Virus record (IMG/VR): IMGVR_UViG_2930438282_000003
Span: 32,001-96,000 of that record
Direction: 5' to 3' (one strand)
Length of the DNA stretch: 64,000 bases
Source of the DNA: a virus
Lineage: Duplodnaviria > Caudoviricetes
Below the pieces are notes generated by a model. The model worked only from the letters and a program-made list of their open reading frames with translations. It made no database searches and had not been told where the DNA came from. Every line of letters begins with the position of its first letter. Position 1 is the first letter of the stretch. Below, piece by piece: positions 1 through 64,000 of the stretch. The position numbers and the translations under genes are program-made.

Positions 1-3000
1 GGTGGCGTCGGTACCAGCGAGAATGTCCTTGAGTCCCTCGTCGATGATGACCGTCTTGATGTTCGGCAGATCGAGGACGTCGCGATCGAGGCGGCCGAGT
101 AGTGCCGGTCCGCCCCAGGTCTGAGGGGTGGTGAGGCTGTTGTTTTCAATGCCGGAGGCTACGACCCCGTAGTTTGGGACGCCCTGGGTGTTGTTCTGGA
201 GGGCGTTGGCGAGATTATCGGCGGTCCTTGGAGCAGAGAGGACCTCAGTGTTTCCCGTGGCGTAGGGGTCGATGAGGTTGTCGCCGATGACGGAGACGGT
301 GGGTTGGTCGTCAGCGGTGACGACGTCGATGTCGCTAAGGACATGGGTGCAGTAGCAGCCGGTGGTAAACGCAGTTGCAGAGGTGTCGGTGGTGTGATCG
401 CCGGTGTCAGGTGCAGTCCAGTACTCGTGGGAGGCGCTGCTCGAGGAGTGTTCGATCAGGTAGTAATTGTCGTTGACGAGGTGAAGGCTGATCACCACGT
501 TGTGGCCGGCCGTGGTAGCGAAGTCGATCGGGTCGCTGTAGATCTCGCCGCCGCGCGGGATGGTGATGGTGCTGTTGCCGCTGAAGGTCAGGTTTCGCGG
601 TGTCGTCGAGGTTGCCGCTCCGCTTGCTTGACCGGCGATCGTGACATGGTCGATGGTCAGAGCGTTCACGCCGAGGGCGTTGGACAGACGGATGCGCGTG
701 CTCGATCCAGTGACGCTGGTGGTGGCAGCGATCCGGATCGACTGGTTTTTCCAGTCACCCATGGAGGTGTTGTGCACGTCGTCCTCCGGCGGTGAGCTCC
801 AGGCGCCGGTCCAGGATGCGCCGCCAGGGGCAGTGGTGGTGTTGCGTACGGCCATTCCGAAGATGTGTAGCCCGGGAACATACTGGCGGGCGGTGTCGCT
901 GAGGTCCGGGAGGGTCACGGAGTTGAGCTGGGCGCCTGGCTTGAGGGGGATAGCGAAGGCGTAGATGTTGTTAGTGAACGTCTCTTGTGTGCCGTTGGTG
1001 TGGTTGCGGTGGGGAAGTGAGACCGTGGCCAGGGGGTTCGAGCCCCGGACCCAGTCCGGGACAGTCAGGTGGTAGGTGCCGGTGCTGCCGTCGGAGTAGG
1101 CGATGGAGCCGTAGGGGCCGCCCGCCCGGCAGTCTTCGTACTGTCCGTTACCGAGGGTGCACTCGGTTCCGCTGACATTGGTGCCGTCAGGGATGACAGG
1201 GCTGGAGTAGTCGTCTTCCGCACGTTGGGAGCTGACGAGTCCGTTGATGGAGAAGCCAAGAAAGACCAGAGCCTGACCGCTGGTGTTGTTCATGTTGATG
1301 GTCTGGTTGGCGGCCATCACGTTGTCGCCGGACGCGGAGGCGAAGTTGGGCAGGGTGAAGGTTGCACCGTCCACGGTGATCTTCCCGCCGGGCTGCCAGC
1401 CGGCGGCTTTGAGGTCCTGCAGGGACATGGTGCCGCCGAATCCGTCCGCGTCGGCGGCCGCTTGGTTGCTGTCGTCGGTGACGGCAGTGCTGTTGAAGGC
1501 ATCCTGGAGGCTGGCGTAGGTGTGGCCCACGTGGCCGAGAGCGGTGAACTGGTATTGCTGCTGGCTGGAGACGTTCCCGGCGGCGTCGACGGCATACACG
1601 TAGAGGGTGTGCGTTCCGGGCGCGGTGGGAGTGAGGGTGACCTGAGCTTTATTGCTGGAAGCGGTAACCGTCTGGGAGCTGGGGGTGTTCGAAGTGGGTG
1701 GCCTGACGTCCAGGTTGTAGAGAAACTTGGTTGCGCTGTCGGTGGTGAAGGTGAAACGACCGCCGGTACCGGCCGCAGTGATGCCTGGGGTGTCCTCGGG
1801 ATAGAGGCCGTCGGCGGTGGTGACGGTCGGTGCGTTCGGAGCAGTGAGGTCTACGGTGAAGTGGCAGGTAGATGAGGCGGGGCTGGTGTCCTTACCGTCG
1901 CTGGAGGTGACGCTCCAGCTGACCACGTCACCGTTCTTCAGCCCGCTCATGAACGTCGAGGACAGGGACTTAGGGGCGTTCTGGCCGCTGGCGACCGTGG
2001 CGCTGGCGGTTGTGGTGGCGGTGCCGCTGTTGACCCAGTACTTGTAGGTCGCCGCCAGGGCGTCCTTGTCGCCGTCGCTGACGGTCGCGTTCAGGGTCGG
2101 TGGCGTGGTGGCCAGGGTCTTGCCGACGACCGACGGCGTCGTGGTGCTGCAGCCGACCGAGTGTGTGCCGAACTTGGTGGCCAGGCTGGTGGGTTTGGTG
2201 GGGATGTGGTTGTACTCGATGGACATCGTCGGGTTGGTGGCGAAGCGTTTGAAGTAGTTGCCGTCGCTGCTGGCCTCTCGGCTGCTGACGAGGGCGAAGG
2301 TCCAGCTGGAGTTCTTCGCAGCGGCCTTGCTGGCGATCGTGGACGTCACCGCGAAACTGCCCGAAGGCTCACTGCTGCAGGCCGGCCCGAAACTCTTGGT
2401 AGCCAGCAGGCTGGACAGAGCGGGCCTGCTGCTCCAGGTGGTGGAGGAGCTGATGGACCCGGAGAGGTAGAGCTTGACGTCGGCGCTGTAGTCGCAACCG
2501 GCCGAGTAGCTCTCCATGGCGTCGACCGTGGCGGAGACGATGTGGGTGCCCCAGACGGCGGAGGGGATGCCGAGTTGGAAGTAGGAGCGCTCGGTGCCGA
2601 TGCAGCCCGACCAGCTGTTGTAGCCGACGCCGGGGTTGCCGTGCGCAGTCGAGTCGAAGTTCTTTGCCGTCGGGCAACCCTGCTGGGTCTCCACGAAGTG
2701 CTGTCTGCTGCCGCTGGCGTAGTGGGGATTCCACGCGGGGTCGATGTAGACGGGGAAGCGGGTGCTGGAACCGGTGAGCAGCTTTTGATCCGGTGTCAGC
2801 GACAGGGTGGAGCCGCTGACCTCACCGGCGACATGGGCGACCTGCGCACCCACTCCGGGGCCGGGGGCGTCCGGGCTCGCGTCCTGGGCCGTGTCAGCGT
2901 TTGTGGCCGCGGCGGCGCGCTTCTGCGCAGCGGTGCCGGCGGTGGAGGAGTCCCACATCAGCGGCTGGGGCGCGCTGAACATCACCTGGCCCGCGGGTGT

Positions 3001-3792
3001 AGCCGCCTGCAGGTTGTCATGTCCGTCGTCCGAGACGGTCAGGCCTGTCGTGTGAGCGGTCAGTTTCACGGTGGTCAACGCGGGATTGGCGGCCGCGGCT
3101 GCGGTCTTGACCACGAAGACTTGCGAGAACCCGCCCAGAGTGTTGGCAGTCAGGCGCAGGTCGACGTCCTTGAGGACGTCGGGGTAGGTGATGGTGGCTC
3201 CTGAGACGGTGGGCTGTGGCAGGTCCATCGGCCAGGAGAAGGACAAGCCGGTCTTACCGCTGGTCATGGATACCAACGGCGTAGTGCCGCCGCCGGAGAA
3301 CGTCACGGGCTCGGACGCAGCCTTGGGGCTGTAGCTGCCGTCGCTGTTCTGCTGAAGGGTGGCGTCGACGCGAACCCAGGCGCCGTCCTGGCGGACACGC
3401 TGGGGGAGCAGGCTGGTGGTCCAGGTGACGGTCCCTGAGGGGTTGGCCTGGACAGTCGCGGTTTCCGTGGTCAGGGCGTCGATCTGGACGGGGCTGCCTG
3501 TCGTGGCCGCCTTGCTTTGAGCCGCGGCCAGGGCTGTCTGCTGGTCCCTGGTCAGTCCTGAGTCGTCTGCGGGTCGGGTTGTGCCCAGAGGACCGTCCGG
3601 GTGGGTCTCGGGCAGGGGTGGCGCGGGTATGGAAACCGGCGACGCACCGCCATTGTCGGCTGCGGCAGGTATGGCGGGCGCCAGCGACACCGTCAGGGCA
3701 CTGACAGCGGCCGTGATCAGTAGTCTGCCAGGAATTCGCGGTTTCTTTTTGAATGGTCTGTTCGCGAGCTGCGGGCGGAATAGGCCGGACAT
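1..3792 (-). CDS. Large secreted multidomain protein (Rhs-associated partner type) with C-terminal SGNH/GDSL-like domain; 3' end runs off the window
   Basis: Manual translation at both ends in the same frame. ATG at 3792 gives MSGLFRPQLANRPFKKKPRIPGRLLITAAVSALTVSLAPAIPAAAD (Sec signal). Near position 1 it reads VSVIGDNLIDPY...LGRLDRDVLDLPNIKTVIIDEGLKDIL (SGNH blocks I and III). Absent from the ORF track, consistent with no stop inside the window. Confidence 0.75.
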   Translation of the reverse strand, partial: MSGLFRPQLANRPFKKKPRIPGRLLITAAVSALTVSLAPAIPAAADNGGASPVSIPAPPLPETHPDGPLGTTRPADDSGLTRDQQTALAAAQSKAATTGSPVQIDALTTETATVQANPSGTVTWTTSLLPQRVRQDGAWVRVDATLQQNSDGSYSPKAASEPVTFSGGGTTPLVSMTSGKTGLSFSWPMDLPQPTVSGATITYPDVLKDVDLRLTANTLGGFSQVFVVKTAAAAANPALTTVKLTAHTTGLTVSDDGHDNLQAATPAGQVMFSAPQPLMWDSSTAGTAAQKRAAAATNADTAQDASPDAPGPGVGAQVAHVAGEVSGSTLSLTPDQKLLTGSSTRFPVYIDPAWNPHYASGSRQHFVETQQGCPTAKNFDSTAHGNPGVGYNSWSGCIGTERSYFQLGIPSAVWGTHIVSATVDAMESYSAGCDYSADVKLYLSGSISSSTTWSSRPALSSLLATKSFGPACSSEPSGSFAVTSTIASKAAAKNSSWTFALVSSREASSDGNYFKRFATNPTMSIEYNHIPTKPTSLATKFGTHSVGCSTTTPSVVGKTLATTPPTLNATVSDGDKDALAATYKYWVNSGTATTTASATVASGQNAPKSLSSTFMSGLKNGDVVSWSVTSSDGKDTSPASSTCHFTVDLTAPNAPTVTTADGLYPEDTPGITAAGTGGRFTFTTDSATKFLYNLDVRPPTSNTPSSQTVTASSNKAQVTLTPTAPGTHTLYVYAVDAAGNVSSQQQYQFTALGHVGHTYASLQDAFNSTAVTDDSNQAAADADGFGGTMSLQDLKAAGWQPGGKITVDGATFTLPNFASASGDNVMAANQTINMNNTSGQALVFLGFSINGLVSSQRAEDDYSSPVIPDGTNVSGTECTLGNGQYEDCRAGGPYGSIAYSDGSTGTYHLTVPDWVRGSNPLATVSLPHRNHTNGTQETFTNNIYAFAIPLKPGAQLNSVTLPDLSDTARQYVPGLHIFGMAVRNTTTAPGGASWTGAWSSPPEDDVHNTSMGDWKNQSIRIAATTSVTGSSTRIRLSNALGVNALTIDHVTIAGQASGAATSTTPRNLTFSGNSTITIPRGGEIYSDPIDFATTAGHNVVISLHLVNDNYYLIEHSSSSASHEYWTAPDTGDHTTDTSATAFTTGCYCTHVLSDIDVVTADDQPTVSVIGDNLIDPYATGNTEVLSAPRTADNLANALQNNTQGVPNYGVVASGIENNSLTTPQTWGGPALLGRLDRDVLDLPNIKTVIIDEGLKDILAGTDAT

Positions 3793-4174
3793 TTGCCCCC
3801 CATGGTGCGTCCGATTAGTCGGAGCCAATAGACAGCGGGGAGGGTACCTGTATTAGGTCAAAGCAACAAGCGATGGCCGAAAATCGCCTGTCGATCACAC
3901 CCGCGGCAAGTGCGTGGCATGTGCACCTTGATATCCGGAGTACGTCGTTGGGTGTCTCTTGGGTGATCGGTCCGTTTTTTCGACTCAACGCATGCCGCAT
4001 ATGCAAATTCTTGACTCGATCAAGCGCATTCATGGCAATCTATTTACCTGATCATTGCCGTGGACGGCCTGCGGAATCTGATCTCGTATTGATTAGATTC
4101 TCCTTCGGTAGTCACGCCGAATTGGGGGGTCTGGGGTGGGTCGGAATTCGCTGTGGCGAATTTACAGAAAATCC

Positions 4175-7100
4175 ATGCGTATGCGTAGGGCGCCCGCCCT
4201 GTGGATCGTCGCCGTTACCGCACTGGGCCTGCTGACCGCATTGCTTTCTCCGCAGTCAGCCCTTGCAGACGGGAACCGTCCCGACTACCTCGTCAAGACG
4301 GGCAAGGAACGGTCGGTGCCCGTGTCGGCGGTCAAGGGCAAGACCGCCAAGGTGCCGAAAATGGCACGCTGGAGTACAGGCCAGGCCCGCAAATCGTGGC
4401 CCGCGGCTGCCTCATCCGACGCGGTGGTGCCCGCGCAAGGCGCCGTGGCACAGCGGGCGGGAAAGTTGCCGGTCGCTGTTTCGGCGGCCAAGAAGGGGCA
4501 CCGCATCACTGCCGGCACCAAGGTCCACGTGAGCCTGCCCGGTCAGGCGGCCGCCCAGAAACTGGGCCTGCACGGCGTCGTCTTCACCGTGCGGCCCGAC
4601 CAGGCCACCTCTGGCGGCACCGCCCGAGTGGATCTGGACTACTCGGCTTTCAAGGACGCCTACGGAGGGGACTGGGCAGGCCGACTGCGTTTGGTCAGTC
4701 TGCCGGCCTGTGCGCTGACCACTCCACAGTCCGGCGCCTGCCGCAAGCAAACCCTGCTGACCTCGACCAACGACGCCAAGGCCCAGACTGTCGCGGCCGA
4801 AATCGCTCTGCCCGCTTCCACCACGACGCAGGTGGTGCTGGCGGCGGAGGCGACCGCGTCAGGCGGAGGCGGCAGTTACGCGGCTACCTCCCTTGCCTCG
4901 TCCGGGCAGTGGTCCGCCGGCGGTTCCAGCGGTGCCTTCAGCTATACGTACCCCATCTCGACGCCCGACGTCCCCGGCAGCCTCGTCCCGAGCGTGTCGC
5001 TGAACTACAGCTCGCAGAGTGTGGACGGACGTACGTCCTCGACAAACGCCCAGTCCTCCTGGATCGGTGACGGCTGGGACTACTCGCCCGGTTTCGTCGA
5101 GCGCACCTACGCCTCCTGTTCCGACGACACCGCGAACGGGACGCCGAAGACGTCCGACGAGTGCTGGTCCGACGCCACCGACACGCTGACGCTGTCGCTG
5201 AACGGCTCGTCCAACACCCTCGTCCACGACGACGCCACGAACACCTGGCACCCGCAGGACGACAACGGCGAGAAGATCGAAATCAAGACCAACACGGTCA
5301 ACGGCGACAACGACAACGAGTACTTCATTGTCACAACCGCCGACGGCACGAAGTACTACTTCGGACTGAACCGGCTGCCCGGGTGGGCATCCGGCAACGC
5401 GACTACCAACTCGGTGTTCACCAGCCCCGTGTACGGCAACGACACGGGCGAGCCCTGCCACGCCTCCGCCTTCGCCGACTCCTGGTGCCAGCAGGCATAC
5501 CGGTGGAACCTCGACTACACCGTTGACCCGCACGGCAACGCGATCAGCTACTGGTACACACCCGAAACCGGTTACTACGGCAGGGACAACTCCACCGCTC
5601 CCACCGCATACACCCGCGGCGGCTACCTATCCAAGATCCAATACGGCCAGCTGGCGGACAAGGTCTACGACAGCAGCGCCCCAGCCGCCGCCCAGGTCTT
5701 CTTCGACACTTTCGAGCGCTGCCTGCCCGACTCCGACTTCGACTGCGACACGTCGAAGATGACAACGGCCAACGCCACACACTGGCCCGACGTCCCCGTC
5801 GACCAGACCTGCGCCTCCTCGGGAAGTTGCAGTAACCACGGCCCGGCGTTCTTTACCACCCAGCGTCTGACCGGCATCCGCACCCAGGTCCTGGTCGGCA
5901 CCGGCTACCAGGACGTAGACGCCTGGACTCTCAGCCACACGTTCCCGTCGACTGGTGACACCACCACCCCGTCGCTGTGGCTGAGCCAGATCGTGCACAC
6001 CGGCAAGGACGGGGGCAGCCTGGCCATGCAGCCCGTGAAGTTCGCCGGGCAGGCGCTGGCCAACCGGGTGGACGGTCTGGACGGTTACCAGCCGATCACC
6101 CGCTACCGGATCACCACGGTCACCACCGAATCCGGTGAGGTGGTCACGGTCAACTACAGCAGCCCGGAGTGCCACCGTGCGGGTACCAAGGTGTTGCCGT
6201 CCAGCGAGGACAGCAACACCTACCGTTGCTATCCGCAGTACTGGACCCCGCCGGGACAGACGTCGCCGCAACTGGACTGGTTCAACAAGTTCGTCGTCAA
6301 CTCCGTGACAGCCCAGGACCCCACCGGCAACGGGCCGCCCGTACAGACCTCCTACGAGTATGTCGGCGATCCTGCCTGGCACTTCAACGACGATCCGCTG
6401 ACCCAGGCCAAGTACCGCACGTGGAACCAGTGGCGCGGCTACGGCACGGTCGAGGCCCGCACCGGCACCGACCCGGAGAAGATCACGCTGTCGAGGCAGA
6501 CGTACTTCCGCGGCATGGACGGTGACAAGACCTCCACCGGCACGCGCAGCGTCACGCTCAAAGACAGCGCTGACGACGACTCGCAGAAGGACTCCGACTG
6601 GCTGGCCGGCCAAACCTTCGAAGCCCAGTCCTTCAACGGCGACAACGGCGCACTGCTCTCCGACGGTGTCACCGACCCCTGGACGTCCTCGGCCACAGCC
6701 ACTCAGTCACGCACGAAGTCCGGCCTGGACCCCGTTATCGCCCACCGCATTAACACCAAGCGGGCTCGCACCGTCACCACTAAGGCCAACGGAAACAAGC
6801 AGACCACCGAGATCGACTACACGATCGACGACGCCACCGGTCTGCCCCAGGCCGTCGACGACCAGGGCGACACCTCTACCTCCACCGACGACAAATGCAC
6901 CCGCACCTGGTACGCACAGGACGCCTCCGGCAACCTGCTCCCCATCCCGCGCCGGGTCCAGGAAGTGTCCGTCGCTTGCTCCGTCACTCCGAACCTGAAG
7001 ACCGACCTGCTCAGTGATGATCTGACGTTCTTCGACAACTCCACCGACAACACCGCCACGCCCACCAAGGGCGACGTGACGATGGTGCAGAAGGCCGACT

Positions 7101-10100
7101 CGGTGGCCGACGACGGCACCATCCACCGCATCACGGCGCTGAAGAACACCTACGACTCCTACGGTCGCGAACTCACCGAGACCGATGCCGACGGCCGCAC
7201 CACCACCACGGCCTACACGCCCACCACCGGTGCCGCCCCGACCAGCATCAAGGTCACCCAGCCGAAGGTCACCGGTCAGACGGCTGGTTTCACCACCACT
7301 ACCACCCTCGACCCTGCCCGCAGCCTGGACCTGAAGACCACGGACGCGGCCGGCTATTCCACCAGCAGTACCTACGACGCCCTCGGCCGCCTTACCGCCG
7401 TCTGGAATCCGGGCTTTTCCACCAGCAGCAGCCCCAACACTAAATACACCTACAACCTCCGTCCTGACGTTCCCTCGACGGTCACCACCCAGAGCCTGCT
7501 CGACAACAACACCTACCGCACCTCCATCAGCATCTACGATGCGATGCTGCGTGAGCGGGAGACGCAGACGGCGACTGTGGACGGCGGGCGGGTCATCACC
7601 GACACCGTCTATGACAGCCACGGCTGGGCCGTCTCAAGCTCCGACCCCTACTACAACAGTGGTGCTCCCACGGGCACTCTGGTGGCTGCTCCCGACAACG
7701 AGACCCCGTCCCAGACCGGCACGGTCTACGACGGCGCGGGCCGGGTGACAGATTCCATCGCCTACCGCTTCGCCACGGAGACCTGGCGCACCAAGACGGC
7801 CTACCCAGGCTCGGACCGGGTGGATGTCACACCGCCTGCGGGTGCCACCCCGACGACGACCTATGCCGACGCCCGCGGTCAGATGGTCAAGCTGCTGCGC
7901 TATCACGGCACCGCCCCCTCAGGTGCGGCGGACACGGTCACCTACAGCTACGACTCTGCCGGGCATCAAATCGGCCAGGACGACGGCCAGGGCCACACCT
8001 GGTCCAGTCGCTATGACCTCCTCGGTCGCCGCGTCTGGCAGGGCGACCCGGACACAGGGCAGTCCTCGTCGATGTACGACAATGCCGGCCAGACGCTGTC
8101 TACGACTGACGCGCGCGGTAAGACCATCAGCTACACGTACGACGAGATGGGCCGCAAGACGGCCGAGTACGACACCACAGGAGGCTCCGCCCCTTCGGCG
8201 ACGAACGAGCTCGCCTCTTGGGTATACGACACGCTGAAGAAGGGCGAGCCGACTTCCTCCACTCGCTACGTGGGCGGCACCAGCGGCACCGCCTACACGA
8301 ACAAGGTCCTCGGCTACGACAGCCACGGCTGGACCCAAGCCACCGAACTCGTGGTCCCCGCCTCCGAAGGCGCCCTGGCGGGCAACTACATACACCAGAA
8401 CCACTACAAACTGACCGGCACGCTGGAAAGCTACACCGACCAGGACCCGACAGCCATCACGCTCCCCGGGGAGACGGTCTCCTACACCTACGACGCCTAC
8501 GACCGGCCTGTCGGTGTGGGCGGTGACACCAATGGCTGGGCCTATGTCAGCGGCCTGACCTACACAGAGTTTGACGAACCACACCAGTTCACCTACGGCA
8601 CCTCCGGCAATTTCGCTCAGCAGACGCTGAACTACGACGACCAAACTCACCGGCTGACCGACGACACCACAGTCACCAAGTCCGGGGCCGCGATCGCCGA
8701 CAAGACCACCTACAGCTACCAGCCCTCCGGCAACGTCACAAAGATCGCCGACAAGCTGGAGACCGGCCAGACCGACACCCAGTGCTTCACCTACGACTGG
8801 GCACAGCGCCTCAACGCCGCCTGGACCGCAAGCGACAACTGCGCGGCCACCCCCGCACCCGGCTCCTCCACCACTGTGGGTGGTCCCTCCCCGTACTGGC
8901 AGACCTGGACCTACGACGCCACCGGCGCCCGCAACACCCAGGTTGACCACGACCCCACCGGCAACACCTCCCACGACGCCACCGCCACCTACAAGCCCTT
9001 CACGGCGACCAACAAGGGCCCGGCCCACGCGGTAGCCGAGGTGGACAAGGTCACCCCCGGAGACGCGGCCTCCAACACCACCAACGTCTACACCTACGAC
9101 GACGGCGGCAACGTCCACACCCGCACCACCCGCGCGGGCACCGACACCCTCACCTACAACGACGAGGGCATGCTGTCCGGACTGTCCTCCACAGGCTCCG
9201 CCGGCGATACGACGTATCTCTACGACGCCGACGGCAGCCTCCTGCTGCGGCGCAGCCCCGACGCCACCACCCTCTATACCGGCGACGAGGAGATCACCGC
9301 CAAGAAGGGCGCCACCAGCGCCGACGGCGTGCGCTACATCTCCATCGCCGGCCAGACCGTGGCCACCCATTCCTCCGACGGCCACTTCACTTACCTGATC
9401 CCCGACCGCCAGGGCACCGGCACGCTGCAAATCGACTCCCAGACCCAGCAGGTCACCCGCCGCCAGTACAAGCCCTTCGGCGAGACACGCGACCAGAGCG
9501 GCAACTGGGTAGGCCAACAGGGATACGTCGGCGGCACCCAGGACGACAACACGGGCCTGACCAACCTCGGCGCCCGCGAATACGACCCCACCATCGGCCG
9601 CTTCCTCAGCCCCGATCCCGTACTCAACCCCGGCGATCCACAGTCCTGGAACGCCTACGACTACGCCGACGACACACCCGTCACCACCTCCGACCCCTCC
9701 GGCCTGTGCCCTGCAGACCTGTGCGGCGTCGGCTACCCGATCGGCGGCACTGGCACCAGCAAGAGCAACCCGGTCCGCTACGTCACCACCGGCCCAGTCG
9801 ACCCAGGTGGCCGCAACACCGCCGTCTGCCATCACGGCCGCTGCTCGGACGGCCACACCCTCGGTTCAGGCACAGGCGCGGGCGGTGGCAACATCAGCAG
9901 CGCGACCTACGACCCGCAAGCCGAAGCACAAGCCCTGCAGAGGAGCAAGGCCACCGCCGATGCCGCCGCTGCCGCCGCCAAGAAGCAGGCGTCGGGCCTC
10001 AAGCACCAGCTCCTCAGCCTTGTCGCGGACATCATCGGGCTGACCGACGCCTACAACTGCTTCACCAAGGGCAACGTCATGGGCTGCATCAACACAGCCC

Positions 10101-11086
10101 TCACCTTCGTCCCCTGGGGCAAGGTCTTCAAAGCCATCAAGGTCGGCGTCGAAGCCTTCAAGATCTGGCGAAAACTGGACCGCGCCTACACCGCCGTCAA
10201 GGACGCCGAAGAAGCCTCCAAGCTGGCCGAGGACGCGGTCAAGGCCGAACACGCGTTCGCGGACGCCAGCAAGGCGGAAAGTGCCGGAGCCGAAGAGGCC
10301 GGAGGCTGCCTGAAGCACAGCTTCGTGCCGAGCACCCCGGTACGCATGGCAGACGGATCATCCCAACCGATCAGCAAGGTCAAAGCCGGCGACACCGTCC
10401 TGGCCACTGACCCTCAGACCGGCGTCACCGCCCCTGAACAGGTCCAGAACGTCATCGTCACGCACAACGACAAGGACTTCACCACCCTCACCCTGGACAC
10501 CGCCCCCGTCCGCGGCCCGCCCCACCACCAGGCCAAGGACCACCCCTCGGCCCAGCAGACCCTCACCACCACCTGGCACCACCCCTTCTGGGACGCCACC
10601 CACCAACGCTGGACCGACGCCCACGACCTCACCCCGGGCACCAAGCTGCGCCAGGACGACGGCACAGCCGTCATCGTCCGGGCGGTACACAACTTCCATC
10701 AGCACAACACCACATACGACCTCACCGTTGGCAACCTGCACACGTACTATGTACTCGCTGGCAGCACGGCGGTGCTGGTGCACAATTGCAATGGGCCCGT
10801 TAGCCTCTCGGATGACCAGCTCGACATCCATGTCCTGCCGAGGCACGGCCCTGGCTCGCCGGCATCGGGGAGCAAGTTCCACGAAGACATCGACCCAGAC
10901 GACTACGAAGACATCGCGAATGAGGTAGTGGCGAATGCGCCGATGCCCGTCAAGAGGGATCCGGTGACCGGTAACCATGCCCATGAACACGACCTCGGGC
11001 GGGTAGTCGGTGAGAATGGCGAAACTAAGGTCCGGGTCTGGGTTGATGAAGACCAAAACGTCCAGACGATGCATCCAGTCAAATGA
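4175..11086 (+). CDS. Secreted Rhs/YD-repeat polymorphic toxin with pretoxin HINT domain and C-terminal putative nuclease tip
   Basis: ORF 4136..11086, likely start MRMRRAPALW with signal peptide. Many YD repeats; Rhs core end GAREYDPTIGRFLSPDP...YDYADDTPVTTSDPSGL; HINT from C-LKHSF (10307) to VLVHNC (10789); about 99-aa tip with HVLPRH..SKF..LGRVVG..TMHP. Confidence 0.93.
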   Translation: MRMRRAPALWIVAVTALGLLTALLSPQSALADGNRPDYLVKTGKERSVPVSAVKGKTAKVPKMARWSTGQARKSWPAAASSDAVVPAQGAVAQRAGKLPVAVSAAKKGHRITAGTKVHVSLPGQAAAQKLGLHGVVFTVRPDQATSGGTARVDLDYSAFKDAYGGDWAGRLRLVSLPACALTTPQSGACRKQTLLTSTNDAKAQTVAAEIALPASTTTQVVLAAEATASGGGGSYAATSLASSGQWSAGGSSGAFSYTYPISTPDVPGSLVPSVSLNYSSQSVDGRTSSTNAQSSWIGDGWDYSPGFVERTYASCSDDTANGTPKTSDECWSDATDTLTLSLNGSSNTLVHDDATNTWHPQDDNGEKIEIKTNTVNGDNDNEYFIVTTADGTKYYFGLNRLPGWASGNATTNSVFTSPVYGNDTGEPCHASAFADSWCQQAYRWNLDYTVDPHGNAISYWYTPETGYYGRDNSTAPTAYTRGGYLSKIQYGQLADKVYDSSAPAAAQVFFDTFERCLPDSDFDCDTSKMTTANATHWPDVPVDQTCASSGSCSNHGPAFFTTQRLTGIRTQVLVGTGYQDVDAWTLSHTFPSTGDTTTPSLWLSQIVHTGKDGGSLAMQPVKFAGQALANRVDGLDGYQPITRYRITTVTTESGEVVTVNYSSPECHRAGTKVLPSSEDSNTYRCYPQYWTPPGQTSPQLDWFNKFVVNSVTAQDPTGNGPPVQTSYEYVGDPAWHFNDDPLTQAKYRTWNQWRGYGTVEARTGTDPEKITLSRQTYFRGMDGDKTSTGTRSVTLKDSADDDSQKDSDWLAGQTFEAQSFNGDNGALLSDGVTDPWTSSATATQSRTKSGLDPVIAHRINTKRARTVTTKANGNKQTTEIDYTIDDATGLPQAVDDQGDTSTSTDDKCTRTWYAQDASGNLLPIPRRVQEVSVACSVTPNLKTDLLSDDLTFFDNSTDNTATPTKGDVTMVQKADSVADDGTIHRITALKNTYDSYGRELTETDADGRTTTTAYTPTTGAAPTSIKVTQPKVTGQTAGFTTTTTLDPARSLDLKTTDAAGYSTSSTYDALGRLTAVWNPGFSTSSSPNTKYTYNLRPDVPSTVTTQSLLDNNTYRTSISIYDAMLRERETQTATVDGGRVITDTVYDSHGWAVSSSDPYYNSGAPTGTLVAAPDNETPSQTGTVYDGAGRVTDSIAYRFATETWRTKTAYPGSDRVDVTPPAGATPTTTYADARGQMVKLLRYHGTAPSGAADTVTYSYDSAGHQIGQDDGQGHTWSSRYDLLGRRVWQGDPDTGQSSSMYDNAGQTLSTTDARGKTISYTYDEMGRKTAEYDTTGGSAPSATNELASWVYDTLKKGEPTSSTRYVGGTSGTAYTNKVLGYDSHGWTQATELVVPASEGALAGNYIHQNHYKLTGTLESYTDQDPTAITLPGETVSYTYDAYDRPVGVGGDTNGWAYVSGLTYTEFDEPHQFTYGTSGNFAQQTLNYDDQTHRLTDDTTVTKSGAAIADKTTYSYQPSGNVTKIADKLETGQTDTQCFTYDWAQRLNAAWTASDNCAATPAPGSSTTVGGPSPYWQTWTYDATGARNTQVDHDPTGNTSHDATATYKPFTATNKGPAHAVAEVDKVTPGDAASNTTNVYTYDDGGNVHTRTTRAGTDTLTYNDEGMLSGLSSTGSAGDTTYLYDADGSLLLRRSPDATTLYTGDEEITAKKGATSADGVRYISIAGQTVATHSSDGHFTYLIPDRQGTGTLQIDSQTQQVTRRQYKPFGETRDQSGNWVGQQGYVGGTQDDNTGLTNLGAREYDPTIGRFLSPDPVLNPGDPQSWNAYDYADDTPVTTSDPSGLCPADLCGVGYPIGGTGTSKSNPVRYVTTGPVDPGGRNTAVCHHGRCSDGHTLGSGTGAGGGNISSATYDPQAEAQALQRSKATADAAAAAAKKQASGLKHQLLSLVADIIGLTDAYNCFTKGNVMGCINTALTFVPWGKVFKAIKVGVEAFKIWRKLDRAYTAVKDAEEASKLAEDAVKAEHAFADASKAESAGAEEAGGCLKHSFVPSTPVRMADGSSQPISKVKAGDTVLATDPQTGVTAPEQVQNVIVTHNDKDFTTLTLDTAPVRGPPHHQAKDHPSAQQTLTTTWHHPFWDATHQRWTDAHDLTPGTKLRQDDGTAVIVRAVHNFHQHNTTYDLTVGNLHTYYVLAGSTAVLVHNCNGPVSLSDDQLDIHVLPRHGPGSPASGSKFHEDIDPDDYEDIANEVVANAPMPVKRDPVTGNHAHEHDLGRVVGENGETKVRVWVDEDQNVQTMHPVK

Positions 11087-11562
11087 TCGCAATCTCCTAC
11101 ACACTTGGTAGTCAGGAAGACCGTCGCGGATGGGAGACCCGCAGAAACTGCGGGTCCGCCACGCGGGGTCAGCTGCTCTGGTCCTTCTTTCCGGCGAGCA
11201 TCGCCATTCGGACGGATGATGCAGAGTGGCGGTGCGACAACTGCTGGATCCCGCTTCTGCACTTCGCCCTGTCGCTTCTCTATGTATGCGAACGCCTGCG
11301 GGAGGAAGAGGAGGCTCGCTATGACTTCACTGAGGTGGAAGGGGAAATCGAGTTTCGTCGGCGAGGTGAGTGGGTGACCGTCGCGCCATCGGACTCATCC
11401 CCGTCACTTCGGTGTACCTACATTGAGCTGTGTGCGGCCGCCGTGGCGTTCGCGCGTCGAGTGGTATTCGATCTGGCCGAGGACTATCCCGCGCTGCGGG
11501 AGACCGAGGTTGCGGTTGACATGCTGGAGAGGGCGGCCAGGATCAGCCCGTCCGACGGCTGA
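11083..11562 (+). CDS. Probable cognate immunity protein
   Basis: 159-aa ORF overlapping the Rhs stop (ATGA), immediately downstream of the toxin tip, with a codon style unlike the Rhs core. Confidence 0.75.
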   Translation: MIAISYTLGSQEDRRGWETRRNCGSATRGQLLWSFFPASIAIRTDDAEWRCDNCWIPLLHFALSLLYVCERLREEEEARYDFTEVEGEIEFRRRGEWVTVAPSDSSPSLRCTYIELCAAAVAFARRVVFDLAEDYPALRETEVAVDMLERAARISPSDG

Positions 11563-12140
11563 TTCATGCCGCTCCGCCGCGGTGGCAGGGGGAGGTGTCG
11601 CTGGCTGGGACTCCGAGCGGAGCCCCAGCCAGTTGTGGATCAGTGGAAGCGCTCGATGCAGTAGGCCGCTAGCGCGGGCAGACCGGTCAGGGATGCCCTT
11701 ACCGCGACTCGCAGGAGCTCGTCACCCGCGGTCTCCCACAGCCGACGCGCCTGCCGCCACTCCGGACGGAGCCGCCTGAAGTACTCCCATCGCGGGATCC
11801 TGAGCCAGCCCTGTCGGAGGCCCCTGCACTGCGGCTTCTCCCCGAGGGGAGGGCCAGGAAGATGCACGTCAGGTTGCGGTCAGGATCGGGTCCCGTAGTC
11901 TCGTGGTTGGTAGAAATCGGATCCTCCTTAGGTCCACGGTTTCTTCTCGCAGTCGGTGGCCTCCTGTTGTGAGCAGGGGGCCACCGCCATATAGCTCGAC
12001 AGTGACCCGAAGGCCGCCGCCAAGTAACTCGGCGGTGACCCCGAAAGGCCGCCGAGGGCAACGGTAAAGGAACTCGGCTGCCCCCTCCGTCGGGAGTGGT
12101 CTCAACGACGTAACGGGACGCGATATTGCGAGGCGGCGTG

Positions 12141-12600
12141 TCACCACGTCGCACCCCGACGCAGGAGTTGAACCGCGAGCAGCTTCCACAGCGGGTCGAA
12201 CCACGACTGCATGCTGCCGACGAACGTCGGACCAGGTGAGCTTGGGTCGCGGTCCCTGATGTGGTGGGCGAGCGTGGCGCCGTTTCCGATCACATCGAGC
12301 GCCTCGATCTCCAGGACTTTTGGCATTCCGGGCGTTCGGGATTTGTCGTTCAACATCTTGAGATGCACGTTGAGCACTGCGAGGTCAGCGTGTAGACGTC
12401 GAGGTCGACCTCCGGCAAATTGAACGCCCGCTTGTTGAACGCCCCACGGTCACAGGGTCGCCCGGTTTCACGCCCCAGGGGGGACTCGATCCAGCCTTCG
12501 CTGGTGACCTCCCTGATCGTCCCCTGCGCGGTGCCGCTGATGGAGCGGTTGATGCGCGCCCCGCACACGGACACGCTGGTGCGGATAGGTCCTTGGGCGC
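12141..12600 (-). pseudogene. Degraded GntR/KorA-like regulator remnant
   Basis: Fragments in different frames: GTIREVTSEGWIES (wHTH-like) and DVIGNGATLAHH...FVGSMQSWFDPLWKLLA, resembling the C-terminus of Streptomyces plasmid GntR-type regulators. Recognised by eye only. Confidence 0.35.
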
Positions 12601-12692
12601 CGCCCGGTTTCACTCTCCGCGCACATAGAACATCCGGGCGAGTTCTCGTCGGGGCCTGAACAGGTACATTTTGAACGCCGCCCGGTTTCACT
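12459..12692. repeat. Three direct copies of CGCCCGGTTTCAC
   Basis: Copies at 12459-12471, 12598-12614 and 12676-12692; the last two share 17 bp CGCCGCCCGGTTTCACT. TTGAACGCC also occurs at 12420, 12435 and 12671. Confidence 0.7.
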
Positions 12693-13084
12693 AGCCGGGT
12701 TCTGCACCCATACGCCGACTATTCCTCCATCACCCGATCACCCCTCGCCATCCTGATGTTGGTGGGTGAGGGTGGCGTGCCCGCTCCCGGATGAGAACTC
12801 GGATCAGATGGGTGTGCTTCGACAGCTTGCCATTGAGGCAGAAAATGGACGGGGGGCGCCTTGTGATCGGGACGTCGGCGACTGGGATTGCGTGACACCC
12901 GCTGTCCGGCGCTGCACCGGCGTAGCCGCCGGCGTCCCTACCTGCCCCGCTTCCTGGGCGTGCCCGCCGTGCACAAGGCGAGCGCCGCAGAATGTAGCAG
13001 GGTCGGGGCAATGTGACGTATCTGTAGTGACCGGGGTGAAACGGTTGAAGATCAATCACTGAGCAGGATTTGCGCAGATCGGCC

Positions 13085-13130
13085 TATAGTGTGCGGCCGC
13101 ATCCGCAAGATTGTCTGCAAGGGGCCGGGC
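13085..13130 (+). promoter_or_regulatory. Putative promoter -10 (TATAGT) and structured leader of the first morphogenesis operon
   Basis: TATAGT at 13085-13090. The leader CGGCC..GCAAGA/TCTGC..GGCCG can fold over the AAGGGG RBS. It lacks the full conserved motif and shows only GGGCCGGGC. Confidence 0.5.
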
Positions 13131-13475
13131 ATGATCAGCATTCCGGAGCTTGTCGTCCTAGCCGCCGCCGGGTATCGCGGCACCCAACTCGCCGTCCATG
13201 ACACGATCCTGGACCCGGCCCGCAACACGGTCTTCGACTGGCAGAGCCGGAACCCCGACAGCCGCGCCCGCACCTTCGTCATCACCCTGATCTCCTGTGT
13301 GTACTGCACCGGCTGGTGGATCTCCGGTGCGCTCCTCGCAGCGTGGCTCCTCGCATCGGGGCAGATGGACAAGGTGCCGTTCCTCGTCCACGGCATCGAA
13401 TGGTTCGCCGTCGCCGGCGCGGCCGTCTTCCTGAACCGCGTCGACGACACCCTGGGCGAGGTGGTGAACCGGTGA
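13131..13475 (+). CDS. DUF1360-like small membrane protein
   Basis: MISIPELVVLAAAGYRGTQLAVHDTI...TLISCVYCTGWW, with a CxxC and hydrophobic helices; sits directly before the portal. Confidence 0.75.
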   Translation: MISIPELVVLAAAGYRGTQLAVHDTILDPARNTVFDWQSRNPDSRARTFVITLISCVYCTGWWISGALLAAWLLASGQMDKVPFLVHGIEWFAVAGAAVFLNRVDDTLGEVVNR

Positions 13476-15226
13476 CCCGCCGCGAGATCGCCGCCGCGGC
13501 GTCCCGATACATCGACCGCAAGGTCCGCACCAAGGGCACCGTCGACCAGGGCTGGCAGGGCCGGGCCTGGGAGCTGTATCACCTGATCCCCGAAGTGCGG
13601 TTCGCCGCGACCTACGTCGCGAACGCCATGTCCGGCGCCACCCTGTACGCGGGCCGCCGCGCCGACGACGGCACGATCGAACCCGCCCCCAACGGGCACC
13701 GCGCCTCGGAGATCGTGCAGCAGATCGCCGGAGGCCCCGACGGGCAGGCCAAGCTTCTCGGCGCGTTCGGCAAACATCTCACCGTGCCCGGGGAGGGCTG
13801 GATCGTCATCCGCCCCAACTCCGACGTCCTGTCCCCGGATGCCCCCGAAGACGGCCACGACTGGCGCGTCCTGTCCACGCGTGAGGTACGCCAGCAGTCC
13901 GGGAAGCTCACCGCCGAAATCGACGGCGAGGACGTCGAGATCCCCGCCGGCGACGAAGAACGCCTCGACCCTGACGCGCCCGTGGCGCTCCGCGTGTGGG
14001 AGCCCGACCCCGAGCGGGCCATCGAATCCGACAGCCCGGTCCGCTCGAGCATCGACCTGCTGGAGGAACTGCTCCTCCTCAACTCCGCGGTGAAGGCTAT
14101 CGCCCGCTCCCGGCTCACCGGCCGGGGCATCCTCCTCGTCCCCAAGGGCACACGCTTCCCCACCCTGCCCACGCAGGGCGACGCCGAGGACGACCTGATC
14201 GAGATCCTCATGCAGGTCGCGGAGACGGCCATCCGCGAACCCGAGTCGGCCGCCGCGACCGTGCCGATCGTGCTGGAAGTCCCCGCGGACTCCATCTCCG
14301 ACTTCAAGTTGCTCACCTTCGAGTCCAACTTCGACGAGCTGGCGCTGAAGCTCCGCGAGGAAGCTGTGAAACGGTTCGCGACCGGCCTGGAAGTCCCGGC
14401 GGAGATTCTCCTCGGCCTTGGCGACGTCAACCACTGGGGTTTGTGGGGGTTGACGGCCGAAGCGATCCGTATGGGCATCGAGCCCAAGCTGGCCACCGTC
14501 TCGTACGCGCTCACCCAGCAGTGGCTGCGGCCTCTCCTGGAGGCGGAGAACGTCGAGGACTGGCACCGCTGGCTCGTCTGGTACGACACCGCGGCCCTCC
14601 GCGTGCGCACCAACCGTGCCGAGACCGCCCTGCAGGCCTACGACCGGGGTGTCATCGGTGCTGCCGCGCTGCGCCGGGAGACCGGCTTCGAGGAGTCCGA
14701 CGCCCCCAGCGCAGAAGAGGAAGAGGCCCGCAACCAGCAGAACGACACCCGGGACCAGGAGGAGCAGGACGGCCAGGAGCAGGCCCCGGAGAAGCCCACG
14801 CCGGACCTGCCGGTCGACGAGACCACCGACGAACCCGGCACCCTGCCCGCCTCCGCCGGGGCCCGCACCACCCCGGGGCTGATCGCCGCGGCGGACGGCC
14901 TGATCTGGGCCGCCCTCTCCTCGGCCGGCGACAAGCTGCTGCGCACGCCGATCTGCCCGCGCAGCGAACGCGCCCGGGCCCGCGAGATCCAGGCCGCCGC
15001 CCTGCACACCGAGCTGAAGGTCGAGCCCGGCCAGGTCGAGCAGTACCGGCTCCTGGAAGGCGCCTGGACCCGCGTCCCCGAGATCGCGAAACGGTACGGC
15101 CTCGAAGCGTCCTGCCTGACGGCCGCGCTCGACGCGTACGCCCGCGAGTTGATCGCCGCCGGGATCGAGCACTCCTATGAGGTGGTGCCCGCCGTCGTCA
15201 CCTCATGCCTGGGCTTGGCCGCATGA
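13472..15226 (+). CDS. Phage portal protein (cluster-B-like actinophage type)
   Basis: GTG overlapping the previous stop (GTGA). GWQGRAWELYHLIPEVRFAATYVANAMS, HLTVPGEGW, SRLTGRGILLVP, RFATGLEVPAEILLG..NHW and WYDT motifs; position at the head of the module. Confidence 0.8.
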   Translation: MTRREIAAAASRYIDRKVRTKGTVDQGWQGRAWELYHLIPEVRFAATYVANAMSGATLYAGRRADDGTIEPAPNGHRASEIVQQIAGGPDGQAKLLGAFGKHLTVPGEGWIVIRPNSDVLSPDAPEDGHDWRVLSTREVRQQSGKLTAEIDGEDVEIPAGDEERLDPDAPVALRVWEPDPERAIESDSPVRSSIDLLEELLLLNSAVKAIARSRLTGRGILLVPKGTRFPTLPTQGDAEDDLIEILMQVAETAIREPESAAATVPIVLEVPADSISDFKLLTFESNFDELALKLREEAVKRFATGLEVPAEILLGLGDVNHWGLWGLTAEAIRMGIEPKLATVSYALTQQWLRPLLEAENVEDWHRWLVWYDTAALRVRTNRAETALQAYDRGVIGAAALRRETGFEESDAPSAEEEEARNQQNDTRDQEEQDGQEQAPEKPTPDLPVDETTDEPGTLPASAGARTTPGLIAAADGLIWAALSSAGDKLLRTPICPRSERARAREIQAAALHTELKVEPGQVEQYRLLEGAWTRVPEIAKRYGLEASCLTAALDAYARELIAAGIEHSYEVVPAVVTSCLGLAA

Positions 15227-15245
15227 GGCCGCAGGGAGAACCGGC

Positions 15246-15440
15246 ATGCAATCGGCCCCACTCCGCGTCACCGTCGCCCCAGCCGACGTACGGGAGGACT
15301 GGTGCACGGTCTGCAAGGCGTACACCCGCCTCGTCGGCAGCCTCGCCCTCCTCACCCCGGCCGGCGTGTCCACCGTCGGCACGTGGGCGTGGTGCGAGAT
15401 CTGCGATGACCCCGGCTACCGGGAGGCGACCCGTGGCTGA
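15246..15440 (+). CDS. Small zinc-ribbon protein (CxxC...CxxC)
   Basis: ATG 15246 after GGGAG; WCTVCK...GTWAWCEICD. Confidence 0.65.
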   Translation: MQSAPLRVTVAPADVREDWCTVCKAYTRLVGSLALLTPAGVSTVGTWAWCEICDDPGYREATRG

Positions 15441-15777
15441 CCCGCTCCTGTACCAAGCACCCCTCGGGCACTCCGTGTCCGCGCACCGCGTGCACGGCTG
15501 GTGCGCCATCGAACGCAGCCTCGACGAGGAACTCATCGCCTGGCGCACCCGCGAACGGTCCCGGTACGAGATCGCGAAGACCGTGTGCGCGGCCAGCCCC
15601 GCCATCGACACCACAGCCGAGTACGAGCGGCCCTGCCCGGCCTGCGGGCGGGAAGCCCTCACCGTCACCAGCGTGCGCGTGCAGCTCGACGACGCCCCCC
15701 GCCTGGCCGGCGGGTGGGCGCTGTGCCTCCACTGCAACGCCACCCCCCACCCCGTCATGGAGGACCCCCGTGGCTGA
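15433..15777 (+). CDS. Small zinc-ribbon protein, paralog-like of the preceding gene
   Basis: GTG 15433 after GGGAGG; PCPACGR...GGWALCLHCN; overlaps both neighbouring genes. Confidence 0.65.
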   Translation: MADPLLYQAPLGHSVSAHRVHGWCAIERSLDEELIAWRTRERSRYEIAKTVCAASPAIDTTAEYERPCPACGREALTVTSVRVQLDDAPRLAGGWALCLHCNATPHPVMEDPRG

Positions 15778-18700
15778 CCCGCACCAGCTGTTGGAGCAGG
15801 CCGAGGAGACCGTCGCCGAAGAGGTCAGCGCCGTCCTGCAGGCGGTCGCCGACGAGTTCGCGGCGGCCCTGGAGAACGCCGACGAGATCGTGGCCGCCAG
15901 GTTCTCCGTCTCGCGGATCGCCCGCATGTTCACGGACCGCATGCCGCGCATCGTGCGCCGCCTCCTCCGCGTCTCCGAGCAGGCCGCCCAGCAGGCCGCC
16001 GACACGACCGAGGGTGAGTTGCCTCCGGAGTGGGAGGACCTGCCCGGCCGGTACGACGACGGCCGCGACCTCCCCCCTGCCATGAGTGACTACGTCGACG
16101 TCACCGAGCACCTGCTGCGCGCCGTCGGCGACCGGCTGGCGGCCGTGGCCCGCGACGAGCTCGCCGCCGGTGTCGACGCAGGGGAGACCATCGAGCAGCT
16201 GAGGGCCCGCCTCCGCGAGGCGTTCGCCCGCGAGGGCGCCCAGCTCGGCGACATGCGTGAAGAGCGCATCGCCCGCACAGAAGCCGGCCGGGCCTGGAAC
16301 ACCGCCACGCTGGGCGCGGCCCGCGACGCCACCGGCACCCTGGCGCCGATCGTGAAGCAGTGGCTGTCCCGCCGCGACGACCGTGTACGCCACGATCATG
16401 CCGGGGCCAACGGGCAGATCCAGCTCCTCGACGACCCGTTCACCGTCGGCGGGATCGAGATGGACGCCCCGCACGACCCGACCGCACCGGCCTCCCAAGT
16501 CGTGAACTGCCGGTGCATCCTGGCCGTACATCCCGAAACCAGCGCATCTGCCTACGAATCGCAAGCGCTAAAGTGCTCTGAAGGCTTCGAATCGCAGGAA
16601 ACCCAGACCGCCGCTGCGGACGATGACCATCTGCAGGGCGCCATGGTCGCCCTCATGCCCAGCACTGAGGACGCCGCCCGCCTGGCCCTCGAAGGCGGCG
16701 AAGCGGCCGAAGAGCTGCACTGCACGATGTTCTTCCTCGGCGACGACGCCTCCCAGTGGAGCACCGGCGAGCGCACCGAGTTCATCCGCGCCCTGGAAGC
16801 GGCCGTCTCCGACCTTGGCGGGCCCGTCCTGGCCAAGGCCACCGGCACCGCCCATTGGAACACCGACAGCGACAAGCCGTCCTGGGTGTGGACTATCAGC
16901 GACCAGGCCGAGGACGGCCCCACCCTCGGCGACGCCCGAGCGGCCGTCACCGTCGCCCTGGAAGACACCCACCACCCCGAGCTGCCCCGCCAGCACTCGC
17001 CCTGGACCGCGCATACCTGCGGGGTCTACACGGCCGAAGCCTGGCCGTACGAGCCCATGACCGAACGCGTCGGCCCGGTCACCTTCGACCGGCTGCGCGT
17101 CGCGTTCGGAGACGAGCACACGGACATCCCCCTCGGCCCCCAGCAGGAGGAAGAAGCCATGCCCGAAGCCGTACAGGCCGCCGCGGCCCTGTCGGTCCGC
17201 ACCTGGTCCACGCCCGACGACACGGCGATCGCCTTCGAAGATCAGCAGACCGGTGACGGCCGGATCTTCAAGTCCGGCGCCCTGAAGTGGGACCGCCGCC
17301 CGATGCCGCTGCAGTACGCCGACGAGATGCTGATGGGCCACGAGGGCGCCGAACTCGCCGGGGCCATCAAGACGGTGAAGCGGGACGGCAACCGCATCAC
17401 CGCCTCCGGGGTGCTGTACGCGACCCGTTCGGCCGGGGCGGACGCCATCCAGCTCCTCGACGAGGACGCGCCCCTCGGCATCAGCGTCGACCTGGACGAC
17501 GTGGACATCGAGTTCGTCGACAACACTCTCAGCCCGGAAGACGCCGACTGGCTGTTCGCGTCGGCCCGGCTCCCGCAGGCGAGCGTGCTGCGCCTCGACG
17601 ACGGCTCCGTCATGCTGTCGGGTACGACCCGCGCCGAATGGACCGCATCCGAGGGGGCGTTCTCCCGGTCCCGCTACGACCTCCAGCTCATCACCGGCCC
17701 GGGCGGCGCCCTCAACGCGTCAGGCATCCAGAACGCGTTCGCCGGTATCGGTGTCCTCGCCGCGGCCGCCGGCGACGCCGACGACCCCGAGCAGGGCCTC
17801 GTCGTCTACTCGCAGAAGTCCGGCGAGTTCGTCATGCGGATCACCCGCGCCCGCCTGCGCGGCGCCACCCTCGTGGCCATGCCCGCCTTCAAGGACGCCC
17901 GGATCGTCCTCGACCCGGCCGAGGAGACCGCCGCGGTGGTGCCGCTCGTCACCGCGACAGGCGACACCCGGGACCGCGTGGTCACCTACGTGTGCACGTC
18001 CCCGGCCGCCGTCGGCGCCCGCGACGTCTCCAAGGCCCTCGGCATGGCCATGAGCACCGCCCGAGGACACCTCAACGCCGCAGCGAAGAGCGGCCGGATC
18101 ATCCGGCTCGTCCCCGGCCTGTTCTGCGGCCCCTCCTCGATGCCCGAAGGTGAAGCCGCGGCGCCTGACGACGACCTGGAGGCCTCCGCGTGGACGGCGA
18201 TGGAGGACGCGCCGCCCATGCCCGCCGCCTGGTTCCAGGAGCCCACCATGGAGGAGCTGCCGCCCGGCTCCGGGGGCGTCCACTACAAGGACGGCCGCGT
18301 ATACGGCTGGGTCGCCCAGGCCGGGGATCCGCACGCCGGGTATCCCGGGAAGAACCTCACGATCGAAAGCCTCGGCGGGATCGACCTCACGCACTTCCTG
18401 CGCGCCCGGTTCCTCCTCGACGACGGCGCCTACGTGAAGGCGGGGGCGATGACGATGAACGTCGGCCACCACCGCGACGGCGCCGAATGCGAGACCGCCA
18501 GCTGCCAGTTCGACGACACCCGCACCGTCGCCGCGATCGTCACCGTCGGCATGAACGAGCGCGGCCTGTGGTTCTCCGGCGCGGCCGGCCCGTGGCTGTC
18601 CGACTGGGACCGCCGAGTGTTCTCCGCCTGCCAGCCCAGCTACCACATGAAGCAGGGCCGTGACGGGTGCTGGCAGCTCCGCGCCGTCCTCTCCGTGCCG

Positions 18701-19060
18701 GTGCCCGGGCACTCGTCGCCGCTCCTCGCCACCGCGGTCGCCGAACGCGCGAACCTCGCCCTGGCCGCGTCCGCAGCGTTCTCGGACACCATCCCCGGAC
18801 AACGCCAGGACACTGCCCCGACGGTCCCCGCGAGCTCCGCCGAGGGCACCCCTGACCTGCCCGGACAGCGCCCGGACAGCGTGTCCGGACAGGTACCGGA
18901 CATCGACGTGGACCGGCTGATCGCCGCCCTGACCGACGGGCCGTTCGTCGACCGGCTCGCCACGGCCATCGAGCGCCGAGAAGCAGAACGCCGCGACGAA
19001 CTCGAAGCCATGGCCGCACTCGTGGCCGCCGACACCACCACGCAGAACGGAGCGAACTGA
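15770..19060 (+). CDS. MuF-like head morphogenesis / 2H-phosphoesterase-like / capsid maturation protease fusion
   Basis: MuF motifs RIARTE, KQWLSRRDDRVRHDH and VNCRC; 2H-like LHCT...AHTC; protease-like region QTGDGRIF...GISVDLDD...GATLVAMPAF; an internal wHTH-like segment. Confidence 0.8.
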   Translation: MADPHQLLEQAEETVAEEVSAVLQAVADEFAAALENADEIVAARFSVSRIARMFTDRMPRIVRRLLRVSEQAAQQAADTTEGELPPEWEDLPGRYDDGRDLPPAMSDYVDVTEHLLRAVGDRLAAVARDELAAGVDAGETIEQLRARLREAFAREGAQLGDMREERIARTEAGRAWNTATLGAARDATGTLAPIVKQWLSRRDDRVRHDHAGANGQIQLLDDPFTVGGIEMDAPHDPTAPASQVVNCRCILAVHPETSASAYESQALKCSEGFESQETQTAAADDDHLQGAMVALMPSTEDAARLALEGGEAAEELHCTMFFLGDDASQWSTGERTEFIRALEAAVSDLGGPVLAKATGTAHWNTDSDKPSWVWTISDQAEDGPTLGDARAAVTVALEDTHHPELPRQHSPWTAHTCGVYTAEAWPYEPMTERVGPVTFDRLRVAFGDEHTDIPLGPQQEEEAMPEAVQAAAALSVRTWSTPDDTAIAFEDQQTGDGRIFKSGALKWDRRPMPLQYADEMLMGHEGAELAGAIKTVKRDGNRITASGVLYATRSAGADAIQLLDEDAPLGISVDLDDVDIEFVDNTLSPEDADWLFASARLPQASVLRLDDGSVMLSGTTRAEWTASEGAFSRSRYDLQLITGPGGALNASGIQNAFAGIGVLAAAAGDADDPEQGLVVYSQKSGEFVMRITRARLRGATLVAMPAFKDARIVLDPAEETAAVVPLVTATGDTRDRVVTYVCTSPAAVGARDVSKALGMAMSTARGHLNAAAKSGRIIRLVPGLFCGPSSMPEGEAAAPDDDLEASAWTAMEDAPPMPAAWFQEPTMEELPPGSGGVHYKDGRVYGWVAQAGDPHAGYPGKNLTIESLGGIDLTHFLRARFLLDDGAYVKAGAMTMNVGHHRDGAECETASCQFDDTRTVAAIVTVGMNERGLWFSGAAGPWLSDWDRRVFSACQPSYHMKQGRDGCWQLRAVLSVPVPGHSSPLLATAVAERANLALAASAAFSDTIPGQRQDTAPTVPASSAEGTPDLPGQRPDSVSGQVPDIDVDRLIAALTDGPFVDRLATAIERREAERRDELEAMAALVAADTTTQNGAN

Positions 19061-19061
19061 C

Positions 19062-19277
19062 ATGGGATGCAACTGCGGGAGCAAGAACCGCCAGACGTTC
19101 GAGGTCGTCACCAACGGCGGGAGTGGACGAGTCGTCTTCTCCTCCGCCAGCAAGCCCACCGCCGCCACCGTGTCCGGCCGGTACGCGGGCAGTGTCGTCC
19201 GTGACAAGGAGACCGGCGACATCGTGCACACCAACGGCGACGCGAAGACCGTTCAAGACACTCCAGCCGACGCGTAG
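19062..19277 (+). CDS. Small MGCNCG-type virion-associated protein
   Basis: 71 aa starting MGCNCGSK, between the protease and capsid genes, as in cluster-B-like phages. Confidence 0.75.
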   Translation: MGCNCGSKNRQTFEVVTNGGSGRVVFSSASKPTAATVSGRYAGSVVRDKETGDIVHTNGDAKTVQDTPADA

Positions 19278-19299
19278 CGCGCATACGCGAAACGGTGGA

Positions 19300-19343
19300 C
19301 GCTCACCCCCTGAAGCTGATGTCCTAGCTTCAGGGGGTGAGCG
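19300..19343. terminator. Perfect 18-bp inverted repeat (terminator or RBS-occluding hairpin)
   Basis: CGCTCACCCCCTGAAGCT-8 nt-AGCTTCAGGGGGTGAGCG, ending at the ATG of 19344. Confidence 0.75.
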
Positions 19344-19853
19344 ATGTCAGACAGCTCCGAGAGCAGCCGCGATGCGAGGCCGCAGCAGCCCAGTCGCGTG
19401 CCGCGAAGCCGTGACGTGGCACCACGACCCGTGCCAGAGGACTTAAACACCGTCGCAGTGGCGCACCGCATGCCCACGGAAGCCATGCTCGCTGGTGCGC
19501 TCACTGCATACGTCGCAACGCCCCTGCTACAGGCATTCATCTCGCACTTGGGATCGGACTCATACCAGACATTTCGCGGTTGGATGAGTTCCCTTTCGAA
19601 ACGACTACGGCGACAGCCGCGCGAGCTTCAGGGAACTTGGCAGATCACGGTCTTCCTGGCCCGTAATCAGTACCGGGTCGAACTTCCCGGCGACTTGCCA
19701 GAGATCGCACACCAGGGACTGGTACGCGACTTTGAACGACTGATGGCAGAGAGCGACGAGCAGTTCCCGTTGCGCATCGTCTGGAATACGGCCAAGCAGG
19801 AGTGGGTCAAGAAGCCCGAACCAGGTCCTCGACGACGTCCCGCCGGCCAATGA
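19344..19853 (+). CDS. Hypothetical cargo (moron) protein
   Basis: 169-aa ORF with lower GC and an in-frame TTA at 19443, flanked by a 15-bp direct repeat. The true start may be further downstream. Confidence 0.6.
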   Translation: MSDSSESSRDARPQQPSRVPRSRDVAPRPVPEDLNTVAVAHRMPTEAMLAGALTAYVATPLLQAFISHLGSDSYQTFRGWMSSLSKRLRRQPRELQGTWQITVFLARNQYRVELPGDLPEIAHQGLVRDFERLMAESDEQFPLRIVWNTAKQEWVKKPEPGPRRRPAGQ

Positions 19854-19979
19854 AGACACGAAGTACATCAAGGGCCGGCAGCCGACCTGTGGCGCTCATC
19901 CCCCGAAACGGTGGACGCGCAGTAGCGGTGCCGCCCCTGGGACACGATGCTGCATCCCAGAGGCGACTACGCGCTGCCG

Positions 19980-20246
19980 CTACTTGTCGAGCCTGACGGG
20001 ATCCTCCTCGTCCTGGGCCACCGCCGGGGTCCGGCGGAACACAGTGGCGAGGATGCCGATCGCGGCACTGCTCACGGTGGCGACTGCAGTCGCCGCGTCC
20101 GGCGTAACGGCGCCGGTCACGACGCTGACGCCCAGGGTGAGAGCCGCCGCCGCGACGCTCCCGGCGATGAGCCGATTGCGCTTTCGGAGCGTGAGGCTCG
20201 TCTCGTTCGTCTTGCGCTCAGTACGTCCAGCACTACGGTGGTGCAC
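19980..20246 (-). CDS. Small two-helix membrane protein
   Basis: RKRNRLIAGSVAAAALTLGVSVVTG...AAIGILATVFRR; start uncertain. Confidence 0.5.
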   Translation of the reverse strand: MHHRSAGRTERKTNETSLTLRKRNRLIAGSVAAAALTLGVSVVTGAVTPDAATAVATVSSAAIGILATVFRRTPAVAQDEEDPVRLDK

Positions 20247-20282
20247 GGGTAGAGACCTTTCTGGTCCTCACGCATATGCCCG

Positions 20283-20310
20283 GCGGCCCCCTGTTCCAGC
20301 AGGGGGCCGC
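20283..20310. terminator. 11-bp inverted repeat hairpin
   Basis: GCGGCCCCCTG-ttccag-CAGGGGGCCGC. Confidence 0.5.
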
Positions 20311-20687
20311 AGCCATGCCGGGGCGCGGCTGCGGCCAAAGGCCTGTAGGAGCACCCCTGTTGGGTGCCACGAGAATTGCCTCACCCCGGTGACCGCAAAA
20401 GCAACAAACGTGGCCTCGGTCACAGTTGTTCAATCGACCGCTCCATTACCCGCGTCCGGGGGCTTACCGGCGTACGCTCACGACCTTTTCACGGCCTCCG
20501 ACGTGCAGCGATGCGCGGCGACTTCGCCTACGCCATCACGAGATCGATGGCCAACAAACCTACTTTCGACAGGTGTGCGACTGTGGGCCATGTCACGGCA
20601 TCGGGGCGCGGAATAGCGCCCTCCGCCAACCCTCTTTTCCGCACTCCAACCGAAAGGACGGGGGGACCACAACCGACACGGTGAGGC

Positions 20688-20756
20688 TAAGATCCTCGCT
20701 AGACGACTGCTGGTTATGGGCCGGGTCTTCCAGATCGATCGCTGGAGAACCTGCCC
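20688..20756 (+). promoter_or_regulatory. Conserved leader copy 1 (before major capsid gene)
   Basis: TAAGAT 20688; CTGCTGGTTATGGGCCGGG 20707-20725; GGGCCGGGTCTTCCAG pairs imperfectly with CTGGAGAACCTGCCC, hiding the GGAG RBS. Confidence 0.85.
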
Positions 20757-22412
20757 ATGGACGACTTCCAGATTCCCGAGGACATCCGCGCTCTCGACGA
20801 CGCCCAACTCGCTGAGGCGCTCGCCGGCGCCACCCAGGCCTTCCAGGCCCTGTCGTCCCAGACCCGCATCGACGACTCGACGATGGGGCAGCTGCGTGCC
20901 CTGTCGACGTGCGTTCAGGACATCCGGCAGGAGCAGTCCGACCGTATCTCCGCCGCCGAGGCCGCCGCCGACGAGATCGAGCAGCTCGCCGCGCAGGTCC
21001 GTGGAGACGACCCGGCTGCCCACGTCGAGGAGACCCCGGCCGAGCCGACCACCGCCGCAGCCGAACCCGCGGCCGAGCCCGGCCCGGCCGCTTCCGAGCC
21101 GGCCAACGAGCCGCAGGCCACCGCGACCGCCTCCCTTGCCCGCCCCTCCCTCGACCTGTCCCTGGTGAGGCGCCGTCAGACACGCGTCCTCCCGGAGCCG
21201 CCCGCCCCGGGCACCGTCATCACCGCCGCCGTCGACGTCCCCGGCTACACGCCAGGCGCCGAACTCGACTTCAACCAGGTCACCGCGGGCGTCATCTCCC
21301 GCGCGAACGCCCTGAAGACCGCCGGTGGTGGCCTTGGACAGGTCATCAGCTACCACCACCCGTACCCGGAGGAGCTGATCGTCACGGACTCCTCGTCGGC
21401 GCCCGAGGGCACCGAGGTGGCGCTCCGCGCGGCCGACCAGTCTCGCCTCCCCGAGAAGGACCTCGTGGCGTCCGGAGGCTGGTGCGCGCCGTCAGAGACC
21501 GTGTACGAGCTGACGTCGGTCGCCTGTCCCGACATGCTGTGGGACGCGCCGGAAATCCAGCTCGCCCGTGGCGGCCTGCGGTACTACAAGACGCCGTCGC
21601 TGGACGTCGCGGCGATGACGTTCGTGCACACCGAGGCCGACGACATCTCCGGTGCGACGAAGCCGTGCTTCAAGATCCCGTGCCCGGACCCGGTGGAGAT
21701 GCGCTGTGACGCGGTCGGTGTCTGCCTGGAGGCGGGCATCCTGACTCAGCGCCACTTCCCGGAGCTGGTCAACTGGTACCTGCGGAACGCGATGGTGGCG
21801 CACGAGATCCGCCTCCGCTCGGTCCTATTCTCGCAGGCCCTGGCCACCGCCACCCCCGTCACCCTCACGGAGACGTTCGGCGCGATCTCGGCGATCTTCG
21901 CGGCCGTCGCCCTACAGGCCGCCGACATGGTCGAGCGCCACTCGTTCTGTGACTCGATCTCCCTGGAGGTCGTGTTCCCGTGGTGGTCGCGGAACCTGTT
22001 CCTCGCCGACCTGGCGCGCCGTAACGGCGTCAGCATCGACGAGGTCACCACCGCCGACGTGCAGAGCGTATTCCGGCCGCTCGGGGTCCGCATCCAGTGG
22101 GCGCGGAACCTGATCGCCCCGAACGTCACCGGCGCGACGATGGGCCAGACCGCCCCGGCGACGGCCTGGCCTGCCGAGATCAAGTTCCTGATCTACCCGT
22201 CCGGCCAGCTGCAGATCGGCCGTGGCGAAGAGGTCAACCTCGGCGTCATCCACGACTCGACGAAGTTCTCCACCAATGACTACACCGCGCTGTTCTCGGA
22301 GGAGTGTGTCGGTCTCGTGGACCGCTCCGTCGACACCCGCGTCGTCACCGTTCCCGTCTGCCCGTCCGGTGAGACCGGCGCGCAGACCCTGATGGCCTGC
22401 CCCGCAGCCTGA
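20757..22412 (+). CDS. Major capsid (hexamer-type) protein with N-terminal scaffold-like region
   Basis: Acidic helical N-terminus, then LVASGGWCAPSETVYEL, a motif typical of cluster-B-like capsids; C-terminal DSTKFSTNDYTALFSEE. Confidence 0.85.
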   Translation: MDDFQIPEDIRALDDAQLAEALAGATQAFQALSSQTRIDDSTMGQLRALSTCVQDIRQEQSDRISAAEAAADEIEQLAAQVRGDDPAAHVEETPAEPTTAAAEPAAEPGPAASEPANEPQATATASLARPSLDLSLVRRRQTRVLPEPPAPGTVITAAVDVPGYTPGAELDFNQVTAGVISRANALKTAGGGLGQVISYHHPYPEELIVTDSSSAPEGTEVALRAADQSRLPEKDLVASGGWCAPSETVYELTSVACPDMLWDAPEIQLARGGLRYYKTPSLDVAAMTFVHTEADDISGATKPCFKIPCPDPVEMRCDAVGVCLEAGILTQRHFPELVNWYLRNAMVAHEIRLRSVLFSQALATATPVTLTETFGAISAIFAAVALQAADMVERHSFCDSISLEVVFPWWSRNLFLADLARRNGVSIDEVTTADVQSVFRPLGVRIQWARNLIAPNVTGATMGQTAPATAWPAEIKFLIYPSGQLQIGRGEEVNLGVIHDSTKFSTNDYTALFSEECVGLVDRSVDTRVVTVPVCPSGETGAQTLMACPAA

Positions 22413-22431
22413 CCCCTCGCCCGCCCCATCA

Positions 22432-22466
22432 CGTGCCGGGCCCGTTCCTGACGCGGGCCCGGCACG
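22432..22466 (+). terminator. 13-bp perfect hairpin after the capsid gene (attenuator or stabiliser)
   Basis: CGTGCCGGGCCCG-9 nt-CGGGCCCGGCACG. Confidence 0.75.
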
Positions 22467-22494
22467 CCCCGATTTGAAGAGACGGAGGCGCGCA

Positions 22495-23337
22495 ATGGCT
22501 GCCGGCCTGCGGAAGTACGTCGAGGCCATCCCCGGCAGGCCTCTGCCGCACGGGATCCTCCTCAACACCTGTACTGACGTCCGTGACGTCACCGACGAAC
22601 ACGAGCTGCTCGGCATCGAATGGCTCGGCTTGGGCTGCTGCCCGGTCAACGTGTGGCGCGACCCGTGCACCGACGAGTCCCTCGGGGGCGAATCGCCGGG
22701 CCAGCCGCCGCAGAAGGAGTTCTGCAGGCCGACCGCTGAGCACGCCGACCCGATCACGGTGTACGCGGGCGCCGAGTGCTCCACGATGGGCTGGACGTAC
22801 GCGGAGGCCCGCACCCACGCCGAGGCGTCGTTGGAGCTCGGCGAGCAGGAAGCCGTCGAGGCCGGGTTCTGGACGAACACGTTGGCCATGACCGCGCAGG
22901 ACCTCACCCCTGCGGCCGGGCCGGTGAACATCGCCCAGGGCGTGGCCGCGCTGGAGGGCTGCCTGGCCGAGCAGTACGGCGGCGTCGGCACACTCCACGT
23001 CCCGGCCGGCGCTGCCGCGGTGCTGGGCTGCTGCAACCTCGTCCACCGCGACGGGAACGGCTCGTTGAGCACGCTCGCGGGGAACTGCGCGGTGATCGGC
23101 GCCGGATACAGCGCCATGAACACCGGCCCCGGGAACATCCCGGCCGATCCGGGCACGGCGTGGCTGTACATCACCGGGCCGGTCGTCGTGCGGCGCGGTC
23201 CGACCGTGACGATCCCGGACCGGCCGGGAGCGTCGGTGAACATCCGCACGAACGACCTCAGGGTTCTGGTCGAGCGGTCGTACGTCGTGGCCACGACCTG
23301 TGTGGTCTGCGCGATCCAGGTGGTGACTTGTCCATGA
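22495..23337 (+). CDS. Second capsid protein (pentamer-type)
   Basis: ATG 22495 after GGAGG. PITVYAGAECS, GVAALEG..YGGVGTLH, WLYITGPV and VERSYVV; follows the hexamer gene as in cluster-B-like phages. Confidence 0.7.
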   Translation: MAAGLRKYVEAIPGRPLPHGILLNTCTDVRDVTDEHELLGIEWLGLGCCPVNVWRDPCTDESLGGESPGQPPQKEFCRPTAEHADPITVYAGAECSTMGWTYAEARTHAEASLELGEQEAVEAGFWTNTLAMTAQDLTPAAGPVNIAQGVAALEGCLAEQYGGVGTLHVPAGAAAVLGCCNLVHRDGNGSLSTLAGNCAVIGAGYSAMNTGPGNIPADPGTAWLYITGPVVVRRGPTVTIPDRPGASVNIRTNDLRVLVERSYVVATTCVVCAIQVVTCP

Positions 23338-23768
23338 CAGATCTGATTCGTGTGCGGCCGATCCGGGCCCGCCTCGTCGACTTCGCCCGCTGGGCCGTCG
23401 CCCAGACCCCCAAGGTGCGCACCGTGTCGACGAACACTTTCGCCGTCCCACTGCACCTGTTCACCCACATGCCCGAGACGCTGCTGATCGACTCCATCGT
23501 CGACGGCCACCGCTACATCAGCCCCGACGAAGACCAGGAGTCCGCCCAGCCGGAACCGGCGACGATCCCCGGCCCGGACTCCACGCCGCTGCCACCGCCG
23601 GACTTCGCGCCCCTCGAGGACGCCCCCACCGACTACGGCGGCAGCGACCCGGACGACGAGCTGGCCGAGGAGTCCGGCGGTCGGTACGCGTGCGGCGACT
23701 GCCCGCGCGACTTCTCCACGAAGCGGGGGCGGGACCTGCACCGCCGCCAGGCACACCGGGAGGATTGA
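23334..23768 (+). CDS. Hypothetical protein with C-terminal C2H2 zinc finger
   Basis: ATGA overlap; ends YACGDCPRDFSTKRGRDLHRRQAH (C-x2-C-x12-H-x4-H). Confidence 0.7.
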   Translation: MTDLIRVRPIRARLVDFARWAVAQTPKVRTVSTNTFAVPLHLFTHMPETLLIDSIVDGHRYISPDEDQESAQPEPATIPGPDSTPLPPPDFAPLEDAPTDYGGSDPDDELAEESGGRYACGDCPRDFSTKRGRDLHRRQAHRED

Positions 23769-23772
23769 CGCC

Positions 23773-26700
23773 GTGGCCGTTGAGCCCATTCCGTGCAAGG
23801 ACGGCGGAGGCGGCACGCCCGTCGACGTCACTACCTGCTGTTCTCCGTCGATCGCCTCAGCTCCCCTGTGCCGCGCGGATGGGACGGGCGTGCTCCTCGT
23901 CGTCCGCTCGGGCTGCGTCGAGTGCGGTCAGGCCGCCGAGGACCCGGCGGTCGTCGGCTGGATCGATCCGGCAAGCGGCGCGTTCACCGCAGGCCCGGCC
24001 CCCGCCGATGCCGGCCCGTGCGAGGCCGGATGCGTCGACACCGTCTGCCGCCAACTGTGCGACGACACCGATGGCGACGGCCAGGCCGACGCCACCTACT
24101 CGGAACTGTGGTGCATCCGCGCAGACGGCTCCGCCGAGCTGGTCCTCACCTACCAGGACGACCCGTCCACGCCGTACACGCCCACGGCGCCCGTCGCCTG
24201 CACCTACGGCTGCCCCGAGTCCGAGACGGTGACCCTGTGCGACGCAAACGGCCCGTTCCTGCGCCGGTACAGCTTCCTCAACGGGACCGCCACGTACGAG
24301 GACGTCGCCCTCGACGGACAGACCCCGCACGTCGTCACCGGCACCGTCGGCGTCTGTCCGGCCGCCCCCGAGTGTGAGGCGCAGACGACCCCCGCTGCGA
24401 CGCTCGGCCTGTGCCTCGCCGACGGCACACCCATCGCCGTGGTGGTCACCCGCGACTGCGACGGCGCCACGACCCAGGACGGATGGCTCAACCTCACCAC
24501 CGGCGCCTACTCGGCCGGGGAACCACCGGCCGGAACGATGGCGTGCGGCAATCCGCGCAGCATCAGCACCACGGGCACCTTCTGCGACATCGACCCCAGC
24601 GGCGGGGTCCTCGGCCTGGTGCTGATCGAGTACACCTACGGCGCGGACGGCGCGGTCGCCGCGGTGCGCCTGGTCGACGCGACCACCGGCCAGACGTACA
24701 CCCCGCAAGGCGAAGTGACGACGTGTCCGGCCGACGTCGAGCAACCCGAACGGGACCTCGTCCAGCTCTGCGACACCGCCGCCGACGGCACCGTGACCGC
24801 GTTCGTGCGGGACTACGCCCGCGACGAGAACGGCGCCATCACCGGCCACACGGACTACTTGCTGGACGGCACCGCCTACACGCCGACCGGCTCTGTCGGC
24901 ATCTGCCAGTCGGAGACGTGCGGGGCGTGCGAAACGCTGCTCCTGTGCGACGTCGACGCCGCGTCCCCGTCCACCCTCGCCGGTACGGCCGCGTCCGGGA
25001 CACTGGCCAACGGTGTCACCTGGACGTCCACGGGCCCTTCGGCCTTCCCGCCGGGCACGCAGGGCGACGGCGCCGCCTGGTGGGGCCCGGCCCTCTTCCC
25101 CAACCCGAACGTCCCCCTGACAACGTTCACGTTCGACCAGCCCGTCACGGCCGAGTTCAGCGTCGTGATGGTCTATTCGACCGGCACCGGAGCCGGGGAG
25201 AACACCGTTCAGCTGCCGGCCGGGGCCGTCCCGCTCAGCCTGCCGCCCGGCTACACCTACAACCGGGCCACCGGCATCCTGCGCGCGGACGCCACCCTCA
25301 CCGGCTGCACCACCCTCAACACCCCCACCCGCGCGGCCAGCGCACGTTTCCGCGTCACGGGAGTGTCCTCCTTCGCGCTCAAGTACCTGGGCACAAGGAC
25401 CCTCCTCGTCGACTGCCGGCGGTTCGGCAACTGGGTGTTCGGCGCCGTGGACGTCTCCATCGGCGGGCAGTTCCTGCGCACGGTGTGCCGGGACTGCACC
25501 GGGGCCGTCACCTCGACCACGGACACGCTCCTCGACGCGGCAACGCCGTATGCGCCGGTTGGCACGGTCGGACAGTGCCAGCCGGCACAGGCGTCCGGGG
25601 ACACAGAGGTTGTCCAGCTGTGCGACCTCCAGTACAGCCCGGCCCCGCCGATCCCCACCCCGTCGTCCTCGTTCACGCTCACCGGCTCGGTGCAGCTGCT
25701 CGGCGCGGCGCTGGTCTTCTCCGGCGGGAACCAGGCGGTAACTGGCGTCGCCACCAGGAGCGTCAGCGGCCTGGCGCCGACCGCCAGCTACGACCTGCTC
25801 TTCGACGCCGGGTGGAACGGGGTCGGCGCACCACCCGGAGCCGTGGATGCTATCTACCGCGTGGAGGTCCTGGACGGCACGACCGTCCTGGCCACCCGGG
25901 ACCGTAACCTCACCAACGGCAGCACCTCGGCCGGCCACGAGGGCATGGCCGCCCAGGACCCGCTGTCGTTCGTCGCGCCAGCATCGGGCACGGTCACCGT
26001 GCGGTTCACGGACCTCACCACCGGCGGCGGCATCAACCGCGACCTGTACATCAACACGCACACGGTTCAGACGTCCACACTGCAGCTCACCGCCGTGCCG
26101 TTCCTGCGTCTCCTCACCTTCCCGGCCGATGGCGGCGCCCCTACTGTCACGGACACCGGCCTCGACGGGACCACGCCGTACACCCCGGCCGGGACGGTCG
26201 GCGTGTGCCCGTCACCGGCAGAGGAGTCGCAGGAGCCCGTTCCGTGCCGGGACACCTCCAGCACCCTCCTGCGCGACACCGCCACAACCGACCTGATCAC
26301 CGTCTTCGACCCGGCGAACCGAGCGAGTTCGGATGGGTGGGAGGTCGTCTCGTTTACCGGCGCCAACCCGGGCAGTGGACCGCAGGCGGCAATGCCGTAC
26401 CCGGCCCCGTATGGCACCCCGTTCGGGTATCCGGCGCTCGGCGCCCGCGCCGACCAGTCCGCGGGCACAGGCAGCGGCGGGCCTTGGAGCACCTACGACG
26501 CTGCCCCCGTGCGGTGGGTTCTCCGGAAGACGTTCAACGCCCCGGAGGACGGCGTCGCAGTCGCCCAGAGCGTGGGCTTCCGCGGCGACGGTGGCGCCCG
26601 CGTCCGGATCAACGGCATCGACGCCGGCATGTACGGGCAGTGGAACCAGCCCGCCACCAGTGGTACCGCGCAGATCCCCGTGACGGCAGGACCGAACACG

Positions 26701-29403
26701 GTTGAGATCGAGGTCCGTGACGTCGGCGGGATCAACAACGTCGTAGGCCGCCTCGACATCCTGCTCCCGCACACCACCCAGTTCATGCGCCGGCAGACCG
26801 TGGACTGCGACACCGGCGACGTCATCGCCACGCACGACAGCACCCTCGACGGGCAGCCGTACACGGTCACGGGTGACGTCGGGCAGTGCGAGCCTGTCGC
26901 CGAGTGCTGCGAGCAGCCACCGCCGGAGGCCCGCGTCGATGTCGAGACCGGTCTCCTGTGCCTGGTCGACGACGCCAGCGGTGACGTCCTCGGCCGCGTC
27001 CTGGCCGAGCGGGTCTATGACGACCAGGCAGGCGACCGCATCGAGCAACGGCTTGTCGACCCGGTCACTGGCGATCCGGTCACCGTCCCGGCCGGGGCGA
27101 GCCTCACCGTGTGTCCGGCACCAGAGCACGAGCCGTGTGGGGACACCGAACTCGCCGAGCTGTGCGACCTGACCTACGACCCGCAGGCCCCGATTCCTAC
27201 CCCAGCGGGCGACTTCACCCTGACCGGGAACGTGGTCGCCGCCAATGACGGCACAACCCTGTGGTTCGCGCAGGCCAACCAGGAGGCCAACGGTGTAGCT
27301 GAGCTGACCGTCAGCGGGCTGCTCCCCACCGTCCTATACGAGTTCCGGTTCGCGTCCGCGTGGATCGGTGCAGGAGCGCCCACCCCGGCCACCAACAACG
27401 CCATCTACCTGCTGGAGATCCTCGACGGCACGACGGTGCTCGCCACGAGGACCCGGAACACGTCCAACGGGTCGAGCGTGTTCCCGGGCGGGGTGCTGTC
27501 CGAGGACCTGCCGCCGCTGGCGTTCATCGCCCCTGCCACTGGCGCGGTCACGATCCGGTTCACCGACCAGACGACCGGCGGGCCGATCAACGACCGTGAC
27601 CTGTTCCTGATGCCGTTTGAGGTGCGCACGGCGGTGCTGACCCTCAACAGCACACCGTTCCTGCGGCGCTTCACCTTCGACTGCAACGGCGGCCTCACCT
27701 CGACCCAGGACCTCGCATTGGACGGCACCACGCCGTACGAGGTGCAGGGCGAGGCAGGCACTTGCGCAGGAGACGGCAGCAGCGGCGTGGCTGCGCCCGG
27801 CCCGGACACGGAGGTCGTGCAGCTCTGCGACGTCGCCACGGACGGCACGAGCACCCCGTTCCTTCGGGCCCTCACGTGGCAGCCAGGCGCAGACACCCCG
27901 ACCGTCGCAGACACCGCACTCGACGGCGTCACGGCCTACACGCCGGCCGGGACGGTCGGCCTGTGCCAGGGCGCAGCAGCGGCCGAGGGCCGGGACGTCG
28001 AGATCACGCCCATGTGCGTGATCGACGACAACAGCGGCGGCGTGATCCAACGGATCCTTGCCGAGGTCACCTACGACACCGCCACCGGCGCCCGACTCGG
28101 CGTCAACTACGTGGACCCCACCACCTGGGGGCCGGTCGCGTTGCCCGGCGGCACGCACCTGGACCTGTGCCCCTCGGAGCAGCCGACGCCGGAGCCGTGC
28201 CGCAACTCCAGCACGCTCCTGCTGTGCGACCTGCCCACCGACGGCACCCCAACGGCGACCGTCACGGACACCAGCCCCACGCCCTACTACCCGTACGCCA
28301 CCGGCTCCCCGGTGGCTGGCGCCCAGGCGCTGTGGGACGGCGGCACGCTGGACCTGCCGCCCGGCACCGGTCCGCAGCCGGGCACCACCGGCAGTGTCAA
28401 CAGCCTGGCCGCCACCATCGCGGCGCCGCGCCCGGCCTGTGACACCGGCATCGCCCACGTCACCGTCTCGCTCACGGTGCAGCAGACCGGCCCGGACGAC
28501 GGGTGCGGCCCCACCGGCCATCTGCGCCTGTTCAACGGCACCACACAGGCGGCGCTGACCGTGCTGCCGGCCAACACCCCGAACGGGTACTTCGGCACCC
28601 TCACGGTGGAGGCGGACATCCCGGCCGCCGACCTGGCCGCCGGGAACGTCGCCGTGGCGCTCGCCCTGGATGCCTACGACGACAGCCCGGCATCGTGCAC
28701 GCCGAGCCCCCGTCACACCGGCTGGCAGCTCTCCGCGTTCACCATCACCGCGGCGTACGACCAGGCTGGATGCGCGGCCCAGGTCCTCGCGAACGTGGTC
28801 ACGGACTGCGAGAGCAGACAGGTCGAGTCGGTCACGTACACGACGCTGGACGGGGCGCCCTACACGCCGACCGGCGAGATCGGCCAGTGCCAGAGCGCAG
28901 GCGGCGGCTCATGCTGCCCCGAACAAACCTGCCCGGCACAGAACATCATCGAGACGTGCAGGTGCGACGACACCGACGGCGACGGCATTCCCGACACCGG
29001 GTATGTGGAGCTGCTCGCCGTCGACTGTCAGGGCACGCTCACAAGCCTCGGCACCTACACCGACGGGCTCACCCACCCGTATACGCCCGTCTCGCCAGTC
29101 GCCTGCGATACCGGGGACGAGGGCGCCGACCCGGCCACCGGAGCTCAGGCCCACCGCCTCGAGCTCGCCGCCGGCCAGTCCTGGGACCTGTCCACCTACG
29201 TCCTCGTCCAGTCGGTCACCGCCGTCGCCCACGGAGGCGCGGGAACGGTGTCCACAGCCGACGGACAAAGCACCCTGCACACCAGCGAGGCGGCCACCTG
29301 GAGCCTGGCCCGCGATGTCGACGCCGCCGTGACCGGGCCACTCATCATCACCGCTGACACCGGCACAGTCACGATCACTTGGACCCAAGGAGTCACGCTG
29401 TAA
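23773..29403 (+). CDS. 1876-aa Cys-rich modular repeat protein (putative capsid fibre or decoration)
   Basis: Recurrent LCD...PFLR...LDGxTPYxPxGTVGxC modules, several carrying inserted beta-rich domains; no signal peptide. Confidence 0.8.
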   Translation: MAVEPIPCKDGGGGTPVDVTTCCSPSIASAPLCRADGTGVLLVVRSGCVECGQAAEDPAVVGWIDPASGAFTAGPAPADAGPCEAGCVDTVCRQLCDDTDGDGQADATYSELWCIRADGSAELVLTYQDDPSTPYTPTAPVACTYGCPESETVTLCDANGPFLRRYSFLNGTATYEDVALDGQTPHVVTGTVGVCPAAPECEAQTTPAATLGLCLADGTPIAVVVTRDCDGATTQDGWLNLTTGAYSAGEPPAGTMACGNPRSISTTGTFCDIDPSGGVLGLVLIEYTYGADGAVAAVRLVDATTGQTYTPQGEVTTCPADVEQPERDLVQLCDTAADGTVTAFVRDYARDENGAITGHTDYLLDGTAYTPTGSVGICQSETCGACETLLLCDVDAASPSTLAGTAASGTLANGVTWTSTGPSAFPPGTQGDGAAWWGPALFPNPNVPLTTFTFDQPVTAEFSVVMVYSTGTGAGENTVQLPAGAVPLSLPPGYTYNRATGILRADATLTGCTTLNTPTRAASARFRVTGVSSFALKYLGTRTLLVDCRRFGNWVFGAVDVSIGGQFLRTVCRDCTGAVTSTTDTLLDAATPYAPVGTVGQCQPAQASGDTEVVQLCDLQYSPAPPIPTPSSSFTLTGSVQLLGAALVFSGGNQAVTGVATRSVSGLAPTASYDLLFDAGWNGVGAPPGAVDAIYRVEVLDGTTVLATRDRNLTNGSTSAGHEGMAAQDPLSFVAPASGTVTVRFTDLTTGGGINRDLYINTHTVQTSTLQLTAVPFLRLLTFPADGGAPTVTDTGLDGTTPYTPAGTVGVCPSPAEESQEPVPCRDTSSTLLRDTATTDLITVFDPANRASSDGWEVVSFTGANPGSGPQAAMPYPAPYGTPFGYPALGARADQSAGTGSGGPWSTYDAAPVRWVLRKTFNAPEDGVAVAQSVGFRGDGGARVRINGIDAGMYGQWNQPATSGTAQIPVTAGPNTVEIEVRDVGGINNVVGRLDILLPHTTQFMRRQTVDCDTGDVIATHDSTLDGQPYTVTGDVGQCEPVAECCEQPPPEARVDVETGLLCLVDDASGDVLGRVLAERVYDDQAGDRIEQRLVDPVTGDPVTVPAGASLTVCPAPEHEPCGDTELAELCDLTYDPQAPIPTPAGDFTLTGNVVAANDGTTLWFAQANQEANGVAELTVSGLLPTVLYEFRFASAWIGAGAPTPATNNAIYLLEILDGTTVLATRTRNTSNGSSVFPGGVLSEDLPPLAFIAPATGAVTIRFTDQTTGGPINDRDLFLMPFEVRTAVLTLNSTPFLRRFTFDCNGGLTSTQDLALDGTTPYEVQGEAGTCAGDGSSGVAAPGPDTEVVQLCDVATDGTSTPFLRALTWQPGADTPTVADTALDGVTAYTPAGTVGLCQGAAAAEGRDVEITPMCVIDDNSGGVIQRILAEVTYDTATGARLGVNYVDPTTWGPVALPGGTHLDLCPSEQPTPEPCRNSSTLLLCDLPTDGTPTATVTDTSPTPYYPYATGSPVAGAQALWDGGTLDLPPGTGPQPGTTGSVNSLAATIAAPRPACDTGIAHVTVSLTVQQTGPDDGCGPTGHLRLFNGTTQAALTVLPANTPNGYFGTLTVEADIPAADLAAGNVAVALALDAYDDSPASCTPSPRHTGWQLSAFTITAAYDQAGCAAQVLANVVTDCESRQVESVTYTTLDGAPYTPTGEIGQCQSAGGGSCCPEQTCPAQNIIETCRCDDTDGDGIPDTGYVELLAVDCQGTLTSLGTYTDGLTHPYTPVSPVACDTGDEGADPATGAQAHRLELAAGQSWDLSTYVLVQSVTAVAHGGAGTVSTADGQSTLHTSEAATWSLARDVDAAVTGPLIITADTGTVTITWTQGVTL

Positions 29404-32189
29404 TGTCCGGTTGCTGCGGGCAGGGGCCCGTCATCGTTTCCGGGGCTGCCGCCACGCCCCGACTGGATGCAGAGGGCACGCTCCTCTGCGATGTGTTGTC
29501 AGACGGCACGGTGGCCGGGGTCGCGCTGGTTGAGGCCCTGTACGACACGGGGAGCGGCGAGCGTGTCGGCACGCGCACCGTGGATCCGGTCACCGGGGCC
29601 GCGTACACGGCCACGGGCACGTTGCAGCCCTGCTCGACGTCTTCGGACTGCGAGTCCCCGACCACCCCGCTTACCTCGGTCGGGCTGTGCCTGGCCGACG
29701 GCACCCCGATCGCCGTCACGGTCATCCGGGACTGCAGCGGTGCGGTGACGTCCGAGGGCTGGATCAACCTCAGCACCGGGGCATGGTCGACCGGTGCCCC
29801 GCCGGCCGGCACCGTGGGTGCCTGCCAGCCGACGCCCCAGCCGGACCGGGAAGTCGTCTGCTACCGCTCGCCAACGGCGTTCGGCGCGTGCACCAACGTG
29901 CAGATCACCGACCTGCCGCAGCCAAAGTTCGCATCCGCGTCCGTCGTCGCGAACCCGCAGAACTGGCCGGTCAATCAGGCCAACCTCGCCAGCACAATCA
30001 ACGGCAACGTGTCCGGGGCTGGCGGCCCGAACGCGCCCGAGGGGGTGATCAACTGCGACGCTTTCCAAGGGGACACGGGTGTCGTCATTGACTACCTGCT
30101 CGCGGCGCCTCGGGACAACGTCACGGCCGTCCGGTTGTGGAACTGCTTCGGCAGCGTCGTCACCGACAACGACGGCATCGGGTCTGCCACCGTCACCCTG
30201 TACGACGAGGCCGGTGCGGTCCTGTTCACGGGCCCCCTGGTTGCATGCCAGTACGTCACCAGCAGTGCGTACGCCACACCATGCGTCACCCCGGTCGGGA
30301 ACCTCGACGGTGTGGCACGTATGCGGCTGGAGAACCTGGCGAAGTTCCCGCCGTCCGTGGGGACGGTGGCGCCCGATGTCGGCTGGCGTGAGATCGACCT
30401 GTTCTCCACCTACGAGGCGACCCTGACCGTGGACTGCGGCGGCGCCCCAGTGTCCGCACTCGTCGAGGGCAAACAGCCCGGCCTCACGTACGCCGACGGC
30501 AAGCTGACCCAGGTCAACGGGCCGCACACGCTGACGTTCACGGTGCCGGGCGGCGGCACTGGCCGGATCATCACCGACAACCCAGCGGCTTTCTCCGCGC
30601 TCGACTTCGCGGACGGGTCGGTCATCACCGTGACCGGGGACGGCGCGGTCGACTTCGCCACCGAGATCGTCTCGGGCGCGGCGACGAAAAGCGGTTACGT
30701 CACGTGGGACCCGGTTAACGGCGAACCCACAGTGCGTGACGCGAACAGCGGTGAGACCATCGCGGATGCCGAGGTCGTGCCATGCGCATCGACCTGCTGC
30801 ACCGGCAGCAGCCCGGACGGGGTCACACAGCCAGAGCAGGACGTGATCCAGCTCTGCGACACCGCCACAGACGGCACCGTGACCTCCTTCGTACGGGACT
30901 ACGCCCGTGACGAGTCCGGGGCCATCGTCGGTCACAGTGACTACGACCTGGACGGCACGGCCTACACCCCAGCCGGAACCGTCGGCATCTGCGGCGGGGA
31001 CTGCTGCGAGCCCGTCCAAGTCTGCGTCCAGGCCACCGCCACGGAGACGATCGAGTTCATCTCCAACGAGGCGCAGGTCGATGACGACAGCATCGACACG
31101 GTATGGACGTGGACCAACGACGGCGACGCCAGCGGTCCTGCCGCGGCGGCGACCTGGTACCAGATGTACCGGGCCCGCTACGGGTTCAACCCGGCCGCCT
31201 GGTCGGTGGTCGACTCCGCGCCGACCCGTAAGGCCGGCTGGATCTCCCCCCATCCCAACGGCGCCACGACCAGCACCGGAGCACCTGGCGAGGGCCCCAC
31301 GCTGAGCGGCACGCCCGCCAACCCGATGCGCTGGTGGGCGAAGGCGGCGTTCAGCCTGCCCGCCGCGGCAGACCCGGACTCGATCCGCGTACAGATCACC
31401 GTCCTCAACGCCGACCAGATCGCCTCCAGGTTCCGGCTCAACAGCGGCGCGTGGACGGCCCTCCCGGGCTCGGCCACCTACAACGGCACCCCGTACACGT
31501 TCGGTCCGGGCATCGTCGCCGGGGCACAACCGGGAACCAACACCCTGATCTTCGAGGTGCTGGAGACCGTCGACGACAACCCGGGCAACGGTGCCGGGGT
31601 GATGGCGCACTTCATCGTCACTTACGACGTGCCCGGCCTCGGGCAGCGGTCATGGACCCGGATGATGTGCTGTGACGGGTCGATCTACTACATCGACGAG
31701 TTCGGGGAGCGGCGGGACGAACTACCGCTGTCGTCGGCGGTCGTGCCCTGCGGCAGCGCTGCGGAGCCGTTGACGCTGTGCGACGACAATGGCGCCTTCC
31801 TGCGCCACGTGTCCTACGTCGGGGACCAGGTCCTCACCATGGACACCGACCTGAACGGGTCGGCGTACGAGGCGACAGGCCGTGTCGGCAACTGTGCGAC
31901 GGACGGCAGTAGCGCTCGCGGGCCCGTCGACACCGGCATCCGCTCCGTCACCGGCACGACAGTCGAGGACCTCACCGCGGAGTTCCCGGACTTGCAGAGC
32001 GTCAGCCTGGCTGTCCTCGCAGACACGGTCGACGTGACCATGAGTGACGGGACGAGCGTGCCGATCCCGGCCGGTGTCACGCTCACCTGGTCCGTCTCGA
32101 AGGACACCGACAGCGCACTCGCCGCGGCCTCCTTCGCCGGGGCCGACTCCTCCGCCTCCTACCTCCTGAACTGGACGTACCTGTCATGA
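29403..32189 (+). CDS. Cys-rich modular repeat protein, paralog of the preceding gene
   Basis: TAATG overlap, starts MSGCCGQG. Shares the blocks GLCLADGTPIAV..RDC and QLCDTAxDGTVTxFVRDYARDE with 23773..29403. Confidence 0.8.
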   Translation: MSGCCGQGPVIVSGAAATPRLDAEGTLLCDVLSDGTVAGVALVEALYDTGSGERVGTRTVDPVTGAAYTATGTLQPCSTSSDCESPTTPLTSVGLCLADGTPIAVTVIRDCSGAVTSEGWINLSTGAWSTGAPPAGTVGACQPTPQPDREVVCYRSPTAFGACTNVQITDLPQPKFASASVVANPQNWPVNQANLASTINGNVSGAGGPNAPEGVINCDAFQGDTGVVIDYLLAAPRDNVTAVRLWNCFGSVVTDNDGIGSATVTLYDEAGAVLFTGPLVACQYVTSSAYATPCVTPVGNLDGVARMRLENLAKFPPSVGTVAPDVGWREIDLFSTYEATLTVDCGGAPVSALVEGKQPGLTYADGKLTQVNGPHTLTFTVPGGGTGRIITDNPAAFSALDFADGSVITVTGDGAVDFATEIVSGAATKSGYVTWDPVNGEPTVRDANSGETIADAEVVPCASTCCTGSSPDGVTQPEQDVIQLCDTATDGTVTSFVRDYARDESGAIVGHSDYDLDGTAYTPAGTVGICGGDCCEPVQVCVQATATETIEFISNEAQVDDDSIDTVWTWTNDGDASGPAAAATWYQMYRARYGFNPAAWSVVDSAPTRKAGWISPHPNGATTSTGAPGEGPTLSGTPANPMRWWAKAAFSLPAAADPDSIRVQITVLNADQIASRFRLNSGAWTALPGSATYNGTPYTFGPGIVAGAQPGTNTLIFEVLETVDDNPGNGAGVMAHFIVTYDVPGLGQRSWTRMMCCDGSIYYIDEFGERRDELPLSSAVVPCGSAAEPLTLCDDNGAFLRHVSYVGDQVLTMDTDLNGSAYEATGRVGNCATDGSSARGPVDTGIRSVTGTTVEDLTAEFPDLQSVSLAVLADTVDVTMSDGTSVPIPAGVTLTWSVSKDTDSALAAASFAGADSSASYLLNWTYLS

Positions 32190-32860
32190 GTGGAACCAAC
32201 GCCGGACTCGGCTCGGCAGCGGGCAGCGCCGCCGTCACGATCGACCCCCAGTCGTGCAACGCCCTCACGCAGGGGCCCAACGGCCTCCTCGTGCCCGCTA
32301 CCGCCGTGGAGGGGGTCGCCCCGGGCACAGCGGTCGGAACCGGCCGTTCCGTCGATGTGGACGTGACCGCGCCGGCCGCCGGGGACTGCCCGCAGGAGTG
32401 GCAGGTCGGGGCCCGCCTCACCCCTGCGTTCGGAGAGGAGTTCCTGCCCTCCTTCGTGGACCTCGTCGCCACGGCAAGCGGGGACTGGATCAACACCGGA
32501 CTGTCGGTTGTCCTCCCGGAGGCGGGTGTCTACGAGGTCACAGCCGCCGTGCACACGGTGATCACGACCAACCCGACGAGCGGCTCCTTCAGCATCGGCA
32601 TCGTGGCCCGCCTGTTCGACGTGACGGCTGGCGGCCCCATCGCGGACACGCTGTACACGATCCAGCAGAACGCCAACAACAACCCCACGAGCGCCGTCGC
32701 CGACTCCGACATGGGCACCTTCCAGAAGTTCGTCCAGGTCGTCGGGGCTACGACAGTGCGTCTGGAGGCTGCGCGGATCGACGGCTCCGGGACTCCCATC
32801 GCCACCACGGGCGTCCAAGTCCAGACCACCCGTTTGGCCTTCAAGAAGATCGCCGACTAG
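32186..32860 (+). CDS. Putative fibre-tip (C1q/TNF-like beta-sandwich) protein
   Basis: 224 aa, ATGA overlap; NALTQGPNGLLVP neck-like motif, then VVLPEAGVYEVTAAV-type strands. Confidence 0.6.
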   Translation: MSGTNAGLGSAAGSAAVTIDPQSCNALTQGPNGLLVPATAVEGVAPGTAVGTGRSVDVDVTAPAAGDCPQEWQVGARLTPAFGEEFLPSFVDLVATASGDWINTGLSVVLPEAGVYEVTAAVHTVITTNPTSGSFSIGIVARLFDVTAGGPIADTLYTIQQNANNNPTSAVADSDMGTFQKFVQVVGATTVRLEAARIDGSGTPIATTGVQVQTTRLAFKKIAD

Positions 32861-32903
32861 CGCGGACCACCCTGCCTCACCCCACGCCGCCCGAGGAGGG
32901 CTC

Positions 32904-33388
32904 ATGTCCGGTACCAGCGGGAGCGTTTCAGCAGCGGCTACGGCCCCGACGCCGAGTACGAGATCCTGTGCGACGTCGCTGCCAGCGGTGTCAGCACGCC
33001 GTTCCTCCGCCACTACACCACCGGCGGATCCGGCGCCCCGTCCGTGTCGGACACAGCCCTCGACGGCACCACGCCGTACACCGCGACCGGCACGGTCGTC
33101 AGGTGCGGCACGAGCCCGAATCCGGCGATCGACAGCAAGGCCGCCCGGCAGACCGGGGCGGGCACGGTCACGATCGCGGCCGGGGCCCGCTCGGTGACTC
33201 TGCTCGTGTTCGCCGGCGCTCCCACCGTGGCGATCGGCGGCGACCCGGCCGTGCCGTTCCCTGCGGGCTCCTCGGGCACCTGGTCCGTGGACCAGGGCGG
33301 CAAGTCGGGCGAGCAGCTCGCGGACGCGTTCGTGTTCACGGGGGTCGCCGGGTCGGACTTCCTCGTCCTGTCGACGCGCGAGATCTGA
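32904..33388 (+). pseudogene. Short LCD-repeat protein, frameshifted near 32944-32947
   Basis: Strong GAGGAGG + ATG at 32904 (MSGTSGSVSAAATA) is out of frame with PDAEYEILCDV...PFLRHY...LDGTTPYT, which runs to 33388. Adding one C to the C4 run restores a single ORF. Confidence 0.65.
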
Positions 33389-33391
33389 CCA

Positions 33392-33697
33392 GTGCCGACC
33401 CGAGCCGACTACACCCCGCCGACGACCCGCCTGGAGCGGGCCACCGGCGTGACGGACGGCTCGGGCAACGTCACCTTCACCTGGCCGGCCGGGGCGTTCT
33501 CGGCGCCGCCCGTCGTCACGATCGGCGTGCAGGGCACGAGCGTGTTCCGCTCGCACTCCATCACCGCCAACACCGCGACGGCGACCACGGTCAACGTGCT
33601 CGCGGCGGCCGGGGTCACGCTCCTCGGCATCGGCGTCCTGGCCGTCGGGGCGCCCGCGTCTGGGGTCACCGTCCACGCCCACGCCGCCGCCCCCTGA
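33392..33697 (+). CDS. Small beta-rich structural protein
   Basis: TDGSGNVTFTWPAGAFSAPPVVT motif, similar to TGEDGRARWKFPTPYAAPPVLT in 53444..53887. Confidence 0.65.
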   Translation: MPTRADYTPPTTRLERATGVTDGSGNVTFTWPAGAFSAPPVVTIGVQGTSVFRSHSITANTATATTVNVLAAAGVTLLGIGVLAVGAPASGVTVHAHAAAP

Positions 33698-33719
33698 CAA
33701 CACAGCAAGACTTCACGAC

Positions 33720-33768
33720 GCCGCTGGTTATGGGCCGGGCGACCCCCTTCACCACAAGGAGCCTGCTC
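33720..33768 (+). promoter_or_regulatory. Conserved leader copy 2
   Basis: GCCGCTGGTTATGGGCCGGGC 33720-33740; CCTT/AAGG and GGGC/GCTC pairing covers the AAGGAG RBS; only a weak -10 (AAGACT 33707). Confidence 0.85.
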
Positions 33769-36657
33769 ATGGCTGCATGCTGCGGAGCACCGCGCTGCAA
33801 CTGCCGCGTCACCGCCGGCCCGGGCGTCACCGTGGACGGCAACGGTTCCGCGGCGACCCCGTACGTCATCTCTGCCGACTCAACAACACCGACTGCGGTC
33901 CAGGCCGCCGACACCGCGACCGTGGACACCACCGTCGCAGGGAGCGGAACGACGGCCGATCCGTACATCGTCAGCTCGGACGTCATCCTCGACCCTGCGC
34001 CGCCCGGAGGCGGCAGCAACCTCCTCCAGCCCGGCGCGGACGGCCTGTACGTCGAGTGCGCTGACGTCCGGACGTGCTTCTCGGCCGGGGACGGCGCCAC
34101 CTACGACCCGGCCACCGGGGAGTTCGCAGCCCGTCCCTCGACGGATGCCGGGAACCTCGTCACCTTCGGCACCGACGGCGGACTCCTGGCGACCGCCACG
34201 GCTGCCGACCCGACCGCGGTCGACGGAGGGGACACCCCGACCGCGCACACCAGCGTGACCGGCACCGGCACAGCCGGGGACCCGTACGTCGTCACCACAG
34301 ACGTCGTCCTGGACCCTGCCCCACCCGGTGGGGGAAGCAACCTCGCGCATGCCGGGGCTGACGGCCTGTACGTCGAGTGCGCCGACGTCCGGTCCTGCCT
34401 GTCCGCCGGGGACGGCATCACCTACGACCCCGCGACCGGTGAGATCGCCGCGAACATCTCCGGCGACGCCGACAACACCACGGTGATCGGCACAGACGGC
34501 GGGATCTACACCCCTGCCGCCTCGACCGCCGTCCAGGCAGGCGACACCGACACGGTCGACGTCACCGTGGAGGGCACCGGCACCGCGGCCGACCCGTACG
34601 TGGTCAGCTCCGACGTCAAGCTCGACTCCAACCCGCCGCAGGGCGGCACGAACCTGATCGGCTCCGGTCCCGACGGCCTGTTCGTCGAGTGCGCCGATGT
34701 CCGGACGTGCTTTACGGCTGGCGACGGCGCCACCTACGACCCAGTCACAGGGGAGATCGGCGCACACGTCTCCACCGACTCGGGTAACCAGGTCACGATC
34801 GGCAGCGACGGCGGCCTCTACGCGGCAGGCGGAGGAGGTGGCACGACCACCGTTGTCACGGCCGGGGACACCCCGACGGCGAACAACACCGTGAGCGGCA
34901 CCGGCACCTCCGGGGACCCGTACGTCGTCAGTACGGACGTCGTCCTGGACTCGGCCCCGCCCGGCGGTGGCTCCAACCTGCTGCAGTCCGGTACCGAGGG
35001 CCTGTTCGTGGAGTGCGCGGACGTCCGGACGTGCTTCACAGCTGGCGACGGCGCCACCTACGACCCGTCGACCGGCGAGATCGGCGCGAACATTTCCGGC
35101 GACACCGGCAACACCACGGTGATCGGGACGGACGGCGGGATCTACACCCCAGCCGCCGCGACGGTACTCGAGGCCGCCGACACTCCGACCGTCGACGTCA
35201 CTGTGAGCGGCACGGGCAGCACCGCTGACCCGTACCAGGTGGCCGCTGCCGTCATCCTCGACCCGACGCCTCCGCAGGGCGGCACGAACCTTCTGCAGGC
35301 GGGCCCCGAGGGGCTGTTCGTGGAATGCGCCGACGTGCGCGGCTGCCTCACGGCGGTGGACGGCATCGCCTACGACCCTGCCACCGGGGAAATCGAGGCG
35401 CGCCCGTCGACCGATGCAGGCAACATCGTCACCTTCGGGACGGACGGCGGCCTCTACGCCACTGGGGGAGGCGGGACGGCCACGGTCGTGCAGGCCGGAG
35501 ACACCCCGACGGCGAACAACACCGTGAGCGGCACCGGCACCTCTGGGGACCCGTACGTCGTCAGCACGGACGTCGTCCTGGACCCCGCCCCACCCGGCGG
35601 TGGCTCCAACCTGCTGCAGTCCGGTGCCGACGGCCTGTTCGTGGAATGTGCCGACGTGCGCAGCTGCCTCACAGCCGGGATCGGCATCACCTACGACCCG
35701 GCCACCGGCGAGATCGCCGCGAACATCTCGACCGATGCCGGGAACACCACGGTGATCGGCACGGACGGCGGCCTCTACACCCCGGCCGGCTCAACTGCCC
35801 TCGTGTCCGCCGACACGAGCACCATCGACACCACCATCACCGGCAATGGCACGGCCGGGGACCCGTACACGATCGAGGCCGACGTGATCGTGGCGCCGGA
35901 CCCGAACGGCGTGGAGGTGGCCGCGAACGGCCTCCTCGTCGCCCCGTCGGCCGACGCCGGTAACCAGCTCGCGTTCGGCGCCGACGGCCGCCTGTTCGTC
36001 CCGGAGGACCCGCCGCTGGAGATCGGCTGCGGTCTCCAGGGCGACGGCACGGCTGCTGCCCCGCTCGCCGCGTTCCCGATCGCCGGGCTGACCGCGTGGG
36101 CAGACAGCTGGGCCTGCACCGACACCGACCACTCCACGCTCAAGTGCGACCCCGACACGGGCGCCCTGTGGACGCCGCCAGAGCACTTCTCGGCCGCCGA
36201 CCACCTGTACCAAGAGCACATGAACCCGGTCGTGGCCAACCAGGGCCCGACGGGAGGCTGGGCGTTCCTCCAGCCGGGCGGCGCCGCCGCGGTCCTCTCG
36301 TTCAACGTGCCGGGCAACTTCCTGGGCAACCAGTGCCGCAAGTGGTCCTACTCGTCGCACTGCCACGGCTCCATCGACATCAGCTACAGCTCCACGGCGA
36401 CGTTCCAGGTCGGCTACATCTACCAGGAGAACGGCGCCGCGCTGCAGATCCGCCCCCTGTGGGGCATCCTCACGGCGGCCGGATCTGCCCGCCGAGAGCG
36501 GTACTCGGGCAGCACCGCCGAGACCGCCTTCGACGTTCTCCCGGCCAACGGCGTCACCCTGAACTACTTCGCAGCGATCAACGTCACCGCCGGGACGATC
36601 ACGATCAACAGCTGGACGTCCGACGGCACGATCCACACCACCACGCAGTCCAGCTAG
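33769..36657 (+). CDS. Fibre-like protein with six tandem repeats of about 105 aa
   Basis: ATG 33769 after AAGGAG, starts MAACCGAPRCNC. Six copies of GxGTxxDPYVVSxDVxLD..GGxNLL..G.DGL(Y/F)VECADVRxC..GDGxTYDPxTGEI; unique C-terminal domain. Confidence 0.85.
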   Translation: MAACCGAPRCNCRVTAGPGVTVDGNGSAATPYVISADSTTPTAVQAADTATVDTTVAGSGTTADPYIVSSDVILDPAPPGGGSNLLQPGADGLYVECADVRTCFSAGDGATYDPATGEFAARPSTDAGNLVTFGTDGGLLATATAADPTAVDGGDTPTAHTSVTGTGTAGDPYVVTTDVVLDPAPPGGGSNLAHAGADGLYVECADVRSCLSAGDGITYDPATGEIAANISGDADNTTVIGTDGGIYTPAASTAVQAGDTDTVDVTVEGTGTAADPYVVSSDVKLDSNPPQGGTNLIGSGPDGLFVECADVRTCFTAGDGATYDPVTGEIGAHVSTDSGNQVTIGSDGGLYAAGGGGGTTTVVTAGDTPTANNTVSGTGTSGDPYVVSTDVVLDSAPPGGGSNLLQSGTEGLFVECADVRTCFTAGDGATYDPSTGEIGANISGDTGNTTVIGTDGGIYTPAAATVLEAADTPTVDVTVSGTGSTADPYQVAAAVILDPTPPQGGTNLLQAGPEGLFVECADVRGCLTAVDGIAYDPATGEIEARPSTDAGNIVTFGTDGGLYATGGGGTATVVQAGDTPTANNTVSGTGTSGDPYVVSTDVVLDPAPPGGGSNLLQSGADGLFVECADVRSCLTAGIGITYDPATGEIAANISTDAGNTTVIGTDGGLYTPAGSTALVSADTSTIDTTITGNGTAGDPYTIEADVIVAPDPNGVEVAANGLLVAPSADAGNQLAFGADGRLFVPEDPPLEIGCGLQGDGTAAAPLAAFPIAGLTAWADSWACTDTDHSTLKCDPDTGALWTPPEHFSAADHLYQEHMNPVVANQGPTGGWAFLQPGGAAAVLSFNVPGNFLGNQCRKWSYSSHCHGSIDISYSSTATFQVGYIYQENGAALQIRPLWGILTAAGSARRERYSGSTAETAFDVLPANGVTLNYFAAINVTAGTITINSWTSDGTIHTTTQSS

Positions 36658-36670
36658 GGAGGACACCCCC

Positions 36671-36943
36671 ATGCCGCGCTACTACGTTTCCCCCGACGGT
36701 GGTTCCTTCCTCACCGCCTCTGGTGGCCCGTTCTCCACGCCACCCGAGGGCTGGTCGGAGATCACGCCCGAGGACTACGAGACCCGCATCGAGGCCGCCC
36801 GCCAGGAGGCAGAGGCACGTTCGGCCGAGTTCCTCGCCAACGACGGAGCCCTGCCGTCGCAGGACGGCGAGGAGCGGCCACCGTCTGTCGCCCCGATTTC
36901 CGAACTGCGCAAGCTGCTCGACGAGGCCAAAGCTGGAAGGTAG
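36671..36943 (+). CDS. Small protein downstream of the fibre (possible fibre chaperone)
   Basis: GGAGG RBS; RYYVSPDG...EITPEDYE, similar to HWVVYEDG...LITEGEYN in 58272..58637. Confidence 0.7.
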   Translation: MPRYYVSPDGGSFLTASGGPFSTPPEGWSEITPEDYETRIEAARQEAEARSAEFLANDGALPSQDGEERPPSVAPISELRKLLDEAKAGR

Positions 36944-37052
36944 CAAGTCCACTTCGTTGCCTGTACGTGATTGACCTTTGGTCAGTTCGGTGTGCAGGCT
37001 AAGCCGCCCCCTCCACATCTTCCCATTCGCATCTCGAAGATGGACCTACCCC

Positions 37053-37745
37053 ATGCGTAACCTCATCCGCGCCGGCGCGCTGACCGCCGGCGTTTCGACC
37101 GCACTGCTCCTCGGGCCGGTCGCGCACGCCACCGCTCCCGGGGACAACGGGACGGTGAAGATCCACGACGCCAAGACCGGCGAAGAGCTGCGCCGCAACG
37201 AGCCGCACGTCTGCACGTTCTACCTCGACGCCTTCGGTTTCGACGCGGTCCAGGAGGTCGACTGGCACATCGAAACCTGGGCGCCGACCGCTGCCACCAA
37301 GGGCGACACCGTGAAGTCCGGGGCCATCACCCTGGATGGCAAGGGCCACGGCCGTACGGCGGACCTGTCGCTGCCCGACGGTCACTACAAGCTGTTCTGG
37401 AACTTCAACGGCGAGAACGGGGACGCCAAGCAGAAGGTGTTCTGGACCGACTGCAAGGGCTCCGAGGGCGGTGGTGGCGGCACGACACCGACCACCCCGG
37501 GGTCGCCCTCCTCGTCGGAGTCAACCTCTCCGTCCGGTTCTTCGGGTGCGACCGACGAGCCAAGCGCCTCCTCGAGTGGCGAAGCGGCCCCAACAGCCGC
37601 TGCCCCTCCGTCCCCGCAGGGCGGCGGTGATCTGGCCGAGACCGGTAGCAGCGCCCCGGTAGGCCTGCTGTCGGGCGTCGCGGCGGCGCTAGTGGCCGCG
37701 GGCGGTTACATGGTGCTGCGGCGTCGCAAGGCCTCCCGAAGCTGA
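37053..37745 (+). CDS. Sortase-anchored (LAETG) secreted surface protein
   Basis: Signal peptide, Ser/Pro linker, LAETG followed by a TM helix and RRRK tail. Confidence 0.85.
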   Translation: MRNLIRAGALTAGVSTALLLGPVAHATAPGDNGTVKIHDAKTGEELRRNEPHVCTFYLDAFGFDAVQEVDWHIETWAPTAATKGDTVKSGAITLDGKGHGRTADLSLPDGHYKLFWNFNGENGDAKQKVFWTDCKGSEGGGGGTTPTTPGSPSSSESTSPSGSSGATDEPSASSSGEAAPTAAAPPSPQGGGDLAETGSSAPVGLLSGVAAALVAAGGYMVLRRRKASRS

Positions 37746-37778
37746 GTCACGTCCTACGTGAAGGTCCTTTGACGTGCT

Positions 37779-37815
37779 GCCAGGACATTCAGCGCGGTCG
37801 GCTGAATGTCCCGGC
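37779..37815. terminator. Bidirectional terminator hairpin between convergent genes
   Basis: GCCAGGACATTCAGC-7 nt-GCTGAATGTCCCGGC. Confidence 0.7.
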
Positions 37816-37826
37816 GGTCAGCACGG

Positions 37827-38342
37827 TCAGCCGATTCCGGTGACCTGCAGGGCCGTCGTCCAGTTGCTCTTGATGGCACTGCGGGCAGCGGACAGGGTGA
37901 CGGTGCCGGCGCAGACGGCGTTCTTCAGCTTCGTCTCCACGCCGTCCTTGGAGTAAGCGGTCTGGGAGCCGGAGTACGGCTCGGGCCACAGGTTCCCGGT
38001 GGCACGAGGCGCGCCGCCGAGTTCCAGGGGGACGAGGTGGTCTTCCTCGTAGTCCGCCATGTTGGTGTCGGAGTAGCCGTAGTCAATGATGCCCTGGGCC
38101 TTGAGAGGGTTGGTGTAAGACGTCGGGGGGCGCACGGTGGCGGTCCAGCCGGACACGCAGATGGTGCTGTGGATGTTCGACTGGGTGACGTCCGGGTTGT
38201 AGGCGCCGGGCGTGCAGGAAGAGTCGGGCAGCGGCAGACGGGCGTGGGAGCAGGTCGAGGCCTGGGCGGTTCCGGCCGTGGCGGTGATCAGACCGGCGGC
38301 TCCGAGAGCCAGGACGCTGATGGTGGCGGTGAAGCGACGCAT
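37827..38342 (-). CDS. Secreted HNH-type nuclease-like protein
   Basis: Signal peptide; YEEDHLVPLELGGA...NLWPEP...KDGVE. Confidence 0.75.
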   Translation of the reverse strand: MRRFTATISVLALGAAGLITATAGTAQASTCSHARLPLPDSSCTPGAYNPDVTQSNIHSTICVSGWTATVRPPTSYTNPLKAQGIIDYGYSDTNMADYEEDHLVPLELGGAPRATGNLWPEPYSGSQTAYSKDGVETKLKNAVCAGTVTLSAARSAIKSNWTTALQVTGIG

Positions 38343-38615
38343 AGGGGTTCTCCCGCAGGGTCGGCCCGGACAGTGGGGCGCCGGGCGGCTGACGGCATGA
38401 CACCACTACCCCGGTCTATGCGAGTAGACCCGGCGGGTGAATAACAGGCGACCTGCGCAATCCTTACCCCTGCCTGACCAAGGCTTTCCGAAGTGCCCTG
38501 TTTCGCCGACGAGTTGTGCAGCATTTCAACGGCCGAGAATGAATGCGGCCCTGGTTGCGACGGTCGGCGGCGAACCGTTGCATCTGAGCTCGACAAACTT
38601 CCCCAGATGCGACAC

Positions 38616-38718
38616 TAGAATCCGTACTAGGTAAGCCGCTGGTTCTGGGCCGGGCTCCCCACCACGTTTCACGCTGCTGGTTGTGGGCCGAGGCGACACC
38701 TTGGTGTTGGAGGGCCCC
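38616..38718 (+). promoter_or_regulatory. Conserved leader, tandem copies 3 and 4 (before major tail gene)
   Basis: TAGAAT 38616; GCCGCTGGTTCTGGGCCGGGC 38635-38655; GCTGCTGGTTGTGGGCCGAGG from 38673; hairpin GGGCC..CGACACC/GGTGTTG..GGCCC encloses the GGAGG RBS. Confidence 0.88.
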
Positions 38719-39414
38719 ATGAGCTGTCCCCTGATCAGCAACCTGGACACCGTCCGCGTGACCCGGCTGGACTCTTGCGGTCGCCCGGTCTGCGGCGAGG
38801 ACAACGGCTTCGTCTTCGACTGCCTGGCGTCCATCGCGATGAACCCCAATGTCGACGAGGGCGACGACATCTCGTACAAGGCCGCCAACGGGCGGCAGTG
38901 CGGGTTCCGCAAGGGCTGCCCGACGTTCAACGGCTACGACCTGGAGATCAACTTCTTTTCGGTGTCGCCCGAGTTCATTGAGATCACGACCGGCAACCCG
39001 GTCGTGTTCGGCTTCGACGGCAAGCCGATCGGCTACGACGACTGCTCCGTGCAGTGCCGCACCGGTTTCGCCCTGGAGTTCTGGGCGGACGCCCTCGGCG
39101 AGGACGTCTGTGAGGCCGAAGGCACCGGCGGGGCCTGGCTGTATTACCTGATCCCCTGGGTGACCAACGGCCTGCTCGGCGACCTGGAGATCGGCAGCGA
39201 GGCCGTCACGCTCCAGCTGACCGGTGCCAGCCGCTCCGGTGGCGGCTGGGGCACGGGCCCGTACGACGTGATGCCGACCGACATGGCCGGAACCCCCGGC
39301 AAGATGCTCACCCCGGTCGGATCGTCCTGCCACCGACGCTACTTCCTCACGTCGGTACCGCCGCCCGAGCCGGTCTGCGACTACACGCCGGTTCTCTGCT
39401 CGACATCGCCGTGA
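38719..39414 (+). CDS. Major tail protein
   Basis: ATG 38719. VRVTRLDSCG, KAANGRQC, FALEFW and GWGTGPYDV motifs of cluster-B-like tail tube proteins. Confidence 0.8.
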   Translation: MSCPLISNLDTVRVTRLDSCGRPVCGEDNGFVFDCLASIAMNPNVDEGDDISYKAANGRQCGFRKGCPTFNGYDLEINFFSVSPEFIEITTGNPVVFGFDGKPIGYDDCSVQCRTGFALEFWADALGEDVCEAEGTGGAWLYYLIPWVTNGLLGDLEIGSEAVTLQLTGASRSGGGWGTGPYDVMPTDMAGTPGKMLTPVGSSCHRRYFLTSVPPPEPVCDYTPVLCSTSP

Positions 39415-40127
39415 CCGTGGAACTCCCGGACATCGTTGTGCCGGTGCGTGAGGGGGCCGTCAACCAGCAGCTCAGGTACGCCCTGCGCTCCTGGGAGGCG
39501 AACCTCCCGCACCGGCGCGTGTGGATCATCGGCTACCGGCCGCAATGGCTCGGTGGTGTCGGCTTCATCCCGACCCGGCAGGCCGGCCGGACGAAGTACG
39601 CCAACACCACGCTGGCGATGCGGCACGCCTGCAGGAGCACGGAGATCTCCGACCCGTTCCTGTACGCCAACGACGACATGTTCGTCATGGAGCCCCTCGA
39701 GTCCATGCCGGTCCTGCACCGGGGGCCGGTCCGCGAGGTGGAGGAGTACTACGCGGCCTGGGCCTCCGGGTCGTACCTGCGGGGCATGCGGGAGACCCGC
39801 GACCTCCTCGTCCAGTACGGGCACGAGGACCCGCTCTCGTACGAACTCCACGTCCCGCTCCTCGTCGACAAGCCGGGCATGCTCCACGCCCTGGAGAGCG
39901 GCCGCCGCCTGGACGTGCTCCACAAGCGCACGGCCTACGGGAACCTCGCCCAGGTCGGCGGGGAGCGGATCGCCGACGTGAAGGTCCTGCACCGCGGGCC
40001 CCGCTTCGACAGGTCAACGCCGTTCCTGTCGACCATGCCCGACAGCTTCACCAACGGCGAGGTCGGGCGCCTGATCCGCACCTCGTTCCCGAAGGCCTCC
40101 AGATACGAGACGACTCGGAGGCGCTGA
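39411..40127 (+). CDS. Stealth-like (glycosyl-phosphate transferase-like) protein
   Basis: QLRYALRSW and FLYANDDMF resemble Stealth CR2 motifs; YELHVP resembles the conserved HxP; coupled to both neighbouring genes. Confidence 0.6.
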   Translation: MTVELPDIVVPVREGAVNQQLRYALRSWEANLPHRRVWIIGYRPQWLGGVGFIPTRQAGRTKYANTTLAMRHACRSTEISDPFLYANDDMFVMEPLESMPVLHRGPVREVEEYYAAWASGSYLRGMRETRDLLVQYGHEDPLSYELHVPLLVDKPGMLHALESGRRLDVLHKRTAYGNLAQVGGERIADVKVLHRGPRFDRSTPFLSTMPDSFTNGEVGRLIRTSFPKASRYETTRRR

Positions 40128-40933
40128 TGCCACTCCAGACAGGCCCGTGCGAACCCTGGGGCCCCTTGGAACTGTGCTGCGACGTCGCCGACGTCGACGA
40201 GGCGGTCATCGATCGGTGGCACCGCGTCGCCTCACAGATCCTCTTTGCCCTGTCCGGCCGACGCTATGGCCCGTGCCCGGTCACGGTGCGGCCGTGCCGC
40301 CGGGCCTGTCTGGAGTCCGCCCCGGTCTCCTTCCAGGCTGGCGTGGGGACGGGCCCGTGGATCCCGTACATCGGTGTCGACGGGCAGTGGCGCAACGCGT
40401 CGGTGTGCGGCTGCCGATCCGACTGCTCTTGCGGGGAGCTGTGCGAGGTACAGCTGCCCGGGCCGGTCTTCGACGTGACCGAGGTAAGCGTCGACGGCCA
40501 GGTCCTCGACCCCGAGCAGTACCGCGTCGACGCCCCGAACAAGCTGGTGCGAGTCGGTGGCGGCTGCTGGCCGGACTGCCAGGACATGGCCGCCATGCCC
40601 GGCGAACCAGACACCTTCGTCGTCACGTACCGGCTGGGCCTGCCCCTCGACGAGGCGGCGATCGCAGCCGTCAGCGAGCTGACCTGTCACCTCTTGAAGG
40701 GCTGCGGCGGAGGCTCGTGCGGCTGCAAGGCCACCCCGCGCGCCGCCACCCGCTTCATCCGGCAAGGCGTCGAGCTGGACTTCACCGACCCGGCCGTCAT
40801 GTACAAGGAAGGCCGCACCGGCCTTCCGCTCACAGACCTGTGGTTGATGACCACCAATCCCTACCGGCTTGCGTCGCCGTCCCGTGTGTACTCGCCAGAC
40901 TGGAAGCCACCCAGGACGACGACATGGCCCTGA
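40127..40933 (+). CDS. Head-to-tail adaptor
   Basis: TGATG overlap. ILFALSGRRYGPCPVTVRPC, WPDCQD and RQGV...GRTGLPLTDLW..NPY. Confidence 0.75.
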   Translation: MPLQTGPCEPWGPLELCCDVADVDEAVIDRWHRVASQILFALSGRRYGPCPVTVRPCRRACLESAPVSFQAGVGTGPWIPYIGVDGQWRNASVCGCRSDCSCGELCEVQLPGPVFDVTEVSVDGQVLDPEQYRVDAPNKLVRVGGGCWPDCQDMAAMPGEPDTFVVTYRLGLPLDEAAIAAVSELTCHLLKGCGGGSCGCKATPRAATRFIRQGVELDFTDPAVMYKEGRTGLPLTDLWLMTTNPYRLASPSRVYSPDWKPPRTTTWP

Positions 40934-40935
40934 CT

Positions 40936-41676
40936 TCAGCTCAGGTGGGCCCAGCGCTTCCCGTTCACGATCATGGACAGGAGCGCGCGGCTCACGCCGT
41001 GCTCGGCTGCGAGGGCTTTCTGCGTGACGTCCCTCGCCGCCCACCGCTCCCTGATGGTGCGCACCTGCCTTTCCGTCAGGACAGCGCTGGTGCACTCCTC
41101 GCCACGGCGCGGCTTGATGACCAAGCGTCCAGCCTGGACGGCGTCCAGCCTGTTTTGCGCCTTGTCACCCAGGTAGAGATGCCGGATGTTGATGCATCCG
41201 TGCGCGCCCGACCCGCCATTGCAGCGGTGCAAGACGTGCGCCTCTCCGGGGTCGCCGTGTCGGATGATCCACACGACTCGCGAGGCGAACATGATCTTGC
41301 CTTCGAACGGGACGCTGGGACGGATGGCGTACCCGTCGAGGAACACGCACTCGTCGGTGGTGGCGTAGGCGGCGGCTCGGAGGTCGTTGACCAGGGTGCG
41401 CTTGGCGCGCGTTGCGGTGATCAGTGGATCTCCGTGGATCCGGCCACGCCTGAAGTGCATGTTGCACATCCCCCGTGCGACGTGGGCCTTGGTGCACTTG
41501 GCTCCGCGCTCGACCACTGTGCATTTGCCGTCAACGGGCGGCTTGGAGAGGCGCTGTCGTCCCGCTGGATCCTTCCCCGGGTTCTTCTGCGACCACTGCC
41601 AGCAGGCGGAGCAGAGGCTCCGTCGAAGGCGTCCGGTGTTGGTGCAGTCAGAGACGCTGCACGTACCCTGTGGCAA
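40936..41676 (-). CDS. Free-standing HNH homing endonuclease
   Basis: N-terminal CxxxxC..CxxC/H zinc repeats; HVLHRC..CINIRHLYLGDKAQN; C-terminal HTH TQKALAAEHGVSRALLSMIV; antisense within the operon. Confidence 0.85.
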   Translation of the reverse strand: MPQGTCSVSDCTNTGRLRRSLCSACWQWSQKNPGKDPAGRQRLSKPPVDGKCTVVERGAKCTKAHVARGMCNMHFRRGRIHGDPLITATRAKRTLVNDLRAAAYATTDECVFLDGYAIRPSVPFEGKIMFASRVVWIIRHGDPGEAHVLHRCNGGSGAHGCINIRHLYLGDKAQNRLDAVQAGRLVIKPRRGEECTSAVLTERQVRTIRERWAARDVTQKALAAEHGVSRALLSMIVNGKRWAHLS

Positions 41677-41773
41677 GTCGACTCCTACTCAGTCGGCGTG
41701 ACCCCCGGGCTGGCGCCCATCGCCGCCTGGGGGTCGGTGCGTTACACCCCAAATCGTACGGAAGGGGTGTGAC

Positions 41774-42355
41774 ATGGCTCTGAGTCTGGATGCCGTCCAC
41801 GGGACGGCCGAGAAGATCCTGGCCTGTGTCTGCGCGACGCTCGCGGAGACTTCGGCGAAGGACCCGGATCAGCCGGGCTGCCCGGACTGCACGACGTGCG
41901 TGGTGCCGGGCACGCCGGCGTGGGACAACTGCACCGGCGACTGCTCGGGCGCCCAGACGCCAGGCCAGCTCACCGTCAACCTGGCCCGGCTCACCCCGAC
42001 GTCCTCGTTCCCGAACGAGTCCCGCGACGTCATCGGAAGCCGGAACTGCCAGCCCGTCAGGACCTCAGCGGAGTACGTCATCACGCTGCTGCGGTGCGCG
42101 CCGACCTATAACGAGCAGGGCTGCCCGCCCACCTGCGAGGAGCAGGCGGCAGCCGCGCGGATCCTCCACACGGACGCGGCGTCGATCTGGAATGCCGTGA
42201 TGTGCTGCTTCCCGGAGACGAGCGACGCGCGGCGCGGCCAGCAGTTCGTGATGGGCCAGCAGCGCGTCGTCGGCCCCGAGGGGCAGTGCGTCGGCATCGA
42301 GCAGCGGCTGACGGTGCTGCTGCCTTCCTGCGGATGCCCGGAGGAGTCGTCGTGA
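41774..42355 (+). CDS. Cys-rich tail completion/terminator-like protein
   Basis: VVPGTPAWDNC..GQLTV, ITLLRCAP and GPEGQCVG; position after the adaptor. Confidence 0.65.
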   Translation: MALSLDAVHGTAEKILACVCATLAETSAKDPDQPGCPDCTTCVVPGTPAWDNCTGDCSGAQTPGQLTVNLARLTPTSSFPNESRDVIGSRNCQPVRTSAEYVITLLRCAPTYNEQGCPPTCEEQAAAARILHTDAASIWNAVMCCFPETSDARRGQQFVMGQQRVVGPEGQCVGIEQRLTVLLPSCGCPEESS

Positions 42356-42729
42356 GCGTCGACGTGCGGATCGAGCAAGGCCGGCTGTCACGGTTCCTGC
42401 GACTGCGCGGCGGCATCGTGGAACGCCGGCTCGCCACGCGTACGGCCCGGGTCGCCGACTATGCCCGAGCCGAAGCCCCCGGGCACATGGGCGAGTACGT
42501 CGACTGGCACATCACCGAAGGTGCCCGCGGCCTGGAGGGTGTCATCACCTGCGATCACCCTGCGGTCCGATTCGTCATCGAGGGCACCCGCCCCCACATC
42601 ATCCGTCCCCGAAGTGCCAAGGCCCTGCGTTTCGAGGTCGACGGCCAGGTGGTGTATTCGGCGCTCGTCCGGCACCCAGGGACGAGGGCGAATAATTTCC
42701 TGGCGAGGGCACTCCGCCTTGGGCGTTGA
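42352..42729 (+). CDS. Neck/tail completion protein (HK97 gp10-like)
   Basis: GTGA overlap; GTRPHIIRPRSAKALRF...VRHPGTRANNFLARAL. Confidence 0.7.
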   Translation: MSVDVRIEQGRLSRFLRLRGGIVERRLATRTARVADYARAEAPGHMGEYVDWHITEGARGLEGVITCDHPAVRFVIEGTRPHIIRPRSAKALRFEVDGQVVYSALVRHPGTRANNFLARALRLGR

Positions 42730-43480
42730 GATCTCTATACGCGGCCATCACAAACTCCGCACGGGCCGCCGTGAGGGACGTGCTCACTTGCGTCATGTTA
42801 ATCGGTTGAATCGTCATGGCCACGATTGAGCCGATGTAATCGGCATCCAGCCCAGAGACTAGCGACAGTGCCTGCTGCGCATCACGCTTGGCTTCTTCCA
42901 CTTCGGGGGGCAGTTCGGACCCCTGGTCAAACTGACCACGGGCAACCACCCGAAGACGGTTGATGGAGACACGGACGTGTGTGACGAGCGAGTGCTCCGC
43001 CTCGCTTGCCCATCGATCAAAGATGCTATGCGCGCGTTGATATTCTGACCACTTAACCTTGTCTGTGGCGTACTGCACTACTGCCGATAGCAAATCGACA
43101 GCAGGGCCATACAGGTCGGCCGATTCGAGGCGCACGACCCAGCACGCAATCTCTGCCCGTAAGAGCGTTTCTTTTAGCGTCGACTCGGCCTCCCGAATGG
43201 TTTCATCTGCCGTGGACGATTCCTCTGTCGGCAGAGTGAGCCGTTCTATGTTCGACGTGACAACCAAGTACTCCACGTACGCGTCCCGCCGAACAGTGCG
43301 ACGCCATTGATCAAGGTTGGCAGCTGCCGTTGCCTCCGCAGCGTCGACGGCCGCCCGATACGTCGACTCCGCTGTACGTATCCCCGCCTTCATCTGCCAA
43401 CGACCGACGACCATCGCTGCCGGTATGCCGAATAACGTGACCGCCGCTGCCGATACCGCTCCGATGCCCGCTAGATCCAC
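42599..43480 (-). CDS. Cargo membrane-anchored hypothetical protein
   Basis: Likely start GTG 43480 (MDLAGIGAVSAAAVTLFG...QWRRTVRRDAYVEYL); lower GC; its 3' end overlaps the neck gene. Confidence 0.6.
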   Translation of the reverse strand: MDLAGIGAVSAAAVTLFGIPAAMVVGRWQMKAGIRTAESTYRAAVDAAEATAAANLDQWRRTVRRDAYVEYLVVTSNIERLTLPTEESSTADETIREAESTLKETLLRAEIACWVVRLESADLYGPAVDLLSAVVQYATDKVKWSEYQRAHSIFDRWASEAEHSLVTHVRVSINRLRVVARGQFDQGSELPPEVEEAKRDAQQALSLVSGLDADYIGSIVAMTIQPINMTQVSTSLTAARAEFVMAAYRDLNAQGGVPSPGNYSPSSLGAGRAPNTPPGRRPRNAGPWHFGDG

Positions 43481-43551
43481 GGTCGCATCCTGCCGTACTA
43501 CTAGCTGTGTCGTGAGCCTTCCTGGCAAGGTCTCCAGACACGGCTTGCAGC

Positions 43552-43615
43552 TACTCTTGCTCGGCACGCCGCTGGTTTTGGGCCGGGCGTTCGCGCGGGA
43601 GACAAGGGCACGCCC
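43552..43615 (+). promoter_or_regulatory. Conserved leader copy 5 (before tail chaperone)
   Basis: TACTCT 43552; GCCGCTGGTTTTGGGCCGGGC 43568-43588; GGGCGT/ACGCCC stem closes directly before the GTG. Confidence 0.85.
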
Positions 43616-44170
43616 GTGGCAGAGAAACTGTTCAGCTTCAACACCCAGCCGCACGTGGCGAAGCTCGGCGACAGCGCCGAGCTCCACTTCATCCCGGAAG
43701 TGTTCGGGGACCAGTTCCTGGACGGCTACAAGAAGATCCAGGACGCCCGGGAGAAGATCAGCGGCCAGACGGACCTGACGGCCCTGTCGTCGGAGGAGCT
43801 GCGGTCGCTGTACGCGGCGATGCGGACTTTCCTGGCCGGGCTGATGACGCCCGAGTCGGCGGCGGAGTTCCTCCGCTTCGAGGTCATCAAGGGCGGCAAG
43901 ACGGTCGCGGACTTCCGGTCCCGGGACGAGGCCGACGCCCACGCGGCCACCGTCACCGGGGCGAGGGTGGAGGACAAGTCGATGCGGCTGCCGGACCGCG
44001 TCCTCACCGAGCTGCTGGAGTGGGTCACCGAGCTGTACGGGGGCGGTGATAGCCGCCCTACTGGACCGTCGAGCGGATCCTCGCGAGCGTCGCGGAGGGC
44101 TGGGGCTCCTTCGAAGGCCAGCTCGCGCTCCAAGGGGTCGACGTCCACGCGTGGCGCCTCCGCACGCTGA
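43616..44170 (+). CDS. Tail assembly chaperone
   Basis: Precedes the tape measure; LLEWVTELYGG..RPT followed by a low-complexity tail. Confidence 0.7.
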   Translation: MAEKLFSFNTQPHVAKLGDSAELHFIPEVFGDQFLDGYKKIQDAREKISGQTDLTALSSEELRSLYAAMRTFLAGLMTPESAAEFLRFEVIKGGKTVADFRSRDEADAHAATVTGARVEDKSMRLPDRVLTELLEWVTELYGGGDSRPTGPSSGSSRASRRAGAPSKASSRSKGSTSTRGASAR

Positions 44171-44385
44171 TCAACGCGGCTGAGGCGGCGATGTACATGG
44201 CCGCCGACGACGACGCCGAGCGGAACAGGATCCGGGCGAAGCTGTACGCGCCTCCGAAGACGAGACGGCAGCCGAACCCGAACGGGCCACGCCCCCAGCG
44301 GCCGGGCACGGGCATGAAACGCGGCGACGCGATGGCCCTGATGGCGCAGCTGGCGGCACAGGACGCCCAGCTCGGCGCGGGGTGA
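44053..44385 (+). CDS. Tail assembly chaperone extension (-1 frame)
   Basis: The -1 frame opens right after TGA TAG (44047-44052): PYWTVERILASVAEGWGSFEGQLALQGVD...RAKLYAPP. Confidence 0.6.
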   Translation, partial: PPYWTVERILASVAEGWGSFEGQLALQGVDVHAWRLRTLINAAEAAMYMAADDDAERNRIRAKLYAPPKTRRQPNPNGPRPQRPGTGMKRGDAMALMAQLAAQDAQLGAG

Positions 44386-44391
44386 ACCGGC

Positions 44392-44452
44392 TAGTCTGAG
44401 ATCGCCGCTGGTTCTGGGCCGGGCATCATCACGACCTTCGTGAGGGTGCCCG
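44392..44452 (+). promoter_or_regulatory. Conserved leader copy 6 (before tape measure)
   Basis: TAGTCT 44392; GCCGCTGGTTCTGGGCCGGGC 44404-44424; hairpin GGGCAT..TCACGA/TCGTGA..GTGCCC covers the GAGG RBS. Confidence 0.88.
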
Positions 44453-47400
44453 ATGGCCGGCGAGGATATCGACTACGGCCGCGCGGTCATCCGGATCGAC
44501 GTCGACGACCGCGACGCCGAATCCGATGGCCGGGTTGCCGGAACGCAGCTCCAGCGGGCGCTACTCCGCTCGACGCGGCGCATCGGCGAGCAGATCCACC
44601 GCCAGATCCAGCGGGGTCTGAACGCCACGGCGCTCACGGTGCGGGTCGAGCCGGATCTGCGGCGCTTCGATGCGCAGTTGCTGAACGGGCTGCGGGGGAT
44701 CGATTCCCTGAACGTCCCGGTGGTGCCGGACGTCACCGGGTTCGAGGAGCGGCTCCGTGCCCTGCTGGCGGGCATTGAGATCCCGGTCCGTGTCGTCCCC
44801 GACCTCGATGACTTCGACGCGCGTATCCGGGCGCACAGGCCGCCGGATGTCACGGTCCGCGCGAACGTCGACGTCGATTCCGACCGGCTCACCCGCTCTC
44901 TCGCCCGCCTGGGCGGGATCGCGAGCCGCGTCGGTGGGGCCCTGAGCGGCCTGCTGCGCCTGGGGGCGATCGGTATCGCTGCGGCGAGCGCCGCCCAGGG
45001 CGTTGCGGTGTTGGGGGCGGCGCTCGCCCCGGCCCTGGGGATCATCGCCGCGGGTCCGGCTGCGATCGCCGGGTTCCAGGCCGCGCTGGGTGCGTTGAAG
45101 CTCGCGCTGATGGGCGTCAGTGACGCCTTCTCCGCCGCACTGACCGGTGCCGCCGATGAGTTCCAGAAGTCGCTGGAGAACCTGTCGCCCGCCGCGCAGG
45201 CAGCGGCCCGCGAGGTCCGCGCTCTCAAGCCCGCTTTCGACAACCTCCGTAACAGCGTCCAGGACGCGTTCTTCGAGAAGATCGAAGGGGACATCACCCG
45301 CACCGCGAACGCCCTGAAGGGGCCGCTGAAGTCGGGGCTGACGAGCATCTCCGCCGCGTGGGGTGCCGCCGCCAAAGGTGCTCTCGGCTACGTGCAGGGC
45401 GCCCAGGGCGTCGCCAACGTCAAGTCGATCCTGGGCGGCACCGCGCAAGCCGTCAACGGCCTGTCGCAGACGACGAACAAGCTCACCGCGGGCCTTCTGC
45501 AGGTGGCCGCCGTCATCTCCCAGCGGTTCGGCGGTGAACTCGAAAGCGGCATCTCCCGGCTCGGTGAGCGCTTCGGCACCTTCCTGCAGGAAGCGGCCCA
45601 GGGCGGCGACGCGGTCCGCTGGGTCGACAACGCGCTCACCGTGTTCGCGCAGCTCGGCGGTATCGCGCAAAACGTCGGGAGCATTCTGAGCGGCGTCTTC
45701 CAGGCCGCCAACACCTCTGGCGGGGGCCTGCTCAACAACATCCAGACGATCACCGGCGCGTTCTCCGACTTCGTCAACTCGGCCGCCGGTCAGACGGCGA
45801 TCACGAACGTCCTCCGCACCGTCGCCCAGATCGCGGCGCAGCTCGGCCCGATCCTGTCGGCGCTGGTCACACAGCTCGGGGGGATCGCTCCCGCTCTCGG
45901 CCCGATCTTCACCGCGCTCGGGCCCGTCTTGGTCAACCTCATCAACGCGCTCGGCCCGGCCCTTGCGCAGATCGCGCCCGCGCTGGCGACGGTTGGCCAG
46001 GCCCTCGCCGAAGGCCTCGGCCAGATCGACTTCGGGCCGCTGGGGACGGCGATCGCCTCCGCCGTCAGCGCCCTGGCGCCTCTTCTGCCGCTCGCCGGGC
46101 AGCTCGTGACCGTCCTGGCCCAGGCCCTCGCTCCAACCCTTCAGGTCCTGGCTGCTGCTCTCGCGCCGGTCATCTCCTCGCTGGTCGACGCGCTGATGCC
46201 GGTTCTTCCGCCCCTGACGCAGGCGTTCGTGACGCTGGTTCAGGCTCTGATGCCGCTGGCCACGGGCATCGGCCAGGCGCTGGCGTCGCTGATCGGCGGT
46301 CTCGCCCCGGTGATGCTCAGCCTGGGTCAGGCCCTCGCTCAGGTCGCGACCGCTCTGGCACCGGTCATCACGCAGCTCGTCGGCGCGCTGCTGCCCGCTC
46401 TACCGCCCATCGTCGACGCTCTGAACGCGCTGCTCCAGGCGCTGATCCCGCTCCTGCCGTCCCTGGCCGGACTGATCGCTGCTGTGGCGCCACTGGTCGT
46501 CATGATCATCCGGCTTGTGGCGCCGGTCCTGCAGATCGCCGCGGCGTTCGCCTCGTGGGTCGTGATCAACGCGGTCGTGCCGATCATCCAGGGCGTCGTC
46601 GGGGTCCTCACCGGCCTGGTGTCCGGCGTCTCCTCGGTGATCACGTTCATCACCCAGCTGCCCGGCCTGATCATGTCCGGGCTGTCCTCGTTGGGCTCGC
46701 TGCTGGCGTCGTTCTTCTCCGGCCTCTTCACGACCGTCGGCACGTACCTGACCACCGGATTCCAGGCCGTGGTCGGTTTCTTCACCCAGCTCCCGGGGCT
46801 GATCCTCGCCGGACTGCAGGCCCTGCCCGGGCTGCTGATCAACGCGTTCACCACTGCCATCGCCGCCGTGGGAATCGCCATCCTCACCGCGATCGCCGCG
46901 ATCGTGTTCATCTTCACCGAGCTGCCTGGCCGGATCGCCAGCGCCCTCGTATCGCTGGGCGCCACGATCATCAGCGCCTTCACCTCCGGGTTCAGCGCGG
47001 CGACATCGGCGATTGGCTCGTTCATCTCCTCCGCCGCGTCGTTTTTCGCCCCACTGCCCGGGCGGATCGCCGGTGTGCTGGCCGCCCTCCCGGGCCGGCT
47101 GGCGTCCATGTTCCGGTCGGCGGGCTCGTCCGCGCTGGGCGCCGCCCAGTCGTTCGGCTCGTCGGTCGTCAGCTTCTTCTCCGGGCTGCCCGGCAGGATC
47201 GCGAGCGCCCTGTCCAGCGTCGGCAGCCGCCTCGCTGGCGTCTTCCGAAGTGCTGCCGGTTCCGCGCGCAGCGCCGTATCGAGCCTGATCTCAGGCATCG
47301 TGTCGCTGTTCTCCGGGCTCGGTAGCCGGATCGTGGGGGCGCTCGGCAACATCGGCGGCCAGATCGTCAGCAAGATCAAGAGCGGACTGCCATCGGCGGT

Positions 47401-47698
47401 ACGGAAGTACCTGCCGTTTGCCGAGGGAGGCATCGTCTACGGCCCCACCCACGCCCTGGTCGGTGAGGCCGGGCCGGAGGTCATCATCCCGCTGACGAAG
47501 CCGCAACGCGCCCGGCAACTGGCGGAGCGCTCCGGGCTCCTGGACATGCTCGGCGCCGCCCCGAAGGGCGGCGGCTCCTCGAGCGCCCCTGAGGGGACGG
47601 TCATCCACCAGACGTTCCACATCACCGAGGTCGGCAACGCCCGCACGACGGCGCACCGTGTCTCGACCCGGCTCGCGCTTGAAGCAGGAGTGATCTGA
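44453..47698 (+). CDS. Tape measure protein
   Basis: 1081 aa of Ala/Leu/Gly-rich amphipathic repeats; C-terminal FAEGGIV.GPT.ALVGEAGPEVIIPL. Confidence 0.9.
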   Translation: MAGEDIDYGRAVIRIDVDDRDAESDGRVAGTQLQRALLRSTRRIGEQIHRQIQRGLNATALTVRVEPDLRRFDAQLLNGLRGIDSLNVPVVPDVTGFEERLRALLAGIEIPVRVVPDLDDFDARIRAHRPPDVTVRANVDVDSDRLTRSLARLGGIASRVGGALSGLLRLGAIGIAAASAAQGVAVLGAALAPALGIIAAGPAAIAGFQAALGALKLALMGVSDAFSAALTGAADEFQKSLENLSPAAQAAAREVRALKPAFDNLRNSVQDAFFEKIEGDITRTANALKGPLKSGLTSISAAWGAAAKGALGYVQGAQGVANVKSILGGTAQAVNGLSQTTNKLTAGLLQVAAVISQRFGGELESGISRLGERFGTFLQEAAQGGDAVRWVDNALTVFAQLGGIAQNVGSILSGVFQAANTSGGGLLNNIQTITGAFSDFVNSAAGQTAITNVLRTVAQIAAQLGPILSALVTQLGGIAPALGPIFTALGPVLVNLINALGPALAQIAPALATVGQALAEGLGQIDFGPLGTAIASAVSALAPLLPLAGQLVTVLAQALAPTLQVLAAALAPVISSLVDALMPVLPPLTQAFVTLVQALMPLATGIGQALASLIGGLAPVMLSLGQALAQVATALAPVITQLVGALLPALPPIVDALNALLQALIPLLPSLAGLIAAVAPLVVMIIRLVAPVLQIAAAFASWVVINAVVPIIQGVVGVLTGLVSGVSSVITFITQLPGLIMSGLSSLGSLLASFFSGLFTTVGTYLTTGFQAVVGFFTQLPGLILAGLQALPGLLINAFTTAIAAVGIAILTAIAAIVFIFTELPGRIASALVSLGATIISAFTSGFSAATSAIGSFISSAASFFAPLPGRIAGVLAALPGRLASMFRSAGSSALGAAQSFGSSVVSFFSGLPGRIASALSSVGSRLAGVFRSAAGSARSAVSSLISGIVSLFSGLGSRIVGALGNIGGQIVSKIKSGLPSAVRKYLPFAEGGIVYGPTHALVGEAGPEVIIPLTKPQRARQLAERSGLLDMLGAAPKGGGSSSAPEGTVIHQTFHITEVGNARTTAHRVSTRLALEAGVI

Positions 47699-49014
47699 TG
47701 GCCCTGACCGACTACCTGACCGTGGGCGGCGTCGAGGTCGCCAACCACGCCCGGCTGAACACCTACTTGCAGACGGTCGGCTCGCCGCTGGACAGCACGT
47801 CGATCTGCTCGTGCGAGACGCTCACCGCGGAGGTCTTCGGCGAGCTGCCGTACACGACGCCCGAAGAGGACGAGGCGCCCTGGTACGACGCGGACGTGCC
47901 CGAGAGTAATGAGTTCGCTGGTCTGCTGGTGCTGTCCGTCGAGGGCCTGGACGAGAACCCGGTGAAGCGCAGCGTCACCAACTCCGTCGCCGGGGGCGGG
48001 TCGATCGGCCCGGCTCGCGTGATGCCGCGCACCATTACCGTCACCGGAGTCCTTCTCGGCTCCACCTGTTGTGGCGTCGAGTACGGCTTCCACTGGCTCA
48101 CCGAGGCTCTGCAGGGTTGCACGGGCGGCCAGTGCGACGGCGACTGCGTGACGCTCTACAGCTGCTGCCCGGGCGCAGGCATGGACGCGGACACCTTCAA
48201 CGCCAAGCATCGGCGCACCCTTCGCCGTGTCGCCCTCGTCGACGGCCCCCGTGTCATCTCCCGCGCCGGGGACGGCTGCACCTCGGGGGAGTGCCAGACC
48301 GGCGCCGACCTCCTCACCGTGGAGTTCAGCCTCGTCGCGGCCACGCCGTGGCTGTGGACCGACGCCATGGAGGTCATGCAGGTGGTGCCGCCTGTCGACC
48401 TGGACGGCGGCTGCGTCACCTGGTGCCTGCACCCGCCCGGCGGCGCGGGCTGTGACGGGCCGTGCAGGTTCGCACCCTGCGTCGACGCCACCGCGCACTG
48501 CGCAGACCCGCGCTGCCAGCCGCCCGCACCGCCCGTGCCAGTCGCGCCCGATACCTGCTTCTGCCTGCCGCTGGCGGTCGAGACGTCGTTCTACGACGTG
48601 GATCTGACAAGCCGGCCGAGTTGGTCGGTCGACGCCCCCGTCATCACGCTGTCGGCAGGCTCGACCGACCTGCGGAACATCACGATCGAGTTCTTCGAAC
48701 GCAGCCCCAACGACACGGGCCTGACCTGCGAAGAAGCCGCCGCCCAGTACCGGTGCTCGCCGCACTCGACGTACCACGTTGCGTTCGTCCCCGCGGGCGG
48801 CGCGGTCACGCTGGACGGGCAGGTCGGCCGGGCCTTCGTCGAATGCGGCGGCACCTGCGAGGCCAGCCCCGACGTGTACGGCCGTGATGGACAACCACCG
48901 TCCTGGGCAATGCTGGGCTGCGCAACGTACTGCCTGGCGATCTCCAGCGACGTCGCGAACCCACCGTCCCCGGAGGCACTCATCACCGTCAACGTCTCTG
49001 GCAGGGGCTACTAA
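47698..49014 (+). CDS. Cys-rich minor tail (distal tail-like) protein
   Basis: TGATG overlap after the tape measure; EVANHAR, APWYDAD.PES.EF.G and LVAATPW. Confidence 0.75.
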   Translation: MALTDYLTVGGVEVANHARLNTYLQTVGSPLDSTSICSCETLTAEVFGELPYTTPEEDEAPWYDADVPESNEFAGLLVLSVEGLDENPVKRSVTNSVAGGGSIGPARVMPRTITVTGVLLGSTCCGVEYGFHWLTEALQGCTGGQCDGDCVTLYSCCPGAGMDADTFNAKHRRTLRRVALVDGPRVISRAGDGCTSGECQTGADLLTVEFSLVAATPWLWTDAMEVMQVVPPVDLDGGCVTWCLHPPGGAGCDGPCRFAPCVDATAHCADPRCQPPAPPVPVAPDTCFCLPLAVETSFYDVDLTSRPSWSVDAPVITLSAGSTDLRNITIEFFERSPNDTGLTCEEAAAQYRCSPHSTYHVAFVPAGGAVTLDGQVGRAFVECGGTCEASPDVYGRDGQPPSWAMLGCATYCLAISSDVANPPSPEALITVNVSGRGY

Positions 49015-49238
49015 GACCGTGTCGTACTTCTTGCACGAGCTGCGCAACCGTGTCCGCACCCAGGTCATCCAGACGATCGAAGTGAACGGGTACTTCGCGG
49101 TAACGAAGTACACCCGAAGCTTCCTGTGCCGTTGATCATCAAGGATGGGGGGACGGGTTATCGCGTGCAGGATCCATTGCTAGCGTCGGCATATGCCGTG
49201 CCGACCGGTACGGCGTGTCGTCCGACCGAGAGAGACTG

Positions 49239-50171
49239 ATGTCCCCGACGATCCGCAGGGCTGTGATCCCCGCCGCCGGACTGGGCTCCCGCCTGCTGCC
49301 GCTGACCAAAGCCACGCCGAAGGAAATGCTCCCGGTCGGCGACAAGCCGGTGATCGAGCACACCGTGCGCGAGCTGGTGGACTCCGGCATCACCGACATC
49401 ACCATCGTCGTCTCCGGCGGCAAGAGCTTGATCCAGGATCACTTCCGGCCCAACCCCGCCCTCGTAGAACAGCTGCGCAGCGATGGGAAGGCGGCGTACG
49501 CGGCCGCGGTGGAGGAGGTCGCCGAGCTAGCCCGCAAGGGCCACATCACTTACCTCGACCAGCACGGCCCGTACGGCAACGGCACGCCTGTGCTGAACGC
49601 CGCCCGCTCCTTCGGCGACGAACCGGTACTGGTGCTGTGGCCGGACGACGTGTTCGTGGCCGAGGTCCCCCGAGCCCAGCAGCTGGTCCGCGCCTACGAA
49701 CAGACAGGCTGCCCCGTCCTGGCTCTGATGCCGGTGGACCCCGCCGAGTCCCGGCGCTACGGCGTGCCCGTTGTCAAGGAAGATCTCGGTGACGGCCAGT
49801 TGCGCATCACCGGCCTGATCGAGAAGCCGAAACCGGCTGATGCGCCATCCCCGTACGCGGCCATCGGCGGCTATGTGATCACTCCCGGCATCGTTGACGA
49901 GCTGCGCGAACAGACTCGCCGCTGGTACGAGCACAAGACCGGCGAGGTGTACCTGACCGACGCCATCAACGCCTACGCTTCTACCCGGGCGGTGTACGGG
50001 CAAGTCATCCAAGGCCGCTGGTACGACACCGGCAACCCGGCCGACTACCTCGTCGCCCAGATGGCCTTCGCCCTCGCCCACCCTGAGTACGGGCCCGTCC
50101 TGCGCGGCCTCGTCCGGGAACTCGACGACGACCGCGCCGACTCCAGCGTGGACGCCACATCCATGCCCTGA
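49239..50171 (+). CDS. galU: UTP-glucose-1-phosphate uridylyltransferase-like nucleotidyltransferase
   Basis: RAVIPAAGLGSRLLPLTKATPKEMLPVGDKPVI, IEKP, GEVYLTDAI and YDTG. Confidence 0.85.
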   Translation: MSPTIRRAVIPAAGLGSRLLPLTKATPKEMLPVGDKPVIEHTVRELVDSGITDITIVVSGGKSLIQDHFRPNPALVEQLRSDGKAAYAAAVEEVAELARKGHITYLDQHGPYGNGTPVLNAARSFGDEPVLVLWPDDVFVAEVPRAQQLVRAYEQTGCPVLALMPVDPAESRRYGVPVVKEDLGDGQLRITGLIEKPKPADAPSPYAAIGGYVITPGIVDELREQTRRWYEHKTGEVYLTDAINAYASTRAVYGQVIQGRWYDTGNPADYLVAQMAFALAHPEYGPVLRGLVRELDDDRADSSVDATSMP

Positions 50172-50230
50172 GCTGTCGGTCTACTTGTGTGCCGCCTGGC
50201 CACGGCGGGCGGCACACAAGGAGAGCACCC

Positions 50231-50382
50231 ATGGCACGCCAACGCCTCTTCGAACCCTCATCGACCAGCGTGACACTTGGCTGGCCATCAACCCAGTTCA
50301 AGGCTGCCCCAAAGGCCGCGGCTACTGCTACCTGCCGGACCTCGGACTCACCCACACCGCCCGCTTGATCGCCATCCGCTGA
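50231..50382 (+). pseudogene. Radical SAM gene remnant
   Basis: WLAINPVQGCPKGRGYCYL is a CxxxCxxC motif with the middle Cys changed to Arg; truncated and out of frame with the ATG. Confidence 0.5.
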
Positions 50383-50526
50383 TCATGTCAACCACCAGCG
50401 CAGAGCCCTCACCCGCTATCACGCACAACTCGTAAGGGACTGTCACGCAAGAGCTGGCGGCCATAAGGGTGTCGAGTTACGCCTGCAAGTTTGACTTGTC
50501 TGGTTGCCCCCGAGCGATCATGATCC

Positions 50527-51111
50527 ATGACTCGCGCACTATCGACGCCGCCAGCAGTCTCTGCGGAGGTAATCTCCCGCTCTGAGCAGCCTGTGCTGTC
50601 CGTTGCCCAGGGTTTGGAGTTGCGGCCTTGGGAACCGGCTGACGCTCCCGTATTCCTGGGGGCTTACCAGGACGAAGAGATCCGCCGCTGGCATACGCGG
50701 CGCCCCCAGTCAGGGGCCCAGGTTCGAGAGTGGTTCGCCGGCTACCGCCAGGACTGGCAAAGTGCTACGGGCGCCCATTGGGCCATCGCCCGTCGCGACG
50801 GTGAAGTCCTCGGCAGGATATCCACACGTAGCTGGAACTTCGACGACGGCGTCGCCGGTGTCGGCTACTGGGTACTTCCAGCGGCCCGCGGCGCCGGTGT
50901 TGCGACCTGCGCCGTCATCGCCCTCTCAGCCTGGGCTTTGTATGAGATTGGCTTCTATCGCCTGCACTTGGACCACTCGATCCGCAACCATGCCTCCTGC
51001 CGGGTTGCTACGAAGTCCGGATACCTACTCGAAGGCACCATGCGCAGCGCCGCAGTGCATGACGACGGTCGACACGACATGCACTTGCACGCTCGAATCC
51101 GGAACACCTGA
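50527..51111 (+). CDS. GNAT (RimJ/RimL-type) acetyltransferase
   Basis: LRPWEPAD, VGYWVLPAARGAGVA and NHASCRVATKSGY.LEG. Confidence 0.9.
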   Translation: MTRALSTPPAVSAEVISRSEQPVLSVAQGLELRPWEPADAPVFLGAYQDEEIRRWHTRRPQSGAQVREWFAGYRQDWQSATGAHWAIARRDGEVLGRISTRSWNFDDGVAGVGYWVLPAARGAGVATCAVIALSAWALYEIGFYRLHLDHSIRNHASCRVATKSGYLLEGTMRSAAVHDDGRHDMHLHARIRNT

Positions 51112-51172
51112 ACCGGCGTGATGGGCCGATCATGGCTAGGCGGACGCCGCGACAGTTGGGAGGGGACAGTTA

Positions 51173-52341
51173 CTGACTTCGGCGTCGTAGGGTCTGGGTA
51201 TTCGTCGGGCCTGGTGACGGTGTCCGCTTTGGCTGGTACCCCGGAGGTATGCGGTACGCAGATGGGGGCGGGCTGACCGCCGAGCAGCGCAAGCGCCGCG
51301 AAGAGATAAGGATGCAGGCCGTCGAACTCTTCGAGGAGCGTGTGAAAGTCCCGCGCATCGCCCGGGAGTTACGGGTGAGCGAGAAGTCCGTCTACCAATG
51401 GCGCCGTGCCTGGAAGACAGGCGGGCGGGAAGCCCTGCGGTCCAAGGGGGCCCCGGGCTACGACTGTCGGCTCGGACCCCACCTTCAGGCCAGACTCGCC
51501 GCCTGGCTGGACGAAGGACCGGCCGCACACGGCTGGACGGAGGACCAGGTGTGGACCGCCGCCCGGGTACGCACACTGATCGGGCGGAGGTTCCACATCT
51601 CCTACAGCGTCTCCGGGGTGACCCGGCTGCTGCACCGGATGGGCTACAGCGTGCAGATGCCTGCCCGGCCCGCCGCCGAGCGCGACGAGGACGCGATCAC
51701 CGCATGGCGGGAGGCGACCTGGCAGGAGGTAAAACCCTTAGGGCGGCGACCGGCGCCTTCATCTGCTTCGAGGACGAAGCAGGCGTGACCGGCCGTCCGC
51801 CCAAGGGCCGCACCTGGGGCCGACGCGGGATCACCCCGACGGTGCGCGTTCCCGGGCGCAGCCGTGGCCGCCTGTCGGTGGCCGGGTTGCTGTGCTTCAA
51901 GCCGGGCCTTCCCGCCCGCCTGTGCTACCGGCTACGCCGGCACACCGGCCGCAAGGACGAGCGCCGCTCGCTGGGCGAGAGCGACTACATCCACCTGCTG
52001 GATGGCGCCCACCACCTGCTCAAAGCCCCACTGATCGTGGTGTGGGACCGGCTGAACACTCACATCTCCAAGACGATGCAGATGCTCGTGGCGCAGCGCG
52101 AGTGGCTGACGGTGGTGCTGCTGCCCGGATACGCGCCCGAGCTCAATCCGGTCGAGGGCATGTGGGCACACATCAAACGGAGCCTGGCCAACCTGGCCGC
52201 CCGCCCCCTCAGCAACCTCGAGACCCTGCTCCGCAGACGGCTCAAGGCACTGCAGTACCGGCGCGCCCTCCTTGACGGATTCCTCGCCGGAACGGGCCTC
52301 ACTCTCGACAGACCGGACTGACCCTACGACGCCGAAGTCAG
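51173..52341 (+). mobile_element. IS630-family insertion sequence
   Basis: Perfect 22-bp terminal inverted repeats CTGACTTCGGCGTCGTAGGGTC / GACCCTACGACGCCGAAGTCAG; TA duplicated at 51171-72 and 52342-43. Confidence 0.95.
51249..52321 (+). CDS. IS630 transposase (two ORFs joined by a -1 frameshift near 51730)
   Basis: orfA HTH 51249..51788; orfB ICFEDEAG, VVWDRLNTH and YAPELNPVE; GTAAAACCC at the overlap. Confidence 0.88.
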
Positions 52342-52401
52342 TAACCTGGTTGTGCTGCTGGTTCTGGGCCGGGCTGCCACCCACTTCGGGGAGGTCCCGT
52401 C
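52342..52401 (+). promoter_or_regulatory. Conserved leader copy 7 (before minor tail gene)
   Basis: TAACCT 52342, whose TA is the IS630 target; GCTGCTGGTTCTGGGCCGGGC 52354-52374; CGGG..CCC/GGG..CCCG stem over GGAGG. Confidence 0.85.
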
Positions 52402-53442
52402 TTGGCCGTTGCAGGGTGCGGAAGCCACACGTACCGCGTGGTAGACCGGTCGGGGGCGACCGTCGCCACTGGGTCTGTCCTGGCCGAAGTGGAATGGGTG
52501 CGCCTGCTGGACGACACGTCTACGGCGCGCGTCGTCATCAATCCGGACGGCGACTGCTGCGAAGCTCTGGGCCGGGTCCGGTCGTGGAGGCACCGGCTGC
52601 TGATCTACCGGGACGGCGAGTTCGTGTGGGACGGGCCGATCATCACGCCGTCCTGGTCGCTGGGGCAACTGGAGATCCGGGCCGCTGACATCGGCGCGTG
52701 GCTCGACCGCAGGGTGCCGCACGAGTCGATTACCTTCGGCTCCACCGATCTGGCCGACATCGCCGAGTGGCTGATCGAGGATGCCTTCGCACCCGACGAC
52801 CCGGGGTACCAGGTTGTGAAGATGGCCCCGGCCGGGGTGACCGGCGGGCGCCGCTACATCAAGGACGTCGGTCAGTCCGGCGACCACCTGCGGGCGCTGG
52901 CGGAGACCGGCCTCGACTACACCATCGTCGGCCAGTCGATCATCCTGCTGCCCGAGGACTGGCGGGAGAGCGTCGGCCGCCTGTCGGACGCCGACCTGCC
53001 CGAGGGCCTGGAAGTCACCGAGGACGGCACGAACCTGGCGACCCGCTGGGTCGTCGCCGGCGACGACGAAGGCGACGTCCTCGGCGAGGCAGGCGACGCG
53101 GACGAGTACTACGGGTTGCTGGAGCGGTACGTGGAGGACACCTCGATCACGGACGACGCGTCGGCGACGTCGGCGGCCCGGGTCAAGGTCCGCACGAGTC
53201 TGCCCGTGCCGGTGTTCATCGACAGCCAGGACGTCACCCTGTCCCCGGAGGCAGCCATCGACGTGCCGAAGCTCGTACCGGGCTGGTGCCTGGACGTCAC
53301 CAGCAACACGACCTGCCGCACGATCACCCAACGCCTCAAGATCGTCGGCGTGAAGGTGACCGAGGAAGGCGGCACAGACGCCCAGCCGGGCGCGGAGCGC
53401 GTACAGGTGCAGTTGGCGGCAGCCGGATCGGAGGCGTCCTGA
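52402..53442 (+). CDS. Minor tail (baseplate hub-like) protein
   Basis: TTG start after GGAGG; VEWVRLLDDTSTA, LLIYRDGEFVWDGPI and YYGLLE. Confidence 0.75.
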   Translation: MAVAGCGSHTYRVVDRSGATVATGSVLAEVEWVRLLDDTSTARVVINPDGDCCEALGRVRSWRHRLLIYRDGEFVWDGPIITPSWSLGQLEIRAADIGAWLDRRVPHESITFGSTDLADIAEWLIEDAFAPDDPGYQVVKMAPAGVTGGRRYIKDVGQSGDHLRALAETGLDYTIVGQSIILLPEDWRESVGRLSDADLPEGLEVTEDGTNLATRWVVAGDDEGDVLGEAGDADEYYGLLERYVEDTSITDDASATSAARVKVRTSLPVPVFIDSQDVTLSPEAAIDVPKLVPGWCLDVTSNTTCRTITQRLKIVGVKVTEEGGTDAQPGAERVQVQLAAAGSEAS

Positions 53443-53443
53443 C

Positions 53444-53887
53444 ATGGGGCTGCGAGGAGGGCCGACCAGGCGGCTCCCAGGCAACGCGCTCGGCGGGATG
53501 CTGCGCGACCTGGACAGGCGCAGCCGGATGCCGAGCCCGGGACGAGGCCGACGCAGGGAACAGGAAGCCCAGGAGGGCGAGCCGGGAATAGCCCCCAGGA
53601 CGGCGGCCGCGGTCCCGGCCGCGTCCGTCGCCGTGACCGGTGAGGATGGCCGCGCACGCTGGAAGTTCCCCACGCCGTACGCCGCGCCACCGGTCCTGAC
53701 CGCCCTGCCCGTCGACCCCGACCCCAGCGACGACGAGCGGACCGTCACGGTGGCCGTGGAGGAGATCACCACCTGGTACGCCGTCGTCCGGGTGTGGCAG
53801 ACGCGGCCACGGCGCGGCCACGGCGTCGCCTCCCCGGTCGGCGAGGGCGTCCGCGTGCAGTTGGTCGCGGTCGACTCTGCCTCCTGA
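53444..53887 (+). CDS. Small tail-associated protein
   Basis: Coupled to the previous gene; beta-rich C-terminus similar to 33392..33697. Confidence 0.65.
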   Translation: MGLRGGPTRRLPGNALGGMLRDLDRRSRMPSPGRGRRREQEAQEGEPGIAPRTAAAVPAASVAVTGEDGRARWKFPTPYAAPPVLTALPVDPDPSDDERTVTVAVEEITTWYAVVRVWQTRPRRGHGVASPVGEGVRVQLVAVDSAS

Positions 53888-53895
53888 CGCCCAGC

Positions 53896-53961
53896 TACCC
53901 TGCTTGGCGTCGCCGCTGGTTGTGGGCCGGGCCGCAGTCTCCTCGAAGGAGCGGCCCCGCC
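53896..53961 (+). promoter_or_regulatory. Conserved leader copy 8
   Basis: TACCCT 53896; GCCGCTGGTTGTGGGCCGGGC 53912-53932; GGGCCG..CTCCT-cga-AGGAG-CGGCCC fully pairs the AGGAG RBS. Confidence 0.9.
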
Positions 53962-54687
53962 ATGGCCTCATCAGTTTGTGTGTGCGACACGTACTTCACC
54001 GTCGACGACGACGGTTCGCTCTGCCTGATCCCCGGACAGCAGGGCCTGCGGGAGATCTTGTACTTCAAGAACCCAGGCAACTTCCAGTTCAAGAAGGCCG
54101 ACTACCCGTGGCTTGCCCGCGTGCGGGTCAAGGTCCAAGCCGGTGGCGGCGGAGCACCGGGAGCAGCGTCCGCCGCGAACCAGATGGTGGCCCAGATCGG
54201 TGGTACGGGCGGCGGCTACTCCGAATCCCTCCTCGACGTCTCCGCTCTCGGCGCGGTCGAGACCATCGTGGTCGGCGCGGGCGGATCCGCCGGTTCGGCC
54301 AACACGGACGGCGGCTCGGGCGGCAACTCGAGCTTCGGCGGTCTCGTCTCCGCCAACGGAGGAGGCGGCGCACCACAGACCATGGAGTCCGGCTCGGACG
54401 TGGGCGCATTCTCGGGCATCGCCGGGGCCCCTCCCGGGACCGGCCAGCTCGCCATCGGCGGCGGCCCCGGTGGTGGCTCGCTCCGCCTCTCCGGTTTCCA
54501 AGGCCAGTCCGGCGAGGGCGGCAGCAGCCAGCTCGGGCACGGCGGCCAGCAGCGGTCGTCGTCCAACCCTGGCGGCGCGCCACGCGGATACGGCGCCGGC
54601 GCGGCCGGAGCTCTAGCGCGCGCAGGGGACAGCGTGGGCGGCACCGCGGGCAGCGGAGGCATCGTCATCATCGAGCTGTATGGATGA
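53962..54687 (+). CDS. Glycine-rich tail fibre-like protein
   Basis: ATG 53962, MASSVCVC; VQAGGGG, GGTGGGYSES, IVVGAGG, GGNSSFG and GSGGIVIIELY. Confidence 0.8.
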   Translation: MASSVCVCDTYFTVDDDGSLCLIPGQQGLREILYFKNPGNFQFKKADYPWLARVRVKVQAGGGGAPGAASAANQMVAQIGGTGGGYSESLLDVSALGAVETIVVGAGGSAGSANTDGGSGGNSSFGGLVSANGGGGAPQTMESGSDVGAFSGIAGAPPGTGQLAIGGGPGGGSLRLSGFQGQSGEGGSSQLGHGGQQRSSSNPGGAPRGYGAGAAGALARAGDSVGGTAGSGGIVIIELYG

Positions 54688-54795
54688 TCCGGACACTGTC
54701 CGTGCAGGTCTGAGCCGTGCAGCCGGGTTGCCCGGGCACGGCTGGCCCGTTGTCCGGGCGGTGTCCGGACAGTGATCCGCGGCGTCCTGAACTGA

Positions 54796-55155
54796 TTAGC
54801 GGAGGATTATGGCGTTCAGCCTTCGGGAGAGCTCTTCGCGGATGTCGGCCGCGAGGGAGCCGGTCGTACCCCACGCAACGATCAGCTCGGCTACGTCTCG
54901 CAGCCTGATGTTGGTGAACATGGATGTCTCGGGGATAAGGTCCCAGACTTGGGCTCGTGTCATGCGTGCCACAGCGGCGATGACGCCGATTGCCTGGTCG
55001 ATCACGGCATGCGACTTCACTGCTGTCTGGAGCTGGGCGACTTTGGTTGGGCGGGGCCTTGCGGCCCGGCGGGAACACCAGGCCGCAATGCTCTTTCTGG
55101 TGCCAGGAAAAACCGCTCGAGGGACTGTGCCCAGTCCGGCGATCACCGTGATCAC
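54796..55155 (-). CDS. ANTAR-domain protein (possibly degenerate)
   Basis: QLQTAVKSHAVIDQAIGVI...TNIRLRDVAELIV; N-terminus unclear. Confidence 0.65.
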   Translation of the reverse strand: MITVIAGLGTVPRAVFPGTRKSIAAWCSRRAARPRPTKVAQLQTAVKSHAVIDQAIGVIAAVARMTRAQVWDLIPETSMFTNIRLRDVAELIVAWGTTGSLAADIREELSRRLNAIILR

Positions 55156-55187
55156 TCTCGTAACACCCTCCTATAGCGTTAACGGTC

Positions 55188-57184
55188 ATGCATCGAACAT
55201 TCCGTCACTTTGCTGTCGTCATAGCAGTTTTGCTGGCATCCGTACTACCGAGCGTCTCTGCCTCCGCTCACACCTCCGCTCCCGCCGACCCACAGGCCGA
55301 TGCAGCAGCCGTCCAGACCCTGGACTGGCTCGCCCACCTGCCCGGTCGGGCGGGCAACCGAGTGGTGTCCGGCGCCTTCGGCGGCCACAGCGGGCTGACC
55401 TTCTCACTCACCCAGACCGAAGCGCTCAGGAACCAGACCGGTCAGTACCCCGGGCTGCTCGCCTGCGACTACGGCGTCAACGCCGCCACCATCGACCACT
55501 CCTGCAACGCCACCCTCAAGCAGTGGTGGGCCGACGGCGGCCTGGTCTCCGTCAGCGCCCATGTCCCCAACCCGGTCAAGCCCGGCTGGGATGGCTTCTG
55601 GACGCGGCTGGAGACCTTCGATCAGCTGACCGACCCCTCCACCGCCACCGGGGCGGCCTGGCGCGCGACTCTGGACCAGATCGCGGACGGGCTCGAGGAC
55701 CTGAACGCCGCAGGCGTACCGGTACTGTTCCGGCCGCTGCACGAGATGAACGCGCAGGGGTCCAAGACCTTCTGGTGGAGTTCCCAGAGCCGGTCGGCTT
55801 ACAAGGCCGTGTGGCGTGACATGTTTCAGTACCTGACTGAGAACAGAGGCCTGCACAACCTGTTGTGGGTCTACTCACCGGGGTGCTGGTCCGGCGACCG
55901 GGCGGGGTACTACCCCGGCGACGCATACACCGATATCGTCGGCCTCGACTGCTACATCGGCAATCCCGCCGCCGCCCAGGGGTACGCCGAGCTCACCGCG
56001 CTGGACAAGCCCTTTGCCTTCTCGGAGATCGGTCCGCCGATCCCGTCCGGCAGCAGCGTCCCGGCGACCGGAAGTTTCGACTACGCTCAGTGGCCCGAGG
56101 CCATCCGCGCCCAGTTCCCGGCCACCACGTACTTCCTGACTTGGAGCAGCTCCTTCAGTCCCGTCAACCAGCTGGGCGGGACGAGCTGATTAACGACCCC
56201 TGGACCGTCAACCGGGGCGAGATCAACCTCAGCGCACGCACCGAGGCCGCCGGACCCGCTCGCCCACCGGCCCCCGTCGAGGAACTGTACGGCTTCGAGG
56301 ACGGCACCAGTGACTGGAACGGCTACCTTACGCTCCACGGCCCCTGGTCAGTGACCGAGTGGGCCTCGCAGGGCACCTACTCCCTCAAGGCCGACATCGA
56401 CCTCGCCTCCCCCGAGAGCTACCTCAACTGGACCGGCACCACGGACCTGAGCAGCTACGGCACCCTCACCGCGGCAGTGCGCACCGCTCCCTGGGGGAAC
56501 CATGCTGCCGGCACCCACGCCAAGCTTTACCTGCGTACTGGATCGGCCGGGACCTGGTACGACAGCGGAGAGACGGTCATCGATACGAACGGGGCGATGC
56601 TCACTATCGACCTGTCCAAGGTCAGGGACCTCAACGACGTCCGTGAGATCGGCGTCCGGATCACCCCCGCCACCGGTGCGTCCGGCCAGTCGGCCGTCTA
56701 CGTGGACGACGTGTCGGCAACCCGGCCGCCGACCACTTTTGCCGACTTCGAGGACGGCGCGGACAGCTGGATCGGCTACCGGACAAAGGCCGGTCCTTGG
56801 TCGGTAACCGAATGGGCCGCCATGGGCACCCACTCCTTCAAGGCCGATGTCGATCTCACGGCGGGCAGCAGCATTCTCTACCGGTACTTCTCCACGCCAG
56901 TCGACTGGAGCGGCCGGACCACCTTCGCCGCCGTAGCCCGCACCGCTCCCTGGGGCAATCACGCCGACGGCACCCGGGCCAAGCTGTATGTCAGGTCCGG
57001 CCCCGACTGCACCTGGCACGACGGCGGAACCCATCCCGTGGACTCCGCAGGAACCGCGCTCTCTTACAACCTGACCGGCGTCGCCGGCCTCAACCACGTC
57101 TGCGAGGCCGGGGTCCAGTTTATCTACGCCTCCGGGGCCTCGGGCGGCTCCGCGGTGTACGTGGACCACGCGACGTTGCGCTGA
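55188..57184 (+). pseudogene. Secreted GH26 beta-mannanase with two CBM-like repeats, frameshifted near 56183
   Basis: LFRPLHEMN, YYPGDAYTDIVGLDCY and FSEIGP. The ORF stops at 56189 but ELINDPWTVNRGEI continues in another frame, followed by two FEDG..W..GPWSVTEWA..G.(Y/H)S.KAD repeats. Confidence 0.8.
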
Positions 57185-57207
57185 GCCCTGCCCAACTGCG
57201 TGCAGCA

Positions 57208-57239
57208 GCCGCCCGCACCGCGTCGCGGGTGCGGGCGGC
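57208..57239 (+). terminator. 12-bp hairpin terminator
   Basis: GCCGCCCGCACC-8 nt-GGTGCGGGCGGC. Confidence 0.7.
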
Positions 57240-57358
57240 CGCCGATAAGGCCAGAGCGGTTGGTTCAACGCGAATCGAGCGCGCAGTTGTGCCGGACCCC
57301 GGCGAGTTCGACGCTTCCAGCATGATCAACCCCCGAAGGACTTCGAGCGCCGACCACT

Positions 57359-57430
57359 TAGACTCAATGGTGCGCCGCTGGTTGTGGGCCGGGCCAAGAC
57401 AAATCCCCGAGGACGGTGGGCACCTTGGCC
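57359..57430 (+). promoter_or_regulatory. Conserved leader copy 9
   Basis: TAGACT 57359; GCCGCTGGTTGTGGGCCGGGC 57374-57394; GGCCAAG (57392) pairs with CTTGGCC (57424), which contains the likely TTG start. Confidence 0.88.
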
Positions 57431-58261
57431 AGATGCGGATGCGGCGGCGGGCAATGCAGCTGCTCGATCGCCGCCGGCGACAACGTGGCACTCAGCGGTT
57501 CCGGCAGCGTCGCCAACCCCTACGTGCTCTCCGCCTCGCTAAGCTGCGAGGAGGTGCGCCAGTGCCTGTCCGGCACGGGCGGGGTCGAATACAACCCGGG
57601 TACCGGCGCCATCAGCGCAGACCTGTCCGGGCAATCTGGGAACAACCTGACCCTCGGCCCGGACGGCGGGCTGTTCGTGCCGACCGGTGCCGCCACGGTG
57701 AGCGTGGGGTGTGGCCTGACCGGCAACGGCTCCGGAGGTACCCCTCTGGAGGTATCGACGGGTACGTGGCCGTACGCGTGCGGCGCGGACACTAGCGGCG
57801 GGGTCGTCGTCTGCGACAGCAGCGGCCAGCTTCGGTCTGAGCCGCGAGGGCGGGTTTCCTACCAGCAGTTCTTCGACTCGAGGGATTACTCGGACATCAC
57901 GGTCCCCACCGCGCAGAACACGACTGCCGACACCTTCTCGATGACGGTCACCAACCCGGACCCGTGCCGGGACGCCTTCGTGCTGGTCGAACGTGAAGCG
58001 GACGTCTTCTTCGTCCTCCCCGCCGGGGGTGGCGCCGGGTGCGGCTACGAGGGCGACGAGATGTATTACACCCGCAACACTGGCTCTTCCAGCATTGTCG
58101 GCGCGCACGCCCAGACCACCAAGGTGCTGGCCAACCCGGGGCTTCTGGCCCCGGGCGCGAGTACTCCTATCGGGTTCGCTGTGACAGTGGGCCGTGGCAG
58201 CGGCGGCGCCTACTACTACCGGATTGAGGTCGCCATCCGGGCCATGATCATCAGCCTGTGA
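57425..58261 (+). CDS. Short fibre-like protein, paralog of 33769..36657
   Basis: ARCGCGGGQCSC..GSGSVANPYVLSA..CEEVRQCLS..YNPGTGAI..GPDGGLFVP..GCGLTGNG; start at 57425 (TTG) or 57416 (GTG). Confidence 0.78.
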   Translation: MARCGCGGGQCSCSIAAGDNVALSGSGSVANPYVLSASLSCEEVRQCLSGTGGVEYNPGTGAISADLSGQSGNNLTLGPDGGLFVPTGAATVSVGCGLTGNGSGGTPLEVSTGTWPYACGADTSGGVVVCDSSGQLRSEPRGRVSYQQFFDSRDYSDITVPTAQNTTADTFSMTVTNPDPCRDAFVLVEREADVFFVLPAGGGAGCGYEGDEMYYTRNTGSSSIVGAHAQTTKVLANPGLLAPGASTPIGFAVTVGRGSGGAYYYRIEVAIRAMIISL

Positions 58262-58271
58262 GGAGTGCACG

Positions 58272-58637
58272 ATGCTAGAACTTCCCCTCCCGCTGCCGGG
58301 CGCCGAGCCCGCATCCGAGCCACGCAAGCATTGGGTGGTGTACGAGGACGGCACCCTTGGCCAGTTCGGGGCAACTGGGGAGGGCGAGCCGGCGCTGCCC
58401 CGGCCGGGACGGCTGATTACGGAAGGCGAATACAATCAGCTCTCCGCTGGGATGACGGCCGCTCACAACCGGCGGGTAGCCGAGCTGCTGGCTGCCGAGG
58501 ACCTGCAGCAGCGGGGGGACTATGAGGACCTGCTCGCCTGCGGCATTCCAGAACGGATGGCCAGCCGTCTGTCCGGTCACACGCCTTTGGCTGCGCCCGC
58601 CTGTGATCCAGCCGTAGATCAGAATCTTCAAGTTTGA
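58272..58637 (+). CDS. Small protein, paralog-like of 36671..36943
   Basis: GAGGAG RBS; VVYEDG..LITEGEY..CGIPERMASRLSG. Confidence 0.7.
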   Translation: MLELPLPLPGAEPASEPRKHWVVYEDGTLGQFGATGEGEPALPRPGRLITEGEYNQLSAGMTAAHNRRVAELLAAEDLQQRGDYEDLLACGIPERMASRLSGHTPLAAPACDPAVDQNLQV

Positions 58638-58662
58638 GATGCAGCTTGGCGTCGGGATGACT

Positions 58663-58697
58663 GGCCCGCGGTCGAGAACGGGGGTGAACCGCGGGCC
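58663..58697. terminator. Bidirectional terminator hairpin
   Basis: GGCCCGCGGT...ACCGCGGGCC between convergent genes. Confidence 0.6.
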
Positions 58698-58738
58698 GTC
58701 AACTCCAGTAGAAGTACTCGTCTCCGGGACCCAGCCGG

Positions 58739-60103
58739 TCAGTGGGCGTGGATCGAGCCCCAGGCGAAGTTCTGTCCGAACCCGGTGCCGGAGCCGCCCG
58801 TATACACCTGGTTTGTGGCGTAATAGGTGGCCTTCACGTCTGCGTTCGTGTTGTAGTCCGTTTTGGTAAGTCCAGAGCCCCAGGTGCTCCAGATGACCCA
58901 TGGGCTGCGGGTCAGCGCGTTCGAACCGCTTGCTGTGATGGGCACGTTGTACGACTCAGCGAGCATCCGCGGCTTCCCGTAGTTCACCAACCCTGTGTAG
59001 TACACGTTCGTGAGGTTCGAAGTAGCCGGGTTGTAGTCGTCGACGGCGACGATGTCGACGACGTCGGCCCCGGGGTAGTAGTCCCACGGTACGTCGGTCC
59101 CCTGGGGGTTCCAGGCGTTGGGCGACCAAACGAAGATCAGATTGTGCAGGCCCTTCGTCTTCACCAGATAGTCATATGTGATTCGCCATAGCTTTTTGTA
59201 GGAGGCTGAGGTCTTCCCGCCCCACCAGAACCAGGCGCCGTTCATCTCGTGGTACGGCCGCAGTAGTACAGGAACGTCCCAGGCAGCAAAGTACGAAAGC
59301 GCGGCCGCTAGAAAGCTCAGGTCCGAGAGCAGTGTTCGGTACTCGGGCGTGTCCGATTCCCAGTCGACCACGCGGTCGAACCACGCCTGGTCGGTGGTGA
59401 GTGTTGCCAGTGGGTTGGACTCGTCACCACCTGGGTGTTGTCCTTCGACCTGAGTGAGCACCCCACTCCAGGCTTTCAGCGAGGAACCTGGGTACGGCTG
59501 GTGGAAGCTCATGCCCACGATGCCAGAAGCAGCGCCGCCGTTGGTGAGGGTCGCTGTGCTCCCGTCGAGCCGGATCATGGTGCCGTCCGGGTTATACGTG
59601 CCGTCCTCCGCGCGCGGCAGCCCCTTCCACACACCGAAGGCGAGGTCGATGGCGTCATCCGCGTATTGCCACTGCTTCTGCCCAGTGGGCAGGCCCAATG
59701 GCCGGTTGTAGGACCGGTCACCGTACGTTCCCCAGCCGGTGGCACCGTACCCAGGCCCGAGGTCGACTTCGATGAAGCCGGAAAGCTTACCTGTTATGTC
59801 ATGAGCCTTCTTGTAGTAGTAACCGGAGAACGTCGTGCCACCCGTGTCTCCGTAGGTTCTGTTGTACAACTCCTGCTGCGTTTCGATGTGCTGCCCGATG
59901 ATCGTCATTGGGCGGGTCCCGGAACGCGCAGCGTTCTCCAGCGACACCAGGTGCTTATACACCGCCTGGGCGTTCATCGACGCCGACGGATCCCGGCCTG
60001 TCAGGCTGGGAGCGATGAGTGGCGTGGCTGCCTGCGCCACTCTCGGTACGACGGACGTGGCGGCTGCGGCGCCGAGGGCGGTGACAAACGTACGTCTTCG
60101 CAA
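58739..60103 (-). CDS. Tat-secreted GH26 glycoside hydrolase
   Basis: MRRRTFV twin-arginine signal; LLRPYHEMNGAWFWWG, YYPGADVVDIVAVDDY and LAES. Confidence 0.88.
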   Translation of the reverse strand: MRRRTFVTALGAAAATSVVPRVAQAATPLIAPSLTGRDPSASMNAQAVYKHLVSLENAARSGTRPMTIIGQHIETQQELYNRTYGDTGGTTFSGYYYKKAHDITGKLSGFIEVDLGPGYGATGWGTYGDRSYNRPLGLPTGQKQWQYADDAIDLAFGVWKGLPRAEDGTYNPDGTMIRLDGSTATLTNGGAASGIVGMSFHQPYPGSSLKAWSGVLTQVEGQHPGGDESNPLATLTTDQAWFDRVVDWESDTPEYRTLLSDLSFLAAALSYFAAWDVPVLLRPYHEMNGAWFWWGGKTSASYKKLWRITYDYLVKTKGLHNLIFVWSPNAWNPQGTDVPWDYYPGADVVDIVAVDDYNPATSNLTNVYYTGLVNYGKPRMLAESYNVPITASGSNALTRSPWVIWSTWGSGLTKTDYNTNADVKATYYATNQVYTGGSGTGFGQNFAWGSIHAH

Positions 60104-60195
60104 GATGCAACCTCCAATGAGGGGATGGACCTTCGTCAGGTTAAGGCTGGGATGGCTTCTGGAATAGTGATGTGATCTTCATGCGGTTCACGACG

Positions 60196-60735
60196 GCTAG
60201 CAGTACGCCGAAGGGGAGCCATGCCCCGTCCTCCGCATGGGATAGCCCTGCTGTGCGGGGGCTCGGTACGCCGGAAGCCCGCCGCGCGCGATCCAGCATG
60301 GCCGACCGGACCGCGTGGCGGATCTGCCGGGACAACAGCTGGTGGAGCGTGTTCGGCAAGAAGCGCGGCCGTATCAAAAAGGCCGGCCCGCCGGTGCACG
60401 ACGACCTCGTCCGCCGTGACTCACCGCGACCGGCCCGAACCGGCTGTGGCTCACCGATGTCACCGAACACGCCGCCCACGAAGGCAAGTTGTATCTCTGT
60501 GCGGTCAAGAACGTCTTCAGCAACAGGATCGTCGGCTACCTCGATTGACACGTGAATGAAGTCCCGCCTGGCCGTCACAGCCCTGAACAAGCTGTTGCCC
60601 GGCGTGGACACGTCGCCGGGTCCATCGTGCACAGCGATGCGGATCGCAGTTTCGGTCACGGAAGTTCGTCCGGGCGCTCGATCGGCACCGGATCGCCGGC
60701 TCGATAGGGAGGGTCGGGGCGGCGGGCGACAACGT
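60196..60735 (+). pseudogene. IS3-family transposase orfB remnant
   Basis: MADRTAWRIC..HDDLVRRD / PNRLWLTDVTEH..GKLYLCAVKNVFSNRIVGY / MKSRLAV, across several frameshifts. Confidence 0.8.
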
Positions 60736-60932
60736 GACCGGATGGATGCCGAGGTCAACGGCGGTCTGCTTCTGTTCTTTTCCTGCCCGCACCAACACGA
60801 TGGCGCGGGCGCGGAACTCAGCGGGGTAGGCGCGGGGCATGTCCGGCAGCCTTTCGTGAAGGCCGTCAGTTAGCCAGCAGAACTGGAACCTGAGAGGTGG
60901 GGCAGGTCAACCTGTCACCCAAACCTGCAGCA
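60730..60932 (-). mobile_element. IS3-family left end and truncated orfA
   Basis: The minus strand begins TGCTGCAGGTTTGGGTGACA at 60932; MPRAYPAEFRARAIVLVRAG..TAVDLGIHPVTL, then truncated. Confidence 0.7.
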
Positions 60933-61103
60933 GACTCAACCGTCAGGGATCTCACTCAACTCTTGCCGAGCGGCGATGACGACCGGGCACGCGTCGCGGA
61001 CTTCGATGTGGACGTAGCCGTAGTGGTGGCGTCCGAGAGTGCCATAGGCAGAAGCACGCATGGCGTCGCTGGCTGAAGACGTGCAACCTTTCGGAGGGGA
61101 CGG

Positions 61104-61439
61104 TCACAAGGTTTCCTTGAGGAGCTGATCGATGCCGTCGCGGACAGAAGCGAGTTGACGGAGGAGCGGAGCCAGCCGTGCTTGGTCTTCGGCAGGCAAT
61201 GGAGCTGGAGCTTCGTGACCAGCGAGAGCTCGAGAGATAGCGTCGGCCGGGTCGATGCCGAGCGCACGGCAGGCTGTGATGAGGGTGTGGACCTGGATGC
61301 GCTGGCGACCGGCTTCGAGGTTGGCGATGGAGCCGCGGGTGAGTTTGACGGCGCGGGCGAGGTCCTCTTGTGCTATGCCTCGCGATTGGCGGGCGTTACG
61401 AATGTAGGCGCCGAGCCGACGGTAGAGATCGTCGTTCAT
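61104..61439 (-). CDS. XRE-family HTH transcriptional regulator
   Basis: IRNARQSRGIAQEDLARAVKLTRGSIANLEAG; GGAG RBS before ATG 61439. Confidence 0.85.
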   Translation of the reverse strand: MNDDLYRRLGAYIRNARQSRGIAQEDLARAVKLTRGSIANLEAGRQRIQVHTLITACRALGIDPADAISRALAGHEAPAPLPAEDQARLAPLLRQLASVRDGIDQLLKETL

Positions 61440-62393
61440 TCTATTCTCCGTCCCCCGCGTGACCGGGCGCACCGGGTTCCGCGGCTCAAGGTGGGGATCT
61501 CCGGACGCCGCCAGCCGGAGTGGCTACGAACTGCGATCTCAGCGGTGAAGAAGGCAGTATCTCACTACCAACTGGGGTACCACCGCGTCGGTGAGAGTCC
61601 TGGCTAGTGGCTCCTCCCGCAACCTTGACCCGGTGATCGGTTCCGTCGGTGGATTGAGTCTCAGCTTGGGGAGCGGACACCGGGATACGCGCCACTGCTC
61701 TTGTTTTTGGCGGATAGCGCGAGCCGTTGTATGGACGGCCAGCCATGCGGTGACTGCAACCGAGAACGCGGAGATCAGTACGGCATGCGAGCCCACCGTA
61801 GGGGCCGTGCAGCAGCGCCCACTCCCGTGTAGTTGCTTGAGTACCTGCTTCCGGATGAAGACTCGTTGAGAGCGGGCGGCCAGTGTCCGCAGTAGTCGGC
61901 TCTTTCCAGGTGAGGATTCGACCGGCGGCCGCTCCCAAAGAGATTGAATAAGTGCGGGTTCCGTCCTTGTCGCCGTCGTGTCGGAGCAGTGCACGCGGAG
62001 GTATAGGTGCGCTGGTCGGCAAGTCGGACGGGAGGCGGCGCGGGCAGTTCGAGGAACTCGCCGAACCGGGGTGAAGTGCATCGAATGCACCGAGTCCCGC
62101 AGTGAGTGTCTCGGCGCTCCTATCGCCGGGGAACCGAACGACGTGTCGATCGGTGTTGTGGTGCAGGCTGAGCTGGTGGATACCCATCCTCCGAAAACCA
62201 CGATCGAGAACCCACACTGAGCCCAGTAGCGTCATGAAGCGGTCCGCATAGTGGATGCACCGTCCACGTCGAGGTTCTGGGCCGTCTCACGAAGGGTGAG
62301 GGCAGGGTGGGTAAGTGGGGTTGATCAGGCGACCCCTCGTTCGTGCACGCACTCGTGCAAGTGGTCGATGCTGGCTGGTGCGGGTGTCGTGAG

Positions 62394-63998
62394 TCAGTTC
62401 TTGCCGAAGCCCGGGGCAAAGTAGATCGTGTAGGTGCCGTCGCCGGTTTGGGTGCTCTTGACGACCTTGTGGACCCGGTAGCCGGCCTGCTTGAGGGCTG
62501 GCTGGAGGGCTACGTCGATGTCCGCGGTCTGGGTGAAGTCCAGGACGACGATTGAGTAGACGTGATCCTTCACGGCGGCCTGGAGAGCGGGGGCGCCCGT
62601 GAGGGTCTTCTTGGTCTCCGGGTCGGTGTAGCTCTTGCCAATGAGGTCCTGCCACTGCGGCCAATTGGTGGACGTGCGCAGGTAGTAGGCCGGGACATCG
62701 TAGTTTTCGACCAAGTACTCGTCCTTGCCCTTGTGGACGTAGGGGCGGAGAGCGGAGACCAGGCCGGAAGAGTCGGGCCATTCGCCGAACATGTGCGTGG
62801 CCTGGCTCGCGCCGAGGTAGCCGAGGGGCGCGACCACGGCCGCAGTGACCAGGACCCCGATGGCGACGTGGAACTTGGTGCGCAGGACCATGAAGATGCG
62901 GGCAAGAAGCAGGCCGGCCACGATGCAGGCGAACCAGGCACCGAAGTCGACGTGCTTCTGGAGCGAGAGCCAGGTATGGATGCGGACCTGGTTGACGGGG
63001 GCCAGGACACCGCCGATGAACAGGACCAGGGCGAGCCAGATCTCCGCCTTGCCGGATTTGCCGCGGAGAGAGATCACTACGGTCACCAGCACGCCGATCA
63101 GGGCGATCACCAGCAGGGGTCCGACCCACTTGGCGGCCTCCTCCGCGACGTAGGACGCGGCGTCCGTGCCCTCCTTGCGCATCAAAGTCGTGTGAGTGAA
63201 GCCATCGATGTGGGCCTTCGCGCCGACCGCCGGGATCAGCAGGGCGACCAGCCAGACGACGGTGAGCTCGATGCCGCGGCGCCAGCGGGCTCTGTCCCAG
63301 GGACCGCTGCCATGGCCGGCGAAGATCGCGATGCCGACGACGACCGGAGTCCAGAGCAAGGACGCGTACTTGGTCCAGTCGGCCAGTGCCATCAGCACGG
63401 CGGCGGCGGCCATGCTGGGGTAGCCGCCGCTGGTCGTGAGGCGGACCGTCCAGTAGGCGGCCCAGGCGAGCAGGGCGAGCGCCATCGCGTCGTACGTGGA
63501 GTAGCCGCCGAGGAACTGGGTGGGGCCGAGCGCGGCGAACAGTGCCGCCGCGAAGAACGCCGCCACGGAGCCGTACATTCGCCGTGTGGAGAGATGGACC
63601 GCGAGCGTGGAGGAGAGCATGAAGACCAGGCTCAGTAGGCGGGTGCCGCGCAGGCCGCCGACGATGTCCGCGATCGCGACTACGACCGGGTAGATCAGGG
63701 GCGAGCCGGAGAAGAAGCTCGCGTAGTCGGCGACCGGGTGGCCGTGCACTAGGTGGCCGAGCTCCTGGTAGCCGGAGTAGATGTACGTGCCCTCGTCCAC
63801 GAACGCCGTGTTGGAGCCGGTGAGGCGGAAGGAGAGTGCGCCCTGGACCAGGAGAACCATCAGCAGGGGCAGCCAGTCCGTGCGGAAGACGGCCTTGGGC
63901 GGTCGGGGCGGCGGTTCCAGACGTCGGCGGGCGAGCCGGGCGGCGGCCTTGCGGGCGGCAACGTCCTCGGCGACCGTTCCCAGGGCCATGGTGGTGTC
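62394..63998 (-). CDS. Polytopic membrane glycosyltransferase (GT39/ArnT/PMT-like); start may lie outside the window
   Basis: NTAFVDEGTY, TYDAMAL, TKYA and many TM helices; the frame is open to the window edge. Confidence 0.8.
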   Translation of the reverse strand, partial: DTTMALGTVAEDVAARKAAARLARRRLEPPPRPPKAVFRTDWLPLLMVLLVQGALSFRLTGSNTAFVDEGTYIYSGYQELGHLVHGHPVADYASFFSGSPLIYPVVVAIADIVGGLRGTRLLSLVFMLSSTLAVHLSTRRMYGSVAAFFAAALFAALGPTQFLGGYSTYDAMALALLAWAAYWTVRLTTSGGYPSMAAAAVLMALADWTKYASLLWTPVVVGIAIFAGHGSGPWDRARWRRGIELTVVWLVALLIPAVGAKAHIDGFTHTTLMRKEGTDAASYVAEEAAKWVGPLLVIALIGVLVTVVISLRGKSGKAEIWLALVLFIGGVLAPVNQVRIHTWLSLQKHVDFGAWFACIVAGLLLARIFMVLRTKFHVAIGVLVTAAVVAPLGYLGASQATHMFGEWPDSSGLVSALRPYVHKGKDEYLVENYDVPAYYLRTSTNWPQWQDLIGKSYTDPETKKTLTGAPALQAAVKDHVYSIVVLDFTQTADIDVALQPALKQAGYRVHKVVKSTQTGDGTYTIYFAPGFGKN

Positions 63999-64000
63999 AT

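What the first reader, a model, noticed from the sequence alone, without database searches (positions are those of the whole stretch)
13085..58637. Head-plus-tail morphogenesis module with no terminase, lysis, integration or replication genes in view, split into separately promoted blocks
Seen: portal, MuF/protease, two capsid genes, tail tube, adaptor, chaperone, tape measure and fibres are mostly intact. Upstream of the first gene lie only debris and an Rhs locus; downstream lie GH26 and IS debris. Established: in cluster-B-like actinophages the terminase lies just upstream of this block, and late genes usually form long operons. Here the blocks have their own promoter and leader, and host-like cargo sits between them. 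Inference: either the virion module of a very large phage-plasmid with packaging genes elsewhere, or a domesticated particle (GTA-like, DNA-free delivery or spore-associated structure).
Basis: partly seen in the sequence, partly recalled or inferred. Interest (0 to 1): 0.78.

Follow-up and report, generated by a model that had tools for sequence, protein, structure and literature searches.

The report
Cargo-laden Streptomyces prophage late region
This is the virion-gene arm of an ordinary TurkishDelight-like Streptomyces prophage: its terminase and lysis genes lie just outside the window, pushed away by large cargo insertions, so it is not an orphan or domesticated particle module.

Summary
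The head-and-tail gene set is real. It is collinear with gp10-gp32 of Streptomyces phage TurkishDelight at 47-72% aa identity, and the core genes are intact.

The claimed absences come from the window edge. The window is bases 32001-96000 of a 110,357-bp IMG/VR provirus record.
- An intact TerS/TerL pair lies 7.3-9.4 kb upstream of window base 1.
- An amidase endolysin and a one-TM membrane protein lie 9.4-11.3 kb beyond base 64000.

TerL is 70-87% identical to the TerL found 1.2-6.2 kb upstream of the portal in 8 relatives. Here a ~17-kb Rhs/IS4 island separates them. The island is bracketed by a 1,042-bp direct repeat of gp10 plus the portal 5' end.

A further ~30 kb of intergenic cargo splits the module: HNH, nucleotidyltransferase/GNAT/IS630, and GH26 with a glycan cluster.

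No integrase, ParA or recombination genes occur in the record. Both record ends still lie in phage-like DNA, so this is uninformative.

Relatives include a phage, three ~100-kb circular plasmids and chromosomal prophages up to ~119 kb. They occur in 12 of 401 sampled Streptomyces genomes.

Verdict: new member of a known kind, low interest.

The parts
1..3828 (-). Large ORF of the cargo island. It is 1407 aa stop-to-stop and runs to record 31629, outside the window. Divergent from the Rhs gene.
   Evidence: Only a weak Big_13 hit.
4136..11086 (+). Rhs/YD-repeat polymorphic toxin gene (2316 aa) with SpvB, RHS and PT-HINT domains. Cargo, not phage backbone.
   Evidence: Pfam hits. No homolog in TurkishDelight or the two plasmids compared.
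12870..13910 (+). Right copy of a 1,042-bp direct repeat (94.6% identity). The left copy is at record 26816-27857, which is window -5184 to -4143.
   Evidence: Self-blastn. The left copy encodes gp10' and portal residues up to about 150, then diverges.
13131..13475 (+). Homolog of TurkishDelight gp10. The counterpart in both plasmids is annotated DUF1360. Small hydrophobic protein, and the first gene of the module.
   Evidence: tblastn to TurkishDelight gp10, 60%. One hydrophobic segment.
13316..15226 (+). Portal protein, full length.
   Evidence: phrog_776, E 1.3e-168. 64% to TurkishDelight gp11. 72-89% to homologs in 11 genome loci.
15770..19060 (+). MuF-like / capsid maturation protease fusion.
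   Evidence: PF04233. phrog_859, E 8e-177. 59% to TurkishDelight gp15.
20757..22412 (+). Major capsid protein.
   Evidence: phrog_777, E 4.8e-160. 66% to TurkishDelight gp17.
22474..23337 (+). gp18 homolog, named 'cupin' by NCBI.
   Evidence: phrog_779. 70% to TurkishDelight gp18. 200 homolog clusters, best 92%. AF2 model unusable.
23773..32189 (+). Two giant Cys-containing repeat proteins (1876 aa at 23773-29403 and 936 aa at 29379-32189). This is a family-typical variable slot between head and tail genes.
   Evidence: phrog_18824, E 4.5e-288 and 3.7e-105. Homologs occupy the same slot in the plasmids and in prophages.
33730..36657 (+). Fibre-like protein with six ~106-aa tandem repeats and a C-terminal domain.
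   Evidence: The C-terminal ~390 aa are 59% identical to the pSITFR-21c ORF at 65973-67271.
38683..40933 (+). Major tail protein (38683-39414), gp22 homolog (39411-40127) and head-to-tail adaptor (40127-40933).
   Evidence: phrog_792 and phrog_7999. 62-72% to TurkishDelight gp21-23.
40936..41676 (-). Free-standing HNH endonuclease inserted between the adaptor and gp24.
   Evidence: phrog_1872 and phrog_59. The flanking genes are adjacent in TurkishDelight and both plasmids.
41774..44385 (+). gp24 and gp25 homologs (41774-42729), then the tail assembly chaperone with its overlapping second frame (43616-44170 and 44053-44385).
44453..49014 (+). Tape measure protein (1081 aa) and minor tail protein (438 aa).
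   Evidence: phrog_305 and phrog_838. 65% and 57% to TurkishDelight gp28 and gp29.
49215..52321 (+). Cargo insertion: nucleotidyltransferase (49215-50171), GNAT (50527-51111), and an IS630-type element (HTH 51249-51788, DDE_3 51398-52321).
   Evidence: Pfam. gp29 and gp30 are 73 bp apart in TurkishDelight.
52402..54687 (+). Minor tail protein (gp30 homolog), gp31 homolog, and glycine-rich gp32 homolog.
   Evidence: phrog_837. 64%, 47% and 59% to TurkishDelight gp30-32. Sequence.
55188..57184 (+). Secreted GH26 mannanase with two galactose-binding domains, split by one frameshift near 56175-56189. Host-like cargo.
   Evidence: Pfam. Signal peptide and frame break seen.
57416..58637 (+). Last backbone genes of the window (281 aa and 121 aa).
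   Evidence: The first is 38% identical to the NBC_01590 plasmid gene at 100262-101056, which lies just before that plasmid's amidase region.
58739..64000 (.). Start of a ~15-kb glycan-gene insertion. It holds a second GH26 (58739-60103, minus strand) and a PMT_2 protein (62394 onward, minus strand). Beyond the window it continues with GH12-ricin, GT2 x2, PMT_2 and UDP-glucose dehydrogenase, up to the endolysin at window-equivalent 73360.
   Evidence: Pfam.

Best explanation
The region is the late-gene (virion) arm of a TurkishDelight-like temperate siphovirus genome resident in a Streptomyces-type host. IMG/VR records it as a provirus.

Packaging, virion and lysis functions are all present on the same 110-kb record in the canonical order: ParB and methyltransferases, TerS, TerL, gp10, portal, MuF-protease, capsid, giant fibre-like proteins, tail tube, adaptor, chaperone, tape measure, minor tail proteins, endolysin, membrane protein.

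About 47 kb of extra DNA has been inserted between genes. This pushed the terminase and lysis genes out of the 64-kb window and broke the module into blocks.
- A ~17-kb Rhs/IS4 island, bracketed by a 1-kb duplication of the gp10 and portal 5' region.
- An HNH endonuclease.
- A nucleotidyltransferase, GNAT and IS630 block.
- A GH26 mannanase.
- A ~15-kb glycan-gene cluster.

SHOWN: gene identities, collinearity, intact core ORFs, and the positions of TerS/TerL and the lysis genes.

INFERRED: that TerL acts in trans on the distant portal, and that the element can still make particles. I put the odds at roughly even that it is still an infectious phage rather than a grounded one.
For: 1. Collinearity with TurkishDelight. 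23 of the 59 annotated CDS in its first 50.7 kb hit the record, and 21 of these (gp10-13, 15-19, 21-32) lie in order at 47-72% identity.
2. The record from 10.4 to 107.3 kb is collinear with pSITFR-21c from 31.5 to 80.7 kb.
3. TerL at record 23109-24743: phrog_38, E 1e-78. It is 73% identical to the pSITFR-21c TerL.
4. A TerL 70-87% identical lies 1.2-6.2 kb upstream of the portal in 8 of 11 genome loci. Of the other three, two have under 2.6 kb of upstream sequence and one is a decayed portal fragment.
5. A TerS candidate is 71% identical to the ORF preceding the pSITFR-21c TerL.
6. Endolysin: Amidase_2 and phrog_880, E 7e-43. It is followed by a one-TM homolog of TurkishDelight gp37.
7. All insertions are intergenic. 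Core ORFs align over their full length. Pairwise dN/dS against relatives is 0.16-0.60 in 33 comparisons.
8. Patchy distribution: 12 of 401 sampled Streptomyces genomes.
9. Relatives include an isolated phage, three circular ~100-kb plasmids, and chromosomal prophages.
Against: - No tyrosine or serine integrase, no ParA, and no homolog of the TurkishDelight repressor, exonuclease, RecT or other early genes anywhere in the 110 kb.
- At least five IS-type elements or fragments, a truncated duplicate portal, and a frameshifted GH26. This is what a decaying prophage can look like.
- The late arm alone is 96.9 kb, against 49 kb in pSITFR-21c. With an early arm like those of relatives the genome would reach about 150 kb. 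The largest relatives seen are ~119 kb, so it may no longer fit its capsid.
- dN/dS measures long-term history, not recent decay.
- No expression or particle data exist.
Confidence: 0.82

Rival explanations
1. Grounded, defective prophage. The same element can no longer complete a cycle, either because it lost its early or lysogeny arm or because it outgrew its capsid. It is on its way to decay, and the virion genes are intact only because the damage is recent.
For: - No integrase, repressor or recombination genes in 110 kb.
- IS elements: DDE_5, IS4, IS630, a DUF772 fragment, and IS110 at the record end.
- The GNAT gene that follows the lysis genes in relatives is only a fragment here.
- About 47 kb of extra DNA in the late arm.
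- Decayed portal fragments of this family exist elsewhere, in L020 and L021.
Against: - Both record ends still lie in phage-like DNA. The left-end ORFs match pSITFR-21c at 24.2-25.5 kb. The right end stops inside an IS110 gene just after the GNAT remnant. The missing genes may simply lie beyond the record.
- None of the ~25 backbone genes from TerS to the lysis genes shows a stop or truncation.
- A ~118-kb chromosomal relative exists.
Confidence: 0.4
2. Extrachromosomal phage-plasmid (pZL12-style lifestyle) rather than an integrated prophage.
For: - Three relatives with the same capsid type are circular 99-103.5-kb plasmids.
- A ParB homolog lies at record 10385-11578.
- No integrase in the record.
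- Streptomyces plasmid-phages are documented: pZL12, as cited in passages of PMC4487206.
Against: - IMG/VR classes the record as a provirus.
- No ParA.
- ParB-like genes next to the terminase also occur in the integrase-bearing phage TurkishDelight.
- Relatives sit inside 7.0- and 9.4-Mb contigs.
Confidence: 0.12
3. Domesticated particle system (GTA-like, a DNA-free delivery particle, or a developmental structure) kept by the host.
For: The structural genes are intact despite many insertions and IS activity around them. Nothing else points this way.
Against: - A cognate TerS/TerL pair and a lysis cassette are retained in phage order.
- The family is sporadic, found in 12 of 401 genomes, and is not clade-wide.
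- The closest relatives are a plaque-forming phage and mobile plasmids.
- No portal homolog above 89% identity was found in the two collections searched. No orthologous, vertically inherited copy was seen.
Confidence: 0.04

Closest known systems
Streptomyces phage TurkishDelight (NC_073473, 93.6 kb, host S. scabiei)
   Same: The gp10-gp32 virion module is collinear at 47-72% aa identity. It includes the MuF-protease fusion, the capsid 'hexamer' protein, the chaperone pair and the tape measure. There is also a gp37-like membrane protein after the lysin.
   Different: - TurkishDelight has a different TerS/TerL type, with no tblastn hit at 1e-4.
- It has a tailspike (gp33), its own endolysin and holin, an integrase, a repressor and an early arm. 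None of these has a homolog in the record.
- It has none of the large cargo insertions (Rhs, glycan cluster, IS).
- It carries a glycosyltransferase where this element has giant repeat proteins.
Circular Streptomyces plasmids pSITFR-21c (NZ_CP134608.1, 103.5 kb), NBC_01590 unnamed2 (NZ_CP109332.1, 102 kb) and an S. atratus plasmid (NZ_CP108279.1, 99 kb)
   Same: - Same capsid type at 58-67% aa identity.
- pSITFR-21c shares the whole ParB, methyltransferase, DAM-like/GNAT, TerS, TerL, portal, tail and amidase order. Its TerL is 73% identical.
- Giant ORFs occupy the head-tail slot.
   Different: - They are closed circles of about 100 kb, and their annotations include ParA or integrase and early genes.
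- Their late arm is about 49 kb, against 97 kb here.
- They have no Rhs island or glycan cluster.
Plasmid-phage pZL12 / pSLE1 of Streptomyces
   Same: Precedent for a ~90-kb Streptomyces element that is both plasmid and phage. The NBC_01590 plasmid also carries a PhlD-type PKS gene like the one described for pZL12 and pSLE1 (passages of PMC4487206).
   Different: pZL12 itself was not compared here. The many ~90-kb Streptomyces plasmids with a terminase have TerL only 35-38% identical to this one. Apart from the three relatives, only four plasmid records match this capsid type, all at 33% identity or less.
Gene transfer agents (RcGTA type)
   Same: A head-tail cluster seen without replication or lysogeny genes, which is how the window looked on its own.
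   Different: GTAs are vertically inherited across a clade and lack phage-like mobility (recalled knowledge). Here TerS/TerL and the lysis genes are in phage order, and the family is patchy.

Membership tests
TurkishDelight-like temperate siphoviruses of Streptomycetaceae | Collinear virion module (gp10, portal, MuF-protease, capsid, gp18, tail tube, adaptor, chaperone pair, tape measure, minor tail proteins) | tested here: met
   tblastn at 47-72% identity, in order. PHROG hits E 1e-34 to 1e-177.
TurkishDelight-like temperate siphoviruses of Streptomycetaceae | TerS/TerL upstream of the portal | tested here: met
   TerS at record 22565-23137 and TerL at 23109-24743. They lie 2.7 kb from the truncated portal copy and 20.6 kb from the full portal. 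The same TerL type is adjacent to the portal in 8 of 11 genome loci and 6 of 12 IMG/VR loci. One IMG/VR locus has the TurkishDelight type instead, and one with 10 kb of upstream sequence has neither.
TurkishDelight-like temperate siphoviruses of Streptomycetaceae | Lysis cassette downstream of the tail genes | tested here: met
   Amidase_2 endolysin at record 105360-106670, plus a one-TM gp37 homolog at 106700-107281. A glycan insertion displaces them by about 15 kb.
TurkishDelight-like temperate siphoviruses of Streptomycetaceae | Lysogeny module (integrase, excisionase, repressor) and early recombination/replication arm | tested here: inconclusive
   No PF00589 or PF07508 hit. No homolog of TurkishDelight gp38-gp125 except the IS110-like gp49. 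However, the record ends inside phage-like DNA on both sides.
Phage-plasmid (pZL12-like lifestyle) | Autonomous circular replicon with partition (ParA/ParB) and replication genes | tested here: inconclusive
   A ParB homolog is present. There is no ParA: PF13614 gave none, and PF01656 gave only a sub-threshold hit inside the UDP-glucose dehydrogenase. No terminal overlap. The record is classed as a provirus. Truncation of the record prevents a verdict.
Gene transfer agent / domesticated particle | Vertical inheritance: orthologous cluster conserved across a host clade | tested here: not met
   A gp18 homolog occurs in 12 of 401 sampled Streptomyces genomes. The best portal relatives are 72-89% identical and sit in different contexts.
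Gene transfer agent / domesticated particle | Loss of phage autonomy (no specific packaging initiation, no own lysis, no replication) | tested here: not met
   A TerS candidate, TerL, endolysin and membrane protein are retained. Replication genes could not be assessed.

The most novel reading that the evidence does not exclude
The element is an overgrown prophage that has passed the capacity of its own capsid. The late arm alone is 97 kb, and the whole would be about 150 kb if the early arm resembles those of relatives. Two outcomes are possible.
- It survives as a host-retained particle producer that packages only fragments, which would be a GTA in the making.
- It regains a packageable size by recombination between the 1,042-bp direct repeats. 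That event would drop the ~17-kb Rhs toxin island and restore the native terminase-portal spacing, making the toxin island a switchable cargo.
Probability: 0.08. Interest if true: 0.55.

Novelty: new member of a known kind. Interest (0 to 1): 0.2.

Why it matters
The main value is as a correction. An apparently orphan virion module turns out to be a normal prophage arm once the sequence outside the window is read.

The element still has modest interest as an example of how much cargo a Streptomyces temperate phage backbone can take up between intact late genes:
- an Rhs polymorphic-toxin cassette;
- a caspase-FtsK protein;
- a mannan/glycan gene cluster;
- several IS elements.

It also belongs to a phage family that occurs as a free phage, as ~100-kb circular plasmids, and as chromosomal prophages.

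Tried and rejected
AF2 on an 8-sequence alignment gave mean pLDDT 32.5, so no fold search was run. PDB sequence searches with gp18 and the capsid protein gave nothing meaningful; the best E-values were 0.056 and 0.32. The homolog search returned only close relatives (the 120 listed are all at least 65% identical), too shallow for a better model.
- Rfam at gathering thresholds over the window and three flanking loci: 0 matches.
- Promoter and terminator consensus scans gave counts at chance level. The scan covers only sigma-70-type sites.
- tblastx of the record against three references timed out. It was replaced by tblastn of ORF translations.
- Sequencing runs: one DNA holder and no RNA holder listed. 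Laying its contigs on record 26001-46000 showed tiling pieces without a contradictory joint. Depth was about 193-215 across phage segment A, the Rhs island and segment B, and 353 over the IS4. These are contigs of what may be the source sample, so this is not independent support. No single piece bridges the repeats.
- IS4 inverted-repeat search: one candidate 17-nt pair, not pursued.
- 'Too big to package' as a firm argument was rejected, because relatives of 111-119 kb exist.
- CheckV's 'completeness 100' is not taken at face value, because it cannot account for 47 kb of cargo.
- Supplementary files of papers were not consulted.

Full report
WHERE THE WINDOW SITS

The window is bases 32001-96000 of a single 110,357-bp record with 67% G+C. 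The genome search identifies the record as an IMG/VR virus record classed 'provirus', with a CheckV completeness estimate of 100. The whole record could therefore be read, and that decides the case.

CHECKING THE OBSERVATION

- PHROG and Pfam scans give the following: portal (13316-15226, phrog_776, E 1e-168); MuF/protease fusion (15770-19060, PF04233, phrog_859); major capsid protein (20757-22412, phrog_777, E 5e-160); a conserved 287-aa protein (22474-23337, phrog_779, function unknown); major tail protein (38683-39414, phrog_792); tape measure (44453-47698, phrog_305); and minor tail proteins (47698-49014 phrog_838; 52402-53442 phrog_837).
- Upstream in the window lie a 2316-aa Rhs protein (SpvB, RHS and PT-HINT domains) and a large divergent ORF. 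Downstream lies a GH26 mannanase.

The closest phage is Streptomyces phage TurkishDelight, with a portal 63% identical.
- Of the 59 annotated CDS in its first 50.7 kb, 23 hit the record.
- 21 of those (gp10-13, 15-19, 21-32) lie in the same order at 47-72% identity. This adds the head-to-tail adaptor (40127-40933), gp24 and gp25, the chaperone with its overlapping second frame (43616-44385), and gp31 and gp32.
- No ORF of at least 60 aa from the second half of TurkishDelight hit the record at 1e-5.

Corrections of detail:
- The 1467-aa ORF 32254-36657 begins with about 490 residues of Arg-rich wrong-frame translation. The real genes are 32186-32860, 33392-33697 and a fibre-like gene 33730-36657 with six ~106-aa repeats.
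- The recognisable IS630 element is inside the module (51249-52321). No IS signature was found in the three ORFs tested downstream at 58.7-62.2 kb, and one of those is a second GH26.
- The consensus scan gives no support for a promoter per block: 1 site against 0.6 expected, and 0 against 0.8 expected. Rfam finds no leader-type RNA.

THE CLAIMED ABSENCES

Packaging genes lie just outside the window.
- Record 23109-24743 (window-equivalent -8891 to -7257) encodes a 544-aa terminase large subunit. It hits phrog_38 at E 1e-78 and gives a weak Terminase_6N match.
- Immediately upstream, 22565-23137 encodes a ~190-aa protein. It is 71% identical to the ORF that precedes TerL in plasmid pSITFR-21c, and is a small-subunit candidate.

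This TerL is the family's own.
- It is 73% identical to the pSITFR-21c TerL.
- It is 70-87% identical to a TerL lying 1.2-6.2 kb upstream of the portal in 8 of 11 related loci from Streptomyces and Kitasatospora genomes. Of the three without it, two have less than 2.6 kb of upstream sequence and one is a decayed portal fragment.
- Among 12 IMG/VR loci, 6 have this TerL type and one has the TurkishDelight type. Four have under 5 kb of upstream sequence. One with a full 10 kb upstream has neither type. Some IMG/VR loci duplicate genome loci.

Lysis genes lie on the other side of the window.
- Record 105360-106670 (window-equivalent 73360-74670) encodes an Amidase_2 endolysin (phrog_880, E 7e-43).
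- It is followed at 106700-107281 by a one-TM homolog of TurkishDelight gp37.

The att sites were not found.

WHY THE TERMINASE AND LYSIS GENES ARE SO FAR AWAY

Record 10.4-107.3 kb is collinear with pSITFR-21c 31.5-80.7 kb. The shared order is ParB, methyltransferases, a C5-methylase, a ChlI-like protein, a DAM-like/GNAT protein, a ParB-N protein, TerS, TerL, gp10, portal, tail genes, amidase. The span is 96.9 kb here against 49 kb in the plasmid.

The extra DNA is intergenic cargo:
1. A ~17-kb island between TerL and the portal. It holds an FG-GAP fragment, an IS4 transposase, a 1407-aa ORF, the Rhs gene and a 159-aa ORF (window 11083-11562, no Pfam match).
2. About 1.4 kb between gp16 and the capsid gene.
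3. A variable slot at 36.7-38.7 kb.
4. An HNH endonuclease (40936-41676, minus strand).
5. A nucleotidyltransferase, a GNAT and IS630 (49.2-52.3 kb).
6. A signal-peptide-bearing GH26 mannanase with a single frameshift before its two binding domains (55188-57184).
7. A ~15-kb glycan cluster. It holds GH26, PMT_2 x2, GH12-ricin, GT2 x2 and UDP-glucose dehydrogenase, and lies between the last tail-region genes (57416-58637) and the endolysin.

The Rhs island is bracketed by a 1,042-bp direct repeat at 94.6% identity (record 26816-27857 and 44870-45910).
- The left copy carries gp10' and the first ~150 portal codons, and then breaks off.
- Sequence further left is only 72-76% identical to its counterpart.
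- This gradient suggests recombination between two related phage genomes rather than a simple recent duplication.
- There is only one TerL in the record.

INTACTNESS AND SELECTION

- Every backbone gene from TerS to the lysis genes aligns over essentially its full length to the homolog in TurkishDelight or the plasmids, without internal stops.
- The tape measure is about 150 aa shorter than in TurkishDelight, in frame.
- Pairwise dN/dS for TerL, portal, MuF, capsid and gp18 against relatives is 0.16-0.60 in 33 comparisons. One further pair failed on an in-frame stop in the relative.
- This shows long-term purifying selection, as expected for phage genes. It says nothing about very recent events.

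WHAT CANNOT BE SETTLED

The record holds none of the following:
- a tyrosine or serine integrase;
- a ParA;
- a homolog of the TurkishDelight repressor, Cro, exonuclease, RecT or other early genes.

Both ends of the record are still in phage-like DNA.
- At the left end, ORFs at 653-2827 match early-region genes of pSITFR-21c at 24.2-25.5 kb.
- At the right end there is a fragment of a GNAT gene, and the sequence then stops inside an IS110 transposase. The corresponding intact gene follows the lysis genes in TurkishDelight, pSITFR-21c and a chromosomal relative.

The missing functions may simply lie beyond the record. In a chromosomal relative within a 9.4-Mb scaffold, the same backbone runs from exonuclease/RecT through TerL, portal, tail and lysis genes to GNAT/HTH over at least 118 kb. 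IMG/VR relatives range from 90 to 119 kb.

With an early arm like those, this element would reach about 150 kb. Several IS elements and a broken GH26 add to that. Taken together these leave a real chance, which I put near 40%, that the prophage is grounded.

FAMILY AND DISTRIBUTION

The capsid type is shared with three circular plasmids of 99-103.5 kb at 58-67% aa identity. It is also shared with TurkishDelight.
- The portal matches 877 phage records, but only the two TurkishDelight entries are at or above 60% identity.
- A gp18 homolog is found in 12 of 401 sampled Streptomyces species genomes. It also occurs in 200 protein clusters, the best 92% identical and named 'cupin'.
- Plasmid-phages of Streptomyces are documented: pZL12 and pSLE1 (passages of PMC4487206). 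No paper in the library mentions TurkishDelight (search listing only).

This patchy, mobile distribution is that of a temperate phage family, not of a vertically inherited domesticated particle.

VERDICT

The best explanation is an ordinary, though unusually cargo-laden, member of a known phage family. The most novel reading not excluded is an overgrown prophage that now makes fragment-packaging particles, or that sheds the Rhs island by recombination between the repeats. I give that about 8%.

Paper supplements were not consulted.

Noticed in passing
Record 26816-27857 (window -5184 to -4143) and window 12870-13910: A 1,042-bp direct repeat at 94.6% identity (gp10 plus the portal 5' end) brackets the ~17-kb Rhs/IS4 island. 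Recombination between the copies would delete the island and restore the native TerL-portal spacing. Flanking similarity falls to 72-76% further left, which suggests two parental phages.
   Followed up: partly
Window 1-11562 (island continues to record 27858): A Tc-BC-like Rhs gene (2316 aa; SpvB, RHS, PT-HINT and a ~100-aa C-terminal tail) with a small downstream ORF (11083-11562, no Pfam hit) and a divergent 1407-aa ORF. This is a polymorphic-toxin cassette carried inside a prophage.
   Followed up: partly
L020 (3.6-kb S. kebangsaanensis scaffold), 1515-3653: Another truncated portal of this family (to residue 413, with a frameshift) is directly followed by a 42%-identical homolog of the 1407-aa island ORF. 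This may be a recurrent association or a coincidence.
   Followed up: no
Record 5319-9665, minus strand (L001): A 1448-aa protein with an N-terminal caspase (Peptidase_C14) domain and FtsK/SpoIIIE ATPase matches (four stretches; E 2e-107). It has lower GC3 than its surroundings and sits next to a DDE_5 transposase. Possibly defence or conflict cargo.
   Followed up: no
Record 14634-17816 (L001): A C5 cytosine methyltransferase interrupted by an intein (Hint_2, LAGLIDADG_3 and Intein_splicing hits). The pSITFR-21c homolog lacks the insert.
   Followed up: no
Window 23773-32189: Two giant proteins (1876 and 936 aa, phrog_18824, function unknown) built of Cys-containing modules with a recurring 'LDGT.PYTP.G.VG.C' motif. 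Homologs occupy the same head-tail slot in plasmids and prophages of the family.
   Followed up: partly
Window 55188-57184, break near 56175-56189: The GH26 mannanase has a Sec-type signal peptide and is split from its two galactose-binding domains by one frameshift. This is either a pseudogene or a sequencing error. Two more GH26 copies or fragments lie at window 58739-60103 (minus strand) and record 98601-100169.
   Followed up: partly
L036 3092-4808 (record 29092-30808): Contig depth over the IS4 element is 353, against about 193 for its flanks, with 23 differing letters. At least one more diverged copy exists elsewhere in the source genome.
   Followed up: no
L039 (IMG/VR record of 93 kb): A relative with 10 kb of sequence upstream of its portal shows neither this TerL type nor the TurkishDelight type. 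It may have a third terminase type or a displaced one.
   Followed up: no
L011, L014, L015, L019 (MuF gene): In several relatives the MuF-protease alignment is split by 0.5-0.8 kb of extra sequence, which suggests inteins or inserted endonucleases within the gene.
   Followed up: no

Follow-up and report, generated by a model that had tools for sequence, protein, structure and literature searches.

The recurrence of one short sequence ahead of the virion genes of a provirus raises the question as to whether it acts as DNA or as RNA, and at which step of late-gene expression. To our knowledge, the way in which late genes are switched on in actinobacteriophages is largely unexplained. Repeated motifs in front of start codons have been noted in these phages before, and that work describes their roles as unclear (PMC7302621). 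In the 64-kb window (the whole stretch of DNA that was analysed), GCTGGTTNTGGGCCG has nine exact copies, all on the + strand and all between ORFs, and 100 dinucleotide shuffles gave none, which bears out the nine-copy claim of an earlier, sequence-only reading of this DNA. Allowing two mismatches adds a single match, on the minus strand at 14724 within the portal gene, where 1.15 are expected. Over the whole record there are ten forward copies, the tenth preceding an endolysin gene in the same 110-kb provirus, and no reverse copy, so that the antisense copy for which that reading had suggested a search is absent from the record. The conserved unit spans 21 nt (GCYGCTGGTTNTGGGCCGRGC) and is named HP1 here; each window copy lies 40–48 nt upstream of a start codon (Table 1). 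The tail assembly chaperone gene behind one copy was identified by homology to Streptomyces phage TurkishDelight, and two further copies precede genes whose products are a 962-aa protein without a known family and a protein of 281 aa that is Cys-rich at its N-terminus. The portal, MuF/protease and terminase genes are without the element. The confinement of the motif to late virion genes, also claimed earlier, holds as well, in that a repeated, oriented, intergenic element stands ahead of them.

Table 1. Positions in the window of HP1 copies, -10-type boxes and associated elements.
Feature	Position	Strand	Context
GCTGGTTNTGGGCCG cores	20709, 33723, 38638, 38676, 43571, 44407, 52357, 53915, 57377	+	exact match
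-10-type box TAAGAT	20688..20693	+	12 nt ahead of HP1 copy 1; family-wide enrichment
HP1 copy 1	20706..20726	+	precedes major head gene (phrog_777), start 20757
HP1 copy 2, without own -10 box	33720..33740	+	precedes gene for 962-aa protein, Cys-rich N-terminus, start 33769
-10-type box TAGAAT	38616..38621	+	ahead of tandem HP1 pair
HP1 copy 3, first member of tandem pair	38635..38655	+	precedes major tail gene (phrog_792)
HP1 copy 4, second member of tandem pair	38673..38693	+	major tail gene start 38719
-10-type box TACTCT	43552..43557	+	
HP1 copy 5	43568..43588	+	precedes tail assembly chaperone gene, start 43616
-10-type box TAGTCT	44392..44397	+	
HP1 copy 6	44404..44424	+	precedes tape measure gene, start 44453
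-10-type box TAACCT	52342..52347	+	
HP1 copy 7	52354..52374	+	precedes minor tail gene (phrog_837), start 52402
-10-type box TACCCT	53896..53901	+	
HP1 copy 8	53912..53932	+	precedes fibre-like gene (phrog_863), start 53962
Local CTCCT/AGGAG hairpin over Shine-Dalgarno site	~53939-53951	+	3' of HP1 copy 8
-10-type box TAGACT	57359..57364	+	
HP1 copy 9	57374..57394	+	precedes gene for Cys-rich-N-terminus protein, start GTG 57416 or, more likely, TTG 57425

The element extends well beyond this provirus. TurkishDelight carries nine exact copies at matching genes, including a tandem pair ahead of its major tail gene (18517/18556), and 204 distinct HP1 copies were collected from related proviruses. 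With up to three mismatches allowed, 224 matches have the same strand as the exact copies, the opposite strand giving 0. At least 165 of 185 genes behind HP1 belong to the head, major tail, chaperone, tape measure, minor tail or fibre groups and a few encode lysins; every one of the ten copies of the record and the nine of TurkishDelight is followed by a virion or lysis gene. Of nine exact copies in a 7.3-Mb host genome, eight fall within one 25-kb prophage and one is a stray match on the opposite strand at another chromosomal site; one-mismatch matches are at control level. The best explanation is that the element belongs to a leader cassette carried by the late (virion and lysis) transcripts in one family of temperate Streptomyces siphoviruses.

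HP1 folds as GCY-G-C-U-GGU [UNUGG] GCC-G-RGC, with pairs at -3:17, -2:16, -1:15, 1:14, 3:13, 4:12 and 5:11 and with G0 and U2 bulged, and the same fold was predicted independently by RNAalifold on 16 major-tail leaders. Four pairs covary: -3:17 (GC 182, AU 11, GU 4, UA 3), -2:16 (CG 193, UA 5, UG 3), -1:15 (CG 155, UG 37, UA 9) and 1:14 (n=254; CG 249, GC 2, UA 1, AU 1, unpaired 1). Two such changes can be seen in the window, where copy 1 (ACT...GGT) has a compensatory A-U closing pair instead of G-C and copy 4 (GCT...GAG) has U-A at -1:15. Pair counting (150/208 copies) gave 26 cells changed on both sides vs. 4.2 +/- 1.7 after shuffling, and none of 500 shuffles reached 26. There are 44 G-U wobble cells on the sense strand and two of the mirror A-C type; covariation that tolerates G-U on the sense strand only indicates an RNA hairpin and not a duplex-DNA site, and the covariation at the four pairs supports the earlier claim that the motif acts as folded RNA. 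Seventeen HP1 bases are invariant, loop and bulges among them. Pairs 3:13 and 4:12 never vary and therefore carry no information, the three TA examples at -3:17 seem to be chance matches within genes, and, since copies preceding the same gene are related by descent, the number of independent compensatory events is small. The self-fold put forward in the sequence-only reading (CUGGUU/GGCCGG) is indeed the RNAfold minimum free energy fold, but its base differs from the register supported by covariation. HP1 has an energy of -5.1 kcal/mol; in the naked full leader, where the energy model disfavours it, the outer helix has a probability of 0.01, and the median penalty for imposing HP1 is 10.3 kcal/mol, with only 8 of 185 leaders coming within 2 kcal/mol. 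In its broad form, the claim that HP1 is a cis element of late mRNAs acting at the level of RNA is likely to be correct.

On its 5' side, a TANNNT hexamer starting at -24 to -12 accompanies 166 of 204 copies, compared with 1–12 in control windows of equal size, leaving a gap of 6–14 nt between box and HP1. An unbiased pattern count ranks TA...T first (169/197 vs. a background of 9.5), and there is no conserved -35 box across HP1 copies. The box reported 6–13 nt upstream at seven of eight window loci was recovered, the exception being the locus at 33723. In tandem pairs the box is found only before the first copy, and the copy at 38676, a second tandem member, lacks one; among copies of the whole family, second tandem copies and tape-measure copies behind a stem-loop are without a box. 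In PMC4895711, 80.4% of the 3,570 transcription start sites mapped in Streptomyces have TANNNT as their -10 motif. Taking a host-type (HrdB-like) promoter to have a TANNNT -10 hexamer 6–8 nt before the transcription start, the hexamer is suitably placed for a candidate promoter of this type in the same 166 copies. A phage-sigma-dependent late promoter was rejected, as a Sigma70_r2 search found no phage sigma factor in the provirus or TurkishDelight while detecting matches in 10 of 14 control genomes. Since HP1 lies just 3' of a -10-type box it should be located at or near the mRNA 5' end and, judging from the box, transcription would begin at HP1 or immediately upstream of it; as a promoter box is lacking from some copies, a 5'-terminal position is not obligatory. 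On the 3' side, a Shine-Dalgarno site and start codon follow at +36 to +63 (mode +45/46) in 185 of 197 copies, the start codon lying about 27 nt past the end of HP1 with the Shine-Dalgarno site in between.

The start region is more paired in these leaders (0.72) than in shuffled ones (0.60) or in 267 motif-less genes (0.58). The Shine-Dalgarno site pairs with the spacer (0.61 vs. 0.32 shuffled) and much less with the motif (0.16, below the 0.27 of the shuffles); in a purely local fold 126 of 185 leaders (68% vs. 56% shuffled) have at least three of its four nt paired, a modest excess. When HP1 is forced in silico, 1.62 of the 3 start-codon nt are unpaired compared with 0.95, and a two-state model in which a forced HP1 would open the start codon at a cost of ~10 kcal/mol is plausible. 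The proposed cassette would consist of a host-type -10 box (TANNCT) without a -35 box, the HP1 hairpin, a short C-rich spacer pairing with the Shine-Dalgarno site, and the start codon. HP1, with its unvarying bulges and loop, would serve as the docking site for a conserved partner; once folded, its G-rich 3' half would be kept off the C-rich leader, the start region would then be open and translation on, and in the absence of the partner the leader would close. Late-gene expression is probably set by HP1 via a putative partner. That this happens by a translational switch, with HP1 binding a conserved partner and controlling translation, is a more tentative proposal, to which we give slightly less than an even chance.

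As for the partner, the two complete phages (the provirus and TurkishDelight) have no regulator in common, be it a repressor, an activator or a sigma factor, which makes the most likely partner either a protein of the host or one from the shared virion module. No N-like gene was identified in these phages, and a search for a Com-type zinc ribbon (PF10122) had no match in either, which is uninformative given that the control also gave 0/14 genomes. A somewhat doubtful extension is that HP1 belongs to a new class of phage RNA signal that works without a phage regulator, binding a conserved host machine or, as feedback on assembly, a virion-module protein; RNA polymerase, the ribosome or an RNase, bound directly, are possible host candidates. 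If so, one 21-nt hairpin would set the output of about ten separately promoted late genes, and a default-closed leader, if true, would bar the lysogen from making virion proteins off host-type promoters.

The sequence-only reading had proposed a different switch, in which GGGCCGGGC at the 3' end of the motif is always the 5' arm of a gene-specific hairpin burying the ribosome-binding site and start, the self-fold competes with that hairpin, and one trans factor (a protein or small RNA), taken here as phage-encoded, flips all leaders together. Minimum free energy folds of six of eight window leaders do pair part of the motif with the start-codon region, and across 185 leaders the 3' half of the motif pairs downstream at 0.66 (>0.5 in 84% of them), but composition-matched shuffles reach 0.62. 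Pairing between start region and motif (0.38) exceeds the 0.27 seen when the motif is joined to leaders of motif-less genes (p=3e-6) and does not differ significantly from the 0.36 of shuffles; pre-start GCCC (30% vs. 11%) and GCCCGG (8% vs. 0%) are enriched. As shuffled leaders pair equally well, no sequence-specific long-range helix is demonstrated, and the claim that GGGCCGGGC always opens such a hairpin fails. Both hairpins given as examples exist, CTCCT/AGGAG at 53939 and GGCCAAG/CTTGGCC at 57392, but only the second uses the 3' end of the motif, the first being local and wholly downstream of it. The preference of the Shine-Dalgarno site for the spacer also counts against this model, as do the variable loop base N7, which does not follow the start codon (p=0.37), the missing antisense copy and the lack of a common regulator gene. 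What survives is an oriented late-gene RNA element next to a -10 box; with its hairpin between GGGCCGGGC and the ribosome-binding site no better than shuffles, the original model as a whole is unlikely.

Other explanations place HP1 outside translation. It could act in cis, perhaps together with the next hairpin, on the RNA polymerase transcribing the long late region and render it resistant to termination, much as HK022 put RNA or a nut/boxB site would. The location of HP1 directly 3' of promoter boxes, the tolerance of tandem and transcript-internal copies, and a strong GC-rich hairpin before about one in seven cassettes (14% with z below -2 vs. 7% in coding controls) suit antitermination, and a sequence that is unvarying among phages without a common regulator fits direct contact with a conserved host machine. 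However, antitermination requires neither the fixed distance to the ribosome site nor the excess pairing of the start region, ten sites mostly with their own promoter make long-range read-through less needed, simple scans gave no more terminators than shuffles, and HP1 is far smaller than put RNA; we regard this explanation as improbable. The same low probability applies to a 5'-end stabiliser or processing mark, i.e. a terminal hairpin shielding late mRNAs from 5'-end-dependent RNases. Given the gap between box and HP1, transcripts would begin 0 to ~7 nt before the hairpin, a geometry known to protect mRNAs; such a function would need a stem, however, and not 17 invariant bases including loop and bulges, second tandem and promoter-less internal copies would not be 5'-terminal unless the transcript were processed, and the hairpin is weak. 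A duplex-DNA site, whether an operator or stoperator-like repressor site, an activator site or part of a special late promoter, would be in keeping with an oriented, asymmetric and strongly conserved sequence that adjoins a -10 box and is present in many copies per genome, in which it resembles Cluster A mycobacteriophage stoperators, also asymmetric and oriented. Compensation that keeps Watson-Crick or G-U pairs on the sense strand only is not expected of a duplex-binding protein, though, and the absence of a shared repressor, activator or sigma factor, the -10 box ahead of only the first tandem copy and the restriction to late genes make this explanation very improbable.

With more than 200 copies, a fold backed by covariation, a defined position and a cultured phage in TurkishDelight, HP1 makes late-gene control in Streptomyces phages directly accessible to experiment and is a clear-cut candidate for a new RNA family. 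Should the cassette work alone, it would combine promoter and leader in one compact part with which to tune expression in Streptomyces.

How does HP1 compare with known systems? Rfam 15 had no match in the whole window at gathering thresholds, in agreement with the earlier view that this is not a described family; with E up to 10, positions 38560-38780 gave only a meaningless 8.9-bit snoRNA match, and a literature search gave no described match to the motif. According to PMC7302621, SAS/ESAS and other repeated pre-start motifs occur in Cluster K mycobacteriophages and Microbacterium Clusters EF, EC and EG, are repeated, oriented and present about ten times per genome in short gaps before start codons, and have a role stated as unknown; the Cluster EC motif lies 22–30 bp before the start codon, the EG motif contains short inverted repeats, and SAS, 13 bp long, itself takes the place of the ribosome site a few bp upstream of the start codon and is complementary to the 3' end of 16S rRNA (PMC7302621). 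Measured against that description, HP1 shares the repeated, oriented, pre-start arrangement, with the EC and EG layouts being close, but is 21 nt long, folds into a hairpin that covaries, goes together with a -10 box and is limited to late genes, and it has no sequence similarity to SAS. Equating it with SAS was rejected by position, as HP1 ends ~27 nt before the start with a separate Shine-Dalgarno site between, and by 16S complementarity, as the best duplex with a host 16S rRNA, at -31.5 kcal/mol, compares with -29.7 +/- 2.1 kcal/mol for 300 shuffles, 20% of which match it. Cluster A stoperators are asymmetric, numerous, oriented with transcription and located in short intergenic gaps; they are duplex-DNA sites for the immunity repressor over both early and late arms. 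HP1 differs in its RNA covariation, late-gene restriction and identity in phages without a common repressor, and was rejected as a stoperator or repressor operator on the sense-strand, G-U-tolerant covariation, on the lack of a shared repressor between phages with identical motifs, and on the distribution of the ten record and nine TurkishDelight copies, all before virion or lysis genes. The nut/boxB sites of lambda and the put RNAs of HK022, conserved hairpins or hairpin pairs of small size just 3' of phage promoters, act on their own transcript in cis and make polymerase resistant to termination, put needing no phage protein. HP1 shares with them only the position after promoter boxes; phages with nut or put have two sites per genome that are not tied to ribosome sites, and sequences and sizes differ. 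In the Com/mom system of phage Mu, a regulator-bound small hairpin lies 5' of a structure that occludes the start, and binding opens the start site. HP1 has no sequence similarity to that element and precedes about ten late genes where Mu has one site and one gene, but is likewise a small hairpin just 5' of structure at the translation start.

The motif GCTGGTTNTGGGCCG, a short element ahead of late virion genes that is predicted to fold as a 21-nt RNA hairpin (HP1), occurs nine times in the window, always on the + strand, and not once in 100 shuffles. Allowing two mismatches adds a single match, on the minus strand inside the portal gene, which is the chance expectation. The whole record holds ten forward and no reverse copies, the tenth lying ahead of an Amidase_2 endolysin. 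All nine window copies are inter-ORF, with a start codon 40–48 nt downstream. The genes behind them encode the major head protein (phrog_777), a 962-aa protein of no known family, the major tail protein (phrog_792, with two tandem copies ahead), the tail assembly chaperone, the tape measure, a minor tail protein (phrog_837), a fibre-like protein (phrog_863) and a 281-aa protein with a Cys-rich N-terminus. The sequence-only reading of this DNA had described nine intergenic + strand copies ahead of structural genes, with a TANNNT box 6–13 nt upstream at seven of eight loci, and both descriptions are correct.

The motif is not confined to this provirus, a record of 110,357 bp in IMG/VR of which the window is bases 32001–96000. 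The nearest named relative of the provirus is TurkishDelight, a temperate Streptomyces phage of 93.6 kb; the tape measure and minor tail genes of the two are 72% identical in nucleotide sequence. TurkishDelight carries nine exact copies of CTGGTTNTGGGCC, all on the + strand, ahead of the genes for major capsid, major tail (tandem), chaperone, tape measure (tandem), minor tail, gp32 and tailspike; its 12 two-mismatch matches are at control level. Among 50,697 named phage records, the tandem leader is matched only by TurkishDelight (two records of this phage). Pattern scans found the motif in at least 115 stretches of viral contigs and at least 120 stretches of genomes. Among the matches listed, the multi-copy genomes are Streptomyces, Kitasatospora, Embleya and Nonomuraea, and the single matches in other phyla are, by our estimate, as many as chance would give for a 17-base word across so much DNA. 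In a complete Streptomyces genome of 7.3 Mb, eight exact copies lie in one 25-kb prophage and one elsewhere, with one-mismatch matches at the control level; in this genome, therefore, the host chromosome does not use the motif. A variant motif, GGTGGCGNTAGGCCCGGC, was set aside: it occurs in 10 stretches of viral contigs, but has leader context in only two, both already-known contigs, and the others look like chance.

Across 204 distinct copies the conserved block measures 21 nt, GCYGCTGGTTNTGGGCCGRGC, numbered here from −3 to +17, the G of GCTGG being 0. The search pattern dictates positions 0–16; conservation extends beyond it on both flanks, to −3 to −1 and +17. In 1.12 Mb of fetched DNA, 224 matches with at most three mismatches lie on the strand of the exact copies and none on the other. 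A TANNNT box starts at −24 to −12 in 166 of the 204 copies, compared with 1–12 in control windows of equal size, and is separated from the block by 6–14 nt. When gapped hexamers are counted without bias, TA...T comes first (169/197 vs a background of 9.5) and TA..CT second (150). No conserved −35 box lies upstream of the motif in the 204 copies. According to PMC4895711, 80.4% of 3,570 mapped transcription starts in Streptomyces coelicolor have TANNNT as their −10 motif. Neither the provirus nor TurkishDelight encodes a Sigma70_r2 domain. The 38 copies that have no box are second tandem members, copies preceded by a stem-loop or by a box farther away, or a few probable intragenic chance matches. 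At tape measure genes the copies are a variant whose G0 bulge has an additional base (CCGA/CCGT-CTGG); these are often in tandem and have a GC-rich stem-loop upstream instead of a −10 box.

On the other side of the block, 185 of 197 copies are followed by a Shine-Dalgarno site and an open start codon at +36 to +63 (mode +45/46). Grouped by N-terminal similarity, the 185 downstream genes comprise Cys-rich minor tail or fibre proteins (57), chaperone (24), major tail (20), tape measure (19), major head (19), gp32-like fibre (18), another tail protein (9) and small groups, lysins among them. The Cys-rich N-terminus that starts 57 of the 185 genes behind HP1 reads M-x-x-C-G-C-G or M-A-x-x-C-V-C and is a signature that this phage family's minor tail and fibre proteins have in common. 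Scans of 19001–59000 for terminators and promoter consensus sequences gave nothing above shuffles.

The variation among copies is that of a base-paired element. In the 204 copies the three outer pairs covary: −3:17 is GC 182, AU 11, GU 4, UA 3 and other 4; −2:16 is CG 193, UA 5, UG 3 and other 3; and −1:15 is CG 155, UG 37, UA 9 and other 3. A U stands opposite every A, in 9/9 cases at position 15 and 5/5 at position 16. Pairs were counted in 150 of the 208 available copies (nine from the window and 141 of the 199 distinct copies with at most three mismatches). Here, 26 cells are changed on both sides vs 4.2 ± 1.7 in shuffles, none of 500 shuffles reaching 26. The compensatory events behind these cells are few, since copies at the same gene have common ancestry. 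In the same set 97.6% of cells are paired, vs 22–62% with the partner column slid; the unpaired cells mostly belong to the variant with one extra base after G0, which is out of register in a gap-free alignment. Pairs 3:13 and 4:12 never vary. Pair 1:14 changes from C-G to G-C or U-A in a diverged block of distant major-tail relatives (57–60% protein identity), and a relaxed scan (n = 254) gives CG 249, GC 2, UA 1, AU 1 and unpaired 1. Without guidance, RNAalifold folds 16 major-tail leaders as (((.(.(((.....))))))).

Judged from these alignments, the HP1 pattern fits folding of a single-stranded sense strand. A site in duplex DNA does not fit two observations: G-U cells on the sense strand number 44 whereas A-C cells, which pairing on the other strand would require, number only 2, and a single genome holds both compensated and canonical copies (in the window, the first and fourth by position are compensated). 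Short identical sequences that aid module exchange, i.e. recombination joints, would leave the covariation unexplained, and the tests also went against a repressor operator or stoperator. In the sense-strand hairpin, loop and bulges are invariant with one exception, in which U6 and G9 become G6 and A9 together. This class has 12 copies vs 240 canonical ones, often with C5, no copy has one change alone, and it may reflect the exchange of one loop type for another. Constancy of unpaired bases speaks for recognition by a partner rather than a role in structure only. The loop base N7 shows no association with start codon type (p = 0.37) or a preceding CCC (p = 0.06).

How could such a hairpin act on the start codon? 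The sequence-only reading had the 3′ end of the motif start a hairpin that covers the ribosome site or start codon, and in the window leaders MFE folds often do pair the motif 3′ half with the pre-start region. Across 185 leaders, however, downstream pairing of the motif 3′ half is 0.66 vs 0.62 in shuffles of the same composition, and pairing between start region and motif is 0.38 vs 0.36 (not significant), reaching significance only against motif-less genes (0.38 vs 0.27, p = 3e-6). The capacity for motif–start pairing is therefore real but accounted for by C-richness, and a specific helix between motif and ribosome site is unsupported. The C-rich part is the spacer between HP1 and the start codon. 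In whole-leader folds, Shine-Dalgarno pairing with the spacer is 0.61 vs 0.32 for a shuffled spacer, and with the motif 0.16 vs 0.27 in shuffles; the start region is paired at 0.72, vs 0.60 in shuffles and 0.58 in 267 motif-less genes from the same loci. With the local fold only, the effect is modest, at least three of four Shine-Dalgarno bases being paired in 68% of leaders vs 56% of shuffles, with a dG of −6.1 vs −5.1 kcal/mol. Qualitatively, leaders of the major tail gene have, at corresponding positions, widely different stem sequences (CCUCC/GGAGG, CCAAC/GUUGG, CACACG/CGUGUG and CUCCAAA/UUUGGAG) and keep a stem abutting or overlapping the Shine-Dalgarno site. Covariation says that HP1 forms, whereas the energy model says that the naked leader prefers the closed state: HP1 alone is worth −5.1 kcal/mol, and forcing it in the full leader has a median cost of 10.3 kcal/mol and leaves 1.62 vs 0.95 of the three start codon bases unpaired. 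The simplest reconciliation would be that HP1 folds first during transcription, or that a partner holds it.

To look for such a partner, we compared the provirus with TurkishDelight. By local tblastn, both have a virion block that runs from portal to gp32 (portal, MuF/protease, major head, major tail, adaptor, chaperone, tape measure, minor tails and fibre-like protein), and outside it only three genes are common to them, encoding a DUF1360 protein, a membrane protein of the lysis cassette and an IS110 transposase. The two have identical motifs, but with all TurkishDelight ORFs of at least 45 aa as tblastn queries against the provirus, at E < 1e-6 and then E < 0.05, no common repressor, activator or sigma factor was found. 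PHROGs and Pfam assigned none of 20 small or unknown shared-block proteins to an RNA-binding or regulatory family, the whole record has no antisense motif copy, and complementarity of the motif to 16S rRNA is not above shuffles. The lack of a shared regulator and of an antisense copy, with chance-level 16S complementarity, argues that the partner is most likely a conserved host component or a virion-block protein. The mechanism proposed from sequence is supported in part: an RNA element, which would lie at the mRNA 5′ end, is supported and two-state behaviour is plausible, while neither the specific hairpin between motif and ribosome site nor a single phage factor is supported.

Further features of the two genomes are listed in the table. 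The IS110-family transposase, one of only three genes shared outside the virion block, is annotated as hypothetical in TurkishDelight. The DUF1360 gene and the first ~145 portal codons are present twice in the provirus record; the ~17 kb between them holds two giant ORFs absent from TurkishDelight. This arrangement resembles a head-module insertion accompanied by target duplication. Two further very large ORFs lacking a TurkishDelight counterpart have capsid-proximal genes on one side and the next HP1 copy on the other.

Locations of leader variants, Cys-rich genes and genome features (window coordinates unless marked)
Feature	Location	Strand	Remark
Extra-base tape-measure variant of HP1	loci L051, L057, L058, L076, L107, L121; TurkishDelight 22899-22955		
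G6/A9 loop class	loci L047, L077, L235, L239, L248, L257, L260-L262		
Genes with Cys-rich N-terminus	33769, 52402, 53962, 57416/57425		plus many related loci
IS110-family transposase, TurkishDelight	TurkishDelight 41558-42763	minus	DEDD_Tnp_IS110 + Transposase_20
IS110-family transposase, provirus	last ~360 bases of record		
DUF1360/portal segment	record 27039-27856		~4,100-5,000 bases before window start
DUF1360/portal segment	13092-15223		record 45092-47223
Giant ORF	1-3828	minus	1399 aa; between DUF1360/portal duplicates
Giant ORF	4136-11086	plus	2316 aa; between DUF1360/portal duplicates
Two very large ORFs	23773-32189		1876 aa, 936 aa

Rfam 15 has no match to the motif. Neither the motif nor TurkishDelight was found in the main texts of the literature searched, and a topic-level search of these returned no description of an HP1 leader element. 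Repeated pre-start motifs of unknown role occur in other actinobacteriophages: PMC7302621 describes SAS/ESAS in Clusters K and EF, a Cluster EC motif 22–30 bp before start codons and inverted motifs before starts in Cluster EG. As SAS is portrayed there, the HP1 element is unlike it in place, size, fold and 16S complementarity. HP1 is real and widespread, an RNA leader hairpin that the sources searched do not describe; it is coupled to a −10 box of host type and found ahead of late genes only. In layout it is most like a Com/mom-type activator site or a nut/put-type leader RNA.
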